A stretch of 64,000 nucleotides of DNA, taken from positions 64,001 through 128,000 of IMG/VR virus record IMGVR_UViG_3300020469_000008; one strand, given 5' to 3'. The DNA comes from a virus. Taxonomy: Duplodnaviria > Caudoviricetes. The position numbers and the translations under genes are program-made. Each line of letters begins with the position of its first letter. Within the stretch, counting starts at the first letter, position 1. Below, one piece after another: positions 1-64,000 of this stretch. The notes beneath the pieces are model-generated. The model did no database searches. It was not told the origin of the DNA and worked only from the letters and a program-made list of their open reading frames with translations.

Positions 1-2
1 GA

Positions 3-1994
3 TTTTCTCACGCTGCATCGCCTTTTGTTATATCACAAAATTTTGCAGGAACTCCTAAAAATCTATTTAGAATTCATATGTTGTCTGCAGGTTCTGGTGT
101 CGCAAATAAATTTAAGTTTTCAATTGAGAATATAAGAAAATCATCATCAACAAAAAATCTTTACGGTACTTTCGATCTACTTGTCAGGAGTTTTAGTGAT
201 ACTGACGAAGAGCCAAGAGTAATCGAATCGTTCAGAGGCTTAAGTTTAGATCCAACTTCAGATCGATATATTGCAAGAGTTATTGGTGATCAAAACATAC
301 AATACAATTTTGATGTTGCTGAAACAAGTCAAAAACTAATTGTTGAAGGTAATCACCCAGTTAGATCTAGGTTTATTCGGGTTGCGATTGCTAATGACGT
401 TTCAACAGGTATTGAAGAAGCTACCGCTTTACCTATGGGTTTTAGAGGCCCTAATCACTTAGTAACAAGTGGTTCTTTACTTTCTAATGAAGTTGACAAT
501 GCTTATGTCACGTCAACATCAGTACAATCTATAACCGAACCACCAATACCTTATAGAAAGACAGTTTCAGTAGGTACAGGTATACAGAAAAAATCAGACA
601 GTCGATTATTTTGGGGAGTTAATACTGTAAGACAAACAAGTGCAACTCAACCAAACTTAGCTAGTTTGTTCAATAGATCTTTTAACACGTATTCAAAACA
701 TTTTCCTACGCATAGAACTGATCAACCTAATTTTTCTGTCGGTAATAACCCAGGCACAGCTGATGCTGGAGGGGCCATTCTAGATTGTGACAGATTTAAT
801 AATAATAAGTTTAGTTTAGAAAATATTCTTGTTCGAACAGGATCTGATGGTTTAGCTGATCCGGAACATTGGCTTAGCGCTTCATTTCTAAGAAGAAACA
901 GTACTGTTGGTGACATTAATCACGTCACAAAAGTAAGAGGTTTTTCTGTTGACGATTTAGGTAAAGTAGCTAATATTAAGTTTGCTAAATTTACTTTCTT
1001 TGCACAAGGTGGTTCTGACGGTGTTAATATTTTCGATGAAGAAAAAAGCAAATTGTCAAACACAGCTGTTAAAAGAGAAATGGATGATTCATCATCATCA
1101 GGTGTAAATGACAATACAGTTGCTGCATATAGAAAAGCATTAAGTGTAATGAACTCCAAAGCTGACGTTGATATACAGGTACTCGCAGTACCGGGTATTA
1201 GACATGCATCAGTAACAGATTTTGCAATACAAAAAACTGAAGATCGTTTTGATGCAATCTACATTATGGACATTGAAGAGAGAGATCAAGTTAATACTGT
1301 TATAACTTCGTCTATACAAAAACCACATGTTTCAAACACAGTGACATCTTTTAAAAATAGAGCACTTGATACTTCATTTGCAGCTGCATACTTTCCAGAT
1401 GTTGTTGTGACTGATCCTTCTACACAAACATTAGTTCAAGTTCCACCATCAGTTGCAGTCTTAGGCGCTTACTCTTTAAACGATAGAGTTGCTCATCCTT
1501 GGTTTGCACCAGCTGGATTTACAAGAGGCGCGTTAAACACAGTTGAAATGCCTTCTGTAAAGTTAAATCGCACAAACCTTGATGATTTGTATGAAGCTGA
1601 TATAAATCCAATTGCAGAATTCCCAGGTGTTGGTATCACTATCTGGGGACAAAAAACACTGCAAGCTGACAATTCTGCACTAGATAGAATCAATGTTAGA
1701 AGACTTTTAATTGATGTTCGTAGAAAAATTAGAAATATTGCAAATTCACTTCTATTTGAACCTAATAGAGAAGAGACACTTGAGAGGTTTACGTCATTAG
1801 TTAACCCAATTCTACAAAGAATTCAAGAACAAAGTGGTGTTGATAGATTCAAGGCAGTGATTGACACATCAACGACAACACAGGCTGATGTAGAAAATAA
1901 CACTATTCGTGGTAAGATATTCTTACAACCTACACGTTCCGTTGAGTTTGTAGCACTAGATTTTGTAGTAACAAATGCTGGTTCAAATATTTAG
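3..1994 (+). CDS. Contractile tail sheath protein (5' partial)
   Basis: The frame is open from position 3. C-terminal sheath motifs include WFAPAGFTRG, INPIAEFPG.GITIWGQKTLQ, LDRINVRRLL and IFLQPTRSVEFVALDF. Confidence 0.95.
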   Translation, partial: FSHAASPFVISQNFAGTPKNLFRIHMLSAGSGVANKFKFSIENIRKSSSTKNLYGTFDLLVRSFSDTDEEPRVIESFRGLSLDPTSDRYIARVIGDQNIQYNFDVAETSQKLIVEGNHPVRSRFIRVAIANDVSTGIEEATALPMGFRGPNHLVTSGSLLSNEVDNAYVTSTSVQSITEPPIPYRKTVSVGTGIQKKSDSRLFWGVNTVRQTSATQPNLASLFNRSFNTYSKHFPTHRTDQPNFSVGNNPGTADAGGAILDCDRFNNNKFSLENILVRTGSDGLADPEHWLSASFLRRNSTVGDINHVTKVRGFSVDDLGKVANIKFAKFTFFAQGGSDGVNIFDEEKSKLSNTAVKREMDDSSSSGVNDNTVAAYRKALSVMNSKADVDIQVLAVPGIRHASVTDFAIQKTEDRFDAIYIMDIEERDQVNTVITSSIQKPHVSNTVTSFKNRALDTSFAAAYFPDVVVTDPSTQTLVQVPPSVAVLGAYSLNDRVAHPWFAPAGFTRGALNTVEMPSVKLNRTNLDDLYEADINPIAEFPGVGITIWGQKTLQADNSALDRINVRRLLIDVRRKIRNIANSLLFEPNREETLERFTSLVNPILQRIQEQSGVDRFKAVIDTSTTTQADVENNTIRGKIFLQPTRSVEFVALDFVVTNAGSNI

Positions 1995-2000
1995 TGAATA

Positions 2001-2008
2001 GATATATA
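2001..2008 (+). promoter_or_regulatory. Putative late promoter GATATATA
   Basis: The motif lies just upstream of the tube-gene SD (AAGGAG) and recurs before other structural genes. Confidence 0.55.
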
Positions 2009-2029
2009 GTATAGATTAAGGAGATTAAA

Positions 2030-2521
2030 ATGGCAGAAACACTAGCAGTCACGGACATGTTACCAAATAAGTTTGAGCCGAAAAGAGGTTATCGATGGGT
2101 TTTAGCAATTGAAGGTATTGACTCGTTCTTAGTAACATCAACAAAACGCCCGGACGTATCGATGGGGACACAGGAAATAAAATTTATCAACAGCTATCGC
2201 ATGATATCAGACGGTAAGATTAAGTGGGGTAGCATTAGCGTCGACTTACATGATCCTATCGCACCATCTGGTGCACAGCAAGTAATGGAGTGGATTAGAA
2301 CACACTATGAGTCTGTTTCTGGCCGTGCAGGTTACGCTGATTTTTATAAGCGTGATATTCAGCTAAAAATGTTAGACCCAATCGGTACTGTTGTAGAATT
2401 ATGGGACATCAAAGGCGCAATCATTGCTAGTGCAAACTTTGGAAGCTTAAGTTATGATGGAACTGATTTAATGAAGATTAGTCTTACACTAGAAGTTGAC
2501 AATTGTGTTATGCAATTCTAA
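2030..2521 (+). CDS. Tail tube protein (T4 gp19-like)
   Basis: It follows the sheath gene and has FEPKR..RW, DPIAPSGAQQVMEW, YKRDIQLKMLDP and WDIKGA motifs. Confidence 0.92.
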   Translation: MAETLAVTDMLPNKFEPKRGYRWVLAIEGIDSFLVTSTKRPDVSMGTQEIKFINSYRMISDGKIKWGSISVDLHDPIAPSGAQQVMEWIRTHYESVSGRAGYADFYKRDIQLKMLDPIGTVVELWDIKGAIIASANFGSLSYDGTDLMKISLTLEVDNCVMQF

Positions 2522-2546
2522 TTAATTATATTAACAACGAACAAAG

Positions 2547-2577
2547 ACTCCTGTACAATATACAGGAGTTTTTTTTT
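2547..2577 (+). terminator. Intrinsic terminator after tail tube
   Basis: Stem ACTCCTGTA-caata-TACAGGAGT followed by a T run. Confidence 0.8.
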
Positions 2578-2587
2578 GGAGAAATTT

Positions 2588-3388
2588 ATGGACAAAAATA
2601 TACCAACAACAAATGTAATGAAAGATACTTTTGGGTGGGAAGTACCACAAGAACTAGTACCAATACCTTCTGAAGGTAAAATATACGACCCGAACAGTAC
2701 ATTGTATGGTAAGAAAACAGTTCAAATCAAGGCAATGACTGCAAAGGAAGAAGATATTCTTACTAGTCAAGCTTTTTTAAAAGAAGGTACTGTAATTGAA
2801 AATCTTATTAAGTCTTGTCTAATTGACGATACTTTTGACGTCAATGATCTAATTAATGGCGACAGAAATGCGATACTAGTTTCAGTTAGAATAACTGGGT
2901 ATGGAGGAGAGTACGCTGTCGTTCACGGGTGTGCTAAATGTTCTTCAAAAAATAATGTTGATGTTGATTTAGGTTCTTTAGCGATTAAAAGATTACAAAT
3001 TGAACCGGTTGAAGAAGGCAAAAATTTATTTATTTATGAACTACCTGTGACAAAAAAGAATGTTGTATTTAAGTTTTTGACAGGTAAAGATGAGAAAGAT
3101 GAAGAAGTAAGAGTTAAAAGAATGGAAGCTCTTAACATTCAACAAGATAATTCAGTTACAAGATATTTGGAACAAATAATTGTTTCTGTTGATGGTGTTA
3201 CAGACAAAAATAAGATTCATCATTTTGTTAAAAATATGCCTGCATTAGATTCAAGAAAATTAAGGATGTATTCTAAAAGTCAAGAACCAGGTATTGACAT
3301 GTCTTGGAAATACAATTGTGAAAGTTGTGGCCAGTCAAATGAGTTCACAGTCCCAATAACCCCAGAGTTTTTTTGGCCCAGTACATAG
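2588..3388 (+). CDS. Tail assembly chaperone / T4 gp26-like hub protein (short form)
   Basis: It sits between tube and tape-measure genes, has two CxxC motifs, MTAKEEDIL and a C-terminal FFWP. ATG 2588 has a GGAGA SD. Confidence 0.75.
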   Translation: MDKNIPTTNVMKDTFGWEVPQELVPIPSEGKIYDPNSTLYGKKTVQIKAMTAKEEDILTSQAFLKEGTVIENLIKSCLIDDTFDVNDLINGDRNAILVSVRITGYGGEYAVVHGCAKCSSKNNVDVDLGSLAIKRLQIEPVEEGKNLFIYELPVTKKNVVFKFLTGKDEKDEEVRVKRMEALNIQQDNSVTRYLEQIIVSVDGVTDKNKIHHFVKNMPALDSRKLRMYSKSQEPGIDMSWKYNCESCGQSNEFTVPITPEFFWPST

Positions 3389-3632
3389 TTGGAGAGAATC
3401 AATCCTAGAGGAATTTTTCGCCCTCCAACTCCACCTCAATATGTCTTACTCAGAGGTGCACCGATTACCAATACGTTATCGGCGCTGGTTCCTGCGTAGA
3501 TTGACGCGACACTTTGCGGAAAAGAATAAAATACACGAAGAAGCAGTTTCTAAATCAACGTCATCAAGAAGCAGTGAAGATCTAGACAACTTCAACAAGT
3601 TTCAGAGTCAAGTTAACAAGAAGTTTTCTTAG
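3375..3632 (+). CDS. Frameshift-accessed C-terminal extension of the tail chaperone (GT-like)
   Basis: The frame is open from the T7 run at 3368-3374 to 3632, with no SD before ATG 3441. The product contains EEFFALQLHLNMSYSEV..LP...R.WFL.RL. Confidence 0.7.
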   Translation, partial: GPVHSWRESILEEFFALQLHLNMSYSEVHRLPIRYRRWFLRRLTRHFAEKNKIHEEAVSKSTSSRSSEDLDNFNKFQSQVNKKFS

Positions 3633-3634
3633 TA

Positions 3635-3642
3635 GATATTTA
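3635..3642 (+). promoter_or_regulatory. Putative late promoter GATATTTA
   Basis: It lies upstream of the GAGGTG SD of the tape-measure gene. Confidence 0.5.
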
Positions 3643-3660
3643 TTATGTTGAGGTGTAAAT

Positions 3661-5616
3661 ATGGCGACTGGTGATAATACGGTATTAGGCGAAGTAACTT
3701 TAGGTGACTTTAAAGCTGCTGTGAAAGAAGCTGTAAAAAGCGGAGTGTCAGCAGGTGGTACAACATCAGATTCATCTGATATCTCTACTGATTTTGACTC
3801 AGATTCTCCGAGCTCCGAAGACAATGAACAGGAAAGAGCTGATAAAATTGCGGGTTACAAGAACCAGTTTTCAGCAATACTTGCAGATGCCGGCGTTGCG
3901 ACAGACGATTTTATTGGAAGAACTGGTAAAACACTTAGTCAATTTGCTGAAGAAATGTACGATTATCAGTTAAAAAGAGCTAATGCTAATAAAAAAGAGC
4001 TTGAATACATTTATAACGCAAGAAAAGAGATTGGTGGTATATCTATAATTCCTGATGAGCAAGGACAAATCGCAGAAGGCATTACCAAAAAAGTAATTGA
4101 TCAAGCTGAAGCAATGTTTCTCCGCGGTACTGATGCTTATGAGTCAACCGTTAAGTTCCAAGGTGCCCTAGCTAATTTTAAAGTAAGCGATCTCTTTGAA
4201 AATGCTGAAGAGATGATGGGTGCATACACAGAGTTAATGGGTCGATTTGTGACAGACATGCCTGGGATGGCAGCAAAACTAACAGACGATATGGCAGAAA
4301 CTTTTTTAGGCTTTCAAAAATCTCTTTCACTTTCTGAACAAGACATGTCTGATATTATAAAAAGACAATATGCGTTTACAGGTGAGGCTAATGCTGATGT
4401 ATTAGGCCAGATCGCTAATGTATCTAAAGAACTAGCTGATCAAGTCGGAACTGGTGCAAACAAGCTTAAGAAAGAAATTGTGGCAATTATTACAGATGTC
4501 GATAGATTTGGTAACATTGGTGTAGATGCTGCTGGTAGAATCTCTGCTGCTTTGGCACAAACCGGTGTGGATTTTAACTCGTTTGTAAGACTTACAGACC
4601 AATTTATGAGATTTGATACAGCAGCTGATAAAATGGGTGAGTTGTCTGCATTATTCGGTATTCAGATGGATGCAATGGAAATGACTTACTTGGCTAACGA
4701 AGATCAAGAAGAGTTTCTATTTAGAATGCGCGAAGAAATTATGGATTCTGGAGTTGATGTTGAAAATATGTCAAATGCACGTGCCAGAGCTCTTGCTGGA
4801 CAATTAAATATGAACGTTTCACAAATGAAAATGTTTTTACGTGAAGGCGAGATGGCGGTTGATCAAGCGCAAATGGAAGCAACTACTGATGCAACTGCAG
4901 ATATGGACGGATTGACAACAGCCGCACAGAATTTTGGTGATGTTTTTGCTAGCTCTGCAAAGGATGCCACAACAGCTTTTAAAGAAGCCATAATTCCTTC
5001 AATTATGGCGTCAAAAGCAGGTCTACTGGAAGCTCACAAGGCAACAGCAGAACTCGGCAAAGAAATGAGATCATTTGACTTTGATGAAGAAGCAACTGAA
5101 GCTATGCAAAAATCAATCCAGGCTGCGACTGAAGTTAGAGTTGGCGCAATAAATGCACAGACTGAAGCGACGATTGTAATGATGAATAAATTAAACAAAT
5201 TTGCATCTGAAGGTGTTGTACTTGCAGGAAAAGCTATTAAAGCTGGTGCTAATTTTGGAAAAGACGGTATTTACACAGGTCTGTCTATGACACAAGGTTT
5301 AGGTGGTGATGCAGTTAGGGTAGGGCAAGGTAGAGAAGTCACCGGTGAGACAGAAGCGTTAAATAAAGCCTCAATGGCTAAGGTGGAACAGGATGCAGAA
5401 TTAGTAGCAGCAATGAAAACAGTTGCTGCGGGTGAAGAACTACGTATAAAACAAGGTCAAGAAGGAAAATATGGATTTGATCAGGACGCACTAAAGCAAA
5501 TATCGGAAGTACCTATCACGATTCAAATTGACATTGACGGCGACAAAGTGGCTGAAAAGACAGCTCAAGTCTACAGAAGAAATGGAAAAGAGTTAGTTGT
5601 AGTTCCTGTTAAATAA
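3661..5616 (+). CDS. Probable tape measure protein
   Basis: A 651-aa Ala/Glu/Met-rich helical protein directly after the chaperone pair. Confidence 0.7.
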   Translation: MATGDNTVLGEVTLGDFKAAVKEAVKSGVSAGGTTSDSSDISTDFDSDSPSSEDNEQERADKIAGYKNQFSAILADAGVATDDFIGRTGKTLSQFAEEMYDYQLKRANANKKELEYIYNARKEIGGISIIPDEQGQIAEGITKKVIDQAEAMFLRGTDAYESTVKFQGALANFKVSDLFENAEEMMGAYTELMGRFVTDMPGMAAKLTDDMAETFLGFQKSLSLSEQDMSDIIKRQYAFTGEANADVLGQIANVSKELADQVGTGANKLKKEIVAIITDVDRFGNIGVDAAGRISAALAQTGVDFNSFVRLTDQFMRFDTAADKMGELSALFGIQMDAMEMTYLANEDQEEFLFRMREEIMDSGVDVENMSNARARALAGQLNMNVSQMKMFLREGEMAVDQAQMEATTDATADMDGLTTAAQNFGDVFASSAKDATTAFKEAIIPSIMASKAGLLEAHKATAELGKEMRSFDFDEEATEAMQKSIQAATEVRVGAINAQTEATIVMMNKLNKFASEGVVLAGKAIKAGANFGKDGIYTGLSMTQGLGGDAVRVGQGREVTGETEALNKASMAKVEQDAELVAAMKTVAAGEELRIKQGQEGKYGFDQDALKQISEVPITIQIDIDGDKVAEKTAQVYRRNGKELVVVPVK

Positions 5617-5629
5617 ATGAGGTTTAAAG

Positions 5630-5842
5630 ATGAATAATACACACCAAACAATTAAAGATGAAATATACAGTTATATTACACAATTAGAATTAACCCCACA
5701 AGAACTTGATCATATCGATACTTATGTAAAAGATCTGCTGGTTTTTCTTGAACCTATAATAAACACTCAAGAAGCTGTAGTAAGTCAGCAAGAATCGTTT
5801 ACACAACTTAAAAAAATGATTTTAGACAATTTAGGAGTATAA
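5630..5842 (+). CDS. Hypothetical protein
   Basis: 70 aa with a GAGG SD, tightly packed in the tail operon. Confidence 0.7.
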   Translation: MNNTHQTIKDEIYSYITQLELTPQELDHIDTYVKDLLVFLEPIINTQEAVVSQQESFTQLKKMILDNLGV

Positions 5843-5843
5843 A

Positions 5844-8800
5844 TTGGCCAGAGAAACACTCAAAGACTTTTTAAACTCAAAAGGGCATGCAACAGACTCA
5901 ATATCATATGTGCAAAAAGAGTCACCTGATGGTTTGGGTGTTGATCCAGGCACTGGTGAAGAATTAGTAGACTTAGTGAATTCAGCAAAAGGTTTACTAG
6001 GCGATTACTTAAAATTTTTAGTAGATAATTCATCTAACGATTTTAAATTAAAAGGTGGAAATGAAAAGGCTTCATCTAGCAAAAGAGGCGACGATCTAGT
6101 TCTAGCAGATTTGCAAGGCGCAGACAATGTTTTTGTCGAGCAAGGTACAGTACTCAAAGCAAAATTAAATGAAAATAGTAATAGTGGTAAATTTGATTCA
6201 TCTGGTACTGATCTAAACACACTTGTAGACAAGGTGGGTAAAAACTTTAGTAATCATAACAAGTTGAAAGAAATACAAGGTAGAGAACGCAGCGTACATG
6301 GCAGCACATTAACTAATGCTAATGGTGATGAAAATGACATTGTTCAAGCTACGCAAAAAATGTTTTTAGCAAACAATCGTTTTGCAAATGTTGGAAATCC
6401 TAATAAACAATCTTTCACTGTTAAACCACAATCGATTGAACAATTTGAGAAAGATGAAAAAACTAATAATTCAGGTACATTAAACTTACAAAGAAAGTTT
6501 GGTGTATATGATCAAAATAGTCAAGGCATCACAAGCATAGAAAAAATAAAACAAATTGGTGCTTCACTATTACTTAAATCTTCTGGGTTTTCATATGGTT
6601 CAACACCTGGCAACACCGAAGAAACTTATGAATTTTTGGATGGGATCAATGAGGAATCAGCAAAAAACTTTGATTTAAATGCTGGTTTTTCAAAACTTAA
6701 CTTTAGTAACATACGTGCTAAAAATGCAAAGGGGTTTCCCGACAATAATGCAGGAACATCAATTAGAAGCGACCGCGGTGAATTTGTATCCTTAGGCTCA
6801 GAAGGGTTTGATGATAACGCTAATAGTAAAACAACGTTTGGAAGCACCTATAACACTGGTTTTAGGTTTCAAGGCAATACTATTAAATTACACAAAATAC
6901 AAGCTGCGATATCTATGATCGCACTTAAAAATGTTGGTAGCAGATTTTGGAGTAGTTTCATAGAAAAGCTTAGACAAGAAGACAGGGTGGATTTAACTGC
7001 GTCAACAGAATCATTCGTGAAGGAAAACACAAAAGGTGATGTTTTAACATACATGTTGGGTAAATCTAGACAACTTGGCTCACTTCAAATAGACAACTTT
7101 ATTTTTGGTTCATTATTAACAAATACAACATATCCTTACGGTGACGCAGTTGATCGAGGTTTGGAAATATTATTTGGAAATTCTGATCGTGACGACCCAG
7201 AAAAAGTTGCAGAACAAAGTATAATATCACAGGCTCCTGGGTTTTGGCTAGCGATTAGTAGATCTGTACTTAAATCTTTTGATGATATATATCAAAAGTA
7301 TAGTGGTGAAGATTTAAATCAAGGATTGTCAACAAAAGAGTTGTTTTCAATATACAAAGATATGATTGAATCGAATCGATTTATCAGATTTTTTAACGTC
7401 TTAGCTGTGATGGGCGACATTAGCTTGTCATCTACTGATGGTGTAAAAAACAATATTGGTGATAAAAACTTTAAAAGAGCAAGGGACGTCGATGCAATAC
7501 CTGACACCCTCTCGATACCCGGTAAATCTAGAAAAAAAGATGGATTTAACAAGAACGAGCTTTCCTGGGGGAGTAATACAACACCATCAATGTACATATT
7601 ACCAGCAAACATTATAAGAGCAGCTAGCTTACTTAACAATACAGTTGAAGGTGAAAATCCGGCACGAGGAATGTTAGGTTCTAAGTTATCTTCTAGTACT
7701 TATATGGGAATTGACGTCGATGGTTCTTTTAATAGAATACCTAATGAAGTAGTAAAGATTTTAGAAGATAAACTTGATTCAGAATATGTTCCTTTTTATA
7801 TTCAGGATTTAAGAACAAATGAAATTATTTCTTTTCACGCATTTTTAGACTCACTATCAGATACTATAACACCCACATTTAATGGTGTTTCTGCGTACGG
7901 CCGAGCTGATGCTGTTCAAATATATCAAAGTACAACTAGGTCTTTGCAAGTTGGTTTTACGCTTTTTGCAACTAACAGAGAAGATTTTGACGCAATGTGG
8001 TATAAAATAAACAAATTTGTTACTTTGTTATACCCACAATATACACCTGGTTCTATGGTTTCTAACGGTGAAGGATCAAAGTTTTATCAACCATTTAGTC
8101 AAGTAGTCGGCGCGTCACCAATAGTTCGTCTTAGGATTGGTGATGTAATAAAATCAAACTATTCTAGATTTGGATTAGCCCGGGCTTTTGGTATCGGAGA
8201 CGATAATGTTAATGCAAAACTAAACCAAACACCAACACTTGGGTCTTTAGTATCTAGTGTTGATGCATTGAGTAACGTATATAATGTACTTACAGATTCT
8301 ATAATTAAAGTTTGGTTAAGTTCTTTTGGATCTCCGCACTCTGTCGTTAATCTTGCATCAGGCGCAGTACCTACAGGCTCAAGTGGTCTAGCTAAAATGC
8401 TCAAGTCAAGCGTGACGTCAGGTGTGATAAGCGCAGCCGCTGGGATTTTGGTAAATGGTTTTGCAAACCCTCTTGCAGTGGATAACATTATACTACAACT
8501 AACAGACCCCAATCAACAGATAGGCGGTAACGATCAGACATCTAAACTGTTATCGTATTTAGATGAGTCAGCACTGACTACTGGTTATGCTGCTGGAACG
8601 GTTGAAGGCGTGGAAGCTTTTACGCTTCGACAAATGATATTAAAACCAAACGTAGTAAATGGATATTTTTGTGCTGAAACTGGTAAAAAATATTTACTGC
8701 CAAGGCGTATAAAAGTAAGAGTTATGAAAAAAGGACCAATGTCTAATCTTTCAGAAATTGCAGGTTTACCTAACATAATAGGTTACTTGGTTAAGGTTGT

Positions 8801-9416
8801 TGATCCTGCAGCACCTATTGAATTATCCAACCAGGGTTCTGAACAACATTTAGTTGTTAGACATTCAGATATTTTGCCAGACCCAAAAGAGTTGTTTAAT
8901 AATTCAGTGATCGGTGCAGCTCTATTCGCGTCAGATCCAATCGCAGCTGCAGCTGATGTTGGTTTAAATCAACTTATGAACGATTACACACTAAATAGCG
9001 GAATACCTAACGAAATTAATGATTTTATAAGATCACAGTATCTTCGTGATGATGCGTTGTTTATGAGACCTGAGTTAAACCCATACGTTAGAGCTATGGA
9101 AACGACAAAAGGTCGCGGTTTGGCAGGTGTAATAAAAGGAATTACTTTTAACTGGCTAGACAATTTTCCTTGGGAAGTTGATTATAATGCTCGTGCGCCA
9201 ATGGGTGTAAAAATATCCTTTGGTTTTGATGTTATTCATGATCTTCCGCCAGGATTAGATCATAGCGGTTACAATAAAGCACCACTTTATAACGTTGGCG
9301 AAATAATGAGAAACTTATCAGGTGACGTATACGAAGACAATGGTAAGTCTGCAGAGCTTAATTACAGAAAAGAAGGTGGTAAAGCGTCACGTGTTAAAGG
9401 TCAAAATAACGGCTAG
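5844..9416 (+). CDS. Baseplate hub / tail-tube initiator-like protein
   Basis: 1190 aa. The PFYIQDLRTNEIISFHAFL...YGRAD.VQIYQSTTRSLQVGF...KINKFVTLLYPQY segment resembles tube-initiator proteins, and it is in baseplate context. TTG start with GGAG SD. Confidence 0.7.
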   Translation: MARETLKDFLNSKGHATDSISYVQKESPDGLGVDPGTGEELVDLVNSAKGLLGDYLKFLVDNSSNDFKLKGGNEKASSSKRGDDLVLADLQGADNVFVEQGTVLKAKLNENSNSGKFDSSGTDLNTLVDKVGKNFSNHNKLKEIQGRERSVHGSTLTNANGDENDIVQATQKMFLANNRFANVGNPNKQSFTVKPQSIEQFEKDEKTNNSGTLNLQRKFGVYDQNSQGITSIEKIKQIGASLLLKSSGFSYGSTPGNTEETYEFLDGINEESAKNFDLNAGFSKLNFSNIRAKNAKGFPDNNAGTSIRSDRGEFVSLGSEGFDDNANSKTTFGSTYNTGFRFQGNTIKLHKIQAAISMIALKNVGSRFWSSFIEKLRQEDRVDLTASTESFVKENTKGDVLTYMLGKSRQLGSLQIDNFIFGSLLTNTTYPYGDAVDRGLEILFGNSDRDDPEKVAEQSIISQAPGFWLAISRSVLKSFDDIYQKYSGEDLNQGLSTKELFSIYKDMIESNRFIRFFNVLAVMGDISLSSTDGVKNNIGDKNFKRARDVDAIPDTLSIPGKSRKKDGFNKNELSWGSNTTPSMYILPANIIRAASLLNNTVEGENPARGMLGSKLSSSTYMGIDVDGSFNRIPNEVVKILEDKLDSEYVPFYIQDLRTNEIISFHAFLDSLSDTITPTFNGVSAYGRADAVQIYQSTTRSLQVGFTLFATNREDFDAMWYKINKFVTLLYPQYTPGSMVSNGEGSKFYQPFSQVVGASPIVRLRIGDVIKSNYSRFGLARAFGIGDDNVNAKLNQTPTLGSLVSSVDALSNVYNVLTDSIIKVWLSSFGSPHSVVNLASGAVPTGSSGLAKMLKSSVTSGVISAAAGILVNGFANPLAVDNIILQLTDPNQQIGGNDQTSKLLSYLDESALTTGYAAGTVEGVEAFTLRQMILKPNVVNGYFCAETGKKYLLPRRIKVRVMKKGPMSNLSEIAGLPNIIGYLVKVVDPAAPIELSNQGSEQHLVVRHSDILPDPKELFNNSVIGAALFASDPIAAAADVGLNQLMNDYTLNSGIPNEINDFIRSQYLRDDALFMRPELNPYVRAMETTKGRGLAGVIKGITFNWLDNFPWEVDYNARAPMGVKISFGFDVIHDLPPGLDHSGYNKAPLYNVGEIMRNLSGDVYEDNGKSAELNYRKEGGKASRVKGQNNG

Positions 9417-9425
9417 GAGATTTAA

Positions 9426-9731
9426 ATGGCACTATCAAGATACTCATTTGCAGTACAAAGAAAGGATTCTAATGATCAAAAAATTGTAAGTATTTCAGGT
9501 TCTTGCTATCAGATATATAACGCAATTGAGAATGGCACTTTAAGTTACAGTGTTCATGTTCTAGAACAAGGTGAAAGACTAGACTATCTTGCAGGAATTA
9601 ATTACGGTGATTCTAGCTTTTGGTGGATTCTAGCAGCAGCAAGCGGAATCGGTTACGCACTACAAGTACCACCAGGCACAATTATTAGAATACCAAACAG
9701 TATATCTGAAGTTTTTGGAGTAATTTTGTGA
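9426..9731 (+). CDS. LysM-like baseplate wedge protein (gp53/GpX-like)
   Basis: GERLDYLAGINYGDSSFWWILAAASGI...VPPGTIIRIP. Confidence 0.85.
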   Translation: MALSRYSFAVQRKDSNDQKIVSISGSCYQIYNAIENGTLSYSVHVLEQGERLDYLAGINYGDSSFWWILAAASGIGYALQVPPGTIIRIPNSISEVFGVIL

Positions 9732-12700
9732 TTGGTAAAAGTAAGTTAGACTCAATTAGTAACTACAATTTAAGTTATGAAAATTTTCTAGAGGCTATTA
9801 ATGATTTTGATGGTTTTGTTTTAGGATCTTCATATAATGATATATTTTTATTTACAGAAGATCAAAAAATTAAAAAAGCATACACAGCTGCGTCTCAAGA
9901 AGTTAATGATGAAAAAGATCCAGCACTCGATAATTTTGTTAAAAATATTGCATCAAGAATTCTAGACAGAACAACCGGTACTTACTTTTTTAGTGACATG
10001 TTTAATGGCAACATGCACGATAGGTATTTTCCTTACATAACTAACTACGCTGCTGATAATAAATTAAACAATATTGGTGACTTTTTACATATATATCTAC
10101 CTGTGAAAGGATCGAATAGAAGCGGTATAAAAGCATTCAATAACAATGCGTTTGTTGATTGTGTACCAAGAGTTAAAATTAATAATGTTATCCAGCAATC
10201 TCACATGGGTGATCACATTTGTTACTTTACTGATACTAAACAAGTAAGAGTACTTTTGACAGGTAGCGATGGAAAAGCAGTATTTACTACAACTGCGCAA
10301 GGTAACAAAGTAGTCAAACAATACACACAAGATATATCTCCTAGCGGAGAACGCAAGCATCCAGAAATAAATAGAACCGAAGGTTCTAGACAAGGAGATA
10401 GATTTCATACACCTAACTTGTGTGCAATGGTTGTTAGACATCCAAAAGCCAGCTTATCAGGTCGAAATAAGTCACATTTGCCGATATTTTTTAACACAAT
10501 ATCGCCTATTGAGATGTCAAAATGTACTCCGTATATAAACATACAGATTTTATCACTAAACTACGGAAATAAAAAAAATAGAATTGGCAACTTAAATACT
10601 GTCTCCTATTTAAGATTTGTTCAAAATAAATCGTCAGGTGACTTTATACTATCAGATGATTCTAGTTTTGGTAAATTAGGGCCTGTTCAAAAATCCGAGT
10701 CAATAACTGACAAGTTAGTTCGCGAAAACGATTATGATTATAGTTTTATGGACGTTTTTGCGGCGCCACAAATGCTTAGTAACGCAAAAATAAACAAAGA
10801 AAATGGTAATCTACTAAGAAACGCAAACATTAATGACCCAGTCCTAGATCCAATTATGCCGTTTATGTCATTAAAAAATTTAAATGTTAACATAACAGGT
10901 GCTGGATATGGCATAATGTCTTCTAAAAGGGCATCCTTGTCACTTGTCTTACATGATAGATCTCGGTTAACAGATATAGCTCCTCTAGTAAGCAGTACAC
11001 AATTTGCTACTACAAAGATTATCGTTGAATATGGTTGGTCACACCCTGAAGGAGGAGTAGGCTCTGACAATGTAATTGGTAAATATTTAGATGGTATTAA
11101 AGATAGGTCTGTGTTTCAAGTTGTTGGATCTAAGTTTGATTTTGGTGATGGCGGCTCTGTAAACATTGATGTAGATTTAGCTGCTTATGGGTTTAGACAA
11201 ACTGAACGTGTGCATGCCGGGGCAGGACCAGAAGTTCCATTAAATTCGCTGCAAAACTTAATTGAAAAAGCGACAAGTGACTTGATTAAAGACTCAAAAA
11301 ATAGAAAAGAAGCTCCAGAGATAAGACAAGAAATCAAAATGAATTCTCGTTCAGCTAGATCAATTGAATCGATGATATCATGGGATGCTTACAGAGCAAT
11401 AGCAGTAGATCTTAAGAGTAACGATACAAAAAAAATACTTAACAATTTAGAGACTATACTTGCTGGTAAGACAGAGAGTGATGGTACTACGAGAACAGCA
11501 GGGCTCAGCGGAATATTGCAAAAAGAAAAAGAAAAAGTAAATGCTGTGAAAAGAGTTTTTGGTAAATTAGCAGAAATTGAGAGTGATGATAGTGTTGACG
11601 CATTTTTAGTGTCAACTGTTACAGGAGGGGAATCCATTATAGGGGATGAAGAAAGTGAAGATTCTTATACTGATCTTAAATCGGAATTTGTATCAGTAGG
11701 TAAACTAGTATCACAATTTGTGGGTCATCCGCTAGCAGCCACTGGTTTATATGATGAAGTTCAGCTTGTATTTTATCCCATAAACCATCACGCAGGTGGC
11801 GGAAGAGCGCACACTACTGCTAGTTTCCCGATTCAAAAATCGACTGTCGAATTAAAATTTTTAGAAGCGATAAAAAATAATTCACACATATCAACAAAGT
11901 CAGCATTTGCATTAATTGAAAAATTAATGAGAAATAAAAACGAACCGGCGTATGGTTTATCTGATTTACTGACCCAACAAAACAATATTGTTTCAGCAGA
12001 TGCAAACAGGGTACGTGCGGTAGTAAAATCAAGATTAGAAGAAGGTCGATTAGAAGATCTTAATATAGTCGGAAAAGACGCTGAATTAATTGCAAAAATA
12101 ACACAGACTGAAACAGTCAGTGCAGACGATTTTAACGGCTGGCTCTCAAACGAAACTGCGGTTAATGATATAAATGTAAAAGCACAAGAAATAGTAACAA
12201 AATTAAAAGAAACTCAAGCTGAGATAGCAGCAGAAGAAGCAAAAAATCCTCCAAACAATACAACATTAATTGTGCTTAGAACTCGCGAAGTGATGCAAAG
12301 AGGTGAACTAAAAGCTCAAGAGCAAGCTTTGACATTAGCGCAGTATAGAAGTAAAAGATATAACGAAATTGTAAAAACAGTTAGAAAGCAAATTTCAATT
12401 GAAACTTCTACCAACATTACTGAAAGATGTCGTCAAATTTATGATAGTGATGGATTAAAAGAACTTTACCCAGCAGAAAGCAAATTTATTCGTCCAAACT
12501 TAGCAATGAATTTTGAAGTTTTAGATGTAATTAGCCCACCTGATTATTCTAAAAAAGAAACTTCATACAACGGATTAATTGAAAATAAGCAAATATTAAG
12601 GATACATGTTTATGATGAAGAAGCATTGCCAGACCCATCCAAATACGCAGTTTTAAATTCTCTAATAGAAGGTACTGGTAATAAGATGATATCTGGTAAA

Positions 12701-13192
12701 AATTATGAAAAAGTACAAAGCTATTTTAAAGGTCTTAACTTTAACGACGTCAAACAAATTGTTAAAAGATCATATCCTACTATTATATACGGTGCTGCAA
12801 ATTCAACAATTAAAACATTAAGTGTTTCATCAAACACTAGTGGTGAAATGGCAAATGTACTAATGGTTGAAGCTTACGGTAACCTTAAAAAGGGACAAGT
12901 TGAAGGTTTTAACGCTGAGAATGAATTTGATAGTATAGTAATGTTTCCTAACACCGTTTCAATATCAATGCTAGGCATGCCTATGATTGGTAGAGGTAAC
13001 AGTATTTTTATTGACTTTGGGACAAATACTAGTGTTGATAACATATATACTGTGAAGTCAATATCACATTCTATTGGTGCAGGTAATTTTACTAGCACTG
13101 TATCAGTTGTACCATCAAATATGGGTGCTATATCTAACTTTAAAGAAAAGTTATCACAATCAATTAGTAAAATTAGAGAAAATTTAGATTAA
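9728..13192 (+). CDS. Baseplate hub protein (gp27/late-control-D-like)
   Basis: 1154 aa. The C-terminus MLGMPMIGRGNSIFIDFG...IYTVKSISHSIGAGNFTSTV is typical of hub proteins, and it follows the LysM gene. Confidence 0.65.
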   Translation: MIGKSKLDSISNYNLSYENFLEAINDFDGFVLGSSYNDIFLFTEDQKIKKAYTAASQEVNDEKDPALDNFVKNIASRILDRTTGTYFFSDMFNGNMHDRYFPYITNYAADNKLNNIGDFLHIYLPVKGSNRSGIKAFNNNAFVDCVPRVKINNVIQQSHMGDHICYFTDTKQVRVLLTGSDGKAVFTTTAQGNKVVKQYTQDISPSGERKHPEINRTEGSRQGDRFHTPNLCAMVVRHPKASLSGRNKSHLPIFFNTISPIEMSKCTPYINIQILSLNYGNKKNRIGNLNTVSYLRFVQNKSSGDFILSDDSSFGKLGPVQKSESITDKLVRENDYDYSFMDVFAAPQMLSNAKINKENGNLLRNANINDPVLDPIMPFMSLKNLNVNITGAGYGIMSSKRASLSLVLHDRSRLTDIAPLVSSTQFATTKIIVEYGWSHPEGGVGSDNVIGKYLDGIKDRSVFQVVGSKFDFGDGGSVNIDVDLAAYGFRQTERVHAGAGPEVPLNSLQNLIEKATSDLIKDSKNRKEAPEIRQEIKMNSRSARSIESMISWDAYRAIAVDLKSNDTKKILNNLETILAGKTESDGTTRTAGLSGILQKEKEKVNAVKRVFGKLAEIESDDSVDAFLVSTVTGGESIIGDEESEDSYTDLKSEFVSVGKLVSQFVGHPLAATGLYDEVQLVFYPINHHAGGGRAHTTASFPIQKSTVELKFLEAIKNNSHISTKSAFALIEKLMRNKNEPAYGLSDLLTQQNNIVSADANRVRAVVKSRLEEGRLEDLNIVGKDAELIAKITQTETVSADDFNGWLSNETAVNDINVKAQEIVTKLKETQAEIAAEEAKNPPNNTTLIVLRTREVMQRGELKAQEQALTLAQYRSKRYNEIVKTVRKQISIETSTNITERCRQIYDSDGLKELYPAESKFIRPNLAMNFEVLDVISPPDYSKKETSYNGLIENKQILRIHVYDEEALPDPSKYAVLNSLIEGTGNKMISGKNYEKVQSYFKGLNFNDVKQIVKRSYPTIIYGAANSTIKTLSVSSNTSGEMANVLMVEAYGNLKKGQVEGFNAENEFDSIVMFPNTVSISMLGMPMIGRGNSIFIDFGTNTSVDNIYTVKSISHSIGAGNFTSTVSVVPSNMGAISNFKEKLSQSISKIRENLD

Positions 13193-13199
13193 TTAGTTT

Positions 13200-13228
13200 T
13201 TGTAAATTTAACTCTGGGTTTGTATTAA
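13200..13228 (+). promoter_or_regulatory. sigma70-type promoter TTGTAA-N17-TATTAA (probably leaderless polA mRNA)
   Basis: Exact 17-nt spacer. The ATG starts 7 nt after the -10 hexamer, with no SD. Confidence 0.55.
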
Positions 13229-13234
13229 TTAACT

Positions 13235-14305
13235 ATGAATTCCTTAATAAAACAAAAACAAATCGGTACAGTTATTTTAGATAGATCCTGGTCACTAACT
13301 GGTGACCAGTGTAAATTTAAATTAAGTAAATCAGATCTAGTACTTAATATTTCAACATTATCTAATATAAGAATTTTGTCTGACTTAGATAAGATAAAGT
13401 CTGTAAGCGAATATTATTATAGTATGTTCTCAACACTAAATTTTAGTGGAAGTATAGTATATAAAGAAATGTTAGGAAGAAAAAAATCTTTAGAATATTT
13501 AGAATACTTAAAAAGTAACATTGACAGTACAAATAAAATGATCACATCATACCATACAGATGTATTTAATATTAGAAAACAGTGCTATAAGAATTTAAGT
13601 AAAGTAGAATTAGAAGGTGTGGAGTTAGAGACTCCCTTTTACGATCACAGTGGTGTTACAGGAAGAACAAGTATTAAAAAAGGGTTTAATTTCTTAACTT
13701 TAAAAAAAGAGAAAAGGTCACTTATAAAACCAGTAAATAAAAACATGTGTTTAGTTGAAGTTGATTTTAAATCTTGTGAACCATTCTTCTATCTTAAATC
13801 TATTGGGCTTGAGATATCTGGTAATGACGTATATACTTGGTTGTGTAATAAGTACAATATATCCATATCAAATAGAGATAATATTAAAAGAGGCATATTA
13901 TCAATGATTTATGGTGCAAATGAAAATACAACTGCAAGGTTTATGAAAGTTCCTGTTAAAAAAATAAAAGAAATTAAAAATGACCTTAAGTTAGAAGAAC
14001 TAGAAACTAACTTACGTAATGAGTTTGATAATAACGATTTTTTCCTTAACTATTATGGAAGACCAATAACAAGTGATAACAATGTTGTAAATTACTACAT
14101 TCAATCTTCTGCTGTTGATTTTTGTTCTCTGGCTTTTGACAATTTTTGTAAATTAAATAATCTAAAACCTAGTTATTTCATACACGATAGTATGACATTC
14201 CAATGCGAAAAGAATAAACTTGATAGTATTATTAAGGTAAAAGAAATTTATGAACCGTATTCTAAAATAAATATTCCTGTGGAATTTAATGTCATTTATC
14301 GATAA
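13235..14305 (+). CDS. Minimal family-A DNA polymerase (polymerase domain only)
   Basis: Motif A VEVDFKSCEP, motif B R.NIK.GILSMIYGA, NYYGRP, NYYIQSSAVD, and motif C IHDS. Only 356 aa. Confidence 0.8.
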   Translation: MNSLIKQKQIGTVILDRSWSLTGDQCKFKLSKSDLVLNISTLSNIRILSDLDKIKSVSEYYYSMFSTLNFSGSIVYKEMLGRKKSLEYLEYLKSNIDSTNKMITSYHTDVFNIRKQCYKNLSKVELEGVELETPFYDHSGVTGRTSIKKGFNFLTLKKEKRSLIKPVNKNMCLVEVDFKSCEPFFYLKSIGLEISGNDVYTWLCNKYNISISNRDNIKRGILSMIYGANENTTARFMKVPVKKIKEIKNDLKLEELETNLRNEFDNNDFFLNYYGRPITSDNNVVNYYIQSSAVDFCSLAFDNFCKLNNLKPSYFIHDSMTFQCEKNKLDSIIKVKEIYEPYSKINIPVEFNVIYR

Positions 14306-14313
14306 TTAGATAT

Positions 14314-14904
14314 ATGAAACATTTAAAAGAATTAGGTATCGGATCGTTCCGACCAGGAACAACAGTAAATGGAAAACATCTCGCTCCTACCGGTCATGGG
14401 AGTCCGAGAAGTGATGCAGACAGTCACCATTCAAGAATGAGTCAGCGCCATTATCCACTTGACTATTTTGAAGAATATGATGAAGATGAAGATATAATAT
14501 TAGACTGTCGTATTTATCGAGATGGAAAGTTTCAGTTACTAGAAACATTAAAAGCTTTGGATGAATTTACAAATTACGCTGATAAATACGCGCAAATGGC
14601 ACAAAAAATAAACGATAAAACATTTGCACGAAACAATAAAACAAGAAATCTTGATACACTTGAAGATAAAATAAACCAAAACGAAAACATGAAAGAGTTG
14701 GATGAAGATCCTATTGAAGAATTTTCTGGTGCAGCAGCTGGAGGTGGTGGTCCTGCAGTACCTTTAGGGTACACAGCAAAAGGTAAACCTGAAACGCGAG
14801 CACAACGAAGAAAAAGACAAAAATTTAATATCACGAAGTCTTATCCTTATACAAAGCTTGCAAAACCACCTAGATCTAGAAAAAATAAGAAAAAAACAAA
14901 ATAA
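14314..14904 (+). CDS. Hypothetical late protein (possible head-internal)
   Basis: GATAATTA at 14301-14308. The protein has LLE/LDE/IEE sites, a Gly/Ala linker and a very basic C-terminus. Confidence 0.7.
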   Translation: MKHLKELGIGSFRPGTTVNGKHLAPTGHGSPRSDADSHHSRMSQRHYPLDYFEEYDEDEDIILDCRIYRDGKFQLLETLKALDEFTNYADKYAQMAQKINDKTFARNNKTRNLDTLEDKINQNENMKELDEDPIEEFSGAAAGGGGPAVPLGYTAKGKPETRAQRRKRQKFNITKSYPYTKLAKPPRSRKNKKKTK

Positions 14905-14905
14905 T

Positions 14906-14935
14906 TTGATAAATTTTCTTCTATCTTGTTAGTAT
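14906..14935 (+). promoter_or_regulatory. sigma70-type promoter TTGATA-N18-TAGTAT with extended -10
   Basis: It lies upstream of the ssb gene and has TGn before the -10 hexamer. Confidence 0.4.
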
Positions 14936-14998
14936 TAATTGTTCAACAAATCATTTAGATTTTGGACATTATAAGTTAAACATTAAAAAGGAGAAAAC

Positions 14999-15775
14999 AT
15001 GGCACTAGATTTTGATGCTATTAAACGAAAACTTGAAAGACTTAGTGGTAACACCACTTCTAGAAACGTAATGTGGAAGCCAGAAGAAGGGCAAGAATAT
15101 GAAGTTCGACTTCTTTCATTCCCAGATAATGACGGTCAACCATTCAAAGAATTGATGTTCTATTACAACATCCCTGGACAACGTGGATTATTGGCACCAA
15201 GCCAGTTCGGTAAACGTGACCCAATTCAAGAGTTGATTGATAAATTGCGCAGCGAAGGAACAAAAGAAAGCTATGAAATGGCAAAGAAGTTGTATCCAAA
15301 AATGCGCGTTTACGCACCTGTGATTGTTCGTGGCGAAGAATCTGAAGGTGTTAGAATATGGTCATTTGGTAAACTGGTATATCAAGCATTGCTTTCATTG
15401 ATGATGGATGAAGACTATGGTGATATCACAGACCTAAAAACAGGAACTGATGTAAAGGTAAAATGTACAAAGCCACCTGGTCAACAGTGGGCAAAGACAG
15501 AAGTATTACCTAAGCGCAAATCTTCACCGCTTTCAAAAGATGGGAAACAAGCAAAAGAATGGATCACAAACATTCCAGATATTAACAACATTTTTCAAAC
15601 TAAGTCATATGACGAGTTGAGTAACATTATTAATAACTGGCTTAATAGTGATGAAGTTGAAAGCGAAGGTTCTGACTGGTCTGCTAGCAAGCAAACTTCA
15701 AACAGTAAATCAGATGATAGTAGCGACACATCATACTCTAACTTAGATGATGCTTTCTCTGACTTAATGAGTTAA
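14999..15775 (+). CDS. Single-stranded DNA-binding protein (T4 gp32-like)
   Basis: MALDFDAIKRKL, WKPEEG...VRLL, YPKMRVYAPVIVRGEE..GVRIWSFG, YGDITD..TGTD, and an acidic tail ending FSDLMS. Confidence 0.88.
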   Translation: MALDFDAIKRKLERLSGNTTSRNVMWKPEEGQEYEVRLLSFPDNDGQPFKELMFYYNIPGQRGLLAPSQFGKRDPIQELIDKLRSEGTKESYEMAKKLYPKMRVYAPVIVRGEESEGVRIWSFGKLVYQALLSLMMDEDYGDITDLKTGTDVKVKCTKPPGQQWAKTEVLPKRKSSPLSKDGKQAKEWITNIPDINNIFQTKSYDELSNIINNWLNSDEVESEGSDWSASKQTSNSKSDDSSDTSYSNLDDAFSDLMS

Positions 15776-15800
15776 CATAAATTAAAAATGTAGTTTTTTG

Positions 15801-15826
15801 ACCCGGACGAATGTCCGGGTTTTTTT
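15801..15826 (+). terminator. Intrinsic terminator after ssb
   Basis: ACCCGGAC-gaat-GTCCGGGT followed by T6. Confidence 0.9.
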
Positions 15827-15866
15827 GTTGTTAGTTGAATATATATAGTCATATACGAGGTTAATA

Positions 15867-16523
15867 GTGAATAACAATATTTTAGATTATCGAATTAAAC
15901 GAAATAATAGATATCAGCTACTTGAAACAGTCGAAAATATATCTAATGATCATGTATTGTTGGAGGGTGGTTCTATTGTTGGAAGTCAAATCCATAGAAT
16001 AGTAACAACCGGATTAATGGCACTCCTAGATGACGCCACAGGTGAATTATCAGGTATGATTGCTGTCTTGCCTTTACTTTATAAGAATGTTTATGAAATA
16101 CATACTTCTAACAAGGCAGTAGAAAGATTTTTGCAGGGTGATGCTGTTAATGTTGATACAGTACAATTAAAAGAATTGCGTCAAGATTTAATCAAAGATG
16201 TTTCTGATATTGTTAACGCAATAGTTCTCGCATTACCTATACCTATTATAGATGCAGCTGGGATTGCTTTCTTTAACATGTTAGAAGGTTTTATCATTGG
16301 AAAAGGCTCAGCTAGCTTTTTAAACTTAGTTGATGGTTTCCAGGATTCAAATCCTACATTATCTAAAATATTAGAAATTATAGCATATCCTTTTGGTGGC
16401 AATGTGATATACAAAGGATTGAGGAATATATCAATGATTAATGACATTATTGATATCGATATGCAAAAAAAAGATGGAAAAACAATTACTGAACGTTGGG
16501 AAGTTTTATCAGGAATTAATTGA
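15867..16523 (+). CDS. Hypothetical protein
   Basis: GTG start with GAGG SD. An AATATATA late-like motif lies at 15838-15845, and the N-terminus has LLE sites. Confidence 0.7.
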   Translation: MNNNILDYRIKRNNRYQLLETVENISNDHVLLEGGSIVGSQIHRIVTTGLMALLDDATGELSGMIAVLPLLYKNVYEIHTSNKAVERFLQGDAVNVDTVQLKELRQDLIKDVSDIVNAIVLALPIPIIDAAGIAFFNMLEGFIIGKGSASFLNLVDGFQDSNPTLSKILEIIAYPFGGNVIYKGLRNISMINDIIDIDMQKKDGKTITERWEVLSGIN

Positions 16524-16548
16524 AAAATCTTAATATATGCTATATAAT
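16520..16548 (+). promoter_or_regulatory. sigma70-type promoter TTGAAA-N17-TATAAT
   Basis: Near-consensus hexamers with exact 17-nt spacer upstream of recA. Confidence 0.75.
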
Positions 16549-16569
16549 CTACTAACAAAGGAGTAGTTA

Positions 16570-17715
16570 ATGGCAAAAGAAGATTTTACATCCCAACTTA
16601 TTAAATCACTTAATAAAGATTACAAAACAAAAGTCGCATATAATTTATCAGAGGATGAAAGTCCTACACAAGTCAAACGTTGGATATCAACAGGATCTAA
16701 GTTGTTGGATTACATTTGTGCAAACCAACCTGATGGTGGTTTTCCAGAAGGAAGAATTGTAGAAATATTTGGCCCACCATCTATTGGTAAATCACATATC
16801 GCAACACAAATTGCAAGAAGTACCCAAAGTATGGGAGGTATTGCAGTTTATATTGATACGGAAAATGCAACTAGCATTGAAAATCTTGGAAACTTAGGTG
16901 TTGATGTGTCACAGCGATTTGTTTATGTTGATACACACTGTACTGAGCATGTACTGGACTTAGCAGAAAAAACAATTTTAAAAGCGAAAGCTCTTGATAA
17001 AGATGTACCTGTTGTAATTATATGGGATAGCGTTGCCGCTTCTTCCCCTAAAGCTGAACTGTTAGGTGACTATGACAAAGAAAGTATCGGATTACAAGCA
17101 CGTGCAATCTCCAAAGGTATGCGTAAAATAACTGGTGTTATAGGCCAAACTAACAGTTTGCTAGTTTGCTTAAACCAGATCCGTACAAAAGTAGGCGTCA
17201 TGTATGGTGATCCTGATACGACACCTGGAGGTAAAGCGATACCATTTCATTCCTCTATCAGAATTAAACTGGGAGCCGGCCAACAAATTAAAGATGGTGA
17301 CGATGTTATTGGTATTCATGTTTGGGCAAAAACTGTTAAAAATAAAGTGGCACCACCATTTAGAAAGGTAGACTTCCAAATTCATTTTGGAAAAGGTATT
17401 GTTGAACATGAAGAAATGTTTGACTTACTAAGAAAACACGGGATTGTGACTCATGAAGATAGGAGCTACCAAGTCTCAGGGACAGGCGGTTGGAAAACTA
17501 TTGAAATGTTCGATGAAAATGGTACACTATTAGATTCTAAAAAGTTTAGAAAGACAGAGTTTGATGAAATTATGACAGATGAATTTTGGGGACCTATTGT
17601 TGATGGAATACTAAAAGATGCAATGATAAAAAAGATGGGTACATCAGATGGCGTCGACATCGATGCAGATTCATATGAGGAGATACGATCACTAGCAGAT
17701 GAACTGGATATGTAA
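16570..17715 (+). CDS. recA: RecA/UvsX recombinase
   Basis: ISTGS..LD, GRIVEIFGPPSIGKS Walker A, YIDTENA, IIWDSVAA, NQIRTKVGVMYGDP.TTPGG.A..FHSSIRI and KNKVAPPF. Confidence 0.97.
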   Translation: MAKEDFTSQLIKSLNKDYKTKVAYNLSEDESPTQVKRWISTGSKLLDYICANQPDGGFPEGRIVEIFGPPSIGKSHIATQIARSTQSMGGIAVYIDTENATSIENLGNLGVDVSQRFVYVDTHCTEHVLDLAEKTILKAKALDKDVPVVIIWDSVAASSPKAELLGDYDKESIGLQARAISKGMRKITGVIGQTNSLLVCLNQIRTKVGVMYGDPDTTPGGKAIPFHSSIRIKLGAGQQIKDGDDVIGIHVWAKTVKNKVAPPFRKVDFQIHFGKGIVEHEEMFDLLRKHGIVTHEDRSYQVSGTGGWKTIEMFDENGTLLDSKKFRKTEFDEIMTDEFWGPIVDGILKDAMIKKMGTSDGVDIDADSYEEIRSLADELDM

Positions 17716-18692
17716 TGGTAAAAAATAGAGTACTGATATTTGATGCATTGAATGTTTTTATGCGTCATTATATTGCACATCCAGCAATGTCAGATAATGG
17801 TGAACAGATAGGTGGTATTATTGGTTTTTACTATAATGTAGTCAATCTTATTGAAAAGTGCAAACCAGAAAGTGTTATTGTAATCTGGGAAGGTGGCGGT
17901 TCGAAAAGAAAAAGAGATTTATACCCGGATTATAAGAATGGCGGACGTCCAGCAAAAATGAATCGTTATTATGAAAAAGAAGAAATACCTGATACTTTGG
18001 AAAATAGGAATTTTCAAATAAGAACATTAATAGGGATATTATCAAATCTACCAATTTGTCAAGTTTATATAGAAGATGCTGAAGCGGATGATGCGATAGG
18101 TTACATTTGTAAATACAAACTAAAGCGAAAAAACAAAGTCATAGTTTCAGGTGATCATGATTTTTATCAATTAATTGACGAGGATTGCATCATATATTCT
18201 CCAAACTCAAAGTCATTTATTAATACCGATAAAGTTATAGAGAAGTACGGTGTTCATCCTCATAACTTCTGCTTAGCAAAATCAGTGGTAGGCGATAAAT
18301 CAGACAACATTCCAGGTGTTTCTGGCGTAGGTTATAAAAAATTAGCAAAAGATTTTTCAGAATTATTTCTTAATAAAGACTTTGACAATAACATGATAGA
18401 TTTCTTTACAAGTAACGACGTTAAACACAGTGAACACCCAAAGAAGAAGATATATAAATCTATTAAAGATAGTGAGAAATTAATTGAGCGTAACATTAAA
18501 TTGGTCAGGTTGGATGTAGATAACTTAGTACATATGCAAACAAAAACAATTGATGAAAGTATTGAAAATTTTAAGCCGACGTGGAATAATCTAAAAGCAA
18601 TTAAACATTTAAACGAAAACAATATAAAGAATATAGATTTTTTACGGCACGGATATTTGCTACGAACTCTAACTCAAGGAAAATTATGGTGA
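17715..18692 (+). CDS. 5'-3' exonuclease / RNase H (PolI N-terminal / T4 rnh-like)
   Basis: LIFDALN, YPDYK.G.RP, EADDAIG, VSGDHDFYQL and GDKSDNIPGVSGVG. Confidence 0.93.
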   Translation: MVKNRVLIFDALNVFMRHYIAHPAMSDNGEQIGGIIGFYYNVVNLIEKCKPESVIVIWEGGGSKRKRDLYPDYKNGGRPAKMNRYYEKEEIPDTLENRNFQIRTLIGILSNLPICQVYIEDAEADDAIGYICKYKLKRKNKVIVSGDHDFYQLIDEDCIIYSPNSKSFINTDKVIEKYGVHPHNFCLAKSVVGDKSDNIPGVSGVGYKKLAKDFSELFLNKDFDNNMIDFFTSNDVKHSEHPKKKIYKSIKDSEKLIERNIKLVRLDVDNLVHMQTKTIDESIENFKPTWNNLKAIKHLNENNIKNIDFLRHGYLLRTLTQGKLW

Positions 18693-20065
18693 TGGAAAAC
18701 CCAAACTACTTCTCAAAATATGGCAAAGATTTTCAAGAAAAAATATTTCAAGCACTTCTAAATGACCACGAATGGGCATCACAAATGATGGAAGTGATGA
18801 AGTATGACTATTTTGAATTAAAATATTTGCAATTTTTGTGTGACAGATTTTTTAGTTTCTACTCTAAATACAGAAACTTCCCAACAATGCAACTACTTGT
18901 TTCAATTATACGTGATGAGTTAACAGCAGGTGATGACATTATTTTAAGAGAACAAGTTATAGAATACTTGACTCGTATGAAATCATCACCAAACTTAGGG
19001 GACTTAAAATTTGTAAAAGATAAAACACTTGACTTTTGTAAAAAACAAACGTTACAGCAAGCACTTGAAGAAAGTGTAAAAGCAATTAAGCAAGAAAATT
19101 ACGAAGACGTTTTAAACATTATGAAGGACGCTGTCTTCAAAGGAAACACATCTACTTTAGGTCATAATTTCTTTGAAGATCATGAAGCAAGATTTCAGCA
19201 AATTGATCGAGCAACATGTCCAACTGGTATCAAACATTTGGATCAAAAAGATGTTTTAAAAGGTGGTTTAGGAAGAGGAGAAATAGGTGTTGTTGTTGCG
19301 AATACAGGTGTGGGAAAATCACATTATCTCGTTGCTATGGGTGCTGAGGCATTACGTAGGGGAAAAAATGTTGTACATTACACTTTTGAGTTAACTGAGA
19401 CAGCAGTTGGTATAAGATACGATAGTAACTTATGTAATGTCCCATCATCAAATGTAGTAGATAATAAGGAGACAATTCTTAAAACTTATGAGGAAAATGA
19501 TTTCGGTAACTTGATAATTAAGCAATATCCCACCGGTGGCGCTAGCATCATAACTATTCGAAATCATCTAGATAAACTCATGATGAAAGATTTTAAACCT
19601 AGTTTGCTCGTCATCGATTATGCAGATATTATGCGATCTACACGAACTTATGATTCACTAAGACACGAACTTAAATTAGTATACGAAGAACTCAGGAACC
19701 TTGCAATGGAAATGAACATTCCTATCTGGACAGCATCTCAAGCTAATCGCGATTCTGCAAAATCAGAAATTGTAGGATTAGAAAATATGTCAGAAGCATA
19801 CGGGAAAGCAATGGTGGCAGATGTTGTCGTTTCTCTTTCAAGAAAGCCTATGGAAAAATCAACTGGTGCCGGTCGTCTTTTTGTGGCCAAAAATCGTGCA
19901 GGTCGTGATGGATTAATGTTCCCAATTAGAATTGATTGCTCAATGTCAAAAATTGAAGTATTGGATGATGTTCGTGAAATGTCAATTGTAGACGCAATCG
20001 AGCGAGACAATGCCGGAACAAAAAACATGTTAAAGTCAAAATGGAAAGAAATCACAGGAAAATAG
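18686..20065 (+). CDS. dnaB: Replicative DnaB-like helicase (T4 gp41-like)
   Basis: GLGRGEIGVVVANTGVGKS, TFELTE, VIDYADIM, WTASQANR and KNRAGRDG. Confidence 0.92.
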   Translation: MVMENPNYFSKYGKDFQEKIFQALLNDHEWASQMMEVMKYDYFELKYLQFLCDRFFSFYSKYRNFPTMQLLVSIIRDELTAGDDIILREQVIEYLTRMKSSPNLGDLKFVKDKTLDFCKKQTLQQALEESVKAIKQENYEDVLNIMKDAVFKGNTSTLGHNFFEDHEARFQQIDRATCPTGIKHLDQKDVLKGGLGRGEIGVVVANTGVGKSHYLVAMGAEALRRGKNVVHYTFELTETAVGIRYDSNLCNVPSSNVVDNKETILKTYEENDFGNLIIKQYPTGGASIITIRNHLDKLMMKDFKPSLLVIDYADIMRSTRTYDSLRHELKLVYEELRNLAMEMNIPIWTASQANRDSAKSEIVGLENMSEAYGKAMVADVVVSLSRKPMEKSTGAGRLFVAKNRAGRDGLMFPIRIDCSMSKIEVLDDVREMSIVDAIERDNAGTKNMLKSKWKEITGK

Positions 20066-20073
20066 GAGAATTA

Positions 20074-22551
20074 ATGTACACTTACGACGAGGTTTTTAAA
20101 GCCAGCATAGAGTATTTTGGTGGTGATGAATTAGCTGCTAGTGTTTTTGCAGGAAAGTATGCACTGCAAGATTCAGAAGGCAATTATATTGAATTGACAC
20201 CTGACGATATGCACGCAAGATTAGCATCTGAGTTTTCAGGTATTGAATCACAATATATAAACTCAATGCACTATGAAGAAATATATGAGTTATTTAAAGA
20301 ATTTAAATATATAATACCCCAGGGTTCACCTATGAGTGGTATTGGTAATGAAGCAAAAATACAGTCTTTGTCAAACTGTTTTGTTATTGAATCGCCAGCT
20401 GACTCTTATGCAGGTATTCTTAAGACTGACCAAGAGCAAGTTCAGATCATGAAGCGTCGTGGTGGTGTAGGATTTGATATATCTACAATCAGACCAAAAG
20501 GCATGATTACTTCTAATGCTGCTAAAACAACAGACGGCATTGAAGTCTTTCTTGACAGGTTTAGTAATAGCTGTCGAGAAGTTGCGCAAGGTGGTAGACG
20601 AGGTGCTTTAATGTTATCTGTGTCTGTCCATCACCCACAAGTAATGGACTTCATCAGAATTAAAAGAGACTTGACACGCGTCACAGGTGCTAATATCTCT
20701 GTAAGAGTAACTGATGAGTTTATGGATGCAGTAAAAAGAGATATTACATATCACCAAAGATGGCCTGTTAATTCTGATGACCCGGAAGTTCAAGACTATG
20801 TTAATGCAAGAGAAGTTTGGAATGCTTTAATTGAAGGTGCACATTCGTCAGCAGAGCCTGGTGTGCTTTTTTGGGACACGGCAACCCGCATGACTCCGTC
20901 TGATGCTTATACTGAAGAAGGTTTTGGTTCCGTGTCAACTAATCCTTGTGGTGAGATTATCTTATCTCCTTATGATTCTTGTCGATTAATGCTTGTTAAC
21001 CTCACATCTTTCGTCAAAGACGCTTGGACATCTAACGCAAAATTTGACTTTGGTCACTTTAGAGTTATCTCTAGAAAAGCACAACGATTAATGGATGACA
21101 TGATCGATTTAGAAGTAGAACAAATTGATAAGATATTAAACAAGATTGATAACGACCCAGAGTCAGAATCAGTTAAATATTATGAGAGAAATTTATGGCA
21201 AACAATTAGAGACGTTGCACTCAAAGGTCGACGTACAGGTTTGGGAATCACGGGTTTAGGTGACGCTATTGCAATGTTAGGACAGACTTATGGATCTGAT
21301 GAGAGTATTAAAACAACTGAACAAATATACAAATGGTTATCTTTAGCATCTTATGAAGAGTCAATCCAATTAGCAAAAGAACGAGGAAGTTTTCCAATTT
21401 GGGATATAGAAAAAGAGAAAGACCATCCTTTTATAGAAAGAGTAGTGTCAGAGCTAGTTACACCTGTCCAAGAAGATTATAGAAAGTATGGCCGCCGTAA
21501 CATAGCAAATACAACTACAGCGCCTGCAGGTTCTGTTTCTTGTCTCACACAAACCACATCTGGTATTGAACCTGCATTTATGCTTCATTACACACGACGC
21601 AAAAAAGCACAAAATGGTGAAGAAGTAATGTTTGTTGATGAGTTGGGAGATGAATGGACAGAATTTACTGTTTATCATCACGCTTTTAAGCAATGGTTAG
21701 ATACTCAAGAAGGTCGCCCATGGGTTGATCCGGAACATGCTGTGGCCGAGAGCCCTTATGCGGGATCAACTGCCAATGAAATCGACTGGCGCGCAAAGGT
21801 AAAACTTCAGTCAGTTGCACAAAAGTGGATCTGTCATGCTATTTCTAATACTACAAATCTGCCTGCTGAGATTGATGTGGAAACTGTGAAAGATATTTAT
21901 ATGATGGGTTGGGAATTAGGCTGTAAAGGGGTAACAGTTTATCGCGATGGATCACGAAGTGGAGTACTGGTTGCGACAGATGAGAAAAAAGAAGATAAAG
22001 TAGCAATTGTTGAAAGAGATGCACCAAAAAGACCTGAAGAGTTAGAATGTGACATTTATCACACATCAATAAAGGGGCAAAAATGGGCTGTTTTAATAGG
22101 GTTACTTGACGGTAAGCCGTACGAGGTCATAGGAGGTTCTGCAGATCAAATAGAGATACCTTCTAAATTCCGTAATGGTAAATTATATAAGCGAACATTT
22201 AAAACAAGAAACAGTAAATATGATCTTACAATAGGTGAAGGTGATAATCAACTAGTTGTTAAAGATGTAGTATCTATCTTTGATAATCCTAATCACGCAG
22301 GTTATACAAGAGTAATATCAACATCACTTCGTCATGGTGTACCAGTTCAATATCTTGTTGAGCAGATGCAGAAAGATAAAGAAATGGATATGTTTAGTTT
22401 TAGTAAGGTTATTTCTAGATGTCTTAAAAACTACATTATTAATGGCACTGAAGTAGATAGAACATGTCCTGAGTGCGGTGCTGAAGGAAGTTTAGTTTAT
22501 CAAGAGGGGTGCGTTACATGCAAATCTTGCGGCGCTGGAAAATGTGGTTAA
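20074..22551 (+). CDS. nrdJ: Class II (B12-dependent) ribonucleotide reductase
   Basis: PQGSPM.GIG, SLSNCFV, RRGGVG.D, GGRRGALM, ANISV, TNPCGEI, TTAPAGS and a C-terminal CxxC..CxxC. ATG 20074 follows AGGAG, and no nrdB lies nearby. Confidence 0.9.
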   Translation: MYTYDEVFKASIEYFGGDELAASVFAGKYALQDSEGNYIELTPDDMHARLASEFSGIESQYINSMHYEEIYELFKEFKYIIPQGSPMSGIGNEAKIQSLSNCFVIESPADSYAGILKTDQEQVQIMKRRGGVGFDISTIRPKGMITSNAAKTTDGIEVFLDRFSNSCREVAQGGRRGALMLSVSVHHPQVMDFIRIKRDLTRVTGANISVRVTDEFMDAVKRDITYHQRWPVNSDDPEVQDYVNAREVWNALIEGAHSSAEPGVLFWDTATRMTPSDAYTEEGFGSVSTNPCGEIILSPYDSCRLMLVNLTSFVKDAWTSNAKFDFGHFRVISRKAQRLMDDMIDLEVEQIDKILNKIDNDPESESVKYYERNLWQTIRDVALKGRRTGLGITGLGDAIAMLGQTYGSDESIKTTEQIYKWLSLASYEESIQLAKERGSFPIWDIEKEKDHPFIERVVSELVTPVQEDYRKYGRRNIANTTTAPAGSVSCLTQTTSGIEPAFMLHYTRRKKAQNGEEVMFVDELGDEWTEFTVYHHAFKQWLDTQEGRPWVDPEHAVAESPYAGSTANEIDWRAKVKLQSVAQKWICHAISNTTNLPAEIDVETVKDIYMMGWELGCKGVTVYRDGSRSGVLVATDEKKEDKVAIVERDAPKRPEELECDIYHTSIKGQKWAVLIGLLDGKPYEVIGGSADQIEIPSKFRNGKLYKRTFKTRNSKYDLTIGEGDNQLVVKDVVSIFDNPNHAGYTRVISTSLRHGVPVQYLVEQMQKDKEMDMFSFSKVISRCLKNYIINGTEVDRTCPECGAEGSLVYQEGCVTCKSCGAGKCG

Positions 22552-22598
22552 CTAAAATATGCCCATGTTGTGAATGTGATCCTTGTGATTGTCATTAA
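22542..22598 (+). CDS. 18-aa Cys-rich micropeptide MWLTKICPCCECDPCDCH
   Basis: It overlaps the nrdJ stop, has 6 Cys in an 11-residue stretch, and ends exactly at a terminator. It is too short for the ORF track. Confidence 0.5.
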   Translation: MWLTKICPCCECDPCDCH

Positions 22599-22626
22599 AA
22601 AAAAGGGGGGAGCAATCCCCTTTTTT
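22597..22626. terminator. Bidirectional-type intrinsic terminator
   Basis: A8-GGGGGGA-gcaa-TCCCC-T6. Confidence 0.85.
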
Positions 22627-22658
22627 CTTTAATAGTTATATGAGATAGGAGACTAGTC

Positions 22659-22733
22659 ATGATGATTAAACGAAAAAATCTTTTGTTGATAATTGAGAAG
22701 TTAAAAGTTTCATATCTGCGACAGAACACGTAG
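22659..22733 (+). CDS. 24-aa ORF MMIKRKNLLLIIEKLKVSYLRQNT
   Basis: AGGAGA SD, AATAGTTA upstream (22631-22638), and an N-terminus resembling the MKI.RRQL..IIE tag. Confidence 0.35.
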   Translation: MMIKRKNLLLIIEKLKVSYLRQNT

Positions 22734-22839
22734 AACAAATGATGGCGTAAGGCCTAGCCTAAATTAAACGTGTGAGATAATTTATAGTTATATAGTTAGT
22801 CTTTTTTGAGTATAATCTAAATTAAACAGGAAGGTAAAT

Positions 22840-23442
22840 ATGCTTTGGAAATATAATGTTGCCCCAGAGGTAAAAGAGCTTGAGTTGCATCACAACCCAG
22901 TAATTATCACAGTAAATAAGTTTGATGAAGATTCAGCAAAAGAATTTAGAACAAAAGTTGCCATGGCACACAACACAGGTCAAAAAATTATTCCTGTTGT
23001 GATTGATTCATATGGCGGGCAAGTTTATTCTTTAATGTCAATGATATCTACAATTAAAAATTCTGAATTACCAATTGCAACTATTGTAGAAGGAAAAGCA
23101 ATGAGTTGTGGCGCAATTTTACTTTCTTTTGGCACTGAAGGATACAGATTTGTAGACAAAGATTCAACAATAATGATTCACGATGTCTCATCTGGCCAGT
23201 TAGGTAAAGTTGAAGAAGTTGTTGCAAGCGCAAAAGAAACTGAAAGATTAAATGAAATCGTCTACAAAATGATGGCTCAAAATTGTGGTAAAAAGGACGA
23301 TTATTTTTTAAGACTTGTTGATAAGAAAAAACATGCAGACTGGTTTCTTGATGCGAAAGAATGTGTTAAACACAATTTGGCAAATCACATTAGAGTCCCT
23401 AAAATTAGTGTTAATGTGGATGTTACTATCGAATTCGAATAA
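22840..23442 (+). CDS. clpP: ClpP-like serine protease
   Basis: IDSYGGQVY, GKAMSCGAILL (catalytic Ser), MIHD (His) and DWFLDAKECV. TATAAT at 22811. Confidence 0.88.
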   Translation: MLWKYNVAPEVKELELHHNPVIITVNKFDEDSAKEFRTKVAMAHNTGQKIIPVVIDSYGGQVYSLMSMISTIKNSELPIATIVEGKAMSCGAILLSFGTEGYRFVDKDSTIMIHDVSSGQLGKVEEVVASAKETERLNEIVYKMMAQNCGKKDDYFLRLVDKKKHADWFLDAKECVKHNLANHIRVPKISVNVDVTIEFE

Positions 23443-23472
23443 TTAAGAATATAAAAATAGGGAGGCTTGAAA

Positions 23473-23895
23473 ATGAAAAAAATTAATAGAGATGAATTGC
23501 GTAAATTGATTAATGAATCAATGAGTATCTTGTCGCGACAGGACGCAGAAGTTGATGCATTTATCGATAAAATTGAAAGAATATCAAATGGTAATGCAGA
23601 ACACCCAATGGTAATAACTGATACAATTGTCAGCATGAATCCTGCAACGAGTATGGGAAGTTACTTGTTAGATTATATTCGCGCGCTACCTAGTATGGCA
23701 GATCAATACCCGATTTATCGACAAAGAGCACAGCGTATCAAAGATGTTTTGCTAGCTTTTTTGTTCGCTCTAAATGATCGACACGGCCCACTTGCAGATG
23801 AAAAGACAGCCGCGAATACACCGTATGCACTTGACTTTGTTAAAAAAGCTCTCAGTGTTTTAAAATCAATTGATTACAATCCGAGATACAATTGA
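23473..23895 (+). CDS. Hypothetical protein with basic N-terminal tag (MKKINRDELRKLINE)
   Basis: GGAGG SD and AATAATTA at 23438-23445. Confidence 0.75.
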   Translation: MKKINRDELRKLINESMSILSRQDAEVDAFIDKIERISNGNAEHPMVITDTIVSMNPATSMGSYLLDYIRALPSMADQYPIYRQRAQRIKDVLLAFLFALNDRHGPLADEKTAANTPYALDFVKKALSVLKSIDYNPRYN

Positions 23896-23923
23896 TTATA
23901 CGCAATAATACTTGGAGAATTAA

Positions 23924-24382
23924 ATGAAGGACGCACTATTAAGTTATATTGGTTGTACAAAAGGTTTGCATACGTGGTTCCACGCAGCACACCAAGTTAC
24001 AAAAGGTCCAGGGTTTGCCGGCGATCACGTAAACTTGTATGGTGAAATTTATAATGGAATATCGGAAGATTTTGATAAGTTAGTTGAAAAATCAATTATG
24101 ATCGCAGACACAGAAAATGTGGCATGCCCGATGATGATTACAGAAATATCAGCAAAAGTACTTTCTCAATATGAGTCCCCTGTTAACAGGGGCGGAGACG
24201 CTATAGCTGCAATTGGTTTAGAATACATGCGCAATCACATCGCAAATTTAACTGAATTATATCGAATACTTGAGTCTGGTGGCGCATTGTCGTTAGGGGT
24301 GGATGATTATCTCGCGGCCGCAGCCAATCAATACGAAGGATACGCGTATCTATTAACACAGCGTGTCAAAAGAGGAATATAG
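23924..24382 (+). CDS. Ferritin/Dps-like four-helix protein
   Basis: HTWFHAAHQVTKG.GFAGDH.LYGEIY......D.L.EK resembles the Dps-like ferroxidase helix pattern. Confidence 0.7.
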   Translation: MKDALLSYIGCTKGLHTWFHAAHQVTKGPGFAGDHVNLYGEIYNGISEDFDKLVEKSIMIADTENVACPMMITEISAKVLSQYESPVNRGGDAIAAIGLEYMRNHIANLTELYRILESGGALSLGVDDYLAAAANQYEGYAYLLTQRVKRGI

Positions 24383-25275
24383 TGGATAAAATATTTTATA
24401 ACGAGAGTTCAGCTGCAAAGTTAGGCTGGACTCCGGAGTGGTTTGGTTGTAGAGAGTTTGATGAAGATTTAGTTGACGCAATTAAAGTGTGGCAGAAAGA
24501 TAATGGTCTGAAAGCAGACGGTTTGTGTGGGCCAGGAACACATAGGAGGATATTTACTGAACGACAAAGTGAAATAGATGACTATGAACCTGATTTAGTT
24601 AAAGACAAAGAGGAATCGTTCATAGTTCATCATGGAAATTTTATTCCAATTAATTGGCCTAAAGTTGTACTTTGGTCTGAAGACAATGGATTGAAATTAA
24701 CAAAAGGTTACACGCCATACTTTGAACCTCGTGAAATTAAAACATTTGTTAATCATTGGGATGTTTGTTTAAATAGTAAAACTTGCGCAAGAGTTTTAGA
24801 AAAGAGAGGAATATCCGTTCATTTTTGCATAGATAACGGTGGAACAATATATCAGCTTCTCGATACAAATCACGCTGCTTGGCATGCTGGAAGCAAAAAA
24901 CACAACCACAGTTCAATAGGCGTTGAAATATCAAATGCTTATAGTTTAAAATACCAAAGTTGGTATAAAAAGAACGGTTTCGGTGAGCGTCCAGTTATTA
25001 GTGGGGAAACTGTTCACGGTAGTTCTATGAAAGATTTTACTGGTTTTTATGATGTGCAGCTTGAAGCACTCAAAGCTTTGTGGCATGCCGTTCACGAAGG
25101 AATTGGCGTGCCGTTAAAATGTCCTACTGACAAGGAAGGGAAAACTTTAAAAGCAGTCTCTACATCAGTAGCTTCAAACAGATTTAAAGGTTTTGTAAGT
25201 CATTATCATATAACACGCAGAAAAATTGATTGTGCAGGTTTGGATATACAATCAATGTTAGACAGTATGAAGTAA
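24382..25275 (+). CDS. Endolysin: peptidoglycan-binding domain + N-acetylmuramoyl-L-alanine amidase (Amidase_2)
   Basis: AIKVWQKDNGLKADGLCGPGT, VNHWD, SVHFCID.GG.IYQ, AWHAG, SIGVEI and VSHYHI...KIDC. Confidence 0.9.
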   Translation: MDKIFYNESSAAKLGWTPEWFGCREFDEDLVDAIKVWQKDNGLKADGLCGPGTHRRIFTERQSEIDDYEPDLVKDKEESFIVHHGNFIPINWPKVVLWSEDNGLKLTKGYTPYFEPREIKTFVNHWDVCLNSKTCARVLEKRGISVHFCIDNGGTIYQLLDTNHAAWHAGSKKHNHSSIGVEISNAYSLKYQSWYKKNGFGERPVISGETVHGSSMKDFTGFYDVQLEALKALWHAVHEGIGVPLKCPTDKEGKTLKAVSTSVASNRFKGFVSHYHITRRKIDCAGLDIQSMLDSMK

Positions 25276-25380
25276 ATTAAAAAAGAATTTACTTTTTTCG
25301 TGGAATAAATATATTTATATGTTTAAGAGATTATTCTCTTGTGTATTTAGTTTAGTTTTGTTTTAGTTTGAGTATAGTTA

Positions 25381-28300
25381 ATGACAGCCTTAAGAGTAAA
25401 CGAGTCTTCTGGCTCGGCCGGGTCAATACAGGTTGCCGACGGTTTCGGCGGTTTTTTATCGGGAAGTTTAACAGCCGGCCCTAACATAACTATATCAAAT
25501 GATGGAAGCGGAAGCTTTGCAATTACTGCAAGTTTAGATGCAGGAACAGCTATTGGTGAAGCTGAGGATGGAACTTATGAAGACGGTCTTTTTACTGATT
25601 TTGTAATAGATACACCCATTGGTACTGCTGTAGACAGGTTTAACGAGGTACTTAAGGCCCTCGCACCTTCACCTGCGCCAGGTTTAGATGATATAAATTC
25701 ACTACAATCCGGTACAAATTTATTTCTTTCTTTTGGGAGTTCAAATGATCAATCATCTGCTAGCCCTGCTTATGTAAGTGTTGCAGGAACAGCTGGAGTC
25801 GCTGCTGCTGTAGATGTTAATGGTGCTTATAATATAACAACAAGTAGTAACAATATTAGGTTAGGCGCTTTTGACGGCGACACACATATAAGCGGAGTTT
25901 TAAATGCTGATGTTACTGCTAACAGCCAAGGAAATAACGTCCAAAATTTTCCTGCTTTTTCGTTTGGTGATTCCGAAGTAGGGGTACTAAGACTAAATGT
26001 TAACGGCACGACAATTAAAGAAATAGACTTAACAGTGGCACAAATCGGTAGCGGTACATCAGGCTTAGGAACTGGTTCACACTTAGATGCAAGCGGATCA
26101 GGATTTAATTTATTTTCGCAACCCACAACCGGAACATTTTCAAATGGAAACGCATTTAATTCTTTTCAACACAGGACAGGACAGTTTGTTATCGCATCAG
26201 GTAGTCAAAGACGTGGCTGGAATTATGCGCGTGTTCAGCACGTAAAAAGTGGATCGACTAGCACTACAAATTATTTAGAATGGGTAAATGACGACAATAA
26301 TGACAGTCTAGCTGCTGCAGGAAACTCTATTGCATTTGAAGGCAGCGGAAGTGTACACCTTTCGGGTGTAAAATATTTTAGAAGTGGTAGCGGAACGTAT
26401 AAAGCCCGAGTAACAAATGCTTATAAGCTAGTCTATGACAATAATAATATTACTTTCACCACTAATAACAACGCACTAGAATCTTCAAGTCCTAGTTTTT
26501 CAATATCTGCACAGTCCAAACCTACAATAGGCGCTGGAGAAGATCATACAAAAGTACTTCATATTACTGGTTCTGGAACAATTTCAGCAAATTACTTTTT
26601 GAGTGGCGCGTTAACAGGATCTATAAACGTTACACACCCATTTAAATCGAACCTATCTTCAGCAGGATCTTCAGTGACATCAGGTATTTTAATGTACAAC
26701 CTGACAAATAATTCAACGTCACTCGTAGAAAACTTTAGAAGAGAGAATTTTAGAATTATAAGTGGTGCATACGATACACAAGCATCTCTCGTCGACAATT
26801 CTAATGTTTGGGACAGTACAAGACACATGACAGCGTCAAATGGAGCACACACAAACGGTCTTCAATTCTATAATACCAGACTGTATTCTCCCACAAACAC
26901 ACTTAGATCTGGTGACTTCCGTTCAACTTCAGATGGTGGTAAATTAGATAATGCTCCAAGTAACAATCCTAACTACTCAGGACAATCTGGCCTAAGGACA
27001 TTCTATCGTTGGTTTAAAAACGAAACCGGTTCTGACAAACAAGACTTTTCTATAGCAATTAACGGTGTAGGTTCAACAATTGTATCAGCAGCTACTGCAC
27101 TAAATAGTGGTAGAATAAGAGTTTTTGTTAAATTTCCAAGTGATGGTACTAGATCTACCGGGTGGTTAGATTTAGCATCCGAGTTTGTACTTGATTCTTA
27201 CGCCGATAATGATGGGGCACATACAGCAAACGGTAGTCTAAGTTTTGATAGTACACTTAACGCTACAAATATAGTAACACTGGGAACTGTAAGTGTAGGT
27301 AATAACGAATACATCGGCGTTAGAGTTGAATCGGATGCTGGATGGACTGGATATATTGATAGTATAACAGTTTCGTTTGGCGCAGGTACAGGAACAATAA
27401 CGCCAATACCTGACTTAGATGATATTGACTGTGACGATGACGGAATAGACTCAAATTTATCATTTGGTGTTTCTAAATCTATAACAGGTTATTCAAACGT
27501 AGGCAGTTCTGCAGGTTTAGGCTCAGCTGTAGATATTAATGGACTGTATAAGACAGATTCTAATTCCAACAATCTAAGGCGATCAGTATTTGCCTTTGAC
27601 AGAATAGTTGAGGGTAGACTCAACGAAGATGTGTCAGCTAATTCACCTGATTTTGTAGCAAACGCATTCTCAGACGCAAATAGTGGTTCTTTGGTATTAG
27701 AAGTCAACGGTGTTGATTTACATTCAGTTGAACTAACCGGTTCATTTAACTTGGTTGGGTCAGGAGAGCCTGGAATTGATGACGGCACAGGTGGAACATC
27801 TTTCACAAATAGTAGTGGATTTTTTGATTTAAGTGTTTGGAGACCAGCGGAGTTTGATAATGAAGTACCTCACTTTCTAGAAATACAGAGAACTGGAAAA
27901 TATCGAGTGCATACAAATGCACAAAGAAAAGGTTGGAATTACGCAAGGGTCAAGCATGTAGGGACGTGGGGCATAAGAACTACAAATTACGTTGAATGGG
28001 TTAATGACGATGATAACAATGGTTTAAGTATCGCTAACTTAACGCTAAAACCATTTAAGTCTGACACACTATTTCATCAAAGCGGTGTAAAATACTTTAT
28101 ACAACCGAGTGGTAGTTTAGAGGTGCAGATTAACAATCTTTACAGAAATGTTTACTCTGACAGTAATTCTGCTATTAGTTTTAATAATCTTAATAATGCG
28201 TCAGGTGTAAAGATAATACAGTCTGGTAGCGGACTAACTTCTACAAAAACAACTACTTCATCAACAGCAACACTTCAAAATCTTGCAACAACTACTAATT

Positions 28301-29196
28301 CAGAACAACAGCCTAGTCACGTTTCTGGATCACTACGTTTTTCTTTAACTGGATCCCTAAGTGGTTCTTATGCAAATTATACAAAACACTCAACTACAGG
28401 ATCTCTAGTTTTTGATCATCCTTTAAAAAGTAACTTGGATACACATAATACACTTGTCATGACATCGTCAGTCTTACTTGTTTACTCTTCAAGTGACACA
28501 TCAAATACAAATACATTAGAGAACTTCACAGGAGAGTTATTTAGAATTCAAAGCGGAAGTTACACCACACAGAATAGTGTTACAGATGTACTTAATAACT
28601 GGTCATCTACGGGATCATTAAACGATAATATTGGATTTCCCGGGTATTACACAGGGCTTATGCAGTTTGACACAAGACTAATAAGTCCGTTAGACGGAGG
28701 AAATACTGGTGATTTTAGAAATTACTCAGAAGGAGGTATTTTTGAAGGACCTGATTCAAATGTAAATTATAGCAGTTTAGGCATTGCAACAAGAGAATAT
28801 TATAGAGCATTTTTAAATCCTACAACTAATGATTTAGCAAGAATAACAGTATCATTAGCAGGCGATGCATCATTGGTCGGTAAGACAGGAGCAAACCAAG
28901 CGACCTTAGGTGCAAATAAAAATATATTTGTAGAAGTCAGAATACCAGGAAAAACAGCTTTTCTTGACTTAGGCAAGCCTTCAGCCGGCGCAGGAAATAT
29001 AAGCGCAGGTGATGGATGTTTATTTGGTGATTTAAATGGCACAATATCCAAAGCCGGCACATCAAATGTAATTACATTTAATGGCCAAACAGTTGATGGC
29101 ACATCCTCAGGAGCAGAATATTTTGTTATAAAGATTTCTGCGCATAAGGATTGGACTGGCTTTTTAAATTCAATTAATGTGACCTGGAGCGGATAA
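25381..29196 (+). CDS. Large Ser/Gly/Asn-rich virion structural protein with internal tandem duplication
   Basis: 1271 aa. WNYARV.HV.....TTNY.EWVNDD.N and P.LDDI each occur twice. A TATATTTA late motif lies upstream. Confidence 0.7.
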   Translation: MTALRVNESSGSAGSIQVADGFGGFLSGSLTAGPNITISNDGSGSFAITASLDAGTAIGEAEDGTYEDGLFTDFVIDTPIGTAVDRFNEVLKALAPSPAPGLDDINSLQSGTNLFLSFGSSNDQSSASPAYVSVAGTAGVAAAVDVNGAYNITTSSNNIRLGAFDGDTHISGVLNADVTANSQGNNVQNFPAFSFGDSEVGVLRLNVNGTTIKEIDLTVAQIGSGTSGLGTGSHLDASGSGFNLFSQPTTGTFSNGNAFNSFQHRTGQFVIASGSQRRGWNYARVQHVKSGSTSTTNYLEWVNDDNNDSLAAAGNSIAFEGSGSVHLSGVKYFRSGSGTYKARVTNAYKLVYDNNNITFTTNNNALESSSPSFSISAQSKPTIGAGEDHTKVLHITGSGTISANYFLSGALTGSINVTHPFKSNLSSAGSSVTSGILMYNLTNNSTSLVENFRRENFRIISGAYDTQASLVDNSNVWDSTRHMTASNGAHTNGLQFYNTRLYSPTNTLRSGDFRSTSDGGKLDNAPSNNPNYSGQSGLRTFYRWFKNETGSDKQDFSIAINGVGSTIVSAATALNSGRIRVFVKFPSDGTRSTGWLDLASEFVLDSYADNDGAHTANGSLSFDSTLNATNIVTLGTVSVGNNEYIGVRVESDAGWTGYIDSITVSFGAGTGTITPIPDLDDIDCDDDGIDSNLSFGVSKSITGYSNVGSSAGLGSAVDINGLYKTDSNSNNLRRSVFAFDRIVEGRLNEDVSANSPDFVANAFSDANSGSLVLEVNGVDLHSVELTGSFNLVGSGEPGIDDGTGGTSFTNSSGFFDLSVWRPAEFDNEVPHFLEIQRTGKYRVHTNAQRKGWNYARVKHVGTWGIRTTNYVEWVNDDDNNGLSIANLTLKPFKSDTLFHQSGVKYFIQPSGSLEVQINNLYRNVYSDSNSAISFNNLNNASGVKIIQSGSGLTSTKTTTSSTATLQNLATTTNSEQQPSHVSGSLRFSLTGSLSGSYANYTKHSTTGSLVFDHPLKSNLDTHNTLVMTSSVLLVYSSSDTSNTNTLENFTGELFRIQSGSYTTQNSVTDVLNNWSSTGSLNDNIGFPGYYTGLMQFDTRLISPLDGGNTGDFRNYSEGGIFEGPDSNVNYSSLGIATREYYRAFLNPTTNDLARITVSLAGDASLVGKTGANQATLGANKNIFVEVRIPGKTAFLDLGKPSAGAGNISAGDGCLFGDLNGTISKAGTSNVITFNGQTVDGTSSGAEYFVIKISAHKDWTGFLNSINVTWSG

Positions 29197-30497
29197 TGGC
29201 AGGTAAGAGTAACACGTCCGCAACTTTCTTTGCACAGAAAAAATTACTGGGTAAAGCACATACATCTAATTTAAAAACTGATGGTGAAGAATTAATTGGC
29301 TCAAACATTCAGGCCAGTACTTCACTTTTATTTGGCCAAAGTGTTCCTGCAAATCCTGCACAAACACTATACTTGATGCAAAGTGCTTCGAATGGTTCAC
29401 CTGCGACGGTAGAATACATTCACTTTGCTTTAAACGCACTTACCGGTACAACATATGATGCGAATGAAACGAACCCAGACGGAGGCTCAGGTACAGATTC
29501 TGGAGAATCTTCACAAACATCAGGTGTGCATACTTATAAGTTTGTTTTTCGTTCAGATTATTCTTCAAATTCAAGTAATCCAAAGAAAGGAAATGGTAAT
29601 TTTAACGACAGCAAAATAGTTCATGAAACCTTAGGAAAGGTACAACTTGTACCACCTTTCTATTCTCAAACAGCTCCTAACCCTTATATTATAAAAATAT
29701 ATAAAGACGACGGTTCAGGAGGTATTGGGGACGAAATACCTCTACTTGACAATGTAGACTGGAACGTAGATTTTTACAACGGAATATTATTTCTCCAAGA
29801 TTTTAACTCATCAAAAATTCCTGCACACGCTAAAGCTTTTGCATACGTTGGCGATTTTGCTGATAAAGGATTTTTTGAAAACTCTCTTTCTGGGTCGCTC
29901 CAAAAGCTAACAGACGGATCATCATATCTCGTTGCAGGCAGTAATATTACAATTGCATCAGCCTCTAATGGGCAGATAACAATATCCTCCACCGGTGGTG
30001 GAGGTAGTGGTACACCAGGTGGAGCTAACACACAAATACAGTTTAACGATGGAGGCTCTTTTGCCGGTGATACAGATCTAACGTACGATAAAACAGCTAA
30101 TGCTCTCCAGTCTGCAGGATTTGTCACAGCTTCATTAGGTTTTTCCGGATCTTTAACAAATCTTGCTGATGGTACTTCTTTTATAAAGTCTAGTACTGGA
30201 ATAAATGTAGCAAGTGCGTCTAATGGAGCAATTACTTTAAAAGTCAATAAGGAAATGGTATTTAATGAATTGTGTGGTGGTAGTACCAATGGTTCGAACA
30301 CACTATTTACTCTCGCAAATACACCTTTTGCGTCAAATGAGATAAGTATATTTGTGAATGGATTACTCCAAACACCCCCAGCTTTAACAGACTTTCAAGA
30401 TTATTCAGTAACCGGTTCAAACATATTTTTTACAACCGGTTCGGTTCCAGACGAAGGGAGCGTAGTAATTGCCATGTATAACAAGGTTGTGACGTAA
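29196..30497 (+). CDS. Virion structural / fibre-associated protein
   Basis: GGANTQIQFNDGGSFAGD, repeated (L/F)SGSL..L.DG.S, and C-terminal NTLFTL..TP...IFVNGLLQ...DYSV. Confidence 0.7.
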   Translation: MAGKSNTSATFFAQKKLLGKAHTSNLKTDGEELIGSNIQASTSLLFGQSVPANPAQTLYLMQSASNGSPATVEYIHFALNALTGTTYDANETNPDGGSGTDSGESSQTSGVHTYKFVFRSDYSSNSSNPKKGNGNFNDSKIVHETLGKVQLVPPFYSQTAPNPYIIKIYKDDGSGGIGDEIPLLDNVDWNVDFYNGILFLQDFNSSKIPAHAKAFAYVGDFADKGFFENSLSGSLQKLTDGSSYLVAGSNITIASASNGQITISSTGGGGSGTPGGANTQIQFNDGGSFAGDTDLTYDKTANALQSAGFVTASLGFSGSLTNLADGTSFIKSSTGINVASASNGAITLKVNKEMVFNELCGGSTNGSNTLFTLANTPFASNEISIFVNGLLQTPPALTDFQDYSVTGSNIFFTTGSVPDEGSVVIAMYNKVVT

Positions 30498-30724
30498 TGA
30501 GCGTTAAAAAGTTTATCACCGCAGATATAGCTATTGCAGCGTTTCTTATGATGAAAGGAATGAAATTAATTTCTGCAGCAAGAGAGCGCAACGGTAGGTT
30601 CCGATTTGAGTTCGCAGATCCTAACGATGAGGCTGATAAATTTGCTGTTGAATTTGTCAATTCGGAGTCAGCAAAATTTGATGCACACGTTAAAAATTTA
30701 AAAAATATTTTGTTCAAAAATTAA
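30497..30724 (+). CDS. Small conserved phage protein (DUF5659-like)
   Basis: FITADIAIAAFLMMKGMKL...GRFRFEF pattern. Confidence 0.55.
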   Translation: MSVKKFITADIAIAAFLMMKGMKLISAARERNGRFRFEFADPNDEADKFAVEFVNSESAKFDAHVKNLKNILFKN

Positions 30725-30749
30725 AGATCAAAAAATTAAAGATCAAAAA
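30721..30749. repeat. Direct repeat TTAAAGATCAAAAA x2
   Basis: Copies at 30721-30734 and 30736-30749, just upstream of GATATATA (30761-30768). Confidence 0.7.
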
Positions 30750-30885
30750 CCAAATTGGTAGATATATAACTTGGAAAACTCATAATAATTTAGGGTTAAG
30801 TATTTGAAGTTGTGTTTCGTTGTTAATAGTTATAGTTATAGTTAAAACATTCATTAAAAGCTATATTTAAAACAAGGAGAAAATA

Positions 30886-32880
30886 ATGGCTTCAAAAACA
30901 CAAATCAGACTGGGTCAAATTACAGGCTCATTCGGAGATAGAGAAGGTGGGATTATACAAACAAATGCCGCCTCGAGTGCTGCTAATTTAGCGGCGTATA
31001 CTGCTACATCTGGATCTTTTGTCGGCATCATGTCTGATATCGCATCTCAGCTGGTAAGAATTCACGGTGGCGATACTTTCGCCGGCGGTGCAACAAGTAC
31101 ATTAAAAGATATCGACGGTCACGCTCGTGTTACATACGCAAACGGTGCCGGCACTATTCTTGGTAGAGATGACGGAACAGAAATTCTTTCTGTTGCGGGT
31201 ACCGGTAATACATTAGGTCTTACAGGTTCATTTTTGCCAGAAGCAAACGGAACTCGTGACTTAGGTGGTTCATCATTACACTGGAGAACTTTGCATGTTG
31301 GACAAGTAGACGCTACAGGTGTTACGGGATCTTTGACAGATACTAGTATTGGTGCAAACCGCGTTGTTTTCGCTAACGCTGCAAACGCTCTAACAGGTGA
31401 TGCAAACCTTACTTTTGATGGAACAACACTTACGCTTGGTACATCACAAGACTTGACAGTTGGACGTAACGCAACTATTACTGGCAATTTAACAGTTAAT
31501 GGTACAACAACAACAGTTAACTCAACGACTGTTACAATTGATGATAGGTTCATCTTTCTAGCAGATGGCGCACAATCTACAAATACACCTGCTGGTATCG
31601 TTTTCTCATCTGGTTCGAACCAATCAGCTCGCCCGGACGTTTCATTCGCAAGAATTGGTAATGACCTTTGGGCACTTGGAACTGTTTCTTCACAAAGTGG
31701 TTCTGCTGCTAATTCAGTACCATCAAACTTTGATATCGGTTTCCGTGCACAAAAATTTGAATTAAAAACTGCGAACGATAACATAGCTCTTGCCACTTCA
31801 CTTGAAGGTACTGCTAATTCTTTAGAAATTACTTCAGGTGAATCTTTGGTTTTAGATTCTGGTAAGCACATTGACATAGACTTAGGTTCTTCTTCTAGAA
31901 ACCTTAGACTATATTCTGCAGAAAACGAGTTTGGTAAGTTTAACAGATCATCTAACGACTTAAGAATCTCTGGGTCGAAAGGAAATATCCAGCTTGACGC
32001 AGCACAAGGTACGACAAAGTTTCTTCACATGGGGAATCTCGGCGCAGAATTAGAGATTAAGTTGGATAAATCGCAATCGATTTTGTCAGCTTCTAACGCT
32101 AATGATTTAGTACTTGCAGGACAAACAAAAGTTGCTTTCATGGTTGAAAAGAATGACGTAGCTTCATTTAAGCAGGACGTAAGTCAGGTCATACTTTCAT
32201 CATCAGAAGGTCGCCAATTAGTTCTTGAGTCTAATTCTGATAAAATTAGATTTAAAGAAGCATCTGGTAACTTAAAGCTTGACTTCGATTTAAATGTTGA
32301 TGCTTCAACCGCAGCGATTGATATTGACGGTTATAGAATGCTCCAACTTGATGGTGGGGTTACTAGACACTTGACGATATCTGGTTCTCAAACAGAACTA
32401 AGAGGTGGTGCTGGCGCTCATAAATTGCAATTCTTTGATGCAGCAGAAAGTCATTATGTTGAATTAAAAGCACCTGCAATAACGAGTAATGTTGAATTGA
32501 TTCTTCCGGCTGCAGACGCAACCGTAAGTGGACAAGCATTGATATCTAACGCTTCTGGGCAGTTAAGCTTCGCTTCAGTCGGTGCTTCTGCAATTCAGAA
32601 AGGTGTCTTTGAGATTGGTAGCGCAGGTCATGCTGCTGATACGGCTTTGGCAATAAACTCTGGACAAGTTGCTGGATCTAACGCAGTTTCCGGCTTAGTT
32701 CAGTCAGACACACAAGGTTCAAAGCTTGATGTATATGTTAACGGTCAATTACTGCAATCAGGTTCTTCTGGTGCTAGAGCTGCTGATAACTGTGACTATT
32801 CAATTGAGTCTGGAACTCAAATCTCTTTCTCGTTTGCTTTAGAAGGGGGCGATGTAGTTCAAGTTATTAAGCGTGGTTAA
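30886..32880 (+). CDS. Tail/head fibre-like virion protein
   Basis: LTVNGTTTTVNSTTVTIDDRFI.L and C-terminal LDVYVNGQLL...DYS. Late motif and AAGGAG SD upstream. Confidence 0.7.
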   Translation: MASKTQIRLGQITGSFGDREGGIIQTNAASSAANLAAYTATSGSFVGIMSDIASQLVRIHGGDTFAGGATSTLKDIDGHARVTYANGAGTILGRDDGTEILSVAGTGNTLGLTGSFLPEANGTRDLGGSSLHWRTLHVGQVDATGVTGSLTDTSIGANRVVFANAANALTGDANLTFDGTTLTLGTSQDLTVGRNATITGNLTVNGTTTTVNSTTVTIDDRFIFLADGAQSTNTPAGIVFSSGSNQSARPDVSFARIGNDLWALGTVSSQSGSAANSVPSNFDIGFRAQKFELKTANDNIALATSLEGTANSLEITSGESLVLDSGKHIDIDLGSSSRNLRLYSAENEFGKFNRSSNDLRISGSKGNIQLDAAQGTTKFLHMGNLGAELEIKLDKSQSILSASNANDLVLAGQTKVAFMVEKNDVASFKQDVSQVILSSSEGRQLVLESNSDKIRFKEASGNLKLDFDLNVDASTAAIDIDGYRMLQLDGGVTRHLTISGSQTELRGGAGAHKLQFFDAAESHYVELKAPAITSNVELILPAADATVSGQALISNASGQLSFASVGASAIQKGVFEIGSAGHAADTALAINSGQVAGSNAVSGLVQSDTQGSKLDVYVNGQLLQSGSSGARAADNCDYSIESGTQISFSFALEGGDVVQVIKRG

Positions 32881-32913
32881 TTCGTTAACTAAGTAAAATA
32901 ACACAATAAACTT

Positions 32914-32946
32914 GAGAGGGATATTTACTATCCCTCTCTTTTTTTT
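32914..32946 (+). terminator. Intrinsic terminator
   Basis: GAGAGGGATA-tttac-TATCCCTCTC followed by T8. Confidence 0.9.
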
Positions 32947-32972
32947 ATAATTAATTTTGATTAGGAGGATAT

Positions 32973-33359
32973 ATGTCGATTAAAAAATTTAAAAAAGCAA
33001 CAGAGCCTAAACTTGAAGCACAAACACTATTTCAATTAACACAAATGAAATCTTTTGTTGATGCAAGTTTAAAAAATTGTATTTCTCAAAATTTTGAAAA
33101 TGATTCACAAAAAATACAATACTTATTAGGCGTATTATATGATATTCGGGATTTTGTTTTGAGCCAAACAACCGAGAATTCTTTGAGAATTAATTTGTTA
33201 AATCAGTTTAATGAGATAGAGAACCAAACTAAGTTGGGAAACGATCCTTTAAATCTAGCGAAAGAATTGTCAAAGAAAACAGAAGAAAAATTGGAACAAA
33301 ACCCGAAGGAATTAGAAACAAACGAAGAGGAAGAAGTTGAAAGTACTACAGACAGCTAA
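32973..33359 (+). CDS. Hypothetical protein
   Basis: AGGAGG SD and TATAATTA at 32946-32953. Confidence 0.75.
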   Translation: MSIKKFKKATEPKLEAQTLFQLTQMKSFVDASLKNCISQNFENDSQKIQYLLGVLYDIRDFVLSQTTENSLRINLLNQFNEIENQTKLGNDPLNLAKELSKKTEEKLEQNPKELETNEEEEVESTTDS

Positions 33360-33756
33360 TTTAGGAAAAGGATATTCTGGAATTTCTGGTAGCATTAGAT
33401 ACGAAATTTACGACACGCTAGGCTCCGAGATAACAAGTGCAACAAACACAGGAATATACGAACTAGGATCAAGTACAGGTCTTTATGGTGTGGAATTAAA
33501 TCTTAATAATAGATTTAGTGGGTCAATAGTTTGGTCGGTAAACGGGAACACACGTGTTTACGCAACAGAAGAAATTAAAATGGATCAGAAGATGGCACGC
33601 TTCATTCACACAGGCCGGTGGCAAATTGATGAAAACAACAATCAGATGATATTCTATGAAGACGACAATGTCACAGAAATTGCTAGATACGATCTTAAGG
33701 ATAGAAATGGAAGTGCTTCAATAACTGAGATTTTTGAAAGAACTCGAGTTAGTTAA
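33337..33756 (+). CDS. Hypothetical (probable virion) protein
   Basis: Beta-rich. It ends ARYDLKD.NG...IFERT and is translationally coupled to its neighbours. Confidence 0.7.
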   Translation: MKVLQTANLGKGYSGISGSIRYEIYDTLGSEITSATNTGIYELGSSTGLYGVELNLNNRFSGSIVWSVNGNTRVYATEEIKMDQKMARFIHTGRWQIDENNNQMIFYEDDNVTEIARYDLKDRNGSASITEIFERTRVS

Positions 33757-34139
33757 TGGCAGTCACTTCTCGCCCGGGCGGTTTGCTTGTTACAAGAGGG
33801 CTTGGAGGTGCTCCAACTCACTTGTTAGTCCGCGGATTTTTACCCACAGTAGCAGTCGCAGCTGTAGAAGCAGTTAGAGGTGCAGTAAGACGAGGACGCA
33901 AGGCAAAACAACAATTAGAGGAATTTCTTGAAGAACTTAAAGTAACTGTAGCTTTAGTTGCAATTAATGGAAAAGATCTTGTCAAACCGATAATTAATAC
34001 AGTTAGGTCAACTTATAAAGATGAACCTACACCTGAAATCCAGGTGACACCTACAAAGCTGGCTGTAAGACAACCAGAAATTAAGGTGAAAGTAACACAC
34101 GTGAGGAACAAAGATGTCGACAATCGAATTGATGATTGA
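33756..34139 (+). CDS. Hypothetical protein
   Basis: Coupled TAATG junction and an LLVTRGLG..LLVRGF N-terminus. Confidence 0.7.
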   Translation: MAVTSRPGGLLVTRGLGGAPTHLLVRGFLPTVAVAAVEAVRGAVRRGRKAKQQLEEFLEELKVTVALVAINGKDLVKPIINTVRSTYKDEPTPEIQVTPTKLAVRQPEIKVKVTHVRNKDVDNRIDD

Positions 34140-34602
34140 TGAAGAAAACGAGTTAACCTTTCAAGTACAAGTTGAAGGTACACGACCAGGAACAGCAAAA
34201 TGCAGATTGATGTTAGAATCAAAAAACATGATGTTAGCTTTTGAAGGACAAAGCACGGGGGATGAAGTTGCTGTTACTTTACCTCCATTAGATCACATTA
34301 TAAAGGAGGGAATCTACGATATGACTTTAGAAGTCGTCGTAGATGATCGATTTTTTGAACCTCTTAAATTGCAAGGTGCATTTGAAAAGAGACTTAAGGT
34401 GACTGCAGAAGCAGTGACAGTTAGATCAAAACCAAAAGTTAAAACATCAGCTTCTCTCGTAGAGGTTAATAGCAAAAATAAAACAGGAAGAGTCAGAGTA
34501 AATAATAGAAAAAGAGAAAGGGTCATTAAAGAAACTAAAGAAAAGTTAACAGACCAGGACATTAGGAATATAATTAAAAAGCTTGCAAAGGGAAGTAAAT
34601 GA
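34114..34602 (+). CDS. Hypothetical Ig-like virion protein
   Basis: Beta-strand pattern (LTFQVQVEG...YDMTLEVVVDDRFFEP) with a basic tail. Confidence 0.6.
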   Translation: MSTIELMIDEENELTFQVQVEGTRPGTAKCRLMLESKNMMLAFEGQSTGDEVAVTLPPLDHIIKEGIYDMTLEVVVDDRFFEPLKLQGAFEKRLKVTAEAVTVRSKPKVKTSASLVEVNSKNKTGRVRVNNRKRERVIKETKEKLTDQDIRNIIKKLAKGSK

Positions 34603-34826
34603 AATTATTAATTGTCTATTTTATTATCGGTTTTTTCTTAGCTTATTTACATAATCATCAATTATCTACAGTGAAAATGATTCCATCAAAAGTTGACTTA
34701 AAAATGAGAAATAAAATCAAAAAGAAGCAGAAACAACTTGAACTCTACATTAAAATGTGTCCAGTATGGCCGCTGTTACTTATAAAAGAATTATATGATG
34801 AAATACAAGAGAGAAGACAGGGTTAA
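34599..34826 (+). CDS. Small membrane protein
   Basis: Hydrophobic N-terminus and CPVWPLLL. Confidence 0.65.
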   Translation: MKLLIVYFIIGFFLAYLHNHQLSTVKMIPSKVDLKMRNKIKKKQKQLELYIKMCPVWPLLLIKELYDEIQERRQG

Positions 34827-35538
34827 GATACTTGAATACAAATTTATTTTTGAAGAAGAATTGCAAGTTAAAAATGAATATGAAGAAGGTAATGCAGATT
34901 TAAATTATCGACTTTCCTTTTTTAGAAAAAAATTACATGATCAAAAAGTGCCCCAAGAAGAAAAAGATCGCTATGATAAAACTTTTATGGGGAATGTAAG
35001 TAGTAATGATCCTCACATCACTGATATAACAACACCAGATACACCAGGATTGACGCAGAGTGCAAACAAAGCAAGTAATGATATAAAACCTTGGGCAAAA
35101 AAACTTTATCGTCAGATCGTAATGGTGACACACCCAGATAAAACTTTGGAAATACCATCAGAGCATTTAAGACAACAACTTACAAATCAATACAGGATTA
35201 CTCAGAATGCTTATAGTGAAGAATTATATAGTGATTTGCTGATGGTGGGTTTTGACTTGAATTTGTCATTGCCAGATAATGTCGTCGACGAAGAAATAAC
35301 ACCCACTAGTAACTTTAAAAAAGAAAATATTTCTAAAATAAAATCACTCATTGCTTGGCAGTGGTATCATGTACCACCTGAACAAAAAGACGCAGAGCTT
35401 AAAAAAATACTTGCGCATATGGGCTTTGAATTTAAAGACAGCGATGTCAAAAACGTTGTAAAAAGGCGATATGTCAAAAGAAAAACAGGAACCAGACCCC
35501 ATAATTTGAGACGTAATAGACGTAATTCTTTAAAATAG
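34795..35538 (+). CDS. J-domain-like (HPD motif) protein
   Basis: AKKLYRQIVMVTHPDKT is the helix II-HPD signature of DnaJ domains. Confidence 0.6.
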   Translation: MMKYKREDRVKILEYKFIFEEELQVKNEYEEGNADLNYRLSFFRKKLHDQKVPQEEKDRYDKTFMGNVSSNDPHITDITTPDTPGLTQSANKASNDIKPWAKKLYRQIVMVTHPDKTLEIPSEHLRQQLTNQYRITQNAYSEELYSDLLMVGFDLNLSLPDNVVDEEITPTSNFKKENISKIKSLIAWQWYHVPPEQKDAELKKILAHMGFEFKDSDVKNVVKRRYVKRKTGTRPHNLRRNRRNSLK

Positions 35539-35546
35539 TTAAAATT

Positions 35547-36458
35547 TTAAGCAGTTGCAGCATCAGCTGCTGCTGAAAATAACATTCCAGCCACATTTGA
35601 TGAACCTGGGAATATTAAATCAAAACCAGCTTTAGCAAAATCATTTGCAGCTTGTTTCGCAGCAGACTTGCCTTCTTTTACGTCCCCAGCTGTCTTTTGA
35701 ATATATTCTAACATTTCTGTATATAACTTTTCTGGAGCGTTTTCTAATTCTTTCTTTTGTCTTTTAAATTCTTTTTTAATTTCATCGAAAAAATTAGAGC
35801 TAATTACACCATCTGTTAATAGATCCAAAGCAACGCCTTCTTGTTTCATTGAGACTTTATTATCTTTGACTTCTATAAGCTCAGCAGCTAAATGCTGAAT
35901 CATTTCCTTTTCACCGTAATTCTTGATACCTAAATTAGCAGTTACTTCGGCAAACCCATCTTTACTATCAAAGTCTGAATCAGTTAAATCCATACCATAC
36001 TGTTTTACTCTTTTAGCTCTGTCACTATTTAGGTCGTCATACATCTTGCGCAAATTTCTTAATGCCCCTTCGACAGTACTTAAATTGTCAATTGTATTAA
36101 TTAATATTGCCGGTACTATTGAGTAAGCTGCAATAACAGCCGCGCCTAAACCAAAGGCACTCGCTCCGGCCGCTAAGCTTTCTCCAGACAAAAAACCGAT
36201 CTTTGATAATGCTCCACCGTATTTTGCAAGATAATCATCAAAATTACTAGTTGTAACTTTTTTAACTACGTCGTCCAGCACACTTAATGAGTTATTGAAA
36301 TCTGAGAGTATACTTTGGTCTGTAATTATGTCCTTCGCTACAAAATTAGCAAACTCACCTGATACTGACTTAAGCTCGTTAAGCATTTGGCTATTTCTTT
36401 TATTAGCAAATAGAAACTCTAGAATTATTGTATTGAGTTGTCTTTTTGAAATTTTCAT
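35547..36458 (-). CDS. Hypothetical protein with basic N-terminal tag (MKISKRQLNTIILE)
   Basis: ATG 36458 with GCGGAG SD, and GATATATA on the minus strand at 36489-36496. Confidence 0.8.
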   Translation of the reverse strand: MKISKRQLNTIILEFLFANKRNSQMLNELKSVSGEFANFVAKDIITDQSILSDFNNSLSVLDDVVKKVTTSNFDDYLAKYGGALSKIGFLSGESLAAGASAFGLGAAVIAAYSIVPAILINTIDNLSTVEGALRNLRKMYDDLNSDRAKRVKQYGMDLTDSDFDSKDGFAEVTANLGIKNYGEKEMIQHLAAELIEVKDNKVSMKQEGVALDLLTDGVISSNFFDEIKKEFKRQKKELENAPEKLYTEMLEYIQKTAGDVKEGKSAAKQAANDFAKAGFDLIFPGSSNVAGMLFSAAADAATA

Positions 36459-36514
36459 GTAAAACTCCGCCTTATTCGTTAATATTAATATATATCTTTT
36501 TAATTGGAAAATAA

Positions 36515-36928
36515 ATGTTAATTTCACCTTTTGGATTACTCCAAGAACAACTAAATAAAGATCCTTGGAAGATCTTTGTTTGTTGTATATTCTGCAACCT
36601 TACAAAAAGAAGAGCGTCAGAACCCTATTTTTGGAAGTTTCTACAGAAATGGCCAACGCCGCTAGCTGCTTCTGATCTAAATGAAAACGAGTTGAAAGAA
36701 TTAATTCAACCTTTAGGCTTAGTTGATAGGCGAACAAAGGCTTTAAAAAAGATGTCATCTGATTATTTAAAAAAAGACTGGGAAGACGATGCCACTAAAT
36801 TATATGGTATTGGTAAATATGGCTCAGATGCGTATAGAATATTCGTAAAAGAAGAATGGCGCGAAGTCATTCCTACTGATAGTGCACTTAAAAATTATAA
36901 ATCTTGGCTGGAGGAAATAAATGCCTGA
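36515..36928 (+). CDS. MBD4-like HhH DNA glycosylase (T:G/U:G mismatch type)
   Basis: SPFGLLQE....DPWK.....IF.N.T.........WKFL.K.P, LGL...R, L.GIGKYGSDAYRIF..EW..V.PTD..L..Y..WL aligns end to end with the eukaryotic MBD4 glycosylase domain as recalled. Confidence 0.85.
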   Translation: MLISPFGLLQEQLNKDPWKIFVCCIFCNLTKRRASEPYFWKFLQKWPTPLAASDLNENELKELIQPLGLVDRRTKALKKMSSDYLKKDWEDDATKLYGIGKYGSDAYRIFVKEEWREVIPTDSALKNYKSWLEEINA

Positions 36929-37727
36929 AGGACCCGAAGTAAAAACAACTGTTGATTTTTTAAAATCATATGAAGGAAATATTCTCACAAAACTAACAGT
37001 TTTGTCTGGAAGATACACCAAAAAGCCTATTGTCAACATTAACAACCCATCTTGGAGACTCCCTTTAAATTTAGAATCTGTAGACTGTAAAGGTAAGTTT
37101 ATATACTTTTGTTTGCAAGAAAATGTTTACTTTTTTAACACGTTAGGTATGACTGGTATGTGGTCAAATAGTGCATCGAATCATGCTCGAATCAAATTAG
37201 ATTTTGACGGTGAAGCAGCACCATTATATTATAATGATGTTAGAAATTTCGGTACTTTTAAAATCGCTTTGCTTAAAAAAGACTTAGACAAAAAGTTAAA
37301 ATCAATTGGACCTGACTTTCTTAAAGACGGCTGGGGCCCAAATTATTTTTATAGAATTCTTAAAAAGAATTCTCATAAAACAATAACAGAATTTTTAATG
37401 AATCAAAAAAATGTAAGTGGGATAGGCAACTACTTGAAAGCTGAATGTTTATATGAAGCAAAAATATCACCACATCGTTTTTGTGCCCATATAACATCAG
37501 AAGAGTCTGACAGGTTATTCCACGCTTGCAGGCGCATCATACAATTATCTTATAAAACGGGCGGCGCAACGATTCAGAACTATCGTAAGCCAAACGGAAA
37601 AAAAGGTTTGTACAGTCAGCGCTTTGCTGTGTATAATCAAAAAACTGCACCTTGTGGTAATAAAATTATTAAAGAAAAAACTCTTGATAAAAGGACCACA
37701 CATTGGGTGCCAGCCATTCAAAAGTAA
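36921..37727 (+). CDS. Fpg/Nei family DNA glycosylase/AP lyase (Nei-like, zincless finger)
   Basis: N-terminal MPEGPEV, KGKFIYF, LGMTG, Y.DVRNFG and the H2TH motif SGIGNYLKAE.LY. The C-terminal finger has only one Cys. Confidence 0.92.
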   Translation: MPEGPEVKTTVDFLKSYEGNILTKLTVLSGRYTKKPIVNINNPSWRLPLNLESVDCKGKFIYFCLQENVYFFNTLGMTGMWSNSASNHARIKLDFDGEAAPLYYNDVRNFGTFKIALLKKDLDKKLKSIGPDFLKDGWGPNYFYRILKKNSHKTITEFLMNQKNVSGIGNYLKAECLYEAKISPHRFCAHITSEESDRLFHACRRIIQLSYKTGGATIQNYRKPNGKKGLYSQRFAVYNQKTAPCGNKIIKEKTLDKRTTHWVPAIQK

Positions 37728-37736
37728 GGAGATATT

Positions 37737-37964
37737 ATGAATGAAAATGTAAAACTGAATGATAGCGTAATCGCACACTTTGTTAAACTTTTACAGTTAG
37801 GATTATTAACAGGTACAGATATTGTTGACCATTTTAGAATGGTTAGACTCACTGTAGAAGAGGATGAATTATTTCTCAACAAAGAATACGAAGAAAATCA
37901 AGAAGAAAACATCAACAAGATGCTCCAGCAAGTAACAGAGAATTCAGAAACACAGGAACAGTAA
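37737..37964 (+). CDS. Hypothetical protein
   Basis: AAGGAG SD, in operon. Confidence 0.75.
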   Translation: MNENVKLNDSVIAHFVKLLQLGLLTGTDIVDHFRMVRLTVEEDELFLNKEYEENQEENINKMLQQVTENSETQEQ

Positions 37965-38344
37965 TGAAAGAATGTAAACTTGAAGAAATGTTTAAATTAA
38001 GACTGTCTTTTATGAAAACTATGAAAGAGGTTATTCCAGGGTCATATCCAGATTTTCCTGTTGACATCTCAGAAAAAGCATCTCAGCAAGTTTGTCGTGA
38101 TTTAGCACTTAAAGGTGTTGAAGAAATGTTTGAAGCATTACAACATTTAAAAAACTGGAAACCACATCGTGTTACAAACATTGAGCATACACTTGATAGA
38201 GAAGAGTTCTTAGAAGAGATTGTCGATGCACTAAACTATTTCTTTGCGATGTTAATAGTAACTGGGTTTGATGAAAAAGAATTGTTTACTGCATATTTAA
38301 AAAAGGATGAGAAAATAAGACAACGTCTTACTAATGGTTACTGA
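37964..38344 (+). CDS. All-alpha NTP pyrophosphatase (dimeric dUTPase / T4 gp56 dCTPase / MazG-like)
   Basis: Acidic metal-binding helices VEEMFEAL....NWKPH and LEEIVDALNYF. Confidence 0.8.
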   Translation: MKECKLEEMFKLRLSFMKTMKEVIPGSYPDFPVDISEKASQQVCRDLALKGVEEMFEALQHLKNWKPHRVTNIEHTLDREEFLEEIVDALNYFFAMLIVTGFDEKELFTAYLKKDEKIRQRLTNGY

Positions 38345-38603
38345 GGTGGTAGTGGAATCAAACGTGACATTTAATGGTAAAAAAACAGATTTGTCCTTTG
38401 AGGAAATCAAAGTAAAGGTCGATCTGTATGGTTCTTTTTCAGGATCAATTAATGCAGGAAATACAATGTTTTTATTTAACAATGTAAAGTCTGAAGATTT
38501 TCAGTATTATGTAGATACCTTTAAAAAACATTTAAACCAACAAACCGAAGCTGAGGTGACCTTTGACATTCAAACAAATGCTATTGAAACAATTACAATA
38601 TAA
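38334..38603 (+). CDS. Hypothetical protein
   Basis: It fills the gap between the two pyrophosphatase-like genes. The exact start is uncertain. Confidence 0.55.
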   Translation: MVTEVVVESNVTFNGKKTDLSFEEIKVKVDLYGSFSGSINAGNTMFLFNNVKSEDFQYYVDTFKKHLNQQTEAEVTFDIQTNAIETITI

Positions 38604-39507
38604 CAAAAAAATTGTTGGCCCCGGTGATCAATTATCACAAGAATTAAAAGAGAAGATAACACAAGATAATGTACTATGTGCACACGCAGAACTAAGTGCG
38701 TTAGTAAATGCAACTAACTATAAAAACCACCATCAACATTCAGAACCCCTAGCTAATAGAAGAACTGTTTTGTATGAGACGGTTGATGTTATTAGATATA
38801 TGATGGCAACACTGAATACATGGGAGATAACATCCTCAGAGTTTGAAAGGGCTTTTGAGAAAAAGGATGTTTATCTTAATAAGCATTACGAGCTGCAGCA
38901 GAAAAAATGGACCGGACAACCTGTTGCAATTGTTGATATTGATGATGTTCTAGCTAATTTTCGAGTTGGTTTCTCTGATTGGCTGTATGAAAAATTTGGT
39001 GTAAGGGCAGATGTAGATTCTAAAGAATATTACTTTATCACAGCACTTTCAAAAATTAACCTTAACTCTGAATCTGTATTTAAGATGTTTCTTGACGACG
39101 AAGGATTTGCAAACTTAACTATAGACACTGACAATTTAGAAATTCTGTGGCAATTAAAGAATAGAGGATACTGGATTCATCTTCTAACAGCACGACCAGA
39201 AGAAGAACTCCAATGTTTGTATGACACGTATTTTTGGATCTGGCAACAAAATATTCCGTGTGATGCAATAAGCTTTTCACCTGAAAAGTTTAGATGGTGT
39301 GCTAAATCAAAATACTATGATGCAGGTGCAATTAAATTCGCAATTGATGATGCACCAAAACATGCTGAAGATTACGCAAAACACGGAATTAAATGTTTGG
39401 TACCTAATAAATCATATAACGAGCATTTAAGCCATCAAGATATCTTTCATTTTAATACTTATAGTCAAGCTATTTCCATTTTAAAGAGTGAAAATTTATT
39501 AAGGTGA
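38563..39507 (+). CDS. Fusion: degenerate all-alpha NTP-PPase domain + HAD 5'(3')-deoxyribonucleotidase
   Basis: N-terminal HAELSALV.ATNYKNH...LYETVDVIRY. C-terminal HAD motifs IVDIDDVL, LLTARP and FAIDD. TTG start with GAGGTG SD. Confidence 0.75.
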   Translation: MTFKQMLLKQLQYNKKIVGPGDQLSQELKEKITQDNVLCAHAELSALVNATNYKNHHQHSEPLANRRTVLYETVDVIRYMMATLNTWEITSSEFERAFEKKDVYLNKHYELQQKKWTGQPVAIVDIDDVLANFRVGFSDWLYEKFGVRADVDSKEYYFITALSKINLNSESVFKMFLDDEGFANLTIDTDNLEILWQLKNRGYWIHLLTARPEEELQCLYDTYFWIWQQNIPCDAISFSPEKFRWCAKSKYYDAGAIKFAIDDAPKHAEDYAKHGIKCLVPNKSYNEHLSHQDIFHFNTYSQAISILKSENLLR

Positions 39508-39510
39508 AGA

Positions 39511-40413
39511 ATGAGATTATCGAAAAGCCAGTTAAGTCTAATTATTGAAAACTATTTATTAGAAAGCGTTAATACAGAATCTATACGTTCTGAATTTGAA
39601 AAAGCAAGAGATCAACTTAAACAAGAATTTTTAAATTCAGATAAATTTGATAAAGTTGTAAGGGCTAGTGTTGGTAAAGGTTTAGACATGACGCATCTTT
39701 ATGTAGTTCCAAAAGATGATCCAATCAATAAGAATCCTGAGTTTTCTGCTTATGAAGGTTATGCACTTCACGTAAAATTTGTAAGGGGTGAAGAAAGACC
39801 TAAAAAAGAATATTTTGATACGGACATAATAAAAGACAAAGAATTGGAAAGCAAGTTTAGTTCAAAGCCTATTGTAAATCCAATTGTTGTTATATTTGAA
39901 AAAAATATAAAATCAAAAATTAGCCTTAAGCGCTTATTACTTCATGAGCTCGGTCACGTAAAAAACAATTTTTTAAAGTTTTATGCCGGAATAGATTTGA
40001 ATGTTAATGAGGTTCGAGCGGTACTTCGAAAAGATTTTCAAGGAAAGTCTATCGGTAAAATTGTAAATATACTTAGATCTGAAAAGCGCTTAGGTAGAAT
40101 TAACCCACCAGGTTTTTTAAGGCTAGTAGAACGACTTAAAAAATATTATGATGGCGTTTTTGCAGATCCAGCAGATGAATTATCAGTTGACGAGTTTGCT
40201 GTTAGAATATCGGCTTTGCAAAGAGACATTGTTGCGCAAGCTTCAGTTTCACCCCGTGCTGAAGAAGTTATGTCATTTACAAAAATGGAACGTAAATATG
40301 GGATAGACGCAGCCGGCTTAGCACTATTTTTGGAAAAAAATGTTACATTTGAAAAGATACAAGCAGTGGCACAAAACATTAAAAAAAGTAACACAAAAAG
40401 TGCAACAGGGTAA
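39511..40413 (+). CDS. HExxH metallopeptidase-like protein with basic N-terminal tag
   Basis: MRLSKSQLSLIIENYLLE, LLLHELGHVKN and a downstream DEF.VR. Confidence 0.6.
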   Translation: MRLSKSQLSLIIENYLLESVNTESIRSEFEKARDQLKQEFLNSDKFDKVVRASVGKGLDMTHLYVVPKDDPINKNPEFSAYEGYALHVKFVRGEERPKKEYFDTDIIKDKELESKFSSKPIVNPIVVIFEKNIKSKISLKRLLLHELGHVKNNFLKFYAGIDLNVNEVRAVLRKDFQGKSIGKIVNILRSEKRLGRINPPGFLRLVERLKKYYDGVFADPADELSVDEFAVRISALQRDIVAQASVSPRAEEVMSFTKMERKYGIDAAGLALFLEKNVTFEKIQAVAQNIKKSNTKSATG

Positions 40414-40428
40414 AATATTGTGTATAAT
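40400..40428 (+). promoter_or_regulatory. sigma70-type promoter GTGCAA-N17-TATAAT
   Basis: Exact 17-nt spacer upstream of the cglF-like gene. Confidence 0.7.
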
Positions 40429-40473
40429 AATAATGTGGATAACACAACAAACTAAAACTAATCAGGAGAAAAA

Positions 40474-40707
40474 ATGTTACTATTAATTTTAAATTTGTCA
40501 ATCGCTTCAGCACAAGAAACAGATAAAAATGTTCGCTACAACAAAAGAACAGAAATTGATTTTGAAGGCTTAGATATTACAGGTGAAATGATAAAGCCGA
40601 CAGGTGCTCTAGTTCAGTCTAGACAAACTGCTAAGTTTAATCCGTTGATCAAGATTAGAACAGACTTTAACCTAGAAATGGCACAGTCTATAAACAACGT
40701 TAAATAA
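40474..40707 (+). CDS. cglF: CglF/GltF-like (myxobacterial gliding motility) secreted protein
   Basis: Type I signal peptide (ASA|Q) followed by K.T.IDF....I.GE..KP.G.....R....F..LIK.R.DF..E...S, the recalled CglF consensus. Confidence 0.8.
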   Translation: MLLLILNLSIASAQETDKNVRYNKRTEIDFEGLDITGEMIKPTGALVQSRQTAKFNPLIKIRTDFNLEMAQSINNVK

Positions 40708-40730
40708 TTAGTTCTTTTCAAACAGCAAAT

Positions 40731-40757
40731 GGCAGCATAAAAAATGCTGCCTTTTTT
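40731..40757 (+). terminator. Intrinsic terminator after cglF
   Basis: GGCAGCAT-aaaaa-ATGCTGCC followed by T6. Confidence 0.9.
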
Positions 40758-40784
40758 GTATATTTTGTTAAATTTTGATATTAT
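40756..40784 (+). promoter_or_regulatory. sigma70-type promoter TTGTAT-N17-TATTAT
   Basis: Exact 17-nt spacer upstream of thyX. Confidence 0.6.
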
Positions 40785-40812
40785 AAAAAGCAATTAAAAA
40801 AAAGGAGATTCT

Positions 40813-41796
40813 ATGCCACAAAATCTAGATTTAAAACCTGTCGACTTACCAATGGAGTTGAAGTTTGGTCAAGAACCACACACAATTTTCCATAACAATC
40901 TTGAACATCTTAAGGTAGAACTTATCGATGCTCCTACACGCTCACAAGCATTAAATGTTGCTTGGCAATATGTAAAAGCAACTTGGGCTGATCATCATGA
41001 TGAGACAAATCCAAGCACAACTAGTCTTAAAGAATTGTCTGCAAATCTCGAGGATGTGCTCTGTTTCCGCGCGCTACCAACACCAATGGAATGCCTAGGG
41101 TTTACTTTTAAGTTGTCTGGCTTGTCATTTCAAGAGGTTACACACATTATTCGACATCGAGCGGGTTCTTTCGCAGCTCAATGTACTGGTGATCGCGATT
41201 TACGTGACGATCCTGCAGTTATTCCTGAAGCAGTACAAAACTCTCCTGAGTTTCTGGAAAGATATAAAAGAATTGTGCGTGATTCAAAGCAACTTTACGC
41301 AGACATGACAGATTCAAAAGATGTATCAATGATGGATGCAAGAATGATTCTTCCAAAGGCAATGACATCATTTTATCTGATGCGTCTTAATCTCAAAGAT
41401 TTGTTAGGTTTTATTGCACAACGTCAAGATATGCAAATCCAACCTGCAGCAGATAATTTACTTGCCGTTTACATGGCACGTGAAGTTTTAAAAGTTTTAC
41501 CTGAGGCATCAGCAAGGATTGATTTCAACAAACCAGATATGCACTACATTAAAACGTTCCGTGTACCTGATGGTAAAGGTGGAGAAACATCGCGAGGCAC
41601 AAATCTGTACTGGCCTGAACCTAAGAATGATAAATTTGATTATCATCCTAACGATACAATTTATCAGTCACGCCGAGAGGATATTAACGGTACACATAAT
41701 CCAGGTACAGAAACAGTTTTCACACAATTGTGGAATGAAACATTAACAGAAATCGATGCAATTAAAGCGTCATACAATCAATTTATGGGGAAATAA
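40813..41796 (+). CDS. thyX: Divergent ThyX-family (flavin-dependent thymidylate synthase-like) protein
   Basis: TPME..GFTF, RHRAGSFAAQC (RHR-x7-S motif with Cys), DARMILP and GFIAQRQD..IQ. Confidence 0.8.
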   Translation: MPQNLDLKPVDLPMELKFGQEPHTIFHNNLEHLKVELIDAPTRSQALNVAWQYVKATWADHHDETNPSTTSLKELSANLEDVLCFRALPTPMECLGFTFKLSGLSFQEVTHIIRHRAGSFAAQCTGDRDLRDDPAVIPEAVQNSPEFLERYKRIVRDSKQLYADMTDSKDVSMMDARMILPKAMTSFYLMRLNLKDLLGFIAQRQDMQIQPAADNLLAVYMAREVLKVLPEASARIDFNKPDMHYIKTFRVPDGKGGETSRGTNLYWPEPKNDKFDYHPNDTIYQSRREDINGTHNPGTETVFTQLWNETLTEIDAIKASYNQFMGK

Positions 41797-41797
41797 T

Positions 41798-42247
41798 ATG
41801 AGTTTAGGGAAGGTATACTTAGCAAGTGGGTGGTTCTCGCCGGAATGGTTGCAAGAAGTAGAAAACATTAAGTCTGTGTTTGAAAAGCATGGTGTTAATT
41901 ACTTCTCACCAAAAGATGAAAATCTTTGTGATAACGATGCAGCTGAATCGATGCAAGACCAGATTTTTGAAGGTAATATAAAACATTTACACGAAAGTGA
42001 TTGGTTACTTTGCAATACAAGAAACAAGGATATGGGAACGATTTTTGAGGCGGGTTACTTCAATTGTCTTGAAAAGCCTATCGTGTATTTCTGTGATGGT
42101 TTGCCTGCAGGTGCGCAATTTAATCTCATGCTAGCTGCAAGTGGTATTAAGGTTTGTCGATCATTAAATGAGTTTGACGACTATCTTGGTCGTTGTGTTG
42201 GTGGTGATGAATTAATTGTTGAAAGATATCAAGGTGAAATCGAGTAA
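41798..42247 (+). CDS. Nucleoside 2-deoxyribosyltransferase / NMP N-glycosidase family protein
   Basis: VYLASGWFS, YFSP and DMGTIFEAGY (catalytic Glu). Confidence 0.85.
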   Translation: MSLGKVYLASGWFSPEWLQEVENIKSVFEKHGVNYFSPKDENLCDNDAAESMQDQIFEGNIKHLHESDWLLCNTRNKDMGTIFEAGYFNCLEKPIVYFCDGLPAGAQFNLMLAASGIKVCRSLNEFDDYLGRCVGGDELIVERYQGEIE

Positions 42248-42275
42248 TCGATAATTAAGCGAGATATTTTCAACG

Positions 42276-42306
42276 GGTCAGGATAATTAGTTCTGACCTT
42301 TTTTTT
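42276..42306 (+). terminator. Intrinsic terminator with a late-promoter motif in its loop
   Basis: GGTCAG-gataattagtt-CTGACC followed by T8. Confidence 0.7.
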
Positions 42307-42315
42307 GGAGAATTT

Positions 42316-43707
42316 ATGAAAATTACACGACGACAATTGAGACGACTATTAAGTGAAAGACTGTTAGTAGAAGCATCTGCTGAAGAATTAGCAAATATGA
42401 AGGGCACATATTCTATAAACCCACAGTCTGCGCAGTCACTAGGATTCGCCGGGGCTCAATCAGGCGCCGGACAAATAAAGGTCGGTCCTCGAGGCAACGT
42501 GAACGTTGGAACTAAGGATGGAAATTTTATCCGTGAAATCAAACCATCAGAAGTCACTCCGGAGCAACTAAATTACATAACACTCGGGTATGATAGAAAA
42601 CAAGCAGCAAATAATACCGTCATGGGGGAAATGAGCACTTATTTCAGAAAAAATGCAGGGTACTACAAGGTCAACAATCAATCCGGTGTACCTGCAGGAG
42701 CCACACACATTAGAATTTATGGTGATGCTAAATACCGATATATCAATTTCAATGAAAAACCAGAAAAATATGTAGGTGCCAAAGAACCAATTGCACCCTC
42801 TGTATTCCTCGGTTGGAAAAGCTTCATCGATGGTTTGACGAAAGACAGCAACCCGAGCAGTGCTGATACTTCCACTGAAGGTGAAACAGACACCAGCGCT
42901 GAAAGAGACGGTGAACAGCAACAACAACAGCAGCAACAACAGCAACCAAAACCAGAAAAGAAGAATAAACCAAAAAAATCAGCTGATAAAGATAAGAAAG
43001 TTGCTTTCATAAGAAAAGTTATTGGTGATGACGCTCCTGGCAAGTGGAACAAAGAATCAGATAAAAAGTGGAAAACTTGGGTCGAAGGGCCATACTACGC
43101 AGCAGGCGTACGCACATTTCAAAACTTTTATGCGATGGTGCAATTAGGTAAAAACAACAAAACTAATGCAACAGAAGAGGATTTTGATGCAGCTCACAAA
43201 GAAAACAACGCTGTCAGTTTAGCTAAATTAGCGGGATTCAAACCAACAATTTCAGGTGTCTACAACATGTGCAAAGAAATTGATGAAATGTCGAAAGAAG
43301 ATCTTCAAGCTACAGCAATGGCAATAACTGCTACTACTGAAGGAGAAACAAACACCGCGGCGAGCAAAGCAGTGGACAAAGATGAAGTAATAACTCAATC
43401 ATTTACCGACGATATTAAGGCTGAGATGTTTGGGGATGAAATTGCCAAAATTCAAGATCCAAGAGAAAAGTCTCGAGCAGTCAAAAACGTAGTAAACGCG
43501 TACAACAAGAAGAAAGAAGAATTAAAGAAAAAAGGCGACGAGAGGGAAATTCAAAATTTGGATAGAGGATTTAAGCTTTTTAAGAAAAGGTCTAAAGCTT
43601 CGAAAGAATTTGAAGCTGCATCTGAAAAGGTTGATGAAATAAAAGACCTGCAAGAATCGTTAAGCAGGGGCGCACTATATAGAAAGCATTACTACGGAAG
43701 ATACTAG
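42316..43707 (+). CDS. Hypothetical head-internal-type protein (N-tag MKITRRQLRRLLSE, poly-Q, C-tail ESLSRGALYRKHYYGRY)
   Basis: GATAATTA at 42250 and 42282, with a GGAGA SD. Confidence 0.8.
   Translation: MKITRRQLRRLLSERLLVEASAEELANMKGTYSINPQSAQSLGFAGAQSGAGQIKVGPRGNVNVGTKDGNFIREIKPSEVTPEQLNYITLGYDRKQAANNTVMGEMSTYFRKNAGYYKVNNQSGVPAGATHIRIYGDAKYRYINFNEKPEKYVGAKEPIAPSVFLGWKSFIDGLTKDSNPSSADTSTEGETDTSAERDGEQQQQQQQQQQPKPEKKNKPKKSADKDKKVAFIRKVIGDDAPGKWNKESDKKWKTWVEGPYYAAGVRTFQNFYAMVQLGKNNKTNATEEDFDAAHKENNAVSLAKLAGFKPTISGVYNMCKEIDEMSKEDLQATAMAITATTEGETNTAASKAVDKDEVITQSFTDDIKAEMFGDEIAKIQDPREKSRAVKNVVNAYNKKKEELKKKGDEREIQNLDRGFKLFKKRSKASKEFEAASEKVDEIKDLQESLSRGALYRKHYYGRY
42916..42945 (+). repeat. Poly-Gln tract (10 CAA/CAG codons)
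   Basis: cag caa caa caa cag cag caa caa cag caa. Confidence 0.9.
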
Positions 43708-44774
43708 ATCAATATTTTCTTCTTAAGTTTTTCAGATACAAGGTGTCTAAGAGTGAGCTCGTCAATACGAAACAACCTTCGTTCTTCTAGACCTCTTTGC
43801 TTTTTATCGTCTAGTTTAACTTCACGTCCAGTATCAGTAATTTTCTTTTCTTTAAATTCCATCTTCTTATCTGAAGTAATATCTTTAAGTTTCACACTGA
43901 GATCATCGTTGATTTCTTTACCTGAGATCGGCATAATAGCAGAAAGCTTTTTACCTTTTACCAGTTCAAACATAGCTGTTATTGTTTGACGTCCAACTTT
44001 GTAATCTTTTTGCAATCCATTTGCCTTCTGAAACTTACCAACAGCTTCTTTTGTTTTTGGGCCATAATCGCCATCGATATCATCGTCGGAATCTAAGTGT
44101 TTAAGTTGTACTAACGCTTTTTGTATTGCAGCTGTCATCATTTTATTTTCATTGTCTGATTTATTCATTGAAGTACTTAGAATTTTGTCACCTGACAATA
44201 CATCTTTAAAAAGTTCTTTTGCGCTAATCTCAAAGTCTCTGATTCCTTCTACACCGATAATTGTAATCATCCATTTAATTACATTGAATGTACCTTTTTC
44301 TGTTTCTTGCTTTACAACCTTAGGTTCTTTACCGCCAGGCTGTCGTTGTAACTTTGTACCATCAGCATCCGCGGCTGCTTTAAGTTTATCCTTACCTATT
44401 TTCTCTTCCGTATCTTTAACTTTTTGTGCACGATCGATACCTACGGAAACCTTAGCTTTTGATATGAATTGTTTTAGCTTTGACTTTATAACCTTTCTTT
44501 TGTCTTTATCAATTGCCATACCGAAGTAACTTAGAATTTTGTTATAAAAATCGATGTCTCCACTACTTAAGTTTCTATGCTTAGAACTTTTATTAAGTGC
44601 CGATTGTAATCCATCAAATAAGGACTTTGCTTTTTTGTTGAAATTTTGTTTTGATTCAGTTTGTGCTAGCGCAACTAGTCTTAGTATGATTGCATTTTTT
44701 ACGTCAAATTGTGCGTTTTTCATGCCAGGTTGCATGAAGGTTTTAATTGCTTGTCTGTCACCTCTTTTAAGCAT
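43704..44774 (-). CDS. Peptidoglycan-binding domain protein
   Basis: AIQKALVQL.......IDGDYGPKTKEAVGKFQKANGLQKDYKVGRQT. AAGGAG SD, with TATAATTA/AATAGTTA on the minus strand at 44799-44812. Confidence 0.8.
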   Translation of the reverse strand: MLKRGDRQAIKTFMQPGMKNAQFDVKNAIILRLVALAQTESKQNFNKKAKSLFDGLQSALNKSSKHRNLSSGDIDFYNKILSYFGMAIDKDKRKVIKSKLKQFISKAKVSVGIDRAQKVKDTEEKIGKDKLKAAADADGTKLQRQPGGKEPKVVKQETEKGTFNVIKWMITIIGVEGIRDFEISAKELFKDVLSGDKILSTSMNKSDNENKMMTAAIQKALVQLKHLDSDDDIDGDYGPKTKEAVGKFQKANGLQKDYKVGRQTITAMFELVKGKKLSAIMPISGKEINDDLSVKLKDITSDKKMEFKEKKITDTGREVKLDDKKQRGLEERRLFRIDELTLRHLVSEKLKKKILI

Positions 44775-44840
44775 GATTTCTCCTTAATGAAATTTGTCTA
44801 ATTATAACTATTTGGCAAGACTTAATAAATAAATGTTTTA

Positions 44841-44869
44841 TTGAAATTATGAAAGATAGTGTGTAATAT
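44841..44869 (+). promoter_or_regulatory. sigma70-type promoter TTGAAA-N17-TAATAT
   Basis: Exact 17-nt spacer upstream of the first epimerase gene. Confidence 0.6.
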
Positions 44870-44886
44870 AACAAAAGGAGGATTTT

Positions 44887-45879
44887 ATGTCAAAAATTTT
44901 TATAACAGGTGAACGTGGTTTTATTGGTACAAATTTAGCAAAGCGCGCGGATCGTCATGGGTTTGAATTTATCTCGGGTGTTCATGAACTAAACGAAGAC
45001 GCAGCATTTGTGTCACAATTTACAACAGAAAAAGGTGAACCTTGTGTTCATCGCAATTCAGAAGAAGCGTGGCAAGCTTTTTTTGAAGTTAATGAAATTG
45101 ATTATGTCATACACAATGCAGCAGTCGTGGGTACTGATGTTGTTGCTTTAAATGCCAAAGAATCAACACTTACCAATGTGCAAGGCACATTCAATATTTG
45201 TCGTGCTGCAAAAAAATGTGGTATTCCTGTTTGTTATATGGGCACGACAGTAATTTACGATACACCAAAATATCAAGAAACTGCTATCGAAGAAGACTCA
45301 GATCGAGGTCCTCATACTTTCTACGGATGTCAGAAGCTTGCCGCTGAAGAAGTTGTTAAATCACATAGCACCAAGTGGATGATCATTCGCCCACTCTTTG
45401 CGTATGGTGGTGATGGTGATATGAACTCTTTGATTGCAAAAACGATATACGCAAAACTCAACGGCATACCTAAGGTCAAAATGTTTCTCGATCCAACAAA
45501 GTTTAAAGACTACTTGCATGTAAATGATTATTGTGATGGTGTTTTTTCTTGTATGAAAGAGGATAATTGCTGGAATAATGACTTTAATATTGCAGCTGAA
45601 ACGCCAATTGTCACAGGTGAAATTATAGAATTAATGGATAAAGTATGCGGACAGAGTTTCTCAGATACAATAGAATGGCTTCCACAGACAGAGTATATGG
45701 GTAATCATATTTTAAGCGGTAGAAAAGCCAGAGAGTTTACTAGCTGGTATCCAAAGATAGATCTAGCAGAAGGTATACGAATGTCATATGAAAGCATTTT
45801 AAAATCAGAAGGCTATAATCCTTTGAGGTACTTAGAAGAAGCAGAAGAAAAAGGTGTTGATCTAACTGAATACTTTTAA
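44887..45879 (+). CDS. NAD-dependent epimerase/dehydratase (extended SDR)
   Basis: ITGERGFIG, HNAAVVG, YGCQK (YxxxK) and IIRPLFAYG. Confidence 0.88.
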   Translation: MSKIFITGERGFIGTNLAKRADRHGFEFISGVHELNEDAAFVSQFTTEKGEPCVHRNSEEAWQAFFEVNEIDYVIHNAAVVGTDVVALNAKESTLTNVQGTFNICRAAKKCGIPVCYMGTTVIYDTPKYQETAIEEDSDRGPHTFYGCQKLAAEEVVKSHSTKWMIIRPLFAYGGDGDMNSLIAKTIYAKLNGIPKVKMFLDPTKFKDYLHVNDYCDGVFSCMKEDNCWNNDFNIAAETPIVTGEIIELMDKVCGQSFSDTIEWLPQTEYMGNHILSGRKAREFTSWYPKIDLAEGIRMSYESILKSEGYNPLRYLEEAEEKGVDLTEYF

Positions 45880-46097
45880 TGAAGTTCTATGAGGGTGACT
45901 TAATAGAAACACTTACTTATAAAGGTGAAATTATATACGGAATTGTTTTAGAATCTGTTAACAGATTTAATTACACTGAAGTTCGTATATTGTCAGGATC
46001 AAGAATAATCGCAGTTGTACACGACGGCCGAAAAGGTGGTATTAAACTGATACAAAGGATTGACAATGAAAAAAGAGCTACAAAACAAACTATTTGA
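45879..46097 (+). CDS. Hypothetical protein
   Basis: TAATG coupling, small beta-rich ORF. Confidence 0.65.
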   Translation: MKFYEGDLIETLTYKGEIIYGIVLESVNRFNYTEVRILSGSRIIAVVHDGRKGGIKLIQRIDNEKRATKQTI

Positions 46098-46467
46098 AAA
46101 ATATCCAAAGATTTTTAAGCAGCGAGAATTAGACAAAGCTGTTACAGCAATGTGTTATGGAATCGCATGTGGTGATGGATGGTATACGTTGATTGACGAG
46201 ATGTGTGGAAATATACAAAATCGTATAGAAAATGTCAATAGAAATAAATCAGAAGAAGAACATCTCGACTGTCAGGCCACCCAAGTAAAAGAGAAATTTG
46301 GTGGGCTTCGTTTTTATGTTCAAGGGAGTGACGATTTTATTGACGGGATTATTGATTTAGCAGAGTCAATGTCATATCGAATCTGTTCAAAATGTGGTAA
46401 TCAATCTTCACCCCAGAAAAAACGTGGGTGGATTTATGCTTTATGTGACAATTGTCAAAATGGTTAA
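46066..46467 (+). CDS. Conserved phage hypothetical protein
   Basis: KYPKIF, CGDGWY, QVKEKFGGLRFY and two CxxC motifs. Confidence 0.75.
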   Translation: MKKELQNKLFEKYPKIFKQRELDKAVTAMCYGIACGDGWYTLIDEMCGNIQNRIENVNRNKSEEEHLDCQATQVKEKFGGLRFYVQGSDDFIDGIIDLAESMSYRICSKCGNQSSPQKKRGWIYALCDNCQNG

Positions 46468-46494
46468 TAATTATAAAGTAGATTGGAGTTTATA

Positions 46495-47019
46495 ATGAAA
46501 ATAACACGTAGACAATTAAGGCAATTGGTTGTAGAAGCAGCGATGGTAAGCGATGATCCTTTGATAATGCAAGTTACTAGTATGAACAGTTACTATGATC
46601 TAGTTGAGGTTTGCGAAAGAACAAACAATGTAGGGTTAGTAAACGCTTTATTGAAAGCAGTTAGAGAAAGAAACGTTGGCGGATTAAAACACATCGGTAG
46701 ATTTGGGATCGGTTTTATTCCTGTTGATCGCCCTGGACAACCAGCATCTTACAAGGTAACATATGCAGATACACAAAGAGCAGTAAAGGAAATTGATGAA
46801 AAATCTTACAAGTATTTAAATTATAACTTAAAACTCCAAGATAGCGGCGCATTGGCTCATTTATTTAATCCGTGTGCAAAAGCATTGAAAACAGCAGCTA
46901 AAGAGGCGGGAAGATTAATACAAGATGCTATCGATAATCCAGATCGCTATGCTGCACCTGAAAGAACATTTTTGCAAAAAGCAGGGAGTTTTTTAACAGG
47001 AAAAGGATATAGCGAGTGA
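46495..47019 (+). CDS. Hypothetical protein with basic N-terminal tag (MKITRRQLRQLVVE)
   Basis: AATAATTA at 46466-46473 and a GGAG SD. Confidence 0.8.
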   Translation: MKITRRQLRQLVVEAAMVSDDPLIMQVTSMNSYYDLVEVCERTNNVGLVNALLKAVRERNVGGLKHIGRFGIGFIPVDRPGQPASYKVTYADTQRAVKEIDEKSYKYLNYNLKLQDSGALAHLFNPCAKALKTAAKEAGRLIQDAIDNPDRYAAPERTFLQKAGSFLTGKGYSE

Positions 47020-47033
47020 AGTTACTAAGAAAA

Positions 47034-47062
47034 GTGTAATCTTAAACTCCCTGTGTTATAAT
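47034..47062 (+). promoter_or_regulatory. sigma70-type promoter GTGTAA-N17-TATAAT with extended -10
   Basis: Exact spacer and TGn-TATAAT upstream of dnaE. Confidence 0.75.
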
Positions 47063-47091
47063 AAAAATAAAAACACAAGGAGTTTACTTAT

Positions 47092-50000
47092 ATGGACATT
47101 AAGCTAATTACACCACCCGATCGTTTTGTAGGTTTTCACGGCCATACAGGGTTTTCTGTCTTTGACGGTTTAGGTTATCCATCTGATCATATCGACTTTG
47201 TACTAAAAAATGGTATGGATGCTTGGGCTTTAACTGATCACGGTAATGGCTCCGGGCTAGCACACGCTTTTAAACATGCACAGAAGGTAAAAAAGCAAGG
47301 CCACAAGTTTCGACAGATCTACGGTTGTGAATTCTACTTTGTACCTTCTCTTAAAGATTGGCGTTCTGATTATGAACAGTCTAAGATAGACCGAGCTAAT
47401 GCCAAACTTAAAGCACTGAAAGAAGAAGAAGAAGGCGGCCATATTATCGAAAACGAAGAAGAAACTAAATCCTTTGATCTAGGTAAAGACGAATGGAAGC
47501 GCCGTTATCATCTGGTAGTTACTGCTCAAAACCGTGAAGGTTTAGGTAACTTGTTTACTCTAATTAAACGTGCCTATACTGACGGATTTTATAGATACCC
47601 TCGCATTGACTTTGATTTACTAAAACAATATGGTAAAGGGTTAACAGTTTCGACAGCTTGTCTTGGTGGTATTTATTCTAATCGTATTATGCGTGGTAAT
47701 GCTTTAAAAATACCTGAAGAACAAATACAGAAAGAGTTGATGTATTTATCTGATCGATTTGTTGATGCTGTTGGTGAAGATAATTTTTATCTAGAGGTCC
47801 AGTTTAATAGACTTAAACAACAACATTTAGTAAATCATCATCTACTTCGACACTCTGATGCAACTGGTTTGCAACTTATTGCGACTCCTGACTCTCATTA
47901 CTATTCTCCAGATAAGTGGGAGGCCCGCGAGCTTTATAAAAAGTTAGGCTGGATGGGTAATGACCCGTCTCCTCTCCCTGAGTTTGAGGATTTAAAGTGT
48001 GAGCTTTATCCTAAAAATGCACAACAAATGTGGGACGAATTTACACGGCACTATGATGAATACAAAGATACTTACCAGGGCTATGAAGAAAAGATTAAAA
48101 GGTCAATTGAAATCACACACGACATTGCGTGGCAAAAGTGTGAAGATTGTTGGATTGATACTAATGTTAAGCTTCCCGATTTCAACAAACCTGGCGAAAC
48201 TGCTTTTCAACAACTTGCAAAAAAAGTCAAAGCAGCCCTCATTAAGGAAGGACTTCATACCAATGCAGAATACGTTGCCCGGGCAAAAGCCGAACTCGAT
48301 GACATTAAATACCTCGGGTTCGAAAACTACTTCTTAGTAATGTATGAAGTGTTTCATAAGGCAGCTGATCATACTCTGTTTGGCGCCGCGCGTGGTTCTG
48401 GTGGTGGTTCTCTTGTAAATTTCTTGTTAGGTATCACACAGGTTGATCCGCTTAAGTACGATTTACTATGGGAACGTTTTCTTGGGCGTCATCGTACATC
48501 CTGGCCCGATATTGATTCTGACGCTGGTGATCGTGATGCACTAATTAATGCAGCTCGCGAGCTATACGGTGATGAAGCTGTTATCCCGGTTTCTAACTTT
48601 AACACACTTAAACTTAAATCACTGGTGAAAGATATCGCTAAGTTCTACGGTGTTGACTTTGGGGAAGTAAATAAAATGACCGGCCCACTCCAAGATGAAG
48701 TAATGTCACAAGCTCGAGACGAAAATACTGAGAAATCTGTATTTGTTCTTAAACACGAGGATTGTATGAAATATTCAAAAGGATATGGTTCTTTTATGGA
48801 AAAATATCCAAAAGTAAAGGATCATATTGAAGCATTGTTCATGCAGAATCGTAGTATAGGTCGACATGCAGGTGGTGTCATTATCGGTCCACCGCAAGCG
48901 CTAGAACAGTCAATGCCTATTATCGGTGTTCGCGGTGAACTACAAACGCCTTGGACAGAAGGTATGAACTTTCGTAATCTTGAAGACAACGGTTTTATTA
49001 AGTTTGACTTTCTTGGTCTGACATTATTAAAAGACGTTGAAAATTGTATTCGTCGTATTATTACACGTGAAACAGGCACTGAACCTACATTCCTTGAAAT
49101 ACGTGACTGGTTTGACAAGCATCTTAACTGTCGTTATGTTAAACAAGACGATGAAGAAGTGTGGAAACACGTGTATCATCAACGTCGCAAGACAGGTGTG
49201 TTTCAATTTACTGCAGAAGGCGCGCGGAGATTCTGTGAAGACGCTAAACCGACGACCATTATTGAACTGGCTGCATTGACTGCAATCTATCGTCCTGGTC
49301 CGCTTCGTGCAAATGTTCACAAGAAGTACGTAAAGGACAAGTTACGCGCTGATGAAATACACTATGCACACCCTATCATTAAGGAAATACTCGGGCCCAC
49401 TTTTGGTCACGTTACTTTCCAAGAACAGTTCATGCTTCTTGCACAAAAATTAGGTGGATTTACTCCGGCTGAATCAGATAAATTGCGTAAGACTCTAGTT
49501 AAGAAATCACTTGATACTATGGGTAAAAAAGGTGATGAACGCGAAGCAGCACGTGTTAAGTTTGTGACGGGTGCAAAAGAAATTAATGGCGTCCCTGAGC
49601 ATATTTCACAAGAGCTGTGGGAACGTATTGAGTTCTTTTCAGTATATGGTTTTAATAAATCACATGCTGTTGCATATGCTATTGGTTCTTACTACGCTGC
49701 TTGGTTGCACACATATTACGAAACTGACTGGTTAGGTACTATTCTCGAATCAGAAAACAATAATCCAAATGCACTATCAAAAGCAATTGCTGAAATTAAA
49801 GAAATGGGATACCGTATTGAGTTACCAGATGTGAATGAATCAGGTACATACTGGCAATGGTCAGAAAACAAAAAGGCATTTATTCCCCCATTGACCTCTA
49901 TCAAGGGTGTGGGTAAAACTGCAGTTGTTGAAATCATGCAAAATCGACCTTATGAGTCTGTCGCTGATATGTTGTTCGATGAAAATGGTAAATGGCGCCA

Positions 50001-50610
50001 TTCTAAGCTTAATAAAACCGGATTCTCTTCACTATGTCAGGTCGAAGCATTTAACGGACTACAAGAAATGTGGGATGGTACAATAGATAATCACAAACAG
50101 TTGTATAACATTATTATTGAAAACTACAATGTATTGAAGAAAAGTAAGTGGGGCATGACAATGCGCAAAGCAAAGAAAGAAAATGCGCCTGAAATACTTC
50201 CTATCCTTATAGAACAAACAAGAGATACTGAAGACTGGGGTCGCATTGATAAATTAACAATGTATCAAGAACTTTGTTCAGCAACACGTGATGATTTAGC
50301 ATTCCCTGATGATATGATGGAAAAGATTAAAAACGCTAATGTTAAGTCTGTGCTTAATATGAAACCGGGCGAAAAAGGAGTTGCTTGGTGTTGTATTGTT
50401 GAAATGATTAAAAAGACAACAAAGAATAAAAAGACATTCTATCGTCTTAAGATTACTGATTACGAAAACAATACAGGTTGGCTTCGAATGTGGGGTAATA
50501 AACCATCATCAATGGTGCCATACTCAATCTGGTTAGTCCAAGCGTCTAATGATCCTAACTGGGGTGCTTCAACAAGCGTAGCAAAAGTAAGACCTTTAGT
50601 AACTGATTAG
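47092..50610 (+). CDS. dnaE: DNA polymerase III alpha subunit (family C)
   Basis: PHP motifs HGHT.FS.FDG, TDHGN, GCEFY and DSHY. Also ARGSGGGSLV, catalytic PDIDSD, GRHAGGV, KFDFLGL, YRPGP and GFNKSHA. Confidence 0.97.
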   Translation: MDIKLITPPDRFVGFHGHTGFSVFDGLGYPSDHIDFVLKNGMDAWALTDHGNGSGLAHAFKHAQKVKKQGHKFRQIYGCEFYFVPSLKDWRSDYEQSKIDRANAKLKALKEEEEGGHIIENEEETKSFDLGKDEWKRRYHLVVTAQNREGLGNLFTLIKRAYTDGFYRYPRIDFDLLKQYGKGLTVSTACLGGIYSNRIMRGNALKIPEEQIQKELMYLSDRFVDAVGEDNFYLEVQFNRLKQQHLVNHHLLRHSDATGLQLIATPDSHYYSPDKWEARELYKKLGWMGNDPSPLPEFEDLKCELYPKNAQQMWDEFTRHYDEYKDTYQGYEEKIKRSIEITHDIAWQKCEDCWIDTNVKLPDFNKPGETAFQQLAKKVKAALIKEGLHTNAEYVARAKAELDDIKYLGFENYFLVMYEVFHKAADHTLFGAARGSGGGSLVNFLLGITQVDPLKYDLLWERFLGRHRTSWPDIDSDAGDRDALINAARELYGDEAVIPVSNFNTLKLKSLVKDIAKFYGVDFGEVNKMTGPLQDEVMSQARDENTEKSVFVLKHEDCMKYSKGYGSFMEKYPKVKDHIEALFMQNRSIGRHAGGVIIGPPQALEQSMPIIGVRGELQTPWTEGMNFRNLEDNGFIKFDFLGLTLLKDVENCIRRIITRETGTEPTFLEIRDWFDKHLNCRYVKQDDEEVWKHVYHQRRKTGVFQFTAEGARRFCEDAKPTTIIELAALTAIYRPGPLRANVHKKYVKDKLRADEIHYAHPIIKEILGPTFGHVTFQEQFMLLAQKLGGFTPAESDKLRKTLVKKSLDTMGKKGDEREAARVKFVTGAKEINGVPEHISQELWERIEFFSVYGFNKSHAVAYAIGSYYAAWLHTYYETDWLGTILESENNNPNALSKAIAEIKEMGYRIELPDVNESGTYWQWSENKKAFIPPLTSIKGVGKTAVVEIMQNRPYESVADMLFDENGKWRHSKLNKTGFSSLCQVEAFNGLQEMWDGTIDNHKQLYNIIIENYNVLKKSKWGMTMRKAKKENAPEILPILIEQTRDTEDWGRIDKLTMYQELCSATRDDLAFPDDMMEKIKNANVKSVLNMKPGEKGVAWCCIVEMIKKTTKNKKTFYRLKITDYENNTGWLRMWGNKPSSMVPYSIWLVQASNDPNWGASTSVAKVRPLVTD

Positions 50611-50637
50611 ATAATTAGTAAAGTATAGGGGTGTTGC

Positions 50638-51732
50638 ATGCAAATAAGCAGATTAAATCTAAAAAAACTCATAAAAACGTTATTGAACGAAGATTACGAA
50701 GGTTTTATTGGCGGCCCTTCACCTGGGGAAGGTAAAGTTACAACAATGTCTGGGGACGAATTAAATAGAATTTCTGCTGAACTTAAAGGCAGAGACTTAA
50801 GTCAGATACCACCAAGTTTGCAAAAGAAAATTGGAAAGATAGCAGATAGAGCACCAGCAAAATTAAAAAAAAGTGCAGCAAGATATTTTAAAGGAAAATC
50901 ATTTTTAAAGAAAGCAAGTCAAGTTTTTGGAAGATCTTTTCCTGATTCTGATGTTTTTCTTGTGCCTTTTGCTGGGGGATCCCGAGAAGCTGCTGATTTA
51001 ATTTTTGGTTATGACGACGATTTTACACAGAGTGACTTTGCATATTCAAGGGCAACGCCGGAACAACGAGAGTATTTTTCTGACAAAGATTATAATCTAA
51101 TGTCACCTCAGCGGATGGCGATGGCTAGAAACAGGCTTACATCGATGGATATAAGAAGACATTTAATTTTTGATCTATTTGCAGAAGGAATTAATATGCT
51201 TTCAAACTTAGGTGTAACAATTCAAGAAGCAGAAAAACTAAACATAGAAAACGACATTGTTTTTGTACCCATTGCGTCAGCACAACCTGGAAAATTTTTG
51301 GCAACACCCCACATGATTCTACATGCACTGATAGACACAACAGGTGAAAAAGGTGGTACAGAGTTAGATGAAATAGTCGAGCCGCTACATCGAGAAATGT
51401 TGTCAATTGCAAATGATCTTGGTCTAAGTAGAAACTTAGTAAAGGAAGCCTATCCAGACAACGAATATTTCGATGCTTTCGAGTCACTAGCAACCACAAA
51501 AGCTGGGCGGATGAAAATGATACAAACAACTTCTGATATGGTTTCTGAGATGTTAGTACAGGAATTAGCACAATATGGAAATAAAGGCTTGAGATATAAT
51601 CTAAGTAGTCTAGCACAATTTCCAGAGGCAACAAAAAGTAAACTTGCAGACTTCAAGGTTTCTATTGAGAATACAGCAGCACAAATTAGAGAGTTGCTGA
51701 AAGGAAAAATTGTCTTAATAAATGTTGTGTAG
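50638..51732 (+). CDS. Hypothetical protein with basic N-terminal tag (MQISRLNLKKLIKTLLNE)
   Basis: GATAATTA at 50610-50617. Confidence 0.8.
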   Translation: MQISRLNLKKLIKTLLNEDYEGFIGGPSPGEGKVTTMSGDELNRISAELKGRDLSQIPPSLQKKIGKIADRAPAKLKKSAARYFKGKSFLKKASQVFGRSFPDSDVFLVPFAGGSREAADLIFGYDDDFTQSDFAYSRATPEQREYFSDKDYNLMSPQRMAMARNRLTSMDIRRHLIFDLFAEGINMLSNLGVTIQEAEKLNIENDIVFVPIASAQPGKFLATPHMILHALIDTTGEKGGTELDEIVEPLHREMLSIANDLGLSRNLVKEAYPDNEYFDAFESLATTKAGRMKMIQTTSDMVSEMLVQELAQYGNKGLRYNLSSLAQFPEATKSKLADFKVSIENTAAQIRELLKGKIVLINVV

Positions 51733-51736
51733 CTTT

Positions 51737-51765
51737 GTGTAAAATTAATTTTTGCAATATACTAT
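51737..51765 (+). promoter_or_regulatory. sigma70-type promoter GTGTAA-N17-TACTAT (probably leaderless)
   Basis: Exact spacer. GTG 51772 lies 7 nt after the -10 hexamer. Confidence 0.6.
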
Positions 51766-51771
51766 TGTTAA

Positions 51772-51972
51772 GTGATTACTATAAACGAAAAAACATTTAA
51801 AGTTGGAGAACTTTGTATAGTCTCTCACCGAGACAGGAGTGTACTAAAACATGTATACGGGATAATCGTCAAAAGAAATCCTTTAAAGCTCCGAAGAAAC
51901 TTTTATTCTGTTTTTTATGATGGTAAGATTAAAGAACACGAAAACTTATTTATTGCAAAACTAGAGGAATAG
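51772..51972 (+). CDS. Hypothetical small beta-rich protein
   Basis: First gene of the operon that contains the kinase-TS fusion. Confidence 0.6.
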   Translation: MITINEKTFKVGELCIVSHRDRSVLKHVYGIIVKRNPLKLRRNFYSVFYDGKIKEHENLFIAKLEE

Positions 51973-51975
51973 AAA

Positions 51976-52896
51976 ATGAGTCACAGCACACCTATTGATT
52001 ACATTTTTATTGAGGGTCCTGACTGTTCAGGAAAAACAACATTATTTGAAATGATACATAAAGCATCTGATTTCCAATGGAATATTCAAGATCGATCAGC
52101 ATTATCAATGTTAATTCATGCAAAATACTACGGCCGAGATACATTTAGACATGTTGAGCAACTTAAGCGTGAACTTTATAATCTTAACAACCAGCTAATT
52201 ATTTGCCTTCCTGATTGGGATGTTATTGTCAAGAGGTTTACAGACCGCGGCGATCCAATTCAGAGTCTGTCTAGTTTACATAAACTTTACAATTTATTCT
52301 TTGAGGCATCAGAAGAGTTTCAAGATTATCCTAACGTCACAGTTATCAGAAGTGTTGTGGATGAATCTCTTGTTCTTAGCCTAGTTAACCAGTATCGAGC
52401 ATTTGGAAGAAAATCTGTGCATCATCTGCGTGATTCTATGCTGCAAATGTTAGGTACATCTGCTGCAAACAAGCATCAAGAAATTATTGGTTTTAACTTT
52501 GTGCATTATGATACTGGTGATTTTTCTGATATTAACAAAGGAATGTTATTTTATGAAAAAGAAAAAGATTACTATAAAAGAATTGAAACTGCAATGTTCA
52601 AGACAATAAGTTCTGAATTAAACGGTGATAATCCATACAATCGAAAAGAAGATTTAAATTCAAGGCGATTTATCTATACAGATAATAGTTGTATTGCAAC
52701 ATGTCATTTTTTAATTCGTGATGATTATATGGATGCTCGATTTTACTTAAGGTCATCAAACATTAAAGACACAGTTAAATATGATTTAAATTTTTTAAAA
52801 CATTTGACTGCACAGGTTTTTAGATATTTTAAGTGTGATAGACAGGGAAATTATTGCAAAATGAAATTCACAGTAGGCTCAGGCCATATAATTTAA
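51976..52896 (+). CDS. dNMP kinase fused to a truncated T4 gp42-like (dCMP-type) thymidylate-synthase-fold domain
   Basis: N-terminal IEGPDCSGKTT and DRS. C-terminal EIIGFNFV, NSRRFIY, C.ATCHFLIRD....A....RSSN.......D and GSGHII. Confidence 0.8.
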   Translation: MSHSTPIDYIFIEGPDCSGKTTLFEMIHKASDFQWNIQDRSALSMLIHAKYYGRDTFRHVEQLKRELYNLNNQLIICLPDWDVIVKRFTDRGDPIQSLSSLHKLYNLFFEASEEFQDYPNVTVIRSVVDESLVLSLVNQYRAFGRKSVHHLRDSMLQMLGTSAANKHQEIIGFNFVHYDTGDFSDINKGMLFYEKEKDYYKRIETAMFKTISSELNGDNPYNRKEDLNSRRFIYTDNSCIATCHFLIRDDYMDARFYLRSSNIKDTVKYDLNFLKHLTAQVFRYFKCDRQGNYCKMKFTVGSGHII

Positions 52897-52909
52897 CAGA
52901 GGAAATAAA

Positions 52910-53461
52910 ATGAGTGAACATAGATTTATGTTAGATAGAATTAGAAAATTAGTTATTGATGTCCAAGACTTTCCAGAGAAAGGAATTGTATTTAAAGACA
53001 TTACACCACTATTCCAAAACCAGTCAGAATTTCGCAACTTAATGACTCATTATGTCAGAAAGATTAAACACGATGGCGTGATTAATAAAATAGTAGCGAT
53101 AGATTCACGAGGTTTTCTTTTTGGGACAATTCTTGCATACGAAACCGGTTTACCTATGGTACTAGCTAGGAAAGCAGGAAAGCTGCCACGCAAAACCATA
53201 CAGCAAACTTATAATCTTGAATACGGCACTGCGTCTTTAGAAATTCATGAAGAAGATATTATGCCTGATGATAACGTTTTAATTGTTGATGATGTACTTG
53301 CAACAGGCGGCACTGCAGTGGCAGTTGCGAATATTGTTAAAGCGTTAGAAGGAAACATTGCCGGCTTTTGGTTTCTCATGGAAATTAAAGAGCTAGGCGG
53401 GCAAGATATAATATTTAATGAGTTTGATATAGACACAAGTGATATTGAAGTAGTATTATAA
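52910..53461 (+). CDS. apt: Adenine phosphoribosyltransferase
   Basis: DFPEKGIVFKDITPL, DSRGF, ARKAGKLP, Y.LEYG and the PRPP loop VDDVLATGGT. Confidence 0.93.
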   Translation: MSEHRFMLDRIRKLVIDVQDFPEKGIVFKDITPLFQNQSEFRNLMTHYVRKIKHDGVINKIVAIDSRGFLFGTILAYETGLPMVLARKAGKLPRKTIQQTYNLEYGTASLEIHEEDIMPDDNVLIVDDVLATGGTAVAVANIVKALEGNIAGFWFLMEIKELGGQDIIFNEFDIDTSDIEVVL

Positions 53462-53484
53462 ATCTTAATGTTATAGGTTATAAT
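53456..53484 (+). promoter_or_regulatory. sigma70-type promoter TTATAA-N17-TATAAT
   Basis: Exact spacer upstream of the second epimerase. Confidence 0.55.
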
Positions 53485-53504
53485 ATCTAGGTTAAGGAGA
53501 ATAT

Positions 53505-54503
53505 ATGAAAAAAGCATTAGTGACAGGTGGCTGCGGTTTTATTGGTAGTAATCTGACAAAAGAATTAGTGAAGCAAGGTTGGCAAGTAGATGTTGTTGAC
53601 GACATGTCAAATGGTCATTTAGAATTATTAGAAGGATTAAATACTAGAGTTTTACTTAACGGATCATTTTATACAGCATTTAGAAATTTAGATGCTGATA
53701 GAGATAATACAGTGTTAGTTATTCAATCCTGCTTTTCTGACCCACACGTTTTGGCAGCAATTTATGGTGGTTGTTATGACGTTATTTTCCATCAAGCAGC
53801 AGTACCTCGTGTAAGCTATTCAGTAGAACAGCCATGGCATACAACTGATGTTAATATATCGAAGACTGTAAGGCTGTTTGAGTCAGCTCGAGACAGTGTT
53901 GATAGAATTGTCTGGGCATCTTCATCTTCAGTTTATGGTGGCGCTGATCAGTTACCAACAAAAGAAAACACTATCAAGAATCCAAAGTCACCTTACGCTT
54001 GGCAGAAATCAGCAATAGAAGATTTTGCAAAACAATGTTGGGATTTGTACAAACTAGACATTGTGTGTCTTAGATACTTTAATGTTTTTGGTCCCGGGCA
54101 ATACGGTGACAGTCCATATTCAACTGCAGTCTCTGCTTGGTGTCACGCGACGAAAAATAACTTAGAGTGCAGATCTGATGGTGACGGAAGTCAGACAAGA
54201 GACATGAGTTATATTGACAATACAGTTTCAGCAAATATACTCGCTGCAAAAGCTAAAGGCCCTTTTAAAGGTGAGGCTTATAATATTGCGTGTAACAGTC
54301 GTGTCTCTAATAAGGAAATACTAGATTACTTTGTGGCAGAGTTTGGTAGTAAGGTTAGACATGCACCTTGGCGATCAGGCGACGTAATGCACACGCAAGC
54401 AGATGTGTCAAAAGCAAAGAGAGATTTTGGTTATGAACCACTGATTCATTTTTGGGAAGGCTTAGAAAAGACAGTACAATGGTGGGGTTTAAGAGATGGC
54501 TGA
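53505..54503 (+). CDS. NAD-dependent UDP-sugar 4-epimerase-like SDR
   Basis: VTGGCGFIGS, VDDMSNG, FHQAA, ASSSSVYG, SPYAWQK, LRYFNVFGP, DG.QTRD and R.GDV.HT.AD. Confidence 0.92.
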   Translation: MKKALVTGGCGFIGSNLTKELVKQGWQVDVVDDMSNGHLELLEGLNTRVLLNGSFYTAFRNLDADRDNTVLVIQSCFSDPHVLAAIYGGCYDVIFHQAAVPRVSYSVEQPWHTTDVNISKTVRLFESARDSVDRIVWASSSSVYGGADQLPTKENTIKNPKSPYAWQKSAIEDFAKQCWDLYKLDIVCLRYFNVFGPGQYGDSPYSTAVSAWCHATKNNLECRSDGDGSQTRDMSYIDNTVSANILAAKAKGPFKGEAYNIACNSRVSNKEILDYFVAEFGSKVRHAPWRSGDVMHTQADVSKAKRDFGYEPLIHFWEGLEKTVQWWGLRDG

Positions 54504-55074
54504 TTTAATTTTATACACTGGGCCAATGTTTAGTTCGAAAACAACAAAATTATTGATGCAGGCAGATAAAAGATTTTACCAGAAACAAAAAGTAATTGCT
54601 TTTAAGTCGAGAATGGACGATCGTTACACACAAGTGGGCGAAATTGTAACACACAATTTTAACAAGATTCCAGCACACTTGATTAATACAGGTGATGAAA
54701 TGTTGACAAAGATAGCTGAACAAGAAGTTGACTGTGTTATTATTGACGAACTGTTTTTAATCGAAGGTGGCGCCGCAGCATGTTTAACGTTGTACAAGAA
54801 AGGGTACGATGTTGTAGTCGCGTCGATCGACTTGTCTTTTACAGGTGAGCCTTTTCATGAAATAAAAGAATTAATGCCTTATTGTACAAAAATTGTAAAG
54901 TGCAAATCTGTTTGTAGCGTTTGTCAAAAAGATGCGCGATATACTTATAAAAAAGTTAGTGTTAAACATGTCGATACTTTTGATTCTGATCCGTCTGTAG
55001 AACAAATACAGGTCGGAGGTGCAGAACTTTATGAACCAAGATGTCAAGAGCATCATAATTATATGCGTGATTAA
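54496..55074 (+). CDS. tdk: Thymidine kinase (type II)
   Basis: TGPMFSSKTT, IIDE, D.SFTGEPF, CxxC, and QVGGAELYEPRC. Confidence 0.92.
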   Translation: MADLILYTGPMFSSKTTKLLMQADKRFYQKQKVIAFKSRMDDRYTQVGEIVTHNFNKIPAHLINTGDEMLTKIAEQEVDCVIIDELFLIEGGAAACLTLYKKGYDVVVASIDLSFTGEPFHEIKELMPYCTKIVKCKSVCSVCQKDARYTYKKVSVKHVDTFDSDPSVEQIQVGGAELYEPRCQEHHNYMRD

Positions 55075-55088
55075 CCTAGGAGAGATAT

Positions 55089-55928
55089 ATGTTAGAGCCC
55101 TCGAGTGTTAACGTTGTAATATATCATGCCGACTGCACTGATGGTTTCGGGTCAGCTTATTCAGCTTGGAAACTATTAGGAAATCGCGCTGAATATTACG
55201 CTTGCAAGCACGGATCTGAACCACCAGATGTAAAAGATAAGAATGTTGTTATACTAGATTTTTCCTTCAACAACGCCACAACTAAAAAAATGATTGAGGA
55301 GGCAAATGAGTTATTAGTGATCGACCATCATAAATCTGCTGTGGTAGAATTGCATGATATATCAAATACAATATTTGACATGAATAAGTCTGGCGCCACA
55401 CTTGCTTGGGAGTTTTTCCATCCAGGTAAAGAAGCACCAAAATTTATTCAATACATTACTGATAGAGACTTGTGGCGTTGGGAATTGCCATATTCAAAAG
55501 AATTTAGTGCTGCATTTGATATGGTTCCTCACGATTTTGAAGAATTTGAAAAATTTGAGGACGATTCTGTATTTGATGATGCAGTAAAGCGTGGAAGTTA
55601 TATTTTAGCATATTCTAAGACTGTTGTTAAGAAAGTGTGTGATAAAGCTGCATCAAGAAAAATTAATGGTAAGGATGTGTTAGTCGTTAATTCATCACAC
55701 TGGATGTCAGAGATTGGGGCTAGATTAGCACCTGACTGTGACTTTGCAATGATTTGGTATTATGATCATAATGATAAAATAATTAAGGTAAGCTTACGCG
55801 CATTTCACGATAAAATTGATGTTTCAGAAGTATCTAAAAAATATGGTGGTGGAGGTCACAAAAAAGCAGCGGGCTTTGTTTTGCCTGGCGATTTTAAAAT
55901 AGAAGATCTCTTTGACAAAGATATATAA
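55089..55928 (+). CDS. DHH/DHHA1 phosphoesterase (NrnB-like)
   Basis: YHADCTDGF.SA, ILDFS, IDHHKS, DRDLW.W and GGGGHKKAAGF. Confidence 0.88.
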   Translation: MLEPSSVNVVIYHADCTDGFGSAYSAWKLLGNRAEYYACKHGSEPPDVKDKNVVILDFSFNNATTKKMIEEANELLVIDHHKSAVVELHDISNTIFDMNKSGATLAWEFFHPGKEAPKFIQYITDRDLWRWELPYSKEFSAAFDMVPHDFEEFEKFEDDSVFDDAVKRGSYILAYSKTVVKKVCDKAASRKINGKDVLVVNSSHWMSEIGARLAPDCDFAMIWYYDHNDKIIKVSLRAFHDKIDVSEVSKKYGGGGHKKAAGFVLPGDFKIEDLFDKDI

Positions 55929-55946
55929 TTATCTTAAAAGAGTAAT

Positions 55947-56267
55947 ATGAAAGTAACTAAAAATGCAATAAAAAATATCTTAATTTTAAGACAATCTTAC
56001 GGAGGTGAAACTTCATCACTAAGATTTGGTTTGACGGGTGGTGGGTGTTCAGGATACAAGTACATATTAGAGTTTGTAGACACAACTACTCCAAATGATT
56101 TGGTATTTAACTTTGATAAATTTAATTTAATTGTTGATAAACAACATATGGTTCTTTTAAAAAATTCAACAATCGATTGGAAGGACTCATTGATGGAGTC
56201 AGGTTTTGACATCATAAACCCACAAGCGAAACAACCTTGTGGTTGTGGTGAAAGTGTAAATTTTTAG
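55947..56267 (+). CDS. iscA: Fe-S carrier IscA/HesB
   Basis: GGGCSGYKY, TIDW.DSLM.SGF.I.NP and CGCGES. Confidence 0.93.
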   Translation: MKVTKNAIKNILILRQSYGGETSSLRFGLTGGGCSGYKYILEFVDTTTPNDLVFNFDKFNLIVDKQHMVLLKNSTIDWKDSLMESGFDIINPQAKQPCGCGESVNF

Positions 56268-56275
56268 GAGTAAAT

Positions 56276-56689
56276 GTGCGCTACAGTGAAAAAGTAAATG
56301 ATCATTTTGCAAACCCGAGAAACGTAGGGAGTCTAGATAAAGATTCGACGCAAGTAGGGACAGCTGTTGTTGGCGCACCTGCCTGTGGTGACGTAATGCA
56401 ACTACAACTAAAAATATCTGATGAGGGAATTATAGAAGATGCAAAGTTTAAAACATTCGGTTGTGGATCAGCTATAGCTTCAAGCTCTCTTGTTACTACA
56501 ATGGTAAAAGGTAAAAACTTATTAGAAGCTAGTTCGATTAAAAATATTCACATTGCAAAAGAATTAGAATTACCTCCCCAAAAGATTCACTGTTCTGTTC
56601 TTGCAGAAGATGCAATTAAAGCAGCAATCAAAGATTACCAAGAAAAAAATAGACAAACAAATACGGGAAAGAAAAAAGATGAGACCTAG
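56276..56689 (+). CDS. iscU: Fe-S scaffold IscU
   Basis: YSEKV.DHF.NPRNVG, GAPACGDVM, FKTFGCGSAIASSS and KIHCSVLAEDAIKAAI. Confidence 0.96.
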   Translation: MRYSEKVNDHFANPRNVGSLDKDSTQVGTAVVGAPACGDVMQLQLKISDEGIIEDAKFKTFGCGSAIASSSLVTTMVKGKNLLEASSIKNIHIAKELELPPQKIHCSVLAEDAIKAAIKDYQEKNRQTNTGKKKDET

Positions 56690-57092
56690 CTGGAACGAAA
56701 TATGGAAGAGGTTTGCTGAAGACATTGCAAAGAGATCACCAGATCCAAAGTTTCAAGTTGGAGCCGTCATTGTTTCTGATGACAACACACAAGTACTTGC
56801 ACTAGGTTATAACGGGGATCATAAAGGTGGTCCTAACTGTAGAGACTCTCTCGAGACTGGAAAAAGTGGTTTTATACATGCAGAAGTTAATGCTTTAATA
56901 AAGTGTGATTTTAACAATCCTAAAGCAAAAAAAATGTATTTAACACACGCACCTTGTCCTGTTTGTGCAAAATGTATTGTTAACGCTGGAATTGAACAAG
57001 TTCTATATATAAATGATTACGAACCTGATATGACAGGTGTGAAAATATTGCGCGATTGTGATGTTTCTGTAGTAAAATTAGTTGATAATTAA
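56679..57092 (+). CDS. dCMP deaminase
   Basis: RPSW.E....A..IA.RS, VGAVIV, GYNG, HAEVNAL and PCPVCAK.I..AGI. Confidence 0.92.
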   Translation: MRPSWNEIWKRFAEDIAKRSPDPKFQVGAVIVSDDNTQVLALGYNGDHKGGPNCRDSLETGKSGFIHAEVNALIKCDFNNPKAKKMYLTHAPCPVCAKCIVNAGIEQVLYINDYEPDMTGVKILRDCDVSVVKLVDN

Positions 57093-57131
57093 CCACGAAT
57101 TTGATAATTAATTGTGTGGTGAGGTTTAGTT

Positions 57132-57371
57132 TTGAATGAAAACTTAAAAAAAGGCATTAAAAAGAAAAAGGGCAAAATTATTAATATGTTGTCAAATGCA
57201 ATGTTGATAAGACATAAGCCTACAAAGATTGAATACACAATTCAAAAGATTGTCATTAATAATGATGAACCTTTAATTATCGCATATAGATATTATAGTA
57301 AACCAAACAGTGGGAAAAAAGTTTTTATTGAGATACCCATGAGTGATTTTAAGGAATATGAGTCGGTGTAA
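57132..57371 (+). CDS. Hypothetical protein
   Basis: Two GATAATTA motifs upstream (57084, 57103) and a GAGG SD. Confidence 0.65.
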   Translation: MNENLKKGIKKKKGKIINMLSNAMLIRHKPTKIEYTIQKIVINNDEPLIIAYRYYSKPNSGKKVFIEIPMSDFKEYESV

Positions 57372-57373
57372 AA

Positions 57374-58051
57374 ATGGATAAATTGTTTAACGGAAAAATT
57401 AAAGACGTAATACGTGATACGTTAAGGGTTGACGAAGCTTTGACAGCATCTGAGAAAAAATTTACTTTCAATTCAGACTTTTTAAGTAACGACAACTTTC
57501 AAAATCATATTGAGTTGTATCAAGGATATCTTAAGAACTTTAATGAAGTTAGTGCAAAACTTGATACTGCTGACAAACAAAATGTTAATTGTAATCATTC
57601 AGAATTCAGATCACTAAAACTTGATGAAACATTTAATATGAATGGCGTGTATTTGCACGAGCTATATTTCGCAAATATAGGCGATATTCATTCTGAAATT
57701 AAAATGGATTCCCTCGCTTATATGCGCTTATCCAGAGACTTTGGTAGTTTTGATGCTTGGCAAAAAGATTTTATTGCATGTGCAGCAGCCTCACAATGTG
57801 GATGGGCTGTCACCTACTTTAACACATACACACAGACTTATATGAATGCTGTTATCGATTTACATACAAACAATATTCCGTTTGGCACATATCCTGTTAT
57901 TGTCATGGATGTTTGGCAACACGCATACTATCGTGACTACTTAAAAGATGTTACTACATACACTAGAGCCATGATGAAATTATTAAGATGGCCTGTTATA
58001 GAAGAACGTGTCAAAAAAGCAGACAAAATATTACAAGTTCTCAGGAGTTAA
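57374..58051 (+). CDS. sod: Fe/Mn superoxide dismutase-like protein with N-terminal extension
   Basis: HIELYQGY, LHELYF, CGWA and DVWQHAYY retain the metal ligands. Confidence 0.82.
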   Translation: MDKLFNGKIKDVIRDTLRVDEALTASEKKFTFNSDFLSNDNFQNHIELYQGYLKNFNEVSAKLDTADKQNVNCNHSEFRSLKLDETFNMNGVYLHELYFANIGDIHSEIKMDSLAYMRLSRDFGSFDAWQKDFIACAAASQCGWAVTYFNTYTQTYMNAVIDLHTNNIPFGTYPVIVMDVWQHAYYRDYLKDVTTYTRAMMKLLRWPVIEERVKKADKILQVLRS

Positions 58052-58052
58052 T

Positions 58053-58652
58053 ATGAGTGACAAACTATATAAATTTTTATTTGAACAGGATGAAGACTTA
58101 GGCGACGCGCCAGAGGGAGGAGTCAAAGTAGACACTCAACCTAAAGCACGCAAGGCAGATGATTCTGTTGATGATCAGATCGATTCCTTAATTCTATTAT
58201 ATGAAAAAAGGGCAATTAGAGATGACGAAGACAACTTAATGGAGTCCTTAAATAGAACTTCTCTAAAGTATTTATTTGAACAAGAAGAGGAAGAACCAGC
58301 TGAGGAAGAACCAGCTGAAGAATCTGAAACTGAACCTACAGGGTCAGAAGAAATAACAACAACCGCAGCAGTTTCAGAGCCGGTTCCTGACATAGACATC
58401 GACAAATTCACAATTAAAATCGCACGTTTAATTATGAATCACAGACAATTGCTTGATGTTGAAACTGCAATTATAAATAGAACAAAAAACTTCTTAGACG
58501 AAAATTATGGTGATAAATTTGTAGTACGTTATTTAGATGTACTAGAAGAACAGTTTGGTATATCAGCACAAGAATTTGACATGAAGCCTGTTGAGGACGC
58601 ACCTTACGCGATCGGGGCAAATCCTGCTGGAGCCGGAATGAGTGGAGGCTAA
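58053..58652 (+). CDS. Acidic hypothetical protein
   Basis: ATG 58053 after AGGAG. Repeated (F/Y)LFEQ sites and an EEEPA tandem repeat. Confidence 0.75.
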   Translation: MSDKLYKFLFEQDEDLGDAPEGGVKVDTQPKARKADDSVDDQIDSLILLYEKRAIRDDEDNLMESLNRTSLKYLFEQEEEEPAEEEPAEESETEPTGSEEITTTAAVSEPVPDIDIDKFTIKIARLIMNHRQLLDVETAIINRTKNFLDENYGDKFVVRYLDVLEEQFGISAQEFDMKPVEDAPYAIGANPAGAGMSGG

Positions 58653-58653
58653 A

Positions 58654-58923
58654 ATGTCTAGACAATATGATGTGTTAGTAAAGAAATCAGTACACTTTAA
58701 CTTGACAAAAGATAGTCATACTGCACTCAAAATGGCATGCACAGCACGAAGCCTATCAATGCAAGAAGTTATTGAAGCGTTTGCCAAGAGAATTGAAATA
58801 GAAGATAATAAGATGATTAAATTCTTAGATGATGTAGTTGAAGAAAAGAAACACAAAGCCAAAAAAAGTTTCAGCAAATCAGATGTTGAAAGTATATTTA
58901 GTATGATAGAAGACGAGGAATAA
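58654..58923 (+). CDS. Ribbon-helix-helix-like DNA-binding protein
   Basis: KSVHFNL...H.ALK..C....SMQEVIE pattern. Confidence 0.55.
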   Translation: MSRQYDVLVKKSVHFNLTKDSHTALKMACTARSLSMQEVIEAFAKRIEIEDNKMIKFLDDVVEEKKHKAKKSFSKSDVESIFSMIEDEE

Positions 58924-58924
58924 C

Positions 58925-59383
58925 ATGAAAATATCAAGAAGACAACTTAGAAAAATTATTTTAGAAGCATTTCCAAGAGATGAATATGGATATGATGCTT
59001 TAAAAACACAAGCAGAATTAGACGATGGCGACGGAGAATACGCACTGTCATCATCACAAAGACACTCTTTAGACCGCCAAGAAGAATTAAAAGATATGAA
59101 ACTCAATGATGATAATGCTTACCTTGTGCATGTATACTTAGCCTCTGCACTTAGTGACGGTGATAAGATGGCAAGAGTTCCAGCGTGGGGTGTGGCTGCT
59201 AGTCAGCTGTCGACACGTTTTTCAGCAAATTCATCTGATGAAATAATGCCTGAAGTTGAAGAGGTATTAAATAGCTTTTTATCTAACCCGAAACTTGGGA
59301 TGATGGATAAAAGAAGACTCCAACGCGAAATACCTAAATTTAAGGACATGTTACGAAGAGCGATGGATAATCCTGAATTTTAA
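58925..59383 (+). CDS. Hypothetical protein with basic N-terminal tag (MKISRRQLRKIILE)
   Basis: Tag at the N-terminus and a GAGG SD. Confidence 0.8.
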   Translation: MKISRRQLRKIILEAFPRDEYGYDALKTQAELDDGDGEYALSSSQRHSLDRQEELKDMKLNDDNAYLVHVYLASALSDGDKMARVPAWGVAASQLSTRFSANSSDEIMPEVEEVLNSFLSNPKLGMMDKRRLQREIPKFKDMLRRAMDNPEF

Positions 59384-59395
59384 AAAGAGGTTTTT

Positions 59396-59665
59396 ATGGG
59401 AATAGAAGAAATTAAAGACGCAGTAAAAAGTTTACCTGCTGAAAAAGTAGAAGCACTTAAAAAAGATTTATATCTTGACACTAAGACAAAAGGTATTCTT
59501 GATAGTATGCAGGAAAAGATTGTTTCACGAAAATTGTTAGTGTTTGGTACCGCGACTGCATTATTAGTATATGCAGGTTTAGATGCAGATATATGGGGAA
59601 TGATTGCAATGATGTACATTGGTGGACAATCAGCAATTGATTTCGCAAAAATATGGAAGGGTTAA
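59396..59665 (+). CDS. Holin-like membrane protein
   Basis: SRKLL followed by two short TM segments and YIGGQSAIDF..K. Confidence 0.6.
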   Translation: MGIEEIKDAVKSLPAEKVEALKKDLYLDTKTKGILDSMQEKIVSRKLLVFGTATALLVYAGLDADIWGMIAMMYIGGQSAIDFAKIWKG

Positions 59666-59669
59666 TAAA

Positions 59670-60065
59670 ATGAAAAAATTAAATAGAAGAAAGCTAAGAG
59701 ATGTAGTTTTAAAAGAAACAAAAAAAATCCTTAAAGAATTTCGAAACATCAATCAACTTGACGTGGTACATGTAGCACCTGTTGTTAGAGACTTTAATAA
59801 AAAAGTCGTTGCTGCGCTCGCAAAATACAATACAAATCAACTGCCTCAAGATTTATCTGAAAATGGTAGGCAGATAGCATACCAGTTTGAAACAATGATT
59901 GCATCAACAAATTCAATCATGGGTCCAGATCGCACAACTGATGATAGAATTGCAACATGTGATAGAGCAATCAATGATATACAAGAGATGAAAATATTAC
60001 TTAAACAATCATCCCGCGTTGATTATGATGACACAGTCCTTACATCTAGACCGTATGATAACTAA
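59670..60065 (+). CDS. Hypothetical protein with basic N-terminal tag (MKKLNRRKLRDVVLKE)
   Basis: Tag at the N-terminus. Confidence 0.7.
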   Translation: MKKLNRRKLRDVVLKETKKILKEFRNINQLDVVHVAPVVRDFNKKVVAALAKYNTNQLPQDLSENGRQIAYQFETMIASTNSIMGPDRTTDDRIATCDRAINDIQEMKILLKQSSRVDYDDTVLTSRPYDN

Positions 60066-60078
60066 TCTTGGATTATAA

Positions 60079-60414
60079 GTGTTCGAAAAAATAAAAGAAT
60101 ATTGGCAGTGGATTTTAGGCGTTATCGTAGCGATATTAGGTGTTGGTGTGTTAGCATCTAAAAAAAGAGACAGTAGAACAATAGTAAAGGTAAGTGACGG
60201 TGAGCTTGAAAAGATCCGCGGCGAGAAGATTATCTCGGCCCAAGAAGACATATATGAACAACATCTTGAGAAAAGGTCTACTGCGCAGGAAGAGTTTGCG
60301 CGCAAGAGCGAGAAGATTGCTAAAATTAAATCCGCGCGCCAAAAAGAATTAGAAAACAATCCCGAAGAACTTGATAAAATCTTAAAGGAGAAATACAAGT
60401 TAAAGGGGGAATAA
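60079..60414 (+). CDS. Inner-spanin-like protein
   Basis: A single N-terminal TM followed by a charged coiled coil, near the holin-like gene. Confidence 0.5.
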   Translation: MFEKIKEYWQWILGVIVAILGVGVLASKKRDSRTIVKVSDGELEKIRGEKIISAQEDIYEQHLEKRSTAQEEFARKSEKIAKIKSARQKELENNPEELDKILKEKYKLKGE

Positions 60415-60809
60415 TGTTTTTACTTGCTTTTATAAGCACACTATGGGCAGCTGATGTTGATTATGCAAATGTTGATAAAGGTGATGTAGCGCCATTTACT
60501 GGCAAGCTGCTAACACATGATGCATTGTCACAAATAATTACAACTCATGAAAAAGAATTACTTCAAGCAGATCTGGATAAAGAATTTGAACTGCAAAAAG
60601 TGACAGACACACTTAATCTTAAATATGACTTATACTATGCGCGGGCAGAAGCTGACAAAGCGATGTATCAACAAATGATTGAACTGCGTGACGAAGAAAT
60701 AAAAATACAATCGCGTAAAGATTGGATTCAACGTCTAGCTTTCTTTGGTGGTTTTGCATTAGGGACAGCAACGACAATAGGAATTACGTATTCTGTTAAT
60801 CAAAATTAG
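60414..60809 (+). CDS. Spanin-like / secreted membrane-anchored protein
   Basis: Signal peptide, GDVAPFTGKLL, coiled coil and a C-terminal TM. No lipobox Cys. Confidence 0.45.
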   Translation: MFLLAFISTLWAADVDYANVDKGDVAPFTGKLLTHDALSQIITTHEKELLQADLDKEFELQKVTDTLNLKYDLYYARAEADKAMYQQMIELRDEEIKIQSRKDWIQRLAFFGGFALGTATTIGITYSVNQN

Positions 60810-60848
60810 TATCGACATAATAATTAGTACATATCACGCGAGGTTGAA

Positions 60849-63536
60849 ATGAAAGTAGCAGTAAAGAAACGCGTTTTATTTAATTTATTAAAAAATCGAT
60901 TAAATGAAAATAGAATGCAAGGTGGCGATATGGCGGGTCGTTTAATACACCCATTTAACATCCAGTCACCAAACTCCGATCCTTTTGGATTCTACGAAGA
61001 CGACGAGGAAACTCCGATAAAAGTTTCAGATCATATGTCTGTACAATTGTCTGTTCCAAAGATGCCTGTTGAAGATGAGGATTTTGTACCTAGTACAATA
61101 ACTGAATTGTGTAACGCTGCAACTTTAATATGCAAAGAGGTTCCTTTAACACAAATTGAATATTATTATCGGCAGTTACATATGCTTTTAGATAGAGCAC
61201 TCGATAGAGAGTCAGACCAAGGCCTAAATATGGTTAACGAATCTTTTGAAATTTCCAGAAATACAACTATAAAAGATTTCACCATGATATCAGAATCGTC
61301 TAGGATAAGGGTAAGACAAAGAAAAAACACGCCAACAGAAGCTCTTCCTGCTGAATTGCAACCGGAAGACTTGCCTGGATTTGCTGAAGCAACTAATAAA
61401 GATGAATATATGAGAGGCTATAACTTTGCTGCTGACTTTGAAGTCGAAGGTAAATCTGAAGATGAGTTATATGAACATGATATATATGTCGCAGCGCAAT
61501 CAGATGATTTCAAAGCTGGTTATTCTGCGGGTGACGAGGTTGCAACTGGAATACAGTATGATGTAAGTGCTGAAAGGCCACTTTTTCCGACTAGGGCAGG
61601 AGAAGAGAAAAGAGGCGTAGGAATTCCGTTGTTTGATAGTTACGAGCAGTTTTTAGCAAGAGGCACTGAACTAGACCCAGTAACAGGAGATGTAGACACA
61701 TCAGCATATGATAATGCAACACCCCAAGAAAAAGCTGCTATGGATGCTAGTGCTGCGCTCCAAGAAGTTTTTAAAGAAATCCATTCTGAAGCTACAGCAA
61801 TAATGATGGATCCAAAAATGGCAAGAGAATTTGGTGCGTTAATGACGCCTATAACACAAGAAATGGGTTTAGGTAGTACTGATATTCTAACACCTTTAAA
61901 CGTTGGGCGAATGTTTTCATACGTCAACAGAATGAAAGATCAAACAAAGAAACTCCAGAAAATACAAGATCTTCAAATGAAAATGTTCACAGTAATAAGT
62001 GAAGCTTTAGACAAAACTTTGAAACGAAAGCCTAGAATAAGAAAAGCGATTCAAGGGTATGCTTCAGAAGCGAACGTCCCGTTAGATCAGTTTATGTTAA
62101 AATTAAAAGAAGACATAACTAATTCTTATACACAATACGGTTCGACCAGTAGGGTTGCAGCGCAAGGTGGTGATGCCGCGGTTGTCAATAGTGCAATTGA
62201 TAAGTTGTTTGCAGTTTTTATTAAAACTTTAAAATTACCAGGTACAGACAATAAATTTAAAGACAGGAGTCACTTTTATAGAAACGTTGATTTAAATAGC
62301 TTAGAAGAGATACTTGACGGTTTTAAGGCAGTAATTGATAACCAACTTAAAGATAAAACAAATCCTGACTTATATGTTGTTCGTGATAGAGACGTAACGG
62401 TAGGACTTACAGAAGAAGAAATTATGGGCACAGTTGAAACATATATTAATTTAGAATTTGAACAAGCTGAAAGCACACAGACAGGTGACCCAACTAGCGA
62501 AGAAACTCAGGACACAATTGATTTAGAGAATGAAACCACTGATGAAGTATCTGAAATCGAAGCTGACGATTACTTAACTGCACTTGAAAGATATGGGAAG
62601 AGATATGCTCAAGGAAAAAATGTAGAATTCCAAGATATGGCACCATTTTTTGGATATTCAAACACCTCTGGCATGCGCCAGTACTATTTAAAAGACATTT
62701 TAACGAAACTTCAAATGTTAGCTTTTACAGACACAGATGGACAACCATCGAGTGTGGGAGACCTACAGGATGAGAATGCTGTTCTAATTGTAAACAAAAT
62801 GGTTGAAGTTGTACAGACAAACCTAATACCTGAATATGAAAAGAAAGTAAACAAAGGCCAGACTAAGCCTAGAAATATTGACAAGAAAAACAAAGTTAAG
62901 GAAGTTGGTACCACAGAGATCTTAGCAGCATTAAAGGAACAAATCTTACCTAGTCTAGAATTGCTACAGAAATTATTTGCTCAAGGATATAAGTTTACAG
63001 AAATAGCAGCTGACGAAAATCACGTTGCTTATGATGCACTTCAGCTAGTTGGAGGTTCAGTCTTTAGAGAAGTTCAGGACGCGCCTATATCAAATGCTTT
63101 AAGTAAAATGTTGAAGAAAAGAAATGAATTAATTGCTGATGAAATAATTGCAAGAGTAGGACAAGGTAAAGTTAACAGAACAGATATTACCGACAAAGGT
63201 GGTATTGCAGAATACTTCACAGGTCTCAAAGGGTTGCCAGATTTTGATGCTGATCCGACATCAAAAAAAGGAAAAATTGTGGGGAAACTTATCAACATTG
63301 GAATCACAGCAGAAGTTTTTGCTGAAGTTTTAGTAGAAACAGACATAATTTGGAACGAAGTAATTCTTGATGAACTCCAATATGAGGGAGGCGAATATCG
63401 TGATGAGATAGTTGCGGGTTACAAAAGCTTAGTAGACGATGAAAAATTAATGAAGAAAACAATTTTGTCAGGAATTAAGGCAATAGCACAAGAAAAACAC
63501 TATATGAATTTAGAAAAGCAACCGGGCAGAAAATGA
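60849..63536 (+). CDS. Large hypothetical (probable head-internal/ejection) protein
   Basis: 895 aa, AATAATTA at 60819-60826, a basic N-terminus ending RLNE and a further VNE site. Confidence 0.75.
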   Translation: MKVAVKKRVLFNLLKNRLNENRMQGGDMAGRLIHPFNIQSPNSDPFGFYEDDEETPIKVSDHMSVQLSVPKMPVEDEDFVPSTITELCNAATLICKEVPLTQIEYYYRQLHMLLDRALDRESDQGLNMVNESFEISRNTTIKDFTMISESSRIRVRQRKNTPTEALPAELQPEDLPGFAEATNKDEYMRGYNFAADFEVEGKSEDELYEHDIYVAAQSDDFKAGYSAGDEVATGIQYDVSAERPLFPTRAGEEKRGVGIPLFDSYEQFLARGTELDPVTGDVDTSAYDNATPQEKAAMDASAALQEVFKEIHSEATAIMMDPKMAREFGALMTPITQEMGLGSTDILTPLNVGRMFSYVNRMKDQTKKLQKIQDLQMKMFTVISEALDKTLKRKPRIRKAIQGYASEANVPLDQFMLKLKEDITNSYTQYGSTSRVAAQGGDAAVVNSAIDKLFAVFIKTLKLPGTDNKFKDRSHFYRNVDLNSLEEILDGFKAVIDNQLKDKTNPDLYVVRDRDVTVGLTEEEIMGTVETYINLEFEQAESTQTGDPTSEETQDTIDLENETTDEVSEIEADDYLTALERYGKRYAQGKNVEFQDMAPFFGYSNTSGMRQYYLKDILTKLQMLAFTDTDGQPSSVGDLQDENAVLIVNKMVEVVQTNLIPEYEKKVNKGQTKPRNIDKKNKVKEVGTTEILAALKEQILPSLELLQKLFAQGYKFTEIAADENHVAYDALQLVGGSVFREVQDAPISNALSKMLKKRNELIADEIIARVGQGKVNRTDITDKGGIAEYFTGLKGLPDFDADPTSKKGKIVGKLINIGITAEVFAEVLVETDIIWNEVILDELQYEGGEYRDEIVAGYKSLVDDEKLMKKTILSGIKAIAQEKHYMNLEKQPGRK

Positions 63537-63958
63537 GTAGATTATTAGAAAACATACTTAAAAATCGGCAGCAACAAAAATTAAATGAACTTGATATGAC
63601 AAAAAGTGGAACTGCAATGATGCGTCATTTAGGGAGTAATTTCCCATATGTTGATGATAACAATCTACCCATTGAGCCTGAGGGTGCTAATTGGAAACAA
63701 GTTCAGCAAAACGATAGAATATGTTTGCAAAAAACTTATGAGCTTGATGCAATAAAATTTTTAAAGTATTTTGTTAATGAGTTAATTCACCTTGCTGAAG
63801 AAATGTACCACCATCCAGAAATTTTAATTAATCACACAGAAGTCACTATAACATTATTTACACGCGACTTAAATGACGTAACTGATCGTGATATCCAGAT
63901 GTCTAAAAAGATTGATGAAGTAATTGAAGATATTAACGTCATAAAGTTTAGAGGGTAA
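63533..63958 (+). CDS. Pterin-4a-carbinolamine dehydratase (PCD/PhhB)-like protein with N-terminal extension
   Basis: L.KTYE.......FVN.L...AEE..HHPEI.....V.I.L.T.D...VT..D..M...ID. Confidence 0.8.
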   Translation: MSRLLENILKNRQQQKLNELDMTKSGTAMMRHLGSNFPYVDDNNLPIEPEGANWKQVQQNDRICLQKTYELDAIKFLKYFVNELIHLAEEMYHHPEILINHTEVTITLFTRDLNDVTDRDIQMSKKIDEVIEDINVIKFRG

Positions 63959-63959
63959 T

Positions 63960-64000
63960 ATGTCTTTTTTTGTAAGTGATAGTTTAAAAGGTATTATAAG
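63960..64000 (+). CDS. Start of next ORF (3' partial)
   Basis: GAGG SD, then ATG TCT TTT TTT GTA AGT..., open to the window end. Confidence 0.55.
   Translation, partial: MSFFVSDSLKGII

What the first reader, a model, noticed from the sequence alone, without database searches (positions are those of the whole stretch)
22659..63958. Recurrent basic N-terminal address tag on about 10 unrelated late proteins
Seen: MKKINRDELRKLINE (23473), MKISKRQLNTIILE (36458, minus), MRLSKSQLSLIIE..LLE (39511), MKITRRQLRRLLSE.LLVE (42316), MKITRRQLRQLVVE (46495), MQISRLNLKKLIKTLLNE (50638), MKISRRQLRKIILE (58925) and MKKLNRRKLRDVVLKE (59670), plus looser versions at 60849 and 63533. The bodies that follow are unrelated, and most genes have the late motif upstream. 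Established: T4 internal proteins carry a short N-terminal capsid-targeting sequence removed by gp21 after (I/L)-x-E. Inference: a portable capsid-targeting propeptide that lets the phage load diverse cargo for injection.
Basis: partly seen in the sequence, partly recalled or inferred. Interest (0 to 1): 0.8.

Follow-up and report, generated by a model that had tools for sequence, protein, structure and literature searches.

The report
Shared capsid-loading-like tag on phage proteins
An uncultured marine T4-related giant phage starts about one gene in ten with the same 14-residue basic peptide, which ends in the cut site of its own head protease; this peptide most likely acts like phage T4's address label for loading proteins into the capsid, but on a much larger, fast-changing set of unknown proteins.

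Summary
A profile of the peptide MKITRRQLRKLIxE finds 27 clear copies in the 202-kb phage record. All 27 sit at ORF starts and none is internal. Seven lie in this window (23473, 36458-, 39511, 42316, 46495, 50638, 58925). 59670 is borderline. 60849 and 63533 are not members.

- **Bodies:** they share no detectable similarity and almost none has a known domain.
- **Cut-site motif:** every tag ends in [LIVM]-x-E at residue 13-18.
- **Protease and capsid:** the phage encodes a T4 gp21-type prohead protease. Its major capsid protein keeps L-R-E|A where T4 gp23 is cut.
- **Head module:** a conserved gene next to the protease carries a tag-like N-terminus.
- **Level of selection:** synonymous codons vary, so selection acts on the peptide.
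- **Turnover:** in relatives whose DNA polymerase is 91-95% identical, the tagged genes are missing, or other tagged genes with different bodies lie in the same neighbourhood.
- **Distribution:** 1,126 protein clusters worldwide match the profile. The 150 best-scoring almost all carry 2-4 tags in one ORF.

Best reading (about 0.65): a T4-CTS-like capsid-targeting propeptide removed by the head protease. Packaging and cleavage are untested. The tag has no sequence similarity to T4's CTS. I class it as a new variant of a known kind. This scan had already reported the same tag on neighbouring windows of this genome (e1-5319753, e1-5319801, e1-5319763).

The parts
23473..23895 (+). Tagged gene, 140 aa. 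N-terminus MKKINRDELRKLINE, the one-residue-longer subtype; I-N-E ends at residue 15.
   Evidence: HMM E 1.4e-6; no Pfam family; ATAATTA 34 nt upstream and TATAAAAATA, a word also found upstream of the capsid gene
35547..36458 (-). Tagged gene, 303 aa. N-terminus MKISKRQLNTIILE.
   Evidence: PSSM 30.3 bits; HMM E 2.1e-7; GGAG 7 nt upstream; no PHROG or significant Pfam family
39511..40413 (+). Tagged gene, 300 aa. N-terminus MRLSKSQLSLIIE, then a second site L-L-E at residue 18.
   Evidence: HMM E 5.5e-5. In close relatives only one 28% hit at the syntenic place.
42316..43707 (+). Tagged gene, 463 aa. N-terminus MKITRRQLRRLLSE, then L-V-E at residue 19.
   Evidence: PSSM 37.5 bits. Its only homologue in 5.8 billion proteins keeps residues 1-22 at 73% identity, while the body is 38% identical over its C-terminal half only. 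ATAATTA lies 33 nt upstream.
46495..47019 (+). Tagged gene, 174 aa. N-terminus MKITRRQLRQLVVE. It sits between a conserved 133-aa gene and the DNA polymerase gene.
   Evidence: HMM E 6.2e-9. Absent from this slot in a relative with 95% identical polymerase; a different tagged gene fills the slot in another relative. ATAATTATAA lies 28 nt upstream.
50638..51732 (+). Tagged gene, 364 aa. N-terminus MQISRLNLKKLIK..LLNE, with L-N-E ending at residue 18. Lies directly after the DNA polymerase gene.
   Evidence: HMM E 3.4e-5. Five homologues of 28-82% identity all keep the tag, and an invariant E precedes the conserved body. The AF2 model puts a helix at residues 5-15, then a low-confidence linker. 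ATAATTAGTA lies 27 nt upstream.
58925..59383 (+). Tagged gene, 152 aa. N-terminus MKISRRQLRKIILE.
   Evidence: HMM E 6.7e-10; no homologue at the syntenic place in any of 38 relatives
59670..60065 (+). Borderline tagged gene, 131 aa. N-terminus MKKLNRRKLRDVVLKE, with L-K-E ending at residue 16.
   Evidence: HMM E 0.03-0.06. Same M-K-K-[IL]-N-R subtype as 23473 and as tags in relatives.
60849..63536 (+). Not a member of the tag family. 895-aa protein with its own conserved N-terminus (M-K/Q-V/I-x-V-K-K-x-V-L...), ending L-N-E at residue 20.
   Evidence: Not detected by the tag HMM at E<=10. Its orthologues keep this different N-terminus. ATAATTAGTA lies 29 nt upstream.
63533..63958 (+). Not a member. 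Pterin-4a-carbinolamine dehydratase with a short N-terminal extension.
   Evidence: Pfam PF01329 E 3.7e-16; not detected by the tag HMM
46467..46476 (+). Promoter-like word ATAATTA[GT][TA]A. Further copies start at 50611 and 60820. The shorter ATAATTA starts at about 23439 and 42283.
   Evidence: ATAATTA lies 12-62 nt (mostly 26-35 nt) upstream of 28 genes, against about 3 expected. These include the tail sheath, the scaffold-like gene and a lysin-like gene. Its timing class is inferred, not shown.

Best explanation
The 14-residue N-terminal peptide (consensus M-K-I-T-R/K-R-Q-L-R-K/R-L/I-I-x-E) is a capsid-targeting propeptide that works like the CTS of phage T4 internal proteins.

Inferred steps:
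1. The basic amphipathic helix docks each tagged protein onto the assembling prohead core.
2. The shell closes around the core.
3. The phage's gp21-type prohead protease cuts after the Glu of the terminal [LIV]-x-E and frees the body inside the head.
4. The body is later ejected with the DNA.

Shown:
- the tag, its strictly N-terminal position and its terminal protease-type motif;
- the protease gene;
- the same motif at the capsid protein's maturation position;
- a tag-like N-terminus on a conserved head-module gene;
- selection at the peptide level;
- cassette-like turnover of the tagged genes.

Not shown: binding, cleavage, packaging or injection.
For: 1. **27 clear tags in 202 kb.** All are at ORF starts and none is internal. 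That is about 10% of roughly 276 genes.
2. **Terminal motif.** 27 of 27 have [LIVM]-x-E ending at residue 13-18, against 14% of other genes in that range. In 308 tags from metagenomes, L8 is 99%, I/V12 is 97% and E14 is 95% conserved.
3. **Protease.** A Peptidase_S77 (T4 gp21) protease is present (98 bits; PHROG head maturation protease E 3.7e-53). gp21 cuts after L/I-x-E, and T4's CTS positions 8 and 10 govern processing (PMC9026906).
4. **Capsid protein.** Its propeptide keeps [LIV]-x-E|[A/S] at about residue 63 in 27 relatives and in 3 distant phages.
5. **Head module.** The gene right after the protease gene begins with x-K-L-S/T-R/K-x-x-L-K-x-I-V-K-E followed by two more phi-x-E sites. 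This is conserved in 44 relatives although the body is only 28-68% identical.
6. **Peptide-level selection.** L8 uses six Leu codons.
7. **Orthologues keep the tag** while the bodies diverge.
8. **Fast turnover.** Only 1 of 6 tagged genes, against 27 of 30 untagged genes, has a homologue at the syntenic place in the closest relative (Fisher p 8e-4). The slots are empty or hold other tagged genes with different bodies.
9. **Location and upstream word.** One array of tagged genes lies directly after the capsid gene. Some tagged genes share an upstream word with the sheath and scaffold-like genes.
10. **Multi-tag ORFs.** In metagenomic ORFs with several tags, internal tags are preceded by phi-x-E within 7 residues (71% against a 21% background). 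Such ORFs could therefore be cut into separate bodies.
Against: - There is no virion proteomics, no cleavage assay and no cultured member. Cultured relatives (Flavobacterium phage immuto, Microcystis phage Mel-JY01) lack the tag.
- The tag has no sequence similarity to T4's CTS MKTYQEFIAE. It is strongly basic (net +3 to +5), unlike T4's.
- [LIV]-x-E is a short motif. 14% of other genes have it in the same range by chance.
- The Glu upstream of internal tags is partly explained by an in-frame Shine-Dalgarno sequence (AAGGAG reads K-E).
- Identical codons are somewhat more frequent than expected (0.54 against 0.40), so some copies are recent duplicates or gene-converted.
- The timing class of the ATAATTA word is not established. 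It also precedes a DHH phosphoesterase gene.
Confidence: 0.65

Rival explanations
1. The peptide is a protease-removed propeptide, but not an address. It might keep the proteins inactive or soluble until the prohead protease becomes active. The proteins would reach the head by other means, or would not enter it at all.
For: Of the CTS features tested here, only the cut-site motif matches a known specificity. Nothing shows binding to a core protein.
Against: Residues 2-12, upstream of the cut site, are as conserved as the site itself (K2 90%, T4 91%, Q7 91%, L8 99%). A three-residue protease site would not need that. gp21-type proteases act inside the prohead (PMC9026906), so substrates must get there. 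The same N-terminus occurs on a conserved head-module gene.
Confidence: 0.1
2. The basic amphipathic helix targets the proteins somewhere other than the capsid. Candidates are the cell membrane, host or phage DNA, or an export route. The sequence T-R-R-x-L-R-K recalls the Tat motif S/T-R-R-x-F-L-K.
For: Net charge is +3 to +5 with a hydrophobic stripe at L8, L11 and I12. A twin arginine is present in most copies.
Against: There is no hydrophobic h-region after the tag. The highest 12-residue Kyte-Doolittle mean in residues 6-46 has a median of 0.44 and a maximum of 1.55. A conserved Glu follows at once, and there is no A-x-A site. This reading also does not explain the invariant phi-x-E, the tag-like N-terminus on the gene next to the protease gene, or the array next to the capsid gene.
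Confidence: 0.1
3. The tagged genes are one old paralogous family, descended from the conserved head-core gene next to the protease. Their bodies have diverged beyond recognition, and the N-terminus is simply their best-conserved part.
For: The core gene after the protease gene has a tag-like N-terminus. Tandem arrays suggest duplication. Identical codons are in excess.
Against: Bodies range from 90 to 449 residues and from pI 4.1 to 9.7. One carries a YkuD_2 L,D-transpeptidase domain (E 6.9e-32). BLASTP finds no body-to-body similarity. Even if this were true, the selective retention of the N-terminus would still need a function, so this is more an origin story than a rival mechanism.
Confidence: 0.1
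4. The conserved 42 nt act at the nucleic-acid level, either as a shared recombination site for swapping gene cassettes or as a translation-control element at the start of the mRNA.
For: The tagged genes behave as insertion/deletion cassettes between conserved genes. Codons in the tag are A-rich and more often identical than expected.
Against: Synonymous sites vary freely. L8 uses 6 codons, L11 uses 6, and R5, R6 and R9 each use 3-4. The conserved amino acids persist across relatives with a different consensus (RRII against RKLI). The tag is read in frame and always ends in Glu.
Confidence: 0.05

Closest known systems
Capsid targeting sequence (CTS) of phage T4 internal proteins IPI, IPII and IPIII (and the Alt propeptide), removed by prohead protease gp21
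   Same: Both are short N-terminal leaders shared by otherwise unrelated proteins and ending in L/I-x-E. The phage here has a gp21-family protease, and its capsid protein has the same kind of site. I recall T-even internal-protein loci as hypervariable, and the tagged genes here are hypervariable too. PMC9026906 already suggests the CTS as a way for T4-like phages to load various proteins.
   Different: There is no sequence similarity: T4 has MKTYQEFIAE (10 aa, net -1), read from NC_000866, and it scores -33 bits against this tag. This tag is 14 aa and strongly basic. It sits on 27 or more genes per genome instead of 3-4, scattered through replication and nucleotide-metabolism regions as well as next to the head genes. 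It also occurs 2-4 times within single ORFs in metagenomes. Function is untested.
Propeptides of head and ejection proteins of giant phages phiKZ, 201phi2-1 and SPN3US, cut by gp21-like proteases after S/A-x-E or A-x-E
   Same: These are large phages with many head-internal proteins, processed after Glu by a diverged gp21 homologue (PMC9026906, PMC7411985).
   Different: From the accounts read here, I saw no single shared leader peptide described for those propeptides. The cut motif differs (S/A-x-E against L/I/V-x-E). This phage is T4-like by capsid protein, portal and terminase, not phiKZ-like.
Hyperplastic internal-protein loci of T-even phages
   Same: Different bodies sit behind a conserved leader at the same genomic place in closely related phages.
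   Different: Here there are many slots per genome, next to conserved genes such as the DNA polymerase gene.
Encapsulin cargo-loading peptides (recalled, analogy only)
   Same: A short portable peptide directs diverse cargo into an HK97-fold shell.
   Different: Those peptides are mostly C-terminal, are not cleaved and bind the shell protein directly. There is no homology.

Membership tests
T4-type capsid targeting sequence (CTS) | Short N-terminal leader shared by proteins whose mature parts are unrelated | tested here: met
   27 ORFs share residues 1-14. The alignment loses all conservation after column 15. Bodies show no BLASTP similarity.
T4-type capsid targeting sequence (CTS) | Leader ends in the prohead-protease site L/I-x-E | tested here: met
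   27 of 27 have [LIVM]-x-E ending at residue 13-18, against 14% of other genes. E14 is 95% and I/V12 is 97% conserved in 308 metagenomic tags. Only the motif was tested; cleavage itself was not.
T4-type capsid targeting sequence (CTS) | The phage encodes a gp21-family prohead protease (Pfam PF03420, Peptidase_S77) | tested here: met
   98 bits against a cut-off of 27, at G000 41943-42356; PHROG 207 E 3.7e-53
T4-type capsid targeting sequence (CTS) | Sequence similarity to the T4 leader MKTYQEFIAE | tested here: not met
   T4 IPII and IPIII N-termini, read from NC_000866, score -32.9 bits on the tag PSSM and E>100 on the tag HMM
T4-type capsid targeting sequence (CTS) | The leader is sufficient to bring a foreign protein into the prohead, and is absent from the mature virion protein | not testable with these tools
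   Needs virion mass spectrometry or tag-GFP packaging. There is no cultured member.
T4-type capsid targeting sequence (CTS) | Expression together with head genes (late) | tested here: inconclusive
   7 of the 27 tagged genes (26%) have ATAATTA upstream, against 8% of other genes. That word also precedes the sheath, scaffold-like and lysin-like genes, but a DHH phosphoesterase gene too. T4's TATAAATA is absent.
Twin-arginine (Tat) signal peptide | The S/T-R-R-x-F-L-K motif is followed by a hydrophobic h-region and an A-x-A cleavage site | tested here: not met
   T-R-R-x-L is present, but no h-region follows. The highest 12-residue hydropathy has a median of 0.44 and a maximum of 1.55, and a conserved Glu sits at residue 14.

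The most novel reading that the evidence does not exclude
A widespread clade of uncultured marine T4-related giant phages loads dozens of fast-evolving, mostly orphan proteins per virion through one universal address peptide. Some of these would be made as multi-tag polyproteins that the head protease cuts apart. The tag would then be a sequence-only handle for listing more than a thousand families of injected phage effectors in the ocean, such as candidate anti-defence or host-takeover proteins.
Probability: 0.45. Interest if true: 0.8.

Novelty: new variant of a known kind. Interest (0 to 1): 0.62.

Why it matters
If the tag does load proteins into the capsid, this phage packs far more kinds of protein than T4 does: at least 27, against T4's three internal proteins plus Alt. 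The tag alone would mark which orphan genes in marine viromes encode injected proteins. T4's injected proteins include an anti-restriction factor (IPI) and the host-modifying enzyme Alt, so this is a class of practical interest.

The cassette-like turnover next to conserved genes points to an arms race. The multi-tag ORFs suggest polyprotein precursors, which I have not seen described for T4-like phages; no search was aimed at this point. The tag could also serve as a packaging label for engineering phages of marine hosts.

The principle itself (CTS plus gp21 cleavage) has been known since the 1990s, so this extends it and does not establish a new mechanism.

Tried and rejected
- **Complex prediction.** The scaffold-like protein (G000 44380-45852) was folded with the tagged protein at window 58925. 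The verdict was 'no answer', which counts neither for nor against binding.
- **Function of the bodies.**
  - Pfam and PHROGs give nothing for the tagged proteins in the window.
  - Of the 20 tagged proteins outside the window scanned with Pfam, only one has a clear domain (YkuD_2). One more has a sub-threshold GNAT hit.
  - The ESM Atlas gave no usable hit for 50638 or 42316.
  - The AF2 model of 50638 (pLDDT 61, pTM 0.61) had no PDB fold match at E<=0.001.
- **Searches that found nothing.**
  - The search for related loci with the 463-aa protein found no relative in IMG/VR.
  - megablast of 8.3 kb of the window found nothing in cultured phages.
  - tblastn of a three-tag protein found nothing in cultured phages.
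  - A literature search for the peptide found no paper.
- **Readings rejected.**
  - Tat or Sec signal, because there is no h-region.
  - RNA- or DNA-level element, because synonymous sites vary.
  - T4 late promoter upstream, because TATAAATA is absent.
  - 60849 and 63533 as members of the family.
- **Promoter class.** PHROGs on the genes behind the ATAATTA word did not settle its timing class.

Full report
**Context**

The window is bases 64,001-128,000 of a 202,054-bp IMG/VR virus record that CheckV rates about 70% complete. The phage is a distant T4 relative.
- It has a gp23-type capsid protein (Pfam PF07068), a T4-type portal and large terminase, and a gp21-type prohead protease (PF03420, 98 bits).
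- In the window it has a tail sheath, UvsX, DnaB, ribonucleotide reductase and a DnaE-like polymerase.
- By capsid protein, its nearest named relatives are Flavobacterium phage immuto (45% identity), Microcystis phage Mel-JY01 and the uncultured huge phage LR756508.
- Nothing in the cultured-phage collection matches at the DNA level.

**Observation**

I built a PSSM from the clear copies and scanned every codon position in all six frames of the whole genome.
- The 27 best hits (19.8-42 bits) all lie at an ATG or GTG a few codons after an upstream stop.
- Hits that are neither at an ORF start nor offset copies of a tag reach only 13 bits.
- An HMM of the first 16 alignment columns, run against 1,873 candidate ORF starts, gives the same 27 at E<=5.5e-5. 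The genome search with alignment A1 also returns exactly these 27.

Seven of the 27 are in the window: 23473, 36458 (minus strand), 39511, 42316, 46495, 50638 and 58925.
- 59670 is borderline (E 0.03-0.06). It belongs to a one-residue-longer subtype, M-K-K-[IL]-N-R..., shared with 23473 and with tags in relatives.
- 60849 and 63533 are not detected. 63533 is a pterin-4a-carbinolamine dehydratase. 60849 has a different N-terminus that its own orthologues conserve.

The alignment (A1) is conserved to column 15 and random afterwards. With the first 20 residues removed, the 35 clear and loose candidates give a single 21-residue BLASTP match among themselves. About 10% of the roughly 276 genes carry the tag.

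**Anatomy**

- **Consensus.** M-K-I-T-R-R-Q-L-R-K-L-I-x-E, with net charge mostly +3 to +5.
- **Terminal motif.** All 27 have [LIVM]-x-E ending at residue 13-18 (18 of them at residue 14), against 14% of other genes in that range.
- **Predicted structure.** In an AlphaFold2 model of the 50638 protein the tag is a helix (residues 5-15) followed by a low-confidence linker.
- **Not a signal peptide.** No hydrophobic h-region follows the tag.
- **Level of selection.** It acts on the peptide. The nearly invariant L8 uses six Leu codons, and so does L11. Identical codons are somewhat in excess (0.54 against 0.40 expected), as expected if some tandem copies are recent duplicates.

**Link to head assembly**

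According to PMC9026906:
- T4 gp21 cuts after L/I-x-E.
- The 10-residue CTS of IPIII is sufficient for packaging.
- CTS positions 8 and 10 control processing.
- The core holds gp21, gp22, gp67, gp68, the internal proteins and Alt.

In this phage:
- The capsid protein keeps Q-[VL]-L-R-E|[A/S]-N at about residue 63 in 27 relatives, and [IL]-x-E|A in immuto, Mel-JY01 and LR756508. I recall this as the position where T4 gp23 is cut.
- The head module runs terminase, portal, a 279-aa gene, protease, five genes without a family, then the capsid gene.
- The gene right after the protease gene (176 aa) begins with x-K-L-S/T-R/K-x-x-L-K-x-I-V-K-E-C-L-[VI]-E-I-L-[SA]-E. That is a tag-like helix followed by three tandem phi-x-E sites. 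It is conserved in 44 relatives whose bodies are only 28-68% identical.
- The first array of tagged genes starts 110 bp after the capsid gene.
- The protease itself has V-L-R-E at residues 7-10. The review points out LIE-9 in T4 gp21 in the same region.

**Upstream signals**

- T4's late promoter word TATAAATA is upstream of no gene here.
- ATAATTA is enriched eightfold upstream of genes: 26 genes against 3.2 expected in the -60 to -8 region.
- With a slightly wider region it precedes 28 genes, mostly at 26-35 nt. These include the tail sheath, the scaffold-like gene, a lysin-like gene, 7 of the 27 tagged genes and 60849. It also precedes a DHH phosphoesterase gene.
- Late timing is therefore plausible but not shown.

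**Relatives**

Arrays of tagged genes occur in many of them.
- The consensus drifts by lineage, for example RRII[RK]E instead of RKLIxE.
- LR756508 (484 kb) has about 11 matches.
- The cultured phages immuto and Mel-JY01 have none that is convincing.
- Orthologues keep the tag. The five homologues of the 50638 protein (28-82% identity) all have it, and an invariant Glu precedes the conserved body.
- The only homologue of the 42316 protein keeps residues 1-22 at 73% identity, while the body is 38% identical over its C-terminal half only.

**Turnover**

I fetched 38 loci around relatives of the window's DNA polymerase.
- In the closest one (95% identical polymerase), 27 of 30 untagged genes of window 36.9-63.5 kb have a homologue, but only 1 of 6 tagged genes does, and that one at 28% identity (Fisher p 8e-4).
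- The slots on either side of the polymerase gene are empty in that relative.
- In a second relative (93%) a different 398-aa tagged gene lies before the polymerase gene.
- In a third (91%) tagged genes of 815 and 311 aa lie after it.
- The tagged genes thus behave as exchangeable cassettes between conserved genes. I recall the same description for T-even internal-protein loci.

**Global distribution**

- A profile search of 1.84 billion representative proteins gave 1,126 hits at E<=0.001. This is a lower bound, because a single tag barely reaches that threshold.
- Of the 150 best hits, 149 hold 2-4 tags in one protein, and 148 have a tag at the N-terminus plus internal copies that mostly start with Met.
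- One of these is an uninterrupted ORF under table 11. A related contig has an ORF whose internal tag starts with ATA instead of ATG.
- Of 160 internal tags, 144 have a Glu within 7 residues upstream (48% expected). In 71% of those a hydrophobic residue lies two positions before the Glu, against a 21% background (p about 1e-38). An internal tag is therefore bracketed by protease-type sites.
- Caveat: the Lys/Arg-Glu pair there is also what an in-frame AAGGAG Shine-Dalgarno sequence encodes. These ORFs may be recent fusions that still start internally.

**Cargo**

Of the 27 bodies, only one has a clear domain. It is a YkuD_2 L,D-transpeptidase-type domain (E 6.9e-32) at G000 146839, outside the window. 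Bodies are 90-449 residues long, and their pI values fall into two groups, 4.1-6.1 and 8.4-9.7. Pfam, PHROGs, the Atlas and a PDB fold search gave nothing for the window's members.

**Comparison with the known**

The closest known system is the T4 CTS. Functionally the parallels are close.
- The membership features that sequence can test are met, except sequence similarity. T4 IPII and IPIII begin MKTYQEFIAE (read from NC_000866) and score -33 bits on the tag PSSM.
- The review already proposes that the CTS lets T4-like phages load varied proteins. PMC3012670 describes T-even internal proteins as diverse defence proteins that share only a CTS.
- New here are the peptide itself, its use on about a tenth of the genes, its spread across a large uncultured clade, the cassette behaviour next to core genes, and the multi-tag ORFs.
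- No paper in the held library contains the peptide.
- Earlier notes of this scan reached the same reading on neighbouring windows of this genome. I re-derived it independently.

**Verdict**

It is the best explanation, at about 0.65, but packaging and cleavage remain untested. I class it as a new variant of a known kind.

Noticed in passing
Metagenomic proteins P0001-P0150; loci L097:1-1983 and L095:12711-14228: Single ORFs carry 2-4 copies of the tag, one at the N-terminus and the others internal, mostly starting with Met. Each internal tag is preceded by phi-x-E and by an SD-like purine run. These may be polyprotein precursors or recent gene fusions that still start internally.
   Followed up: partly
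window 46060-51972 compared with L130, L103, L101 and L104: The slots on both sides of the DNA polymerase gene are empty, or hold different tagged genes, in relatives whose polymerase is 83-95% identical. This is cassette-like gain and loss at gene boundaries.
   Followed up: yes
G000 146839-147825 (L089:18839-19822), outside the window: One tagged protein has a YkuD_2 L,D-transpeptidase-type domain (E 6.9e-32). It may be a cell-wall enzyme carried in the capsid.
   Followed up: no
window 60849-63536: This 895-aa orphan protein has its own N-terminal helix (M-K/Q-V/I-x-V-K-K-x-V-L...), conserved among orthologues and ending in phi-x-E at about residue 20. It has the ATAATTAGTA word upstream. 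It may be a separate propeptide of a conserved virion protein.
   Followed up: partly
window 63533-63958: A phage-encoded pterin-4a-carbinolamine dehydratase (PF01329, E 3.7e-16).
   Followed up: no
Genome-wide; in the window at about 23439, 42283, 46467, 50611, 55055, 55925, 57104 and 60820: The word ATAATTA lies mostly 26-35 nt upstream of 28 genes, an eightfold enrichment, and T4's TATAAATA is absent. A second group of enriched words (TATACTA, GTATAAT, CACAACCAA) suggests another promoter class.
   Followed up: partly
G000 42452-42982 and 43027-43239 (L087:2452-2982 and 3027-3239): Two small genes right after the protease gene have tag-like N-termini. The first is conserved in 44 relatives and has three tandem phi-x-E sites. 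They may be prohead core proteins using the same address.
   Followed up: partly
L100 (LR756508.1) 17787-23663; L098 (phage immuto) 2730-4030: Other recurrent N-termini occur in related phages: M-R/K-L/F-K-x-[IL]-L-[LK]-E on five 250-280-aa ORFs of LR756508, and M-x-(D)-N-F-[ND]-L-[RK]-x-F-L-x-E-N-K-L-T on two adjacent immuto genes. They could be lineage-specific tags or paralogues.
   Followed up: no
G000 50491-51522 (L087:10491-11522): Two adjacent 169-aa paralogues lie inside the first array of tagged genes. Both start MPKVTYT.SKGLFQE and neither has the tag.
   Followed up: no
window 43704-44774 (-): A lysin-like gene on the minus strand (PHROG endolysin, E 8e-11) has ATAATTA upstream. It is poorly conserved in close relatives (at most a 28% identical hit), much like the tagged genes around it.
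   Followed up: no

What the first reader, a model, noticed from the sequence alone, without database searches (positions are those of the whole stretch)
36515..57092. A dispersed but complete T4-style logic for replacing cytosine, plus matching clean-up enzymes
T4 substitutes hmC using a dCTPase (gp56, all-alpha NTP-PPase), a dCMP modifier (gp42), a dNMP kinase, dCMP deaminase and a separate thymidylate synthase (established). Counterparts are all seen here: all-alpha PPase (37964), gp42-like + kinase (51976), dCMP deaminase (56679), ThyX (40813) and thymidine kinase (54496). Extras are a PPase-HAD fusion, an NMP N-glycosidase-like enzyme, two NDP-sugar SDRs and MBD4/Nei glycosylases. Inference: an undescribed modified- and possibly glycosylated-cytosine system with its own pool-sanitising and repair arm.
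Basis: inference. Interest (0 to 1): 0.85.

Follow-up and report, generated by a model that had tools for sequence, protein, structure and literature searches.

The report
Predicted modified-cytosine pathway in marine phage
An uncultured ocean phage carries the enzymes needed to swap the cytosine in its DNA for a modified form, most likely 5-hydroxycytosine, built around an unusual fused kinase plus miniature thymidylate-synthase-like enzyme; no chemistry has been measured.

Summary
The window is part of a 202-kb marine myovirus contig, about 70% complete.

- **Key gene.** ORF 51976 fuses a YorR/thymidylate-kinase-like kinase to a ~150-aa thymidylate-synthase (TS) core. Pfam does not detect the core.
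- **Chemistry.** The core keeps the catalytic Cys, SRR and RS motifs, and Asp at the Asn177 position, which selects dCMP. It has Asn at the Asp169 position, the published marker of flavin-dependent 5-hydroxy-dCMP synthases (RB69 gp48, DLP3 gp80, HY126 AfhB). Its best structural match is AfhB. RB69-type 5-hydroxycytosine is therefore more likely than T4-type hydroxymethylcytosine.
- **dCTPase.** ORF 37964 is related to T4 gp56.
- **Linkage.** The kinase that sits beside the synthase in known clusters is fused to it here.

Corrections:
- The "ThyX" at 40813 is a divergent paralogue; a canonical ThyX lies elsewhere in the genome.
- ORF 52910 is an ordinary adenine phosphoribosyltransferase.
- The contig holds no glycosyltransferase. 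A collinear relative has a large glycosyltransferase cluster just past this contig's end, so glycosylation stays open.

First-reader notes of this scan flagged the same fusion here and in one other genome. I rate it a new variant of a known kind.

The parts
36515..36928 (+). MBD4-type HhH-GPD DNA glycosylase domain (137 aa). In animals this family acts on T/U/5-hmU opposite G.
   Evidence: phmmer E 1e-35 to human/mouse MBD4 glycosylase domain, residues 4-134 of 137. Pfam HhH-GPD. Present in 11 of 18 relatives.
36921..37727 (+). Fpg/Nei-family DNA glycosylase/AP lyase (268 aa).
   Evidence: Pfam Fapy_DNA_glyco, H2TH and Fapy_DNA_glyco_C. NCBIfam fpg E 7e-45, below the equivalog cut-off. N-terminus reads MPEGPEV.
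37964..38344 (+). All-alpha NTP pyrophosphatase related to T4 gp56 dCTPase/dUTPase (126 aa).
   Evidence: phrog_12184 E 4e-15. BLASTP to T4 gp56 E 9e-7, both ending in NGY. hhalign 89%, E 2.3e-6. Invariant EExxE and EExxD acidic motifs. Present in 17 of 18 relatives.
38563..39507 (+). Fusion of an all-alpha pyrophosphatase-like four-helix domain with a HAD 5'(3')-deoxyribonucleotidase-like domain. The start on record is probably 38578.
   Evidence: Pfam NT5C and phrog_173. Relatives carry PF08761 plus PF06941. AF2 pLDDT 90.4. Foldseek top hits 3bwv, 4mum and 2i7d. Profile positions 14-106 hit the stand-alone pyrophosphatase genes of relatives. Present in 16 of 18 relatives.
40813..41796 (+). 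Divergent ThyX-like paralogue (327 aa); not the housekeeping thymidylate synthase.
   Evidence: Pfam Thy1 68 bits. NCBIfam thyX 43.8 bits, cut-off 87.9. Canonical ThyX elsewhere in the contig scores 166.8 bits. The motif RHRAG[ST]FAAQCTGDR is conserved in six lineages, against RHRTWSYN[ES]ISRRY in the canonical copies. Present in 18 of 18 relatives.
41756..42247 (+). Nucleoside 2-deoxyribosyltransferase / dNMP N-glycosidase superfamily protein. Probable start 41798, directly after the ThyX-like gene.
   Evidence: Pfam Nuc_deoxyrib_tr E 6e-17. phrog_7995 E 9e-23. A DxGTxxExG-like motif is present. The same gene pair is seen in L004 and G004.
44887..45879 (+). Extended SDR of the NDP-sugar epimerase/dehydratase/reductase type; substrate unresolved.
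   Evidence: Pfam Epimerase E 2e-30. All NCBIfam hits are far below their cut-offs. Conserved in L004 and L006.
51976..52419 (+). Kinase domain of the fusion protein (aa 1-148): a YorR/thymidylate-kinase-like P-loop nucleotide kinase.
   Evidence: VIA-align: YorR 3kb2 Z 13.6 over residues 8-148; dAK 2jaq Z 12.2; TMKs Z about 11. Profile hit to 2axp E 4e-5. phrog_761. P-loop, DRS and RGD motifs invariant in 114 members.
52447..52896 (+). Minimal thymidylate-synthase-fold domain of the fusion (aa 158-306) with the signature of the cytosine-type 5-hydroxy-dCMP synthase branch.
   Evidence: Foldseek top hits 9iqu and 9iqc (AfhB), then T4 dCMP hydroxymethylase 1b5d. VIA-align 9iqu Z 10.8, 149 residues aligned. 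hhalign to ThyA/gp42/gp48 E 8.6e-6, pairing C239=C146, N262=D169, D270=N177, H304=H207 and SRR=S125-R127. Conservation in 114 members. Homodimer score 0.54 against best control 0.16.
52910..53461 (+). Adenine phosphoribosyltransferase: purine salvage, not part of the cytosine pathway.
   Evidence: NCBIfam NF002636 198 bits (cut-off 125) and TIGR01090 188.1 bits (cut-off 185.85). Not at this position in L004-L006.
53505..54503 (+). Extended SDR, closest to UDP-sugar 4-epimerases (TviC/GalE type).
   Evidence: Pfam Epimerase E 3e-42 and GDP_Man_Dehyd E 1e-41. NCBIfam TviC 145 bits and GalE 128 bits, both below cut-off. Conserved next to thymidine kinase in L004-L006.
54496..55074 (+). Thymidine kinase.
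   Evidence: Pfam TK E 3e-38.
55089..55928 (+). DHH/DHHA1 phosphoesterase (NrnA/RecJ-like), conserved neighbour of thymidine kinase.
   Evidence: phrog_4771 E 2e-76. Pfam DHH and DHHA1.
56679..57092 (+). dCMP deaminase.
   Evidence: Pfam dCMP_cyt_deam_1 E 8e-21. HAE and PCxxC motifs; Met at 56679.

Best explanation
The block is the nucleotide-metabolism and replication module of an uncultured marine myovirus. It encodes an RB69-type, not T4-type, route for replacing dC with a C5-modified dC, most likely 5-hydroxy-dC.

Proposed steps, all inferred:
1. The gp56-like pyrophosphatase (37964) turns dCTP/dCDP, and probably dUTP, into the monophosphate.
2. The C-terminal minimal TS-fold domain of ORF 51976 works as a TS-type dimer. 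Cys239 attacks C6 of dCMP, Asp270 reads the cytosine face, and Arg230/Arg231 from the partner subunit hold the phosphate. Asn262 at the Asp169 position marks the flavin/O2-dependent hydroxylase branch, so the product would be 5-hydroxy-dCMP.
3. The fused YorR/TMK-like kinase makes the diphosphate. Host NDP kinase and the phage DnaE-type polymerase would then take it into DNA.
4. dCMP deaminase, thymidine kinase and the canonical ThyX outside the window supply dTTP.

Still unassigned: the role of the pyrophosphatase-HAD fusion, of the divergent ThyX-like plus NDT-like pair, of the two SDRs and of the two glycosylases. Pool clean-up, sugar supply and repair of deaminated or oxidised modified bases are guesses.
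For: - **Fold.** The AF2 model has pLDDT 86.8 and pTM 0.85. Foldseek ranks phage HY126 dCMP hydroxylase AfhB first (9iqu E 3.7e-5, 9iqc), then T4 dCMP hydroxymethylase. VIA-align gives AfhB Z 10.8 with 149 residues aligned, and YorR Z 13.6 for the kinase half.
- **Residues.** hhalign against ThyA, T4 gp42 and RB69 gp48 (E 8.6e-6) pairs C239=C146, R259-S260=R166-S167, N262=D169, D270=N177, H304=H207 and SRR=S125-R127. Counts among 114 members: C239 112, N262 110, D270 113, SRR 113.
- **Published rule.** PMC13326640 reports that D169N together with N177D marks 5hodCMP synthases. All nine additional D169N homologues tested there made 5hodC.
- **Gene linkage.** That paper's clusters carry a YorR/TMK-like 'nucleotide kinase' close to the synthase: DLP3 gp78, RB69 gp45, RL38J1 gp214. 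Here the two are one polypeptide.
- **dCTPase.** ORF 37964 is related to T4 gp56.
- **Dimer.** The predicted homodimer scores 0.54 against a best control of 0.16. That mark was reached by 21 of 30 proteins solved as pairs and 0 of 23 solved as single chains. The interface includes R230/R231 and the sheet strands, as in TS.
- **Co-occurrence.** Among 18 related contigs with the fusion, the pyrophosphatase is in 17, the pyrophosphatase-HAD in 16 and the ThyX-like gene in 18. A classical ThyA/gp42 is in none.
Against: - No chemistry was measured, and no virion DNA exists for this uncultured phage.
- The TS-like domain is about 150 aa, against 217-240 aa for characterised 5hodCMP synthases. It does not match PF00303 even at E 1.
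- It lacks the N-terminal third of the fold, so cofactor binding cannot be checked. The D169N rule was derived from full-size enzymes.
- Three of 114 members, and a divergent branch of the family, keep Asp at that position.
- The contig holds no glycosyltransferase, sugar nucleotidyltransferase or UDP-glucose dehydrogenase.
- One 87%-complete relative has no PF00534 glycosyltransferase.
- All relatives are collinear, so co-occurrence may reflect common descent rather than functional coupling.
- The phage encodes Fpg/Nei- and MBD4-type glycosylases. From general knowledge, Nei/Nth-type enzymes excise 5-hydroxycytosine from DNA. That would be awkward for naked 5hoC DNA.
Confidence: 0.45

Rival explanations
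1. This is an ordinary dTTP-supply and salvage module of an AT-rich phage with unmodified DNA. The pyrophosphatases are dUTPases, ThyX/TK/dCMP deaminase make thymidylate, and the TS-like domain of ORF 51976 is a non-catalytic or regulatory nucleotide-binding appendage of a deoxynucleotide kinase.
For: - MazG/dUTPase-type pyrophosphatases, ThyX, thymidine kinase and dCMP deaminase are common in phages with normal DNA (general knowledge).
- The contig is 35% G+C.
- No glycosyltransferase was found in the contig.
- The TS-like domain is truncated and invisible to PF00303.
- T4 gp56 itself also hydrolyses dUTP, according to the annotation in the T4 record.
Against: - The catalytic Cys, both phosphate-binding Arg motifs, the cytosine-specifying Asp and His207-equivalent are nearly invariant across 114 members at 50-89% identity. 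That is hard to explain for a dead domain.
- The profile finds about 200 clusters, nearly all with the same fusion.
- A TS-type dimer is predicted, with the Arg pair at the interface.
Confidence: 0.22
2. This is the first reader's reading: a T4-type pathway in which the TS-like domain is a folate-dependent dCMP hydroxymethylase (gp42-like), giving 5-hydroxymethyl-dC that may then be glycosylated.
For: - T4 dCMP hydroxymethylase is among the best fold matches (1b5d E 2e-4).
- Asp sits at the Asn177 position, and an acidic residue sits three residues before the Cys, as in gp42.
- A divergent branch of the family keeps Asp at position 169.
Against: - Position 169 is Asn in 110 of 114 members, as in RB69 gp48. 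T4 gp42 has Asp there.
- PMC13326640 reports Asn at this position in every homologue tested that produces 5hodCMP.
- From general knowledge, the folate-contacting elements of TS (Trp80/Trp83 region, C-terminal tail) lie in parts of the fold that this 150-aa domain lacks.
- AfhB ranks above gp42 in both Foldseek and VIA-align.
Confidence: 0.1
3. The main or a second base-modifying enzyme is the divergent ThyX-like paralogue (40813), working with its coupled NDT-like partner and the adjacent pyrophosphatases. The phage would then make a second non-canonical pyrimidine, or the ThyX-like flavoprotein would serve the TS-like hydroxylase as a flavin reductase.
For: - There are two ThyX homologues per genome. 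The in-window one has a distinct, strictly conserved motif, RHRAG[ST]FAAQCTGDR against RHRTWSYN[ES]ISRRY.
- It lies within about 1-2 kb of the pyrophosphatase genes in the relatives, and in the window and in L004/G004 it is followed directly by an NDT-family gene.
- Pairing a pyrimidine C5-modifying enzyme with an NDT-fold N-glycosidase recalls MilA/MilB of mildiomycin biosynthesis (general knowledge).
Against: - No precedent was found. Three papers mention ThyX together with phage hypermodification, and none describes such a paralogue.
- It could simply be a second, divergent thymidylate synthase.
- No biochemical handle is available, and PDB sequence search finds nothing.
Confidence: 0.12

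Closest known systems
5-hydroxy-dCMP synthases of the arabinosyl/glycosyl-5-hydroxycytosine pathways (RB69 gp48, DLP3 gp80, RL38J1 gp216, HY126 AfhB; PDB 9iqu, 9iqc; PMC13326640)
   Same: - TS fold, catalytic Cys, and Asp at the Asn177 position.
- Asn at the Asp169 position, the diagnostic marker.
- An acidic residue three residues before the Cys.
- Partnership with a YorR/TMK-like kinase and a gp56-type dCTPase.
- AfhB is the best structural match.
   Different: - About 150 aa instead of 217-240 aa, with the N-terminal third of the fold missing.
- Not recognised by PF00303.
- Covalently fused to the kinase.
- No arabinose-nucleotide genes (arabinose-5-P isomerase, or the sugar kinase/uridylyltransferase AfhE) were seen among the ORFs scanned or in the family searches run, and no glycosyltransferase is in the contig.
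- The host phage is an uncultured marine myovirus with a DnaE-type polymerase, not a member of Straboviridae.
T4 gp42 dCMP hydroxymethylase with gp56 dCTPase and gp1 dNMP kinase
   Same: The overall logic matches: deplete dCTP, modify dCMP at C5 with a TS-fold enzyme, re-phosphorylate, and keep a dCMP deaminase and a separate thymidylate synthase. ORF 37964 is detectably related to gp56.
   Different: - Position 169 is Asn here, not Asp.
- No folate-binding parts of the fold are present.
- The kinase is YorR/TMK-like rather than gp1-like, and it is fused.
- The thymidylate synthase is ThyX-type, in two copies.
RB69 gp45 / DLP3 gp78 / RL38J1 gp214 'nucleotide kinase' (YorR- or TMK-like)
   Same: It has the same fold class: DLP3 gp78's best Foldseek hit is also YorR 3kb2. 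It has the same genomic partnership with the TS-fold enzyme.
   Different: Here it is the N-terminal domain of the same polypeptide. Direct sequence similarity to RB69 gp45 is limited to the P-loop.
Canonical flavin-dependent thymidylate synthase ThyX
   Same: ORF 40813 passes the Pfam Thy1 threshold and keeps the RHR motif, the ARxxLP motif and the later Arg.
   Different: - It fails the NCBIfam thyX equivalog cut-off.
- It replaces the residues at the His53, Glu86, Ser88, Arg90 and Tyr91 positions (T. maritima numbering, placed by eye from the RHR anchor).
- It has a roughly 90-aa C-terminal extension.
- It coexists with a canonical ThyX in the same genome.
Vertebrate MBD4 glycosylase domain
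   Same: ORF 36515 aligns over its full length at E 1e-35, including the GIGKYGxD helix-hairpin-helix segment.
   Different: It has no methyl-CpG-binding domain, it is phage-encoded, and its substrate is unknown.

Membership tests
[quoted passage not shown] | Thymidylate-synthase fold | tested here: met
   Foldseek hits 9iqu, 9iqc, 1b5d, 5jnh and ThyA at probability 1.00. VIA-align 9iqu Z 10.8 with 149 residues aligned. Only the core sheet and two helices are present.
[quoted passage not shown] | Catalytic Cys (E. coli C146) and phosphate-binding R166/S167 and R126/R127 | tested here: met
   hhalign pairs C239, R259-S260 and S229-R230-R231 with them. They are conserved in 112-113 of 114 members.
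[quoted passage not shown] | Asp at the Asn177 position (dCMP rather than dUMP) | tested here: met
   D270 is present in 113 of 114 members.
[quoted passage not shown] | Asn at the Asp169 position (diagnostic per PMC13326640) | tested here: met
   N262 is present in 110 of 114 members, with Asp in 3. RB69 gp48 has Asn and T4 gp42 has Asp in the same column.
[quoted passage not shown] | Full-size TS-homologue architecture (about 217-240 aa, recognisable as PF00303) | tested here: not met
   The domain is about 150 aa. There is no PF00303 hit in the contig at E 1, nor in 18 relatives at E 0.01.
[quoted passage not shown] | Flavin binding and O2-dependent formation of 5hodCMP | not testable with these tools
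   This needs expression with LC-MS and a UV-visible spectrum of the purified protein.
[quoted passage not shown] | Associated DNA glycosyltransferases and NDP-sugar supply genes | tested here: inconclusive
   None is found in the 202-kb contig. The collinear relative G004 has 3 GT-B, 3 GT-A and a UDP-glucose dehydrogenase 5-15 kb beyond the point where this contig ends. Two SDRs are present in the window.
T4 gp42-type dCMP hydroxymethylase | Asp retained at position 169 and folate-binding elements of TS | tested here: not met
   Asn sits at position 169. The N-terminal part of the fold and the C-terminal tail are absent from the 150-aa domain.
T4 gp56 dCTPase/dUTPase (all-alpha NTP pyrophosphatase) | Detectable sequence relationship and acidic metal-binding motifs | tested here: met
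   BLASTP E 9e-7 over 76 residues, ending in the shared C-terminal NGY. hhalign 89%, E 2.3e-6. Invariant E53/E54/E57 and E84/E85/D88. The protein is 126 aa against 171 aa.
T4 gp56 dCTPase/dUTPase (all-alpha NTP pyrophosphatase) | Hydrolysis of dCTP/dCDP | not testable with these tools
   A substrate panel (dCTP, dUTP, dTTP, modified dCTP) is needed.
ThyX (flavin-dependent thymidylate synthase) | Family threshold and RHR motif | tested here: met
   Pfam Thy1 68 bits against a cut-off of 24.8. RHR is present.
ThyX (flavin-dependent thymidylate synthase) | Equivalog-level score and the canonical RHRxxSxNExSxRY substrate motif | tested here: not met
   TIGR02170 scores 43.8 bits against a cut-off of 87.9. 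The motif reads RHRAGSFAAQCTGDR in six lineages, while the second genomic copy has the canonical motif.
MBD4-type HhH-GPD glycosylase | Full-length similarity to the MBD4 catalytic domain, including the HhH segment and following Asp | tested here: met
   E 1e-35 over residues 4-134; GIGKYGSD aligns with GIGKYGND.
Fpg/Nei glycosylase | N-terminal Pro-Glu, H2TH domain and C-terminal finger | tested here: met
   MPEGPEV start and all three Pfam domains. No CxxC pairs are visible in the C-terminal part, so the finger may be zinc-less (read).

The most novel reading that the evidence does not exclude
The 150-aa TS core fused to a kinase is a self-sufficient, previously undescribed minimal dCMP C5-modifying enzyme. 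Together with the conserved ThyX-like paralogue (RHRAGSFAAQC signature) and its NDT-like partner, it would give an abundant lineage of marine myoviruses two different non-canonical pyrimidines, or a cytosine derivative not yet described. One example would be a sulfated or methylated glycosyl-5-hydroxycytosine made by the glycosyltransferase/sulfotransferase/methyltransferase cluster seen in relatives.
Probability: 0.15. Interest if true: 0.85.

Novelty: new variant of a known kind. Interest (0 to 1): 0.62.

Why it matters
Glycosylated 5-hydroxycytosine DNA was worked out only in 2025-2026, in cultured coliphages, Acinetobacter phages and Rhizobium phages.

This locus suggests that a widespread lineage of uncultured ocean phages uses the same chemistry in a stripped-down form. 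A search listed 541 homologues of the fusion in a collection of about 5.8 billion proteins; several of those listed come from Tara Oceans samples. The TS fold is cut to its core sheet and welded to the kinase that merely sits beside it in known clusters.

- The fusion is Rosetta-stone evidence that this kinase family, whose substrate is still untested, acts on the synthase's product.
- It offers a 306-aa single-gene test object for how a TS fold switched from folate to flavin chemistry.
- If the DNA is modified, that would bear on how marine viromes are sequenced, restricted and cloned, and on which host defences matter in the sea.

Tried and rejected
- **Pfam scans for a classical ThyA/gp42.** PF00303 gave nothing in the contig or in 18 relatives. 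The TS-like domain was found only by fold search and profile-profile alignment.
- **Profile of the whole fusion against PDB sequences.** Only the kinase half hit, to YorR.
- **Search for cultured relatives.** Megablast of the block found no match. tblastn of the fusion found only P-loop-level hits in Pelagibacter and Vibrio phages. The DnaE and sheath genes are at most about 35% identical to any isolate.
- **Glycosyltransferase and sugar-activation families in the contig.** PF00534, PF00535, PF13692, PF09198, PF13439, PF20706, PF00483 and PF03721 were all negative. I do not count this as evidence of absence because of the contig end.
- **ORF 52910 as a modification enzyme.** Rejected; it is adenine phosphoribosyltransferase.
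- **ORFs 39511, 42316 and 50638 as hidden enzymes.** Rejected. They have no family hit, and they begin with the shared basic leader ending in Glu that other notes of this scan describe.
- **HAD domain of 38563 as an AfhF-like sugar phosphatase.** BLASTP to RB69 gp51 gave only E 0.002, out of register. The fold search favours deoxyribonucleotidases.
- **Restriction-site avoidance as a proxy for modification.** Inconclusive. C/G-containing palindromes are not avoided overall (mean log2 observed/expected +0.05 for 4-mers and +0.22 for 6-mers). CATG (422 observed, 653 expected) and GATC (651 observed, 821 expected) are depleted.
- **Literature.** The He et al. paper on HY126 AfhB is not in the library, so flavin-contact residues could not be checked.

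Full report
**Setting.** The window is bases 64001-128000 of a single 202,054-base IMG/VR viral contig estimated 70% complete. It encodes a contractile tail (sheath, tube, baseplate), gp32, RecA, a DnaB-type helicase, a flap endonuclease, a class II ribonucleotide reductase and a DnaE-type polymerase. No cultured phage is close: megablast finds nothing, and DnaE and sheath are at most about 35% identical to any isolate. Homologues of its proteins come from metagenomes, several of them Tara Oceans samples.

**Check of the observation.**
- 36515 is an MBD4-type glycosylase domain, E 1e-35 over its full length.
- 36921 is Fpg/Nei and starts MPEGPEV.
- 37964 is an all-alpha pyrophosphatase (phrog_12184). 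It aligns to T4 gp56 by plain BLASTP (E 9e-7, both ending in NGY) and by hhalign (89%, E 2.3e-6).
- 38563 is a real fusion. Its relatives carry PF08761 plus PF06941. The model (pLDDT 90.4) has a four-helix N-domain and a HAD domain that best matches 5'(3')-deoxyribonucleotidases. The N-domain profile hits the stand-alone pyrophosphatase genes of relatives.
- 41756 belongs to the nucleoside 2-deoxyribosyltransferase superfamily.
- 44887 and 53505 are extended SDRs of the NDP-sugar type whose substrates cannot be named. All NCBIfam scores are far below cut-off, and 53505 is nearest to TviC/GalE 4-epimerases.
- 54496 is thymidine kinase, and 56679 is dCMP deaminase with HAE and PCxxC motifs.

**The key gene.** ORF 51976 (306 aa) gets only a weak P-loop hit in Pfam. 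With an alignment of 26 homologues, AlphaFold2 gives pLDDT 86.8 and pTM 0.85.
- The N-terminal 148 residues match B. subtilis YorR (Z 13.6), deoxyadenosine kinase (Z 12.2) and thymidylate kinases (Z about 11).
- For the C-terminal part, Foldseek ranks the phage HY126 dCMP hydroxylase AfhB first (9iqu, 9iqc), then T4 dCMP hydroxymethylase, MilA and ThyA. VIA-align gives AfhB Z 10.8 with 149 residues aligned.
- Profile-profile alignment to E. coli ThyA, T4 gp42 and RB69 gp48 (E 8.6e-6) pairs S229-R230-R231 with S125-R126-R127, C239 with C146, R259-S260 with R166-S167, N262 with D169, D270 with N177 and H304 with H207.
- In 114 near-full-length family members these positions are almost invariant: C 112, N 110, D 113.
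- The isolated domain is predicted to form a homodimer, with a score of 0.54 against a best control of 0.16. That mark was reached by 21 of 30 proteins solved as pairs and 0 of 23 solved as single chains. The sheet strands and R230/R231 lie at the interface, as in TS, where the Arg pair completes the partner's active site.

**Which chemistry.** Lee et al. (PMC13326640) showed three things.
- RB69 gp48 and DLP3 gp80 are TS homologues that make 5-hydroxy-dCMP with a flavin and O2.
- Asp at the Asn177 position gives dCMP specificity.
- Asn at the Asp169 position is consistently present in this branch. All nine additional D169N homologues they tested made 5hodC.

In my reference alignment RB69 gp48 has Asn and T4 gp42 has Asp in that column. 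ORF 51976 has Asn. Their Table 1 also lists a YorR- or TMK-like 'nucleotide kinase' in each known cluster: DLP3 gp78 (best hit 3kb2, the same as here), RB69 gp45 and RL38J1 gp214. Here the kinase and the TS-fold enzyme are one polypeptide.

The reading that fits best is an RB69-type 5-hydroxycytosine route rather than a T4-type hydroxymethylcytosine route. The main caveat is size. The domain is about 150 aa against 217-240 aa, it lacks the N-terminal third of the fold, and it is invisible to PF00303. Cofactor binding therefore cannot be judged.

A profile of the domain alone, run against 1.84 billion representatives, finds only 203 clusters. Most are 300-aa fusions. Some divergent members keep Asp at position 169.

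**Correction on ThyX.** The contig has two ThyX homologues. A canonical one lies at 171449-172078 (166.8 bits). The in-window one scores 69.6 bits and fails the NCBIfam equivalog cut-off (43.8 against 87.9). Its motif RHRAG[ST]FAAQCTGDR is identical across six lineages, while the canonical copies read RHRTWSYN[ES]ISRRY. It lies within about 1-2 kb of the pyrophosphatase genes in the relatives, and in the window and in L004/G004 it is followed directly by the NDT-like gene. It is thus a conserved paralogue of unknown activity, not the housekeeping enzyme of a T4-like scheme.

**Co-occurrence.** A scan of IMG/VR found 31 loci encoding the fusion, at 80% down to 33% identity. I searched 18 contigs of 72 kb or more.
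- The gp56-like pyrophosphatase is present in 17.
- The pyrophosphatase-HAD fusion is present in 16.
- The ThyX-like gene is present in 18.
- The MBD4-like gene is present in 11.
- A classical ThyA is present in none.

Gene order is conserved in three further ENA contigs. Because all these genomes are collinear, this shows stable inheritance of the set. It does not show independent functional coupling.

**Glycosylation.** Six glycosyltransferase families, sugar nucleotidyltransferase and UDP-glucose dehydrogenase are all absent from the contig. However, the contig is collinear with the 236,652-base relative G004, and its first gene corresponds to G004 position 198.8 kb. G004 positions 203.4-214 kb hold three GT-B and three GT-A glycosyltransferases, a UDP-glucose/GDP-mannose dehydrogenase, a sulfotransferase, a methyltransferase and a PD-(D/E)XK nuclease. 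The only 100%-complete relative (G014) and G017 also carry GT-B genes, whereas the 87%-complete G011 shows none. Whether this phage has such a cluster, and whether the cluster acts on DNA or on some other glycan, remains open.

**Other points.** ORF 52910 is adenine phosphoribosyltransferase. ORFs 39511, 42316 and 50638 have no family and share a basic N-terminal leader; they are probably virion-targeted proteins. A palindrome-avoidance test was inconclusive.

**Verdict.** First-reader notes of this scan flagged the same fusion in this genome and in one other genome. Follow-up reports on RB69-type clusters had already concluded that the TMK-like kinase travels with the synthase. None of the chemistry has been measured.

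Noticed in passing
window 40813-41796, and contig position 171449-172078 (outside the window): There are two ThyX homologues per genome. The in-window copy has a strictly conserved non-canonical motif (RHRAG[ST]FAAQCTGDR), a roughly 90-aa C-terminal extension and an NDT-family gene directly after it. The pattern holds in the related contigs examined.
   Followed up: partly
window 36515-36928: This phage protein is a full-length match to the vertebrate MBD4 glycosylase domain (E 1e-35). It is present in 11 of 18 related contigs, always near the pyrophosphatase genes.
   Followed up: partly
window 39511, 42316, 50638 (starts): Three otherwise unrelated proteins with no family hit begin with the same kind of basic leader (MRLSKSQLSLIIENYLLE, MKITRRQLRRLLSERLLVE, MQISRLNLKKLIKTLLNE). 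This fits other notes of this scan about a capsid-targeting signal ending in Glu.
   Followed up: no
G004 (IMGVR_UViG_3300028384_001500) 203437-214037; loci L054/L055: A collinear relative holds a cluster of three GT-B and three GT-A glycosyltransferases (two GT-B ones also hit the PF20706 GT4-conflict family). With them are a UDP-glucose dehydrogenase, a sulfotransferase, a methyltransferase and a PD-(D/E)XK nuclease. PhoH, SpoVR, DUF444 and UvdE genes follow.
   Followed up: partly
window 55947-56689 and 57374-58051: IscA-type and IscU/NifU-type iron-sulfur assembly genes and an Fe/Mn superoxide dismutase lie within the nucleotide module. The dismutase is conserved in three relatives examined, and the NifU gene is seen in L004.
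   Followed up: no
L005 4562-9503 (ENA contig NODE_226, 197 kb): In this relative the DnaE gene is split. A 967-aa PHP/NTPase/finger part and a 363-aa HHH_6 part are separated by a 261-aa ORF with no family hit. A T5orf172/MUG113 gene lies just downstream.
   Followed up: no
whole contig G000: CATG is clearly under-represented (422 observed, 653 expected from a maximal-order Markov model), and GATC moderately so (651 observed, 821 expected). C/G-containing palindromes as a class are not avoided.
   Followed up: partly
window 43704-44774 (- strand): A 356-aa protein with a peptidoglycan-binding domain is one of the few long minus-strand ORFs with a family hit in an otherwise + strand block (35547-36527 is the other long one).
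   Followed up: no
L006 11362-12888 (Tara scaffold, 104 kb): In place of the adenine phosphoribosyltransferase, this relative carries an IMPDH/GMP-reductase-family gene and a trimeric dUTPase/dCTP-deaminase-family gene next to the fusion. The slot after the fusion therefore holds varying nucleotide-metabolism genes.
   Followed up: no

What the first reader, a model, noticed from the sequence alone, without database searches (positions are those of the whole stretch)
40400..40757. Phage-encoded CglF (gliding-motility) homologue in its own early transcription unit
Seen: sigma70-like promoter, AGGAG SD, a 77-aa secreted protein and a strong terminator, forming a self-contained cassette. The mature part matches the recalled Myxococcus CglF/GltF consensus (T.IDF...GE..KP.G...R...F..LIK.R..F..E..S). 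Established: CglF is an envelope component of the Agl-Glt gliding machinery, and cgl functions can be supplied by neighbouring cells. Inference: the host is a myxobacterium or other Glt-bearing predator. The phage may jam or boost motility, mask a Glt outer-membrane receptor (superinfection exclusion), or even export the protein to kin cells.
Basis: partly seen in the sequence, partly recalled or inferred. Interest (0 to 1): 0.85.

Follow-up and report, generated by a model that had tools for sequence, protein, structure and literature searches.

The report
Phage-borne gliding-machine linker protein GltF
A large uncultured marine phage carries its own well-conserved copy of GltF/CglF, the small periplasmic linker of the envelope-spanning gliding (Glt/Nfs-type) machine of myxobacteria. 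About ninety other viral contigs carry one too, which points to a Myxococcota host and to phage control of that machine.

Summary
Window 40474-40707 (+) is a 77-aa ORF with an AGGAG ribosome-binding site, a promoter-like site and a hairpin/T-run terminator.

It matches NCBIfam NF033764 (gliding_CglF) at E 1.9e-16 and 59.9 bits. That is under the 90-bit equivalog cut-off, but cellular GltFs inside glt clusters of aquatic Myxococcota MAGs score only 49-64 bits.

The window lies in a 202-kb IMG/VR virus record at 36% GC, with tail sheath, RNR, DnaE and ThyX genes.

- **Closest cell copies:** 61-64% identical, in gltC-D-E-F-G-H clusters of the lowest-GC (45-46%) Myxococcota MAGs.
- **Spread:** 92 IMG/VR contigs encode a relative. 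None of the 80 examined has another glt gene beside it; all 80 cellular loci do.
- **Only gltF:** pattern scans for the GltG C-terminal domain and for GltH found nothing viral.
- **An old, selected gene:** its composition matches the phage (GC3 0.28) and dN/dS is 0.07.
- **Residues kept:** nearly all residues conserved in cell copies are retained.
- **Promoter:** GTGYAAC-N16-TATAAT occurs 9 times on the coding strand and never on the other. It also precedes the phage sigma-factor gene and replication genes.

Function is inferred. An exported GltF copy probably docks on host GltG and GltC, either to sustain or to uncouple the machine. The complex prediction gave no verdict, and RNA data were uninformative.

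First-stage notes of this scan flagged the same gene on at least three other viral genomes.

The parts
40400..40406 (+). -35-like box GTGCAAC of a phage promoter class (GTGYAAC-N16-TATAAT)
   Evidence: Conserved in L004-L006, L019 and L022 upstream of gltF. Nine genome copies, all on the + strand, against 0.16 expected.
40423..40428 (+). -10 box TATAAT
   Evidence: Sequence read directly. Invariant in the alignment with L004-L006 although dS is about 1.6 in the gene.
40464..40468 (+). Shine-Dalgarno AGGAG, 5 nt before the ATG
   Evidence: AGGAGAAAAAATG is invariant among the relatives.
40474..40707 (+). gltF/cglF homologue, 77 aa plus stop
   Evidence: ORF. NF033764 E 1.9e-16. 87 clusters and 495 representatives of homologues. 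dN/dS 0.07 against L004.
40474..40512 (+). Putative short type I signal peptide (aa 1-13, hydrophobic, A-S-A then Q), without a basic n-region
   Evidence: Alignment with cellular GltFs, which carry longer signal peptides with K/R. All viral copies keep a hydrophobic N-terminus with an AxA-type site. Export itself is inferred.
40540..40596 (+). Conserved block aa 23-41 (Y22, T-E-I-D-F-E, G37, P42). It corresponds by my numbering offset to the GltF beta-strand modelled against the TonB-like C-terminal domain of GltG.
   Evidence: Invariant columns. The partner assignment comes from the AlphaFold model in PMC11761067; the offset mapping is my inference.
40636..40704 (+). Conserved block aa 55-77 (F-N-P-L-I, R62, S72) ending in a C-terminal helix. 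It corresponds to the GltF helix modelled in the GltC crevice.
   Evidence: Invariant columns. AF2 predicts helix 66-76 as the only element outside the signal peptide. PMC11761067.
40731..40758 (+). Intrinsic terminator: 8-bp GC-rich stem, 5-nt loop, T-run
   Evidence: A different hairpin plus T-run sits at the same position in L004-L006.

Best explanation
The ORF is a phage-resident, host-derived copy of GltF/CglF. GltF is the small, mostly disordered periplasmic linker of the Glt/Nfs-type envelope-spanning machine of Myxococcota.

It is made from its own promoter of the phage's non-structural (early/middle) class. It is exported by a short signal peptide. It keeps the two conserved segments that, in the published structural model of the Myxococcus machine, dock on the TonB-like C-terminal domain of GltG and in the crevice of GltC.

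Most likely it acts as a working GltF, as an auxiliary gene. On this reading the phage supplies the cheapest and probably most labile part of the bridge between the inner-membrane motor side and the outer-membrane platform. The host machine (gliding, adhesion or surface-polymer transport) then stays assembled, or is re-set under phage control, after host gene expression declines.

Shown: homology, the orphan position, conservation, selection, and the promoter and terminator anatomy. Inferred: export, binding to GltG and GltC, timing, and the direction of the effect on the host.
For: **Homology**
- NF033764 matches at E 1.9e-16.
- The protein is 54-64% identical to GltFs that lie between gltE and gltG in Myxococcota MAGs.
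- The neighbours of those genes match NCBIfam GltC, GltE, GltG and CglE/GltH.

**Conserved residues kept**
- 17 of the 29 columns that are at least 90% conserved in cellular GltFs are equally conserved in viral copies.
- Only 2 are changed in most viral copies. In the window's protein one of these is a conservative V-to-I change and the other keeps the cellular residue.

**Selection and age**
- dN/dS is 0.07 against a syntenic relative, with saturated dS.
- GC3 is 0.28, like other phage genes, against 0.43-0.86 in cellular gltF.
- A single origin of all viral copies is not rejected (p-AU 0.57).

**Spread among phages**
- 92 IMG/VR contigs carry a relative, in several genomic contexts.
- 0 of the 80 examined has glt neighbours, against 80 of 80 cellular loci.

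**Expression signals**
- The promoter class is shared with the phage sigma-factor gene, a FEN-type exonuclease and ATPases.
- The terminator is conserved in position.

**Literature**
- GltF is required for GltD clustering, localises to focal adhesions and has a signal peptide (PMC3169522).
- It is modelled as a bridge between GltC and GltG/GltD (PMC11761067).
Against: - No direct evidence of expression: RNA contigs miss the ORF.
- The signal peptide is unusually short (13 aa) and lacks a basic n-region, so export efficiency is uncertain.
- The complex prediction with the GltG C-terminal domain of the nearest MAG scored 0.30 against a mark of 0.32, which is no verdict.
- The host is unknown, and the phage GC (36%) is 9-10 points below even the lowest-GC candidate lineage.
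- Only gltF is carried. A phage that 'sustains' a machine might be expected to carry other parts in some lineages, yet scans for the GltG C-terminal domain and for GltH in viral contigs found none.
- A two-ended linker made outside operon stoichiometry could just as well uncouple the machine.
Confidence: 0.45

Rival explanations
1. Dominant-negative uncoupler. The same functional GltF copy is made in excess from a strong phage promoter and saturates GltG and GltC separately (a linker 'hook effect'). The outer-membrane platform is then disconnected from the motor. This arrests gliding or adhesin trafficking, or blocks an energised receptor step, and so gives superinfection exclusion or keeps the infected cell in place.
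For: - Only the bridging subunit is found in viruses: 92 contigs for GltF against none for the GltG C-terminal domain or GltH.
- The gene has a stand-alone promoter with a perfect -10, a strong SD and its own terminator, so it is freed from the stoichiometric gltD-H operon.
- GltF is modelled as a two-ended bridge (PMC11761067).
- Phages are known to block surface motility organelles for exclusion (own knowledge: Tip and Aqs1 against type IV pili).
Against: - Exclusion genes are usually lineage-specific and fast-evolving. Here conservation is cell-like across distant phages.
- There are no data on expression level.
- No evidence shows that the Glt platform is the receptor.
Confidence: 0.3
2. 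The protein has been re-purposed. It uses its strand-forming segment to bind another TonB/TolA-like C-terminal domain or a phage protein, and acts outside the Glt machine, for example in entry, lysis timing or envelope remodelling.
For: - It is an orphan in every viral locus.
- The signal peptide is shortened.
- The partner domain of GltG is TonB-like (TIGR01352 and NF033768 hits).
- GltF-like segments also occur inside 730-1345-aa proteins.
Against: Both conserved blocks are kept almost unchanged, including the C-terminal helix that the model assigns to GltC. A new partner would be expected to shift the conservation pattern.
Confidence: 0.12
3. The protein is passed to neighbouring kin cells by outer-membrane exchange, so that it acts on uninfected cells.
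For: cgl mutants, including cglF, can be stimulated by contact. CglE and CglF carry type I signal sequences and were suggested to be transferred with the outer membrane (PMC3325183).
Against: - GltF is described as periplasmic or inner-membrane associated (PMC4488436). Whether soluble periplasmic proteins transfer is unknown.
- No TraAB data exist for the candidate hosts.
- Nothing in the sequence bears on this idea.
Confidence: 0.05
4. It is a passenger gene or an assembly/binning artefact with no role for the phage.
For: None beyond the absence of expression data.
Against: - The composition is the phage's.
- The gene holds the same position in several independently assembled relatives.
- dN/dS is 0.07.
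- The phage DNA is present in runs of 13 studies, including viral-fraction metagenomes.
Confidence: 0.03

Closest known systems
GltF / CglF of Myxococcus xanthus (MXAN_4868; NCBIfam NF033764)
   Same: - A small exported protein.
- It matches model positions 23-87 of 88 at E 1.9e-16.
- It shares the conserved blocks (Y, T-E-I-D-F-E, G, P, F-N-P-L-I, R, S) and the C-terminal helix.
   Different: - It scores 59.9 bits, under the 90-bit equivalog cut-off.
- It is encoded by a phage as an orphan with its own promoter and terminator, not between gltE and gltG.
- Its signal peptide is 13 aa and has no basic residues.
GltF/NfsF-type genes in single-cluster glt/nfs loci of aquatic Myxococcota MAGs (L094, L095, L011, L002, L013)
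   Same: - 54-64% identity over the whole mature part.
- NF033764 scores in the same range (49-64 bits).
   Different: - The cellular genes sit in gltA/B-C-D-E-F-G-H order at 45-65% GC.
- The phage gene is at 32.5% GC with no glt neighbour.
- Whether these cellular clusters drive gliking-type motility, spore-coat-type polymer transport or something else is unknown.
Host-derived auxiliary genes of phages, e.g. cyanophage psbA (own knowledge)
   Same: A single, small, high-turnover-type component of a large host machine is carried by many phages and kept under strong purifying selection with host-like conserved residues.
   Different: - The target is an envelope motility/transport machine, not metabolism.
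- Turnover of GltF has not been measured.
Phage inhibitors of surface motility organelles used for superinfection exclusion, e.g. Tip and Aqs1 of Pseudomonas phages (own knowledge)
   Same: A small phage protein aimed at a host motility apparatus.
   Different: Those inhibitors are not homologues of a host subunit and act in the cytoplasm on PilB. This one is a homologue of a periplasmic subunit.

Membership tests
GltF/CglF (NCBIfam NF033764, equivalog) | HMM score at or above the curated cut-off (90 bits) | tested here: not met
   The protein scores 59.9 bits. Syntenic cellular GltFs of marine MAGs also score only 49-64 bits. The cut-off therefore delimits Myxococcus-like sequences, not the wider family.
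GltF/CglF (wider GltF/NfsF family) | Significant end-to-end similarity of the mature region, with the family's invariant residues | tested here: met
   E 1.9e-16. 16 invariant columns are shared in A1. 17 of 29 cell-conserved columns are equally conserved in viral copies and only 2 are changed.
GltF/CglF (wider GltF/NfsF family) | N-terminal type I signal peptide (periplasmic protein) | tested here: inconclusive
   The N-terminus is hydrophobic with an A-S-A site and aligns with cellular signal peptides. It is only 13 aa with no K/R, and no predictor or experiment was available.
GltF/CglF (wider GltF/NfsF family) | Gene lies between gltE and gltG in a glt/nfs cluster | tested here: not met
   No Glt homologue other than GltF was found in the 202-kb phage record. 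0 of 80 viral loci have glt neighbours, against 80 of 80 cellular loci.
GltF/CglF (wider GltF/NfsF family) | Binds the GltG TonB-like C-terminal domain and GltC (modelled for M. xanthus) | tested here: inconclusive
   Complex prediction with the L094 GltG C-terminal domain scored 0.30 against a mark of 0.32, which is no verdict. GltC was not tested.
GltF/CglF (wider GltF/NfsF family) | Required for gliking-type motility and localises to focal-adhesion clusters | not testable with these tools
   This needs genetics and microscopy. It is known for M. xanthus GltF (PMC3169522).
Host-derived phage auxiliary gene | Cellular origin, resident in bona fide phage genomes, phage-like composition, purifying selection, recurrent in several phage lineages | tested here: met
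   Phage hallmark genes and a virus record. GC3 0.28. dN/dS 0.07. 92 viral contigs in several contexts.
Phage superinfection-exclusion / motility-blocking proteins | Expression blocks a surface organelle or receptor and protects against secondary infection | not testable with these tools
   There is no cultured host or phage.

The most novel reading that the evidence does not exclude
A large, globally distributed set of aquatic phages, many of them jumbo phages, infects uncultured Myxococcota. They have all kept one host gene, gltF, because the GltF bridge is the control point of the Glt/Nfs envelope machine. By flooding the periplasm with this two-ended linker, the phage switches the machine off (or on) at will, to arrest gliding or adhesin traffic and to exclude competitors. 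This would be the first phage-encoded component of a bacterial focal-adhesion/gliding apparatus. It would also be a ready-made probe for how force is passed from GltG to GltC.
Probability: 0.3. Interest if true: 0.8.

Novelty: new variant of a known kind. Interest (0 to 1): 0.66.

Why it matters
- **Host marker.** It gives a marker for a whole group of uncultured marine and freshwater phages. Very few phages of Myxococcota are known, and as far as I know none from plankton.
- **A key part of the machine.** Evolution has singled out GltF, so far a poorly understood 80-90-aa linker, as the part of the Agl-Glt/Nfs machine worth hijacking. This makes the proposed GltG-GltF-GltC bridge directly testable with a natural variant.
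- **A new kind of auxiliary gene.** It extends phage auxiliary genes from metabolism to an envelope-spanning motility/transport machine.
- **No earlier report found.** The literature searches found no report of a phage-borne glt gene. That is a limited, full-text search of open papers.

Tried and rejected
- **Complex prediction** (phage GltF residues 15-77 with the GltG C-terminal domain of L094, own alignments): score 0.30 against a mark of 0.32. This is no verdict and counts neither for nor against binding.
- **AF2 monomer:** pLDDT 62, with only the signal-peptide helix and a C-terminal helix. This agrees with a disordered linker but gives no fold to search.
- **Pfam and PHROGs:** no family for the 77-aa protein.
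- **tblastn against 50,697 GenBank phage records:** no match. The gene is absent from those deposited phage records at this sensitivity.
- **RNA libraries X16, X17, X18 and X20:** small contigs lie on neighbouring genes and none on the ORF. Uninformative.
- **GTDB names:** The genome search does not give kinship for genomes reached through loci, so the candidate host order could not be named. 57 of 61 genomes sampled from that order carry a match. The 'Oligoflexia'-labelled MAG (L136) belongs to the same order sample.
- **Tree:** 58 columns leave it poorly resolved. I draw from it only that viral copies cluster (7 label changes against 47.9 when shuffled) and that one origin is not rejected.
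- **Contamination rejected:** the idea that the viral contigs are mis-sorted Myxococcota DNA fails. No glt neighbours were found, GC is about 40% against about 65%, and no GltG or GltH relatives occur in IMG/VR.
- **Not attempted:** a CRISPR-spacer or nucleotide search of the phage against candidate host MAGs, because of the low prior and the cost.

Full report
**What is there.** Window 40474-40707 (+) is a 77-aa ORF. It starts at the first start codon after an in-frame TAA at 40459-40461. AGGAG lies 5 nt upstream of the ATG.

Downstream, an 8-bp stem with 5 GC pairs (40731-40751) followed by a T-run forms an intrinsic-terminator-like hairpin (-16.2 kcal/mol, z -2.8).

Upstream there is a perfect TATAAT (40423-40428). 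Sixteen bases before it lies GTGCAAC (40400-40406).

**The replicon.** The window is bases 64001-128000 of a 202-kb linear IMG/VR virus record estimated to be 70% complete.
- It is 36% GC, and nearly all genes lie on one strand.
- It encodes a tail sheath, a class I RNR, a DnaE-type polymerase and ThyX. It is therefore a large, probably jumbo, myovirus-type phage.
- Its DNA recurs in runs of 13 marine studies, including viral-fraction metagenomes.

**Identity of the protein.** Pfam and PHROGs give nothing. NCBIfam NF033764 'adventurous gliding motility protein CglF' matches at E 1.9e-16 and 59.9 bits, over model positions 23-87 of 88. CglF is GltF (PMC4488436).

The score is under the 90-bit equivalog cut-off. 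I therefore scored cellular homologues that lie in glt clusters. They reach only 49-64 bits, so the cut-off separates Myxococcus-like sequences and does not exclude membership of the wider family.

A search of 5.8 billion proteins gave 87 clusters. An exhaustive HMMER scan of 1.84 billion representatives gave 495 hits at E below 0.001.

**Cellular relatives and their context.** The 82-91-aa homologues sit in Myxococcota MAGs. The gene order there is two outer-membrane beta-barrels, a TPR protein of about 630 aa, a TPR protein of about 1050 aa, a TPR lipoprotein of about 505 aa, the small gene, an FHA/TonB-like protein of about 650 aa, and a protein of about 240 aa.

NCBIfam names these neighbours GltC, GltE, GltG (with the AgmX/PglI C-terminal domain over its cut-off) and CglE, which is GltH, over its cut-off. 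This single-cluster order resembles nfsA-H as much as the split glt clusters of M. xanthus. I therefore call the host machine 'Glt/Nfs-type'.

All 80 genome loci recovered have glt neighbours. The closest to the phage protein are L094, L095 and L011, at 61-64% identity. They have the lowest GC of the set (45-46%, against a median of 65.5%).

In a sample of 61 genomes from the GTDB order of L094, 57 carry a match.

**Viral relatives.** A pattern-plus-tblastn scan of IMG/VR found 92 contigs with a relative, up to 316 kb long. Their median GC is 40%.
- None of the 80 examined has GltC, GltD, GltE, GltG or GltH within 6 kb.
- In the 202-kb record the only Glt-cluster protein with a homologue is GltF. 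The one further match is a weak, probably non-specific hit to the Ig/ASH-like protein encoded beside those clusters.
- The same kind of scan with the highly conserved GltG C-terminal domain, and with GltH, found no viral relative. Within the limits of pattern scans, phages carry gltF only.
- The genomic contexts differ. About 11 loci share the window's synteny (Fapy glycosylase, NT5C-like gene, gltF, ThyX, deoxyribosyltransferase). A larger group of 26-29 loci has gltF between an unannotated protein of about 800 aa and one of about 220 aa. Others sit next to NUDIX, trypsin-like and unknown genes.
- First-stage notes of this scan flagged the same gene on at least three other viral genomes.

**An old, selected resident.**
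- Gene GC is 0.325 and GC3 0.28, like neighbouring phage genes. Cellular gltF has GC3 0.43-0.86.
- Against the syntenic relative L004 (79% amino-acid identity), dS is about 1.6 and dN 0.11, so dN/dS is 0.07.
- 29 columns are at least 90% conserved among 74 cellular copies. Of these, 17 are equally conserved among 62 viral copies. Only two differ in most viral copies, and the window's protein keeps E38 and has a conservative I at position 35.
- On a 58-column tree, viral and cellular labels need 7 changes, against 47.9 after shuffling. An AU test does not reject a single viral clade (p 0.57). This is compatible with one or a few ancient captures. The tree cannot say more.

**Transcription signals.**
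- The -10 box, the GTGYAAC box and the SD are conserved between the window and L004-L006, although synonymous sites are saturated. They are also conserved in the more distant L019 and L022.
- In the whole phage record, [GA]TGYAAC-N15-17-TATAAT occurs 9 times on the coding strand and never on the other. A first-order Markov model expects 0.16 per strand, with a maximum of 2 in 200 simulations.
- Eight of the nine copies are intergenic and all nine lie 46-101 nt before a start codon.
- The other genes served are a MoxR-type ATPase, a VWA/DUF2201 protein, a 5'-3' exonuclease, a KaiC/RecA-like ATPase, the phage's own sigma-70-family factor and small ORFs. None is a structural gene.
- This supports 'own transcription unit' and makes an early or middle class plausible. 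Because the phage sigma gene itself depends on the motif, host RNA polymerase is the likelier reader. This last step is inference.
- The terminator is replaced by a different hairpin plus T-run at the same place in L004-L006.

**Mechanism.** Published work on M. xanthus shows the following.
- GltF has a signal peptide and is found in envelope fractions.
- GltF localises to focal-adhesion clusters in an AglQ-dependent way, and is needed for GltD clustering (PMC3169522).
- The 2025 structural model describes GltF as largely disordered. A beta-strand pairs with the TonB-like C-terminal domain of GltG. A C-terminal helix sits in a crevice of GltC. Together these bridge the outer-membrane platform to the GltD/GltG periplasmic complex (PMC11761067).

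That paper numbers a 147-aa form, whereas Luciano et al. list 89 aa. With an offset of 58, the strand (94-111) falls on the phage's T-E-I-D-F-E...G block and the helix (133-147) on its C-terminus. The offset is my inference. It is supported by AF2 placing the only non-signal helix of the phage protein at residues 66-76.

All viral copies keep a hydrophobic N-terminus with an AxA-type site. The window's lineage has a very short one (13 aa, no K/R).

I therefore read the protein as an exported, functional GltF that docks on host GltG and GltC. Two outcomes fit equally well in principle:
- It supplies a labile linker, so that the machine keeps working in the infected cell.
- It is made in excess and saturates both partners separately, which uncouples the machine.

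I favour the first slightly (0.45 against 0.30). The cell-like conservation across distant phages is the usual signature of auxiliary genes. Carriage of only the bridging subunit, under a stand-alone promoter, is what the second predicts.

My one complex prediction gave no verdict. RNA data were uninformative.

**Host.** The gene family is found, in the collections searched, only with glt clusters of Myxococcota-type genomes. Luciano et al. also report it in Bdellovibrio. The nearest cellular copies are from 45-46% GC marine MAGs. A marine Myxococcota host of that kind is therefore likely. It is not shown.

**Verdict.** The protein is a member of the wider GltF/NfsF family. It fails two membership features: the equivalog score and the cluster position. 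The second failure is the interesting point. No report of a phage-borne glt gene was found in four full-text searches.

Noticed in passing
G000:C1 31075, 32199, 104400 (= window 40400), 131514, 135140, 175781, 179909, 192104, 194731: A phage promoter class AAA-GTGYAAC-N16-TATAAT-A/T-rich-ACAAC. It has nine copies, all on the coding strand, each 46-101 nt before a start codon, against 0.16 expected. It serves non-structural genes, including the phage sigma factor.
   Followed up: partly
G000:C1:135212-135958 (L176), 7.2 kb beyond the window's end: A phage sigma-70-family factor with regions 1.2, 2 and 3 and only the first 18 positions of region 4 (Pfam). The gene sits behind the same promoter motif as gltF.
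   Followed up: partly
window 36921-42247: gltF is embedded in a nucleotide-metabolism block: Fapy-type glycosylase, NT5C-like nucleotidase, ThyX and nucleoside 2-deoxyribosyltransferase. The block is syntenic in L004-L006, L009, L019 and L022.
   Followed up: partly
window 39511-40413: The 300-aa protein directly upstream of gltF has an HExxH motif (LLHELGH) and no Pfam or PHROG family. No terminator lies between it and gltF, so read-through into gltF is possible.
   Followed up: no
L092:6235-9072 and homologues in 29 viral loci; L043:1884-3209 and homologues in 26 loci: In the largest group of gltF-carrying viral contigs, the gene is flanked by a conserved protein of about 800-945 aa and one of about 220 aa. 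The first has no Pfam or PHROG match. The second has only a weak polynucleotide-kinase-like PHROG hit at its N-terminus.
   Followed up: partly
P0134, P0187, P0199, P0216, P0218, P0219, P0228, P0236; G045, G051, G062, G039, G057 long frames: GltF-like segments of about 50-60 aa occur inside proteins of 730-1445 aa in Myxococcota genomes. The GltF strand/helix module therefore also exists as a domain of larger envelope proteins.
   Followed up: no
P0012 (81 aa, 1-kb ENA contig): Its C-terminal part of about 55 aa is nearly identical to the window's phage lineage. Its N-terminal part resembles the other viral group (the ...EEPK-I/V-VYKQ... type). This suggests recombination between phage gltF lineages.
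   Followed up: no
G001:C14:49490-49714, G002:C272:1079-1300, G005:C52:121991-122200: The candidate host-lineage MAGs carry a second, distant GltF paralogue (34-40% identical to the phage protein). This points to a second Glt/Nfs-type system. The phage copy groups with the first.
   Followed up: no
G000:C1:139495-141081: A 528-aa phage ORF shows weak similarity (E 5e-7) to the Ig/ASH-domain protein encoded just downstream of the cellular glt clusters (L002:13261-14505). It is probably a generic Ig-like domain.
   Followed up: no
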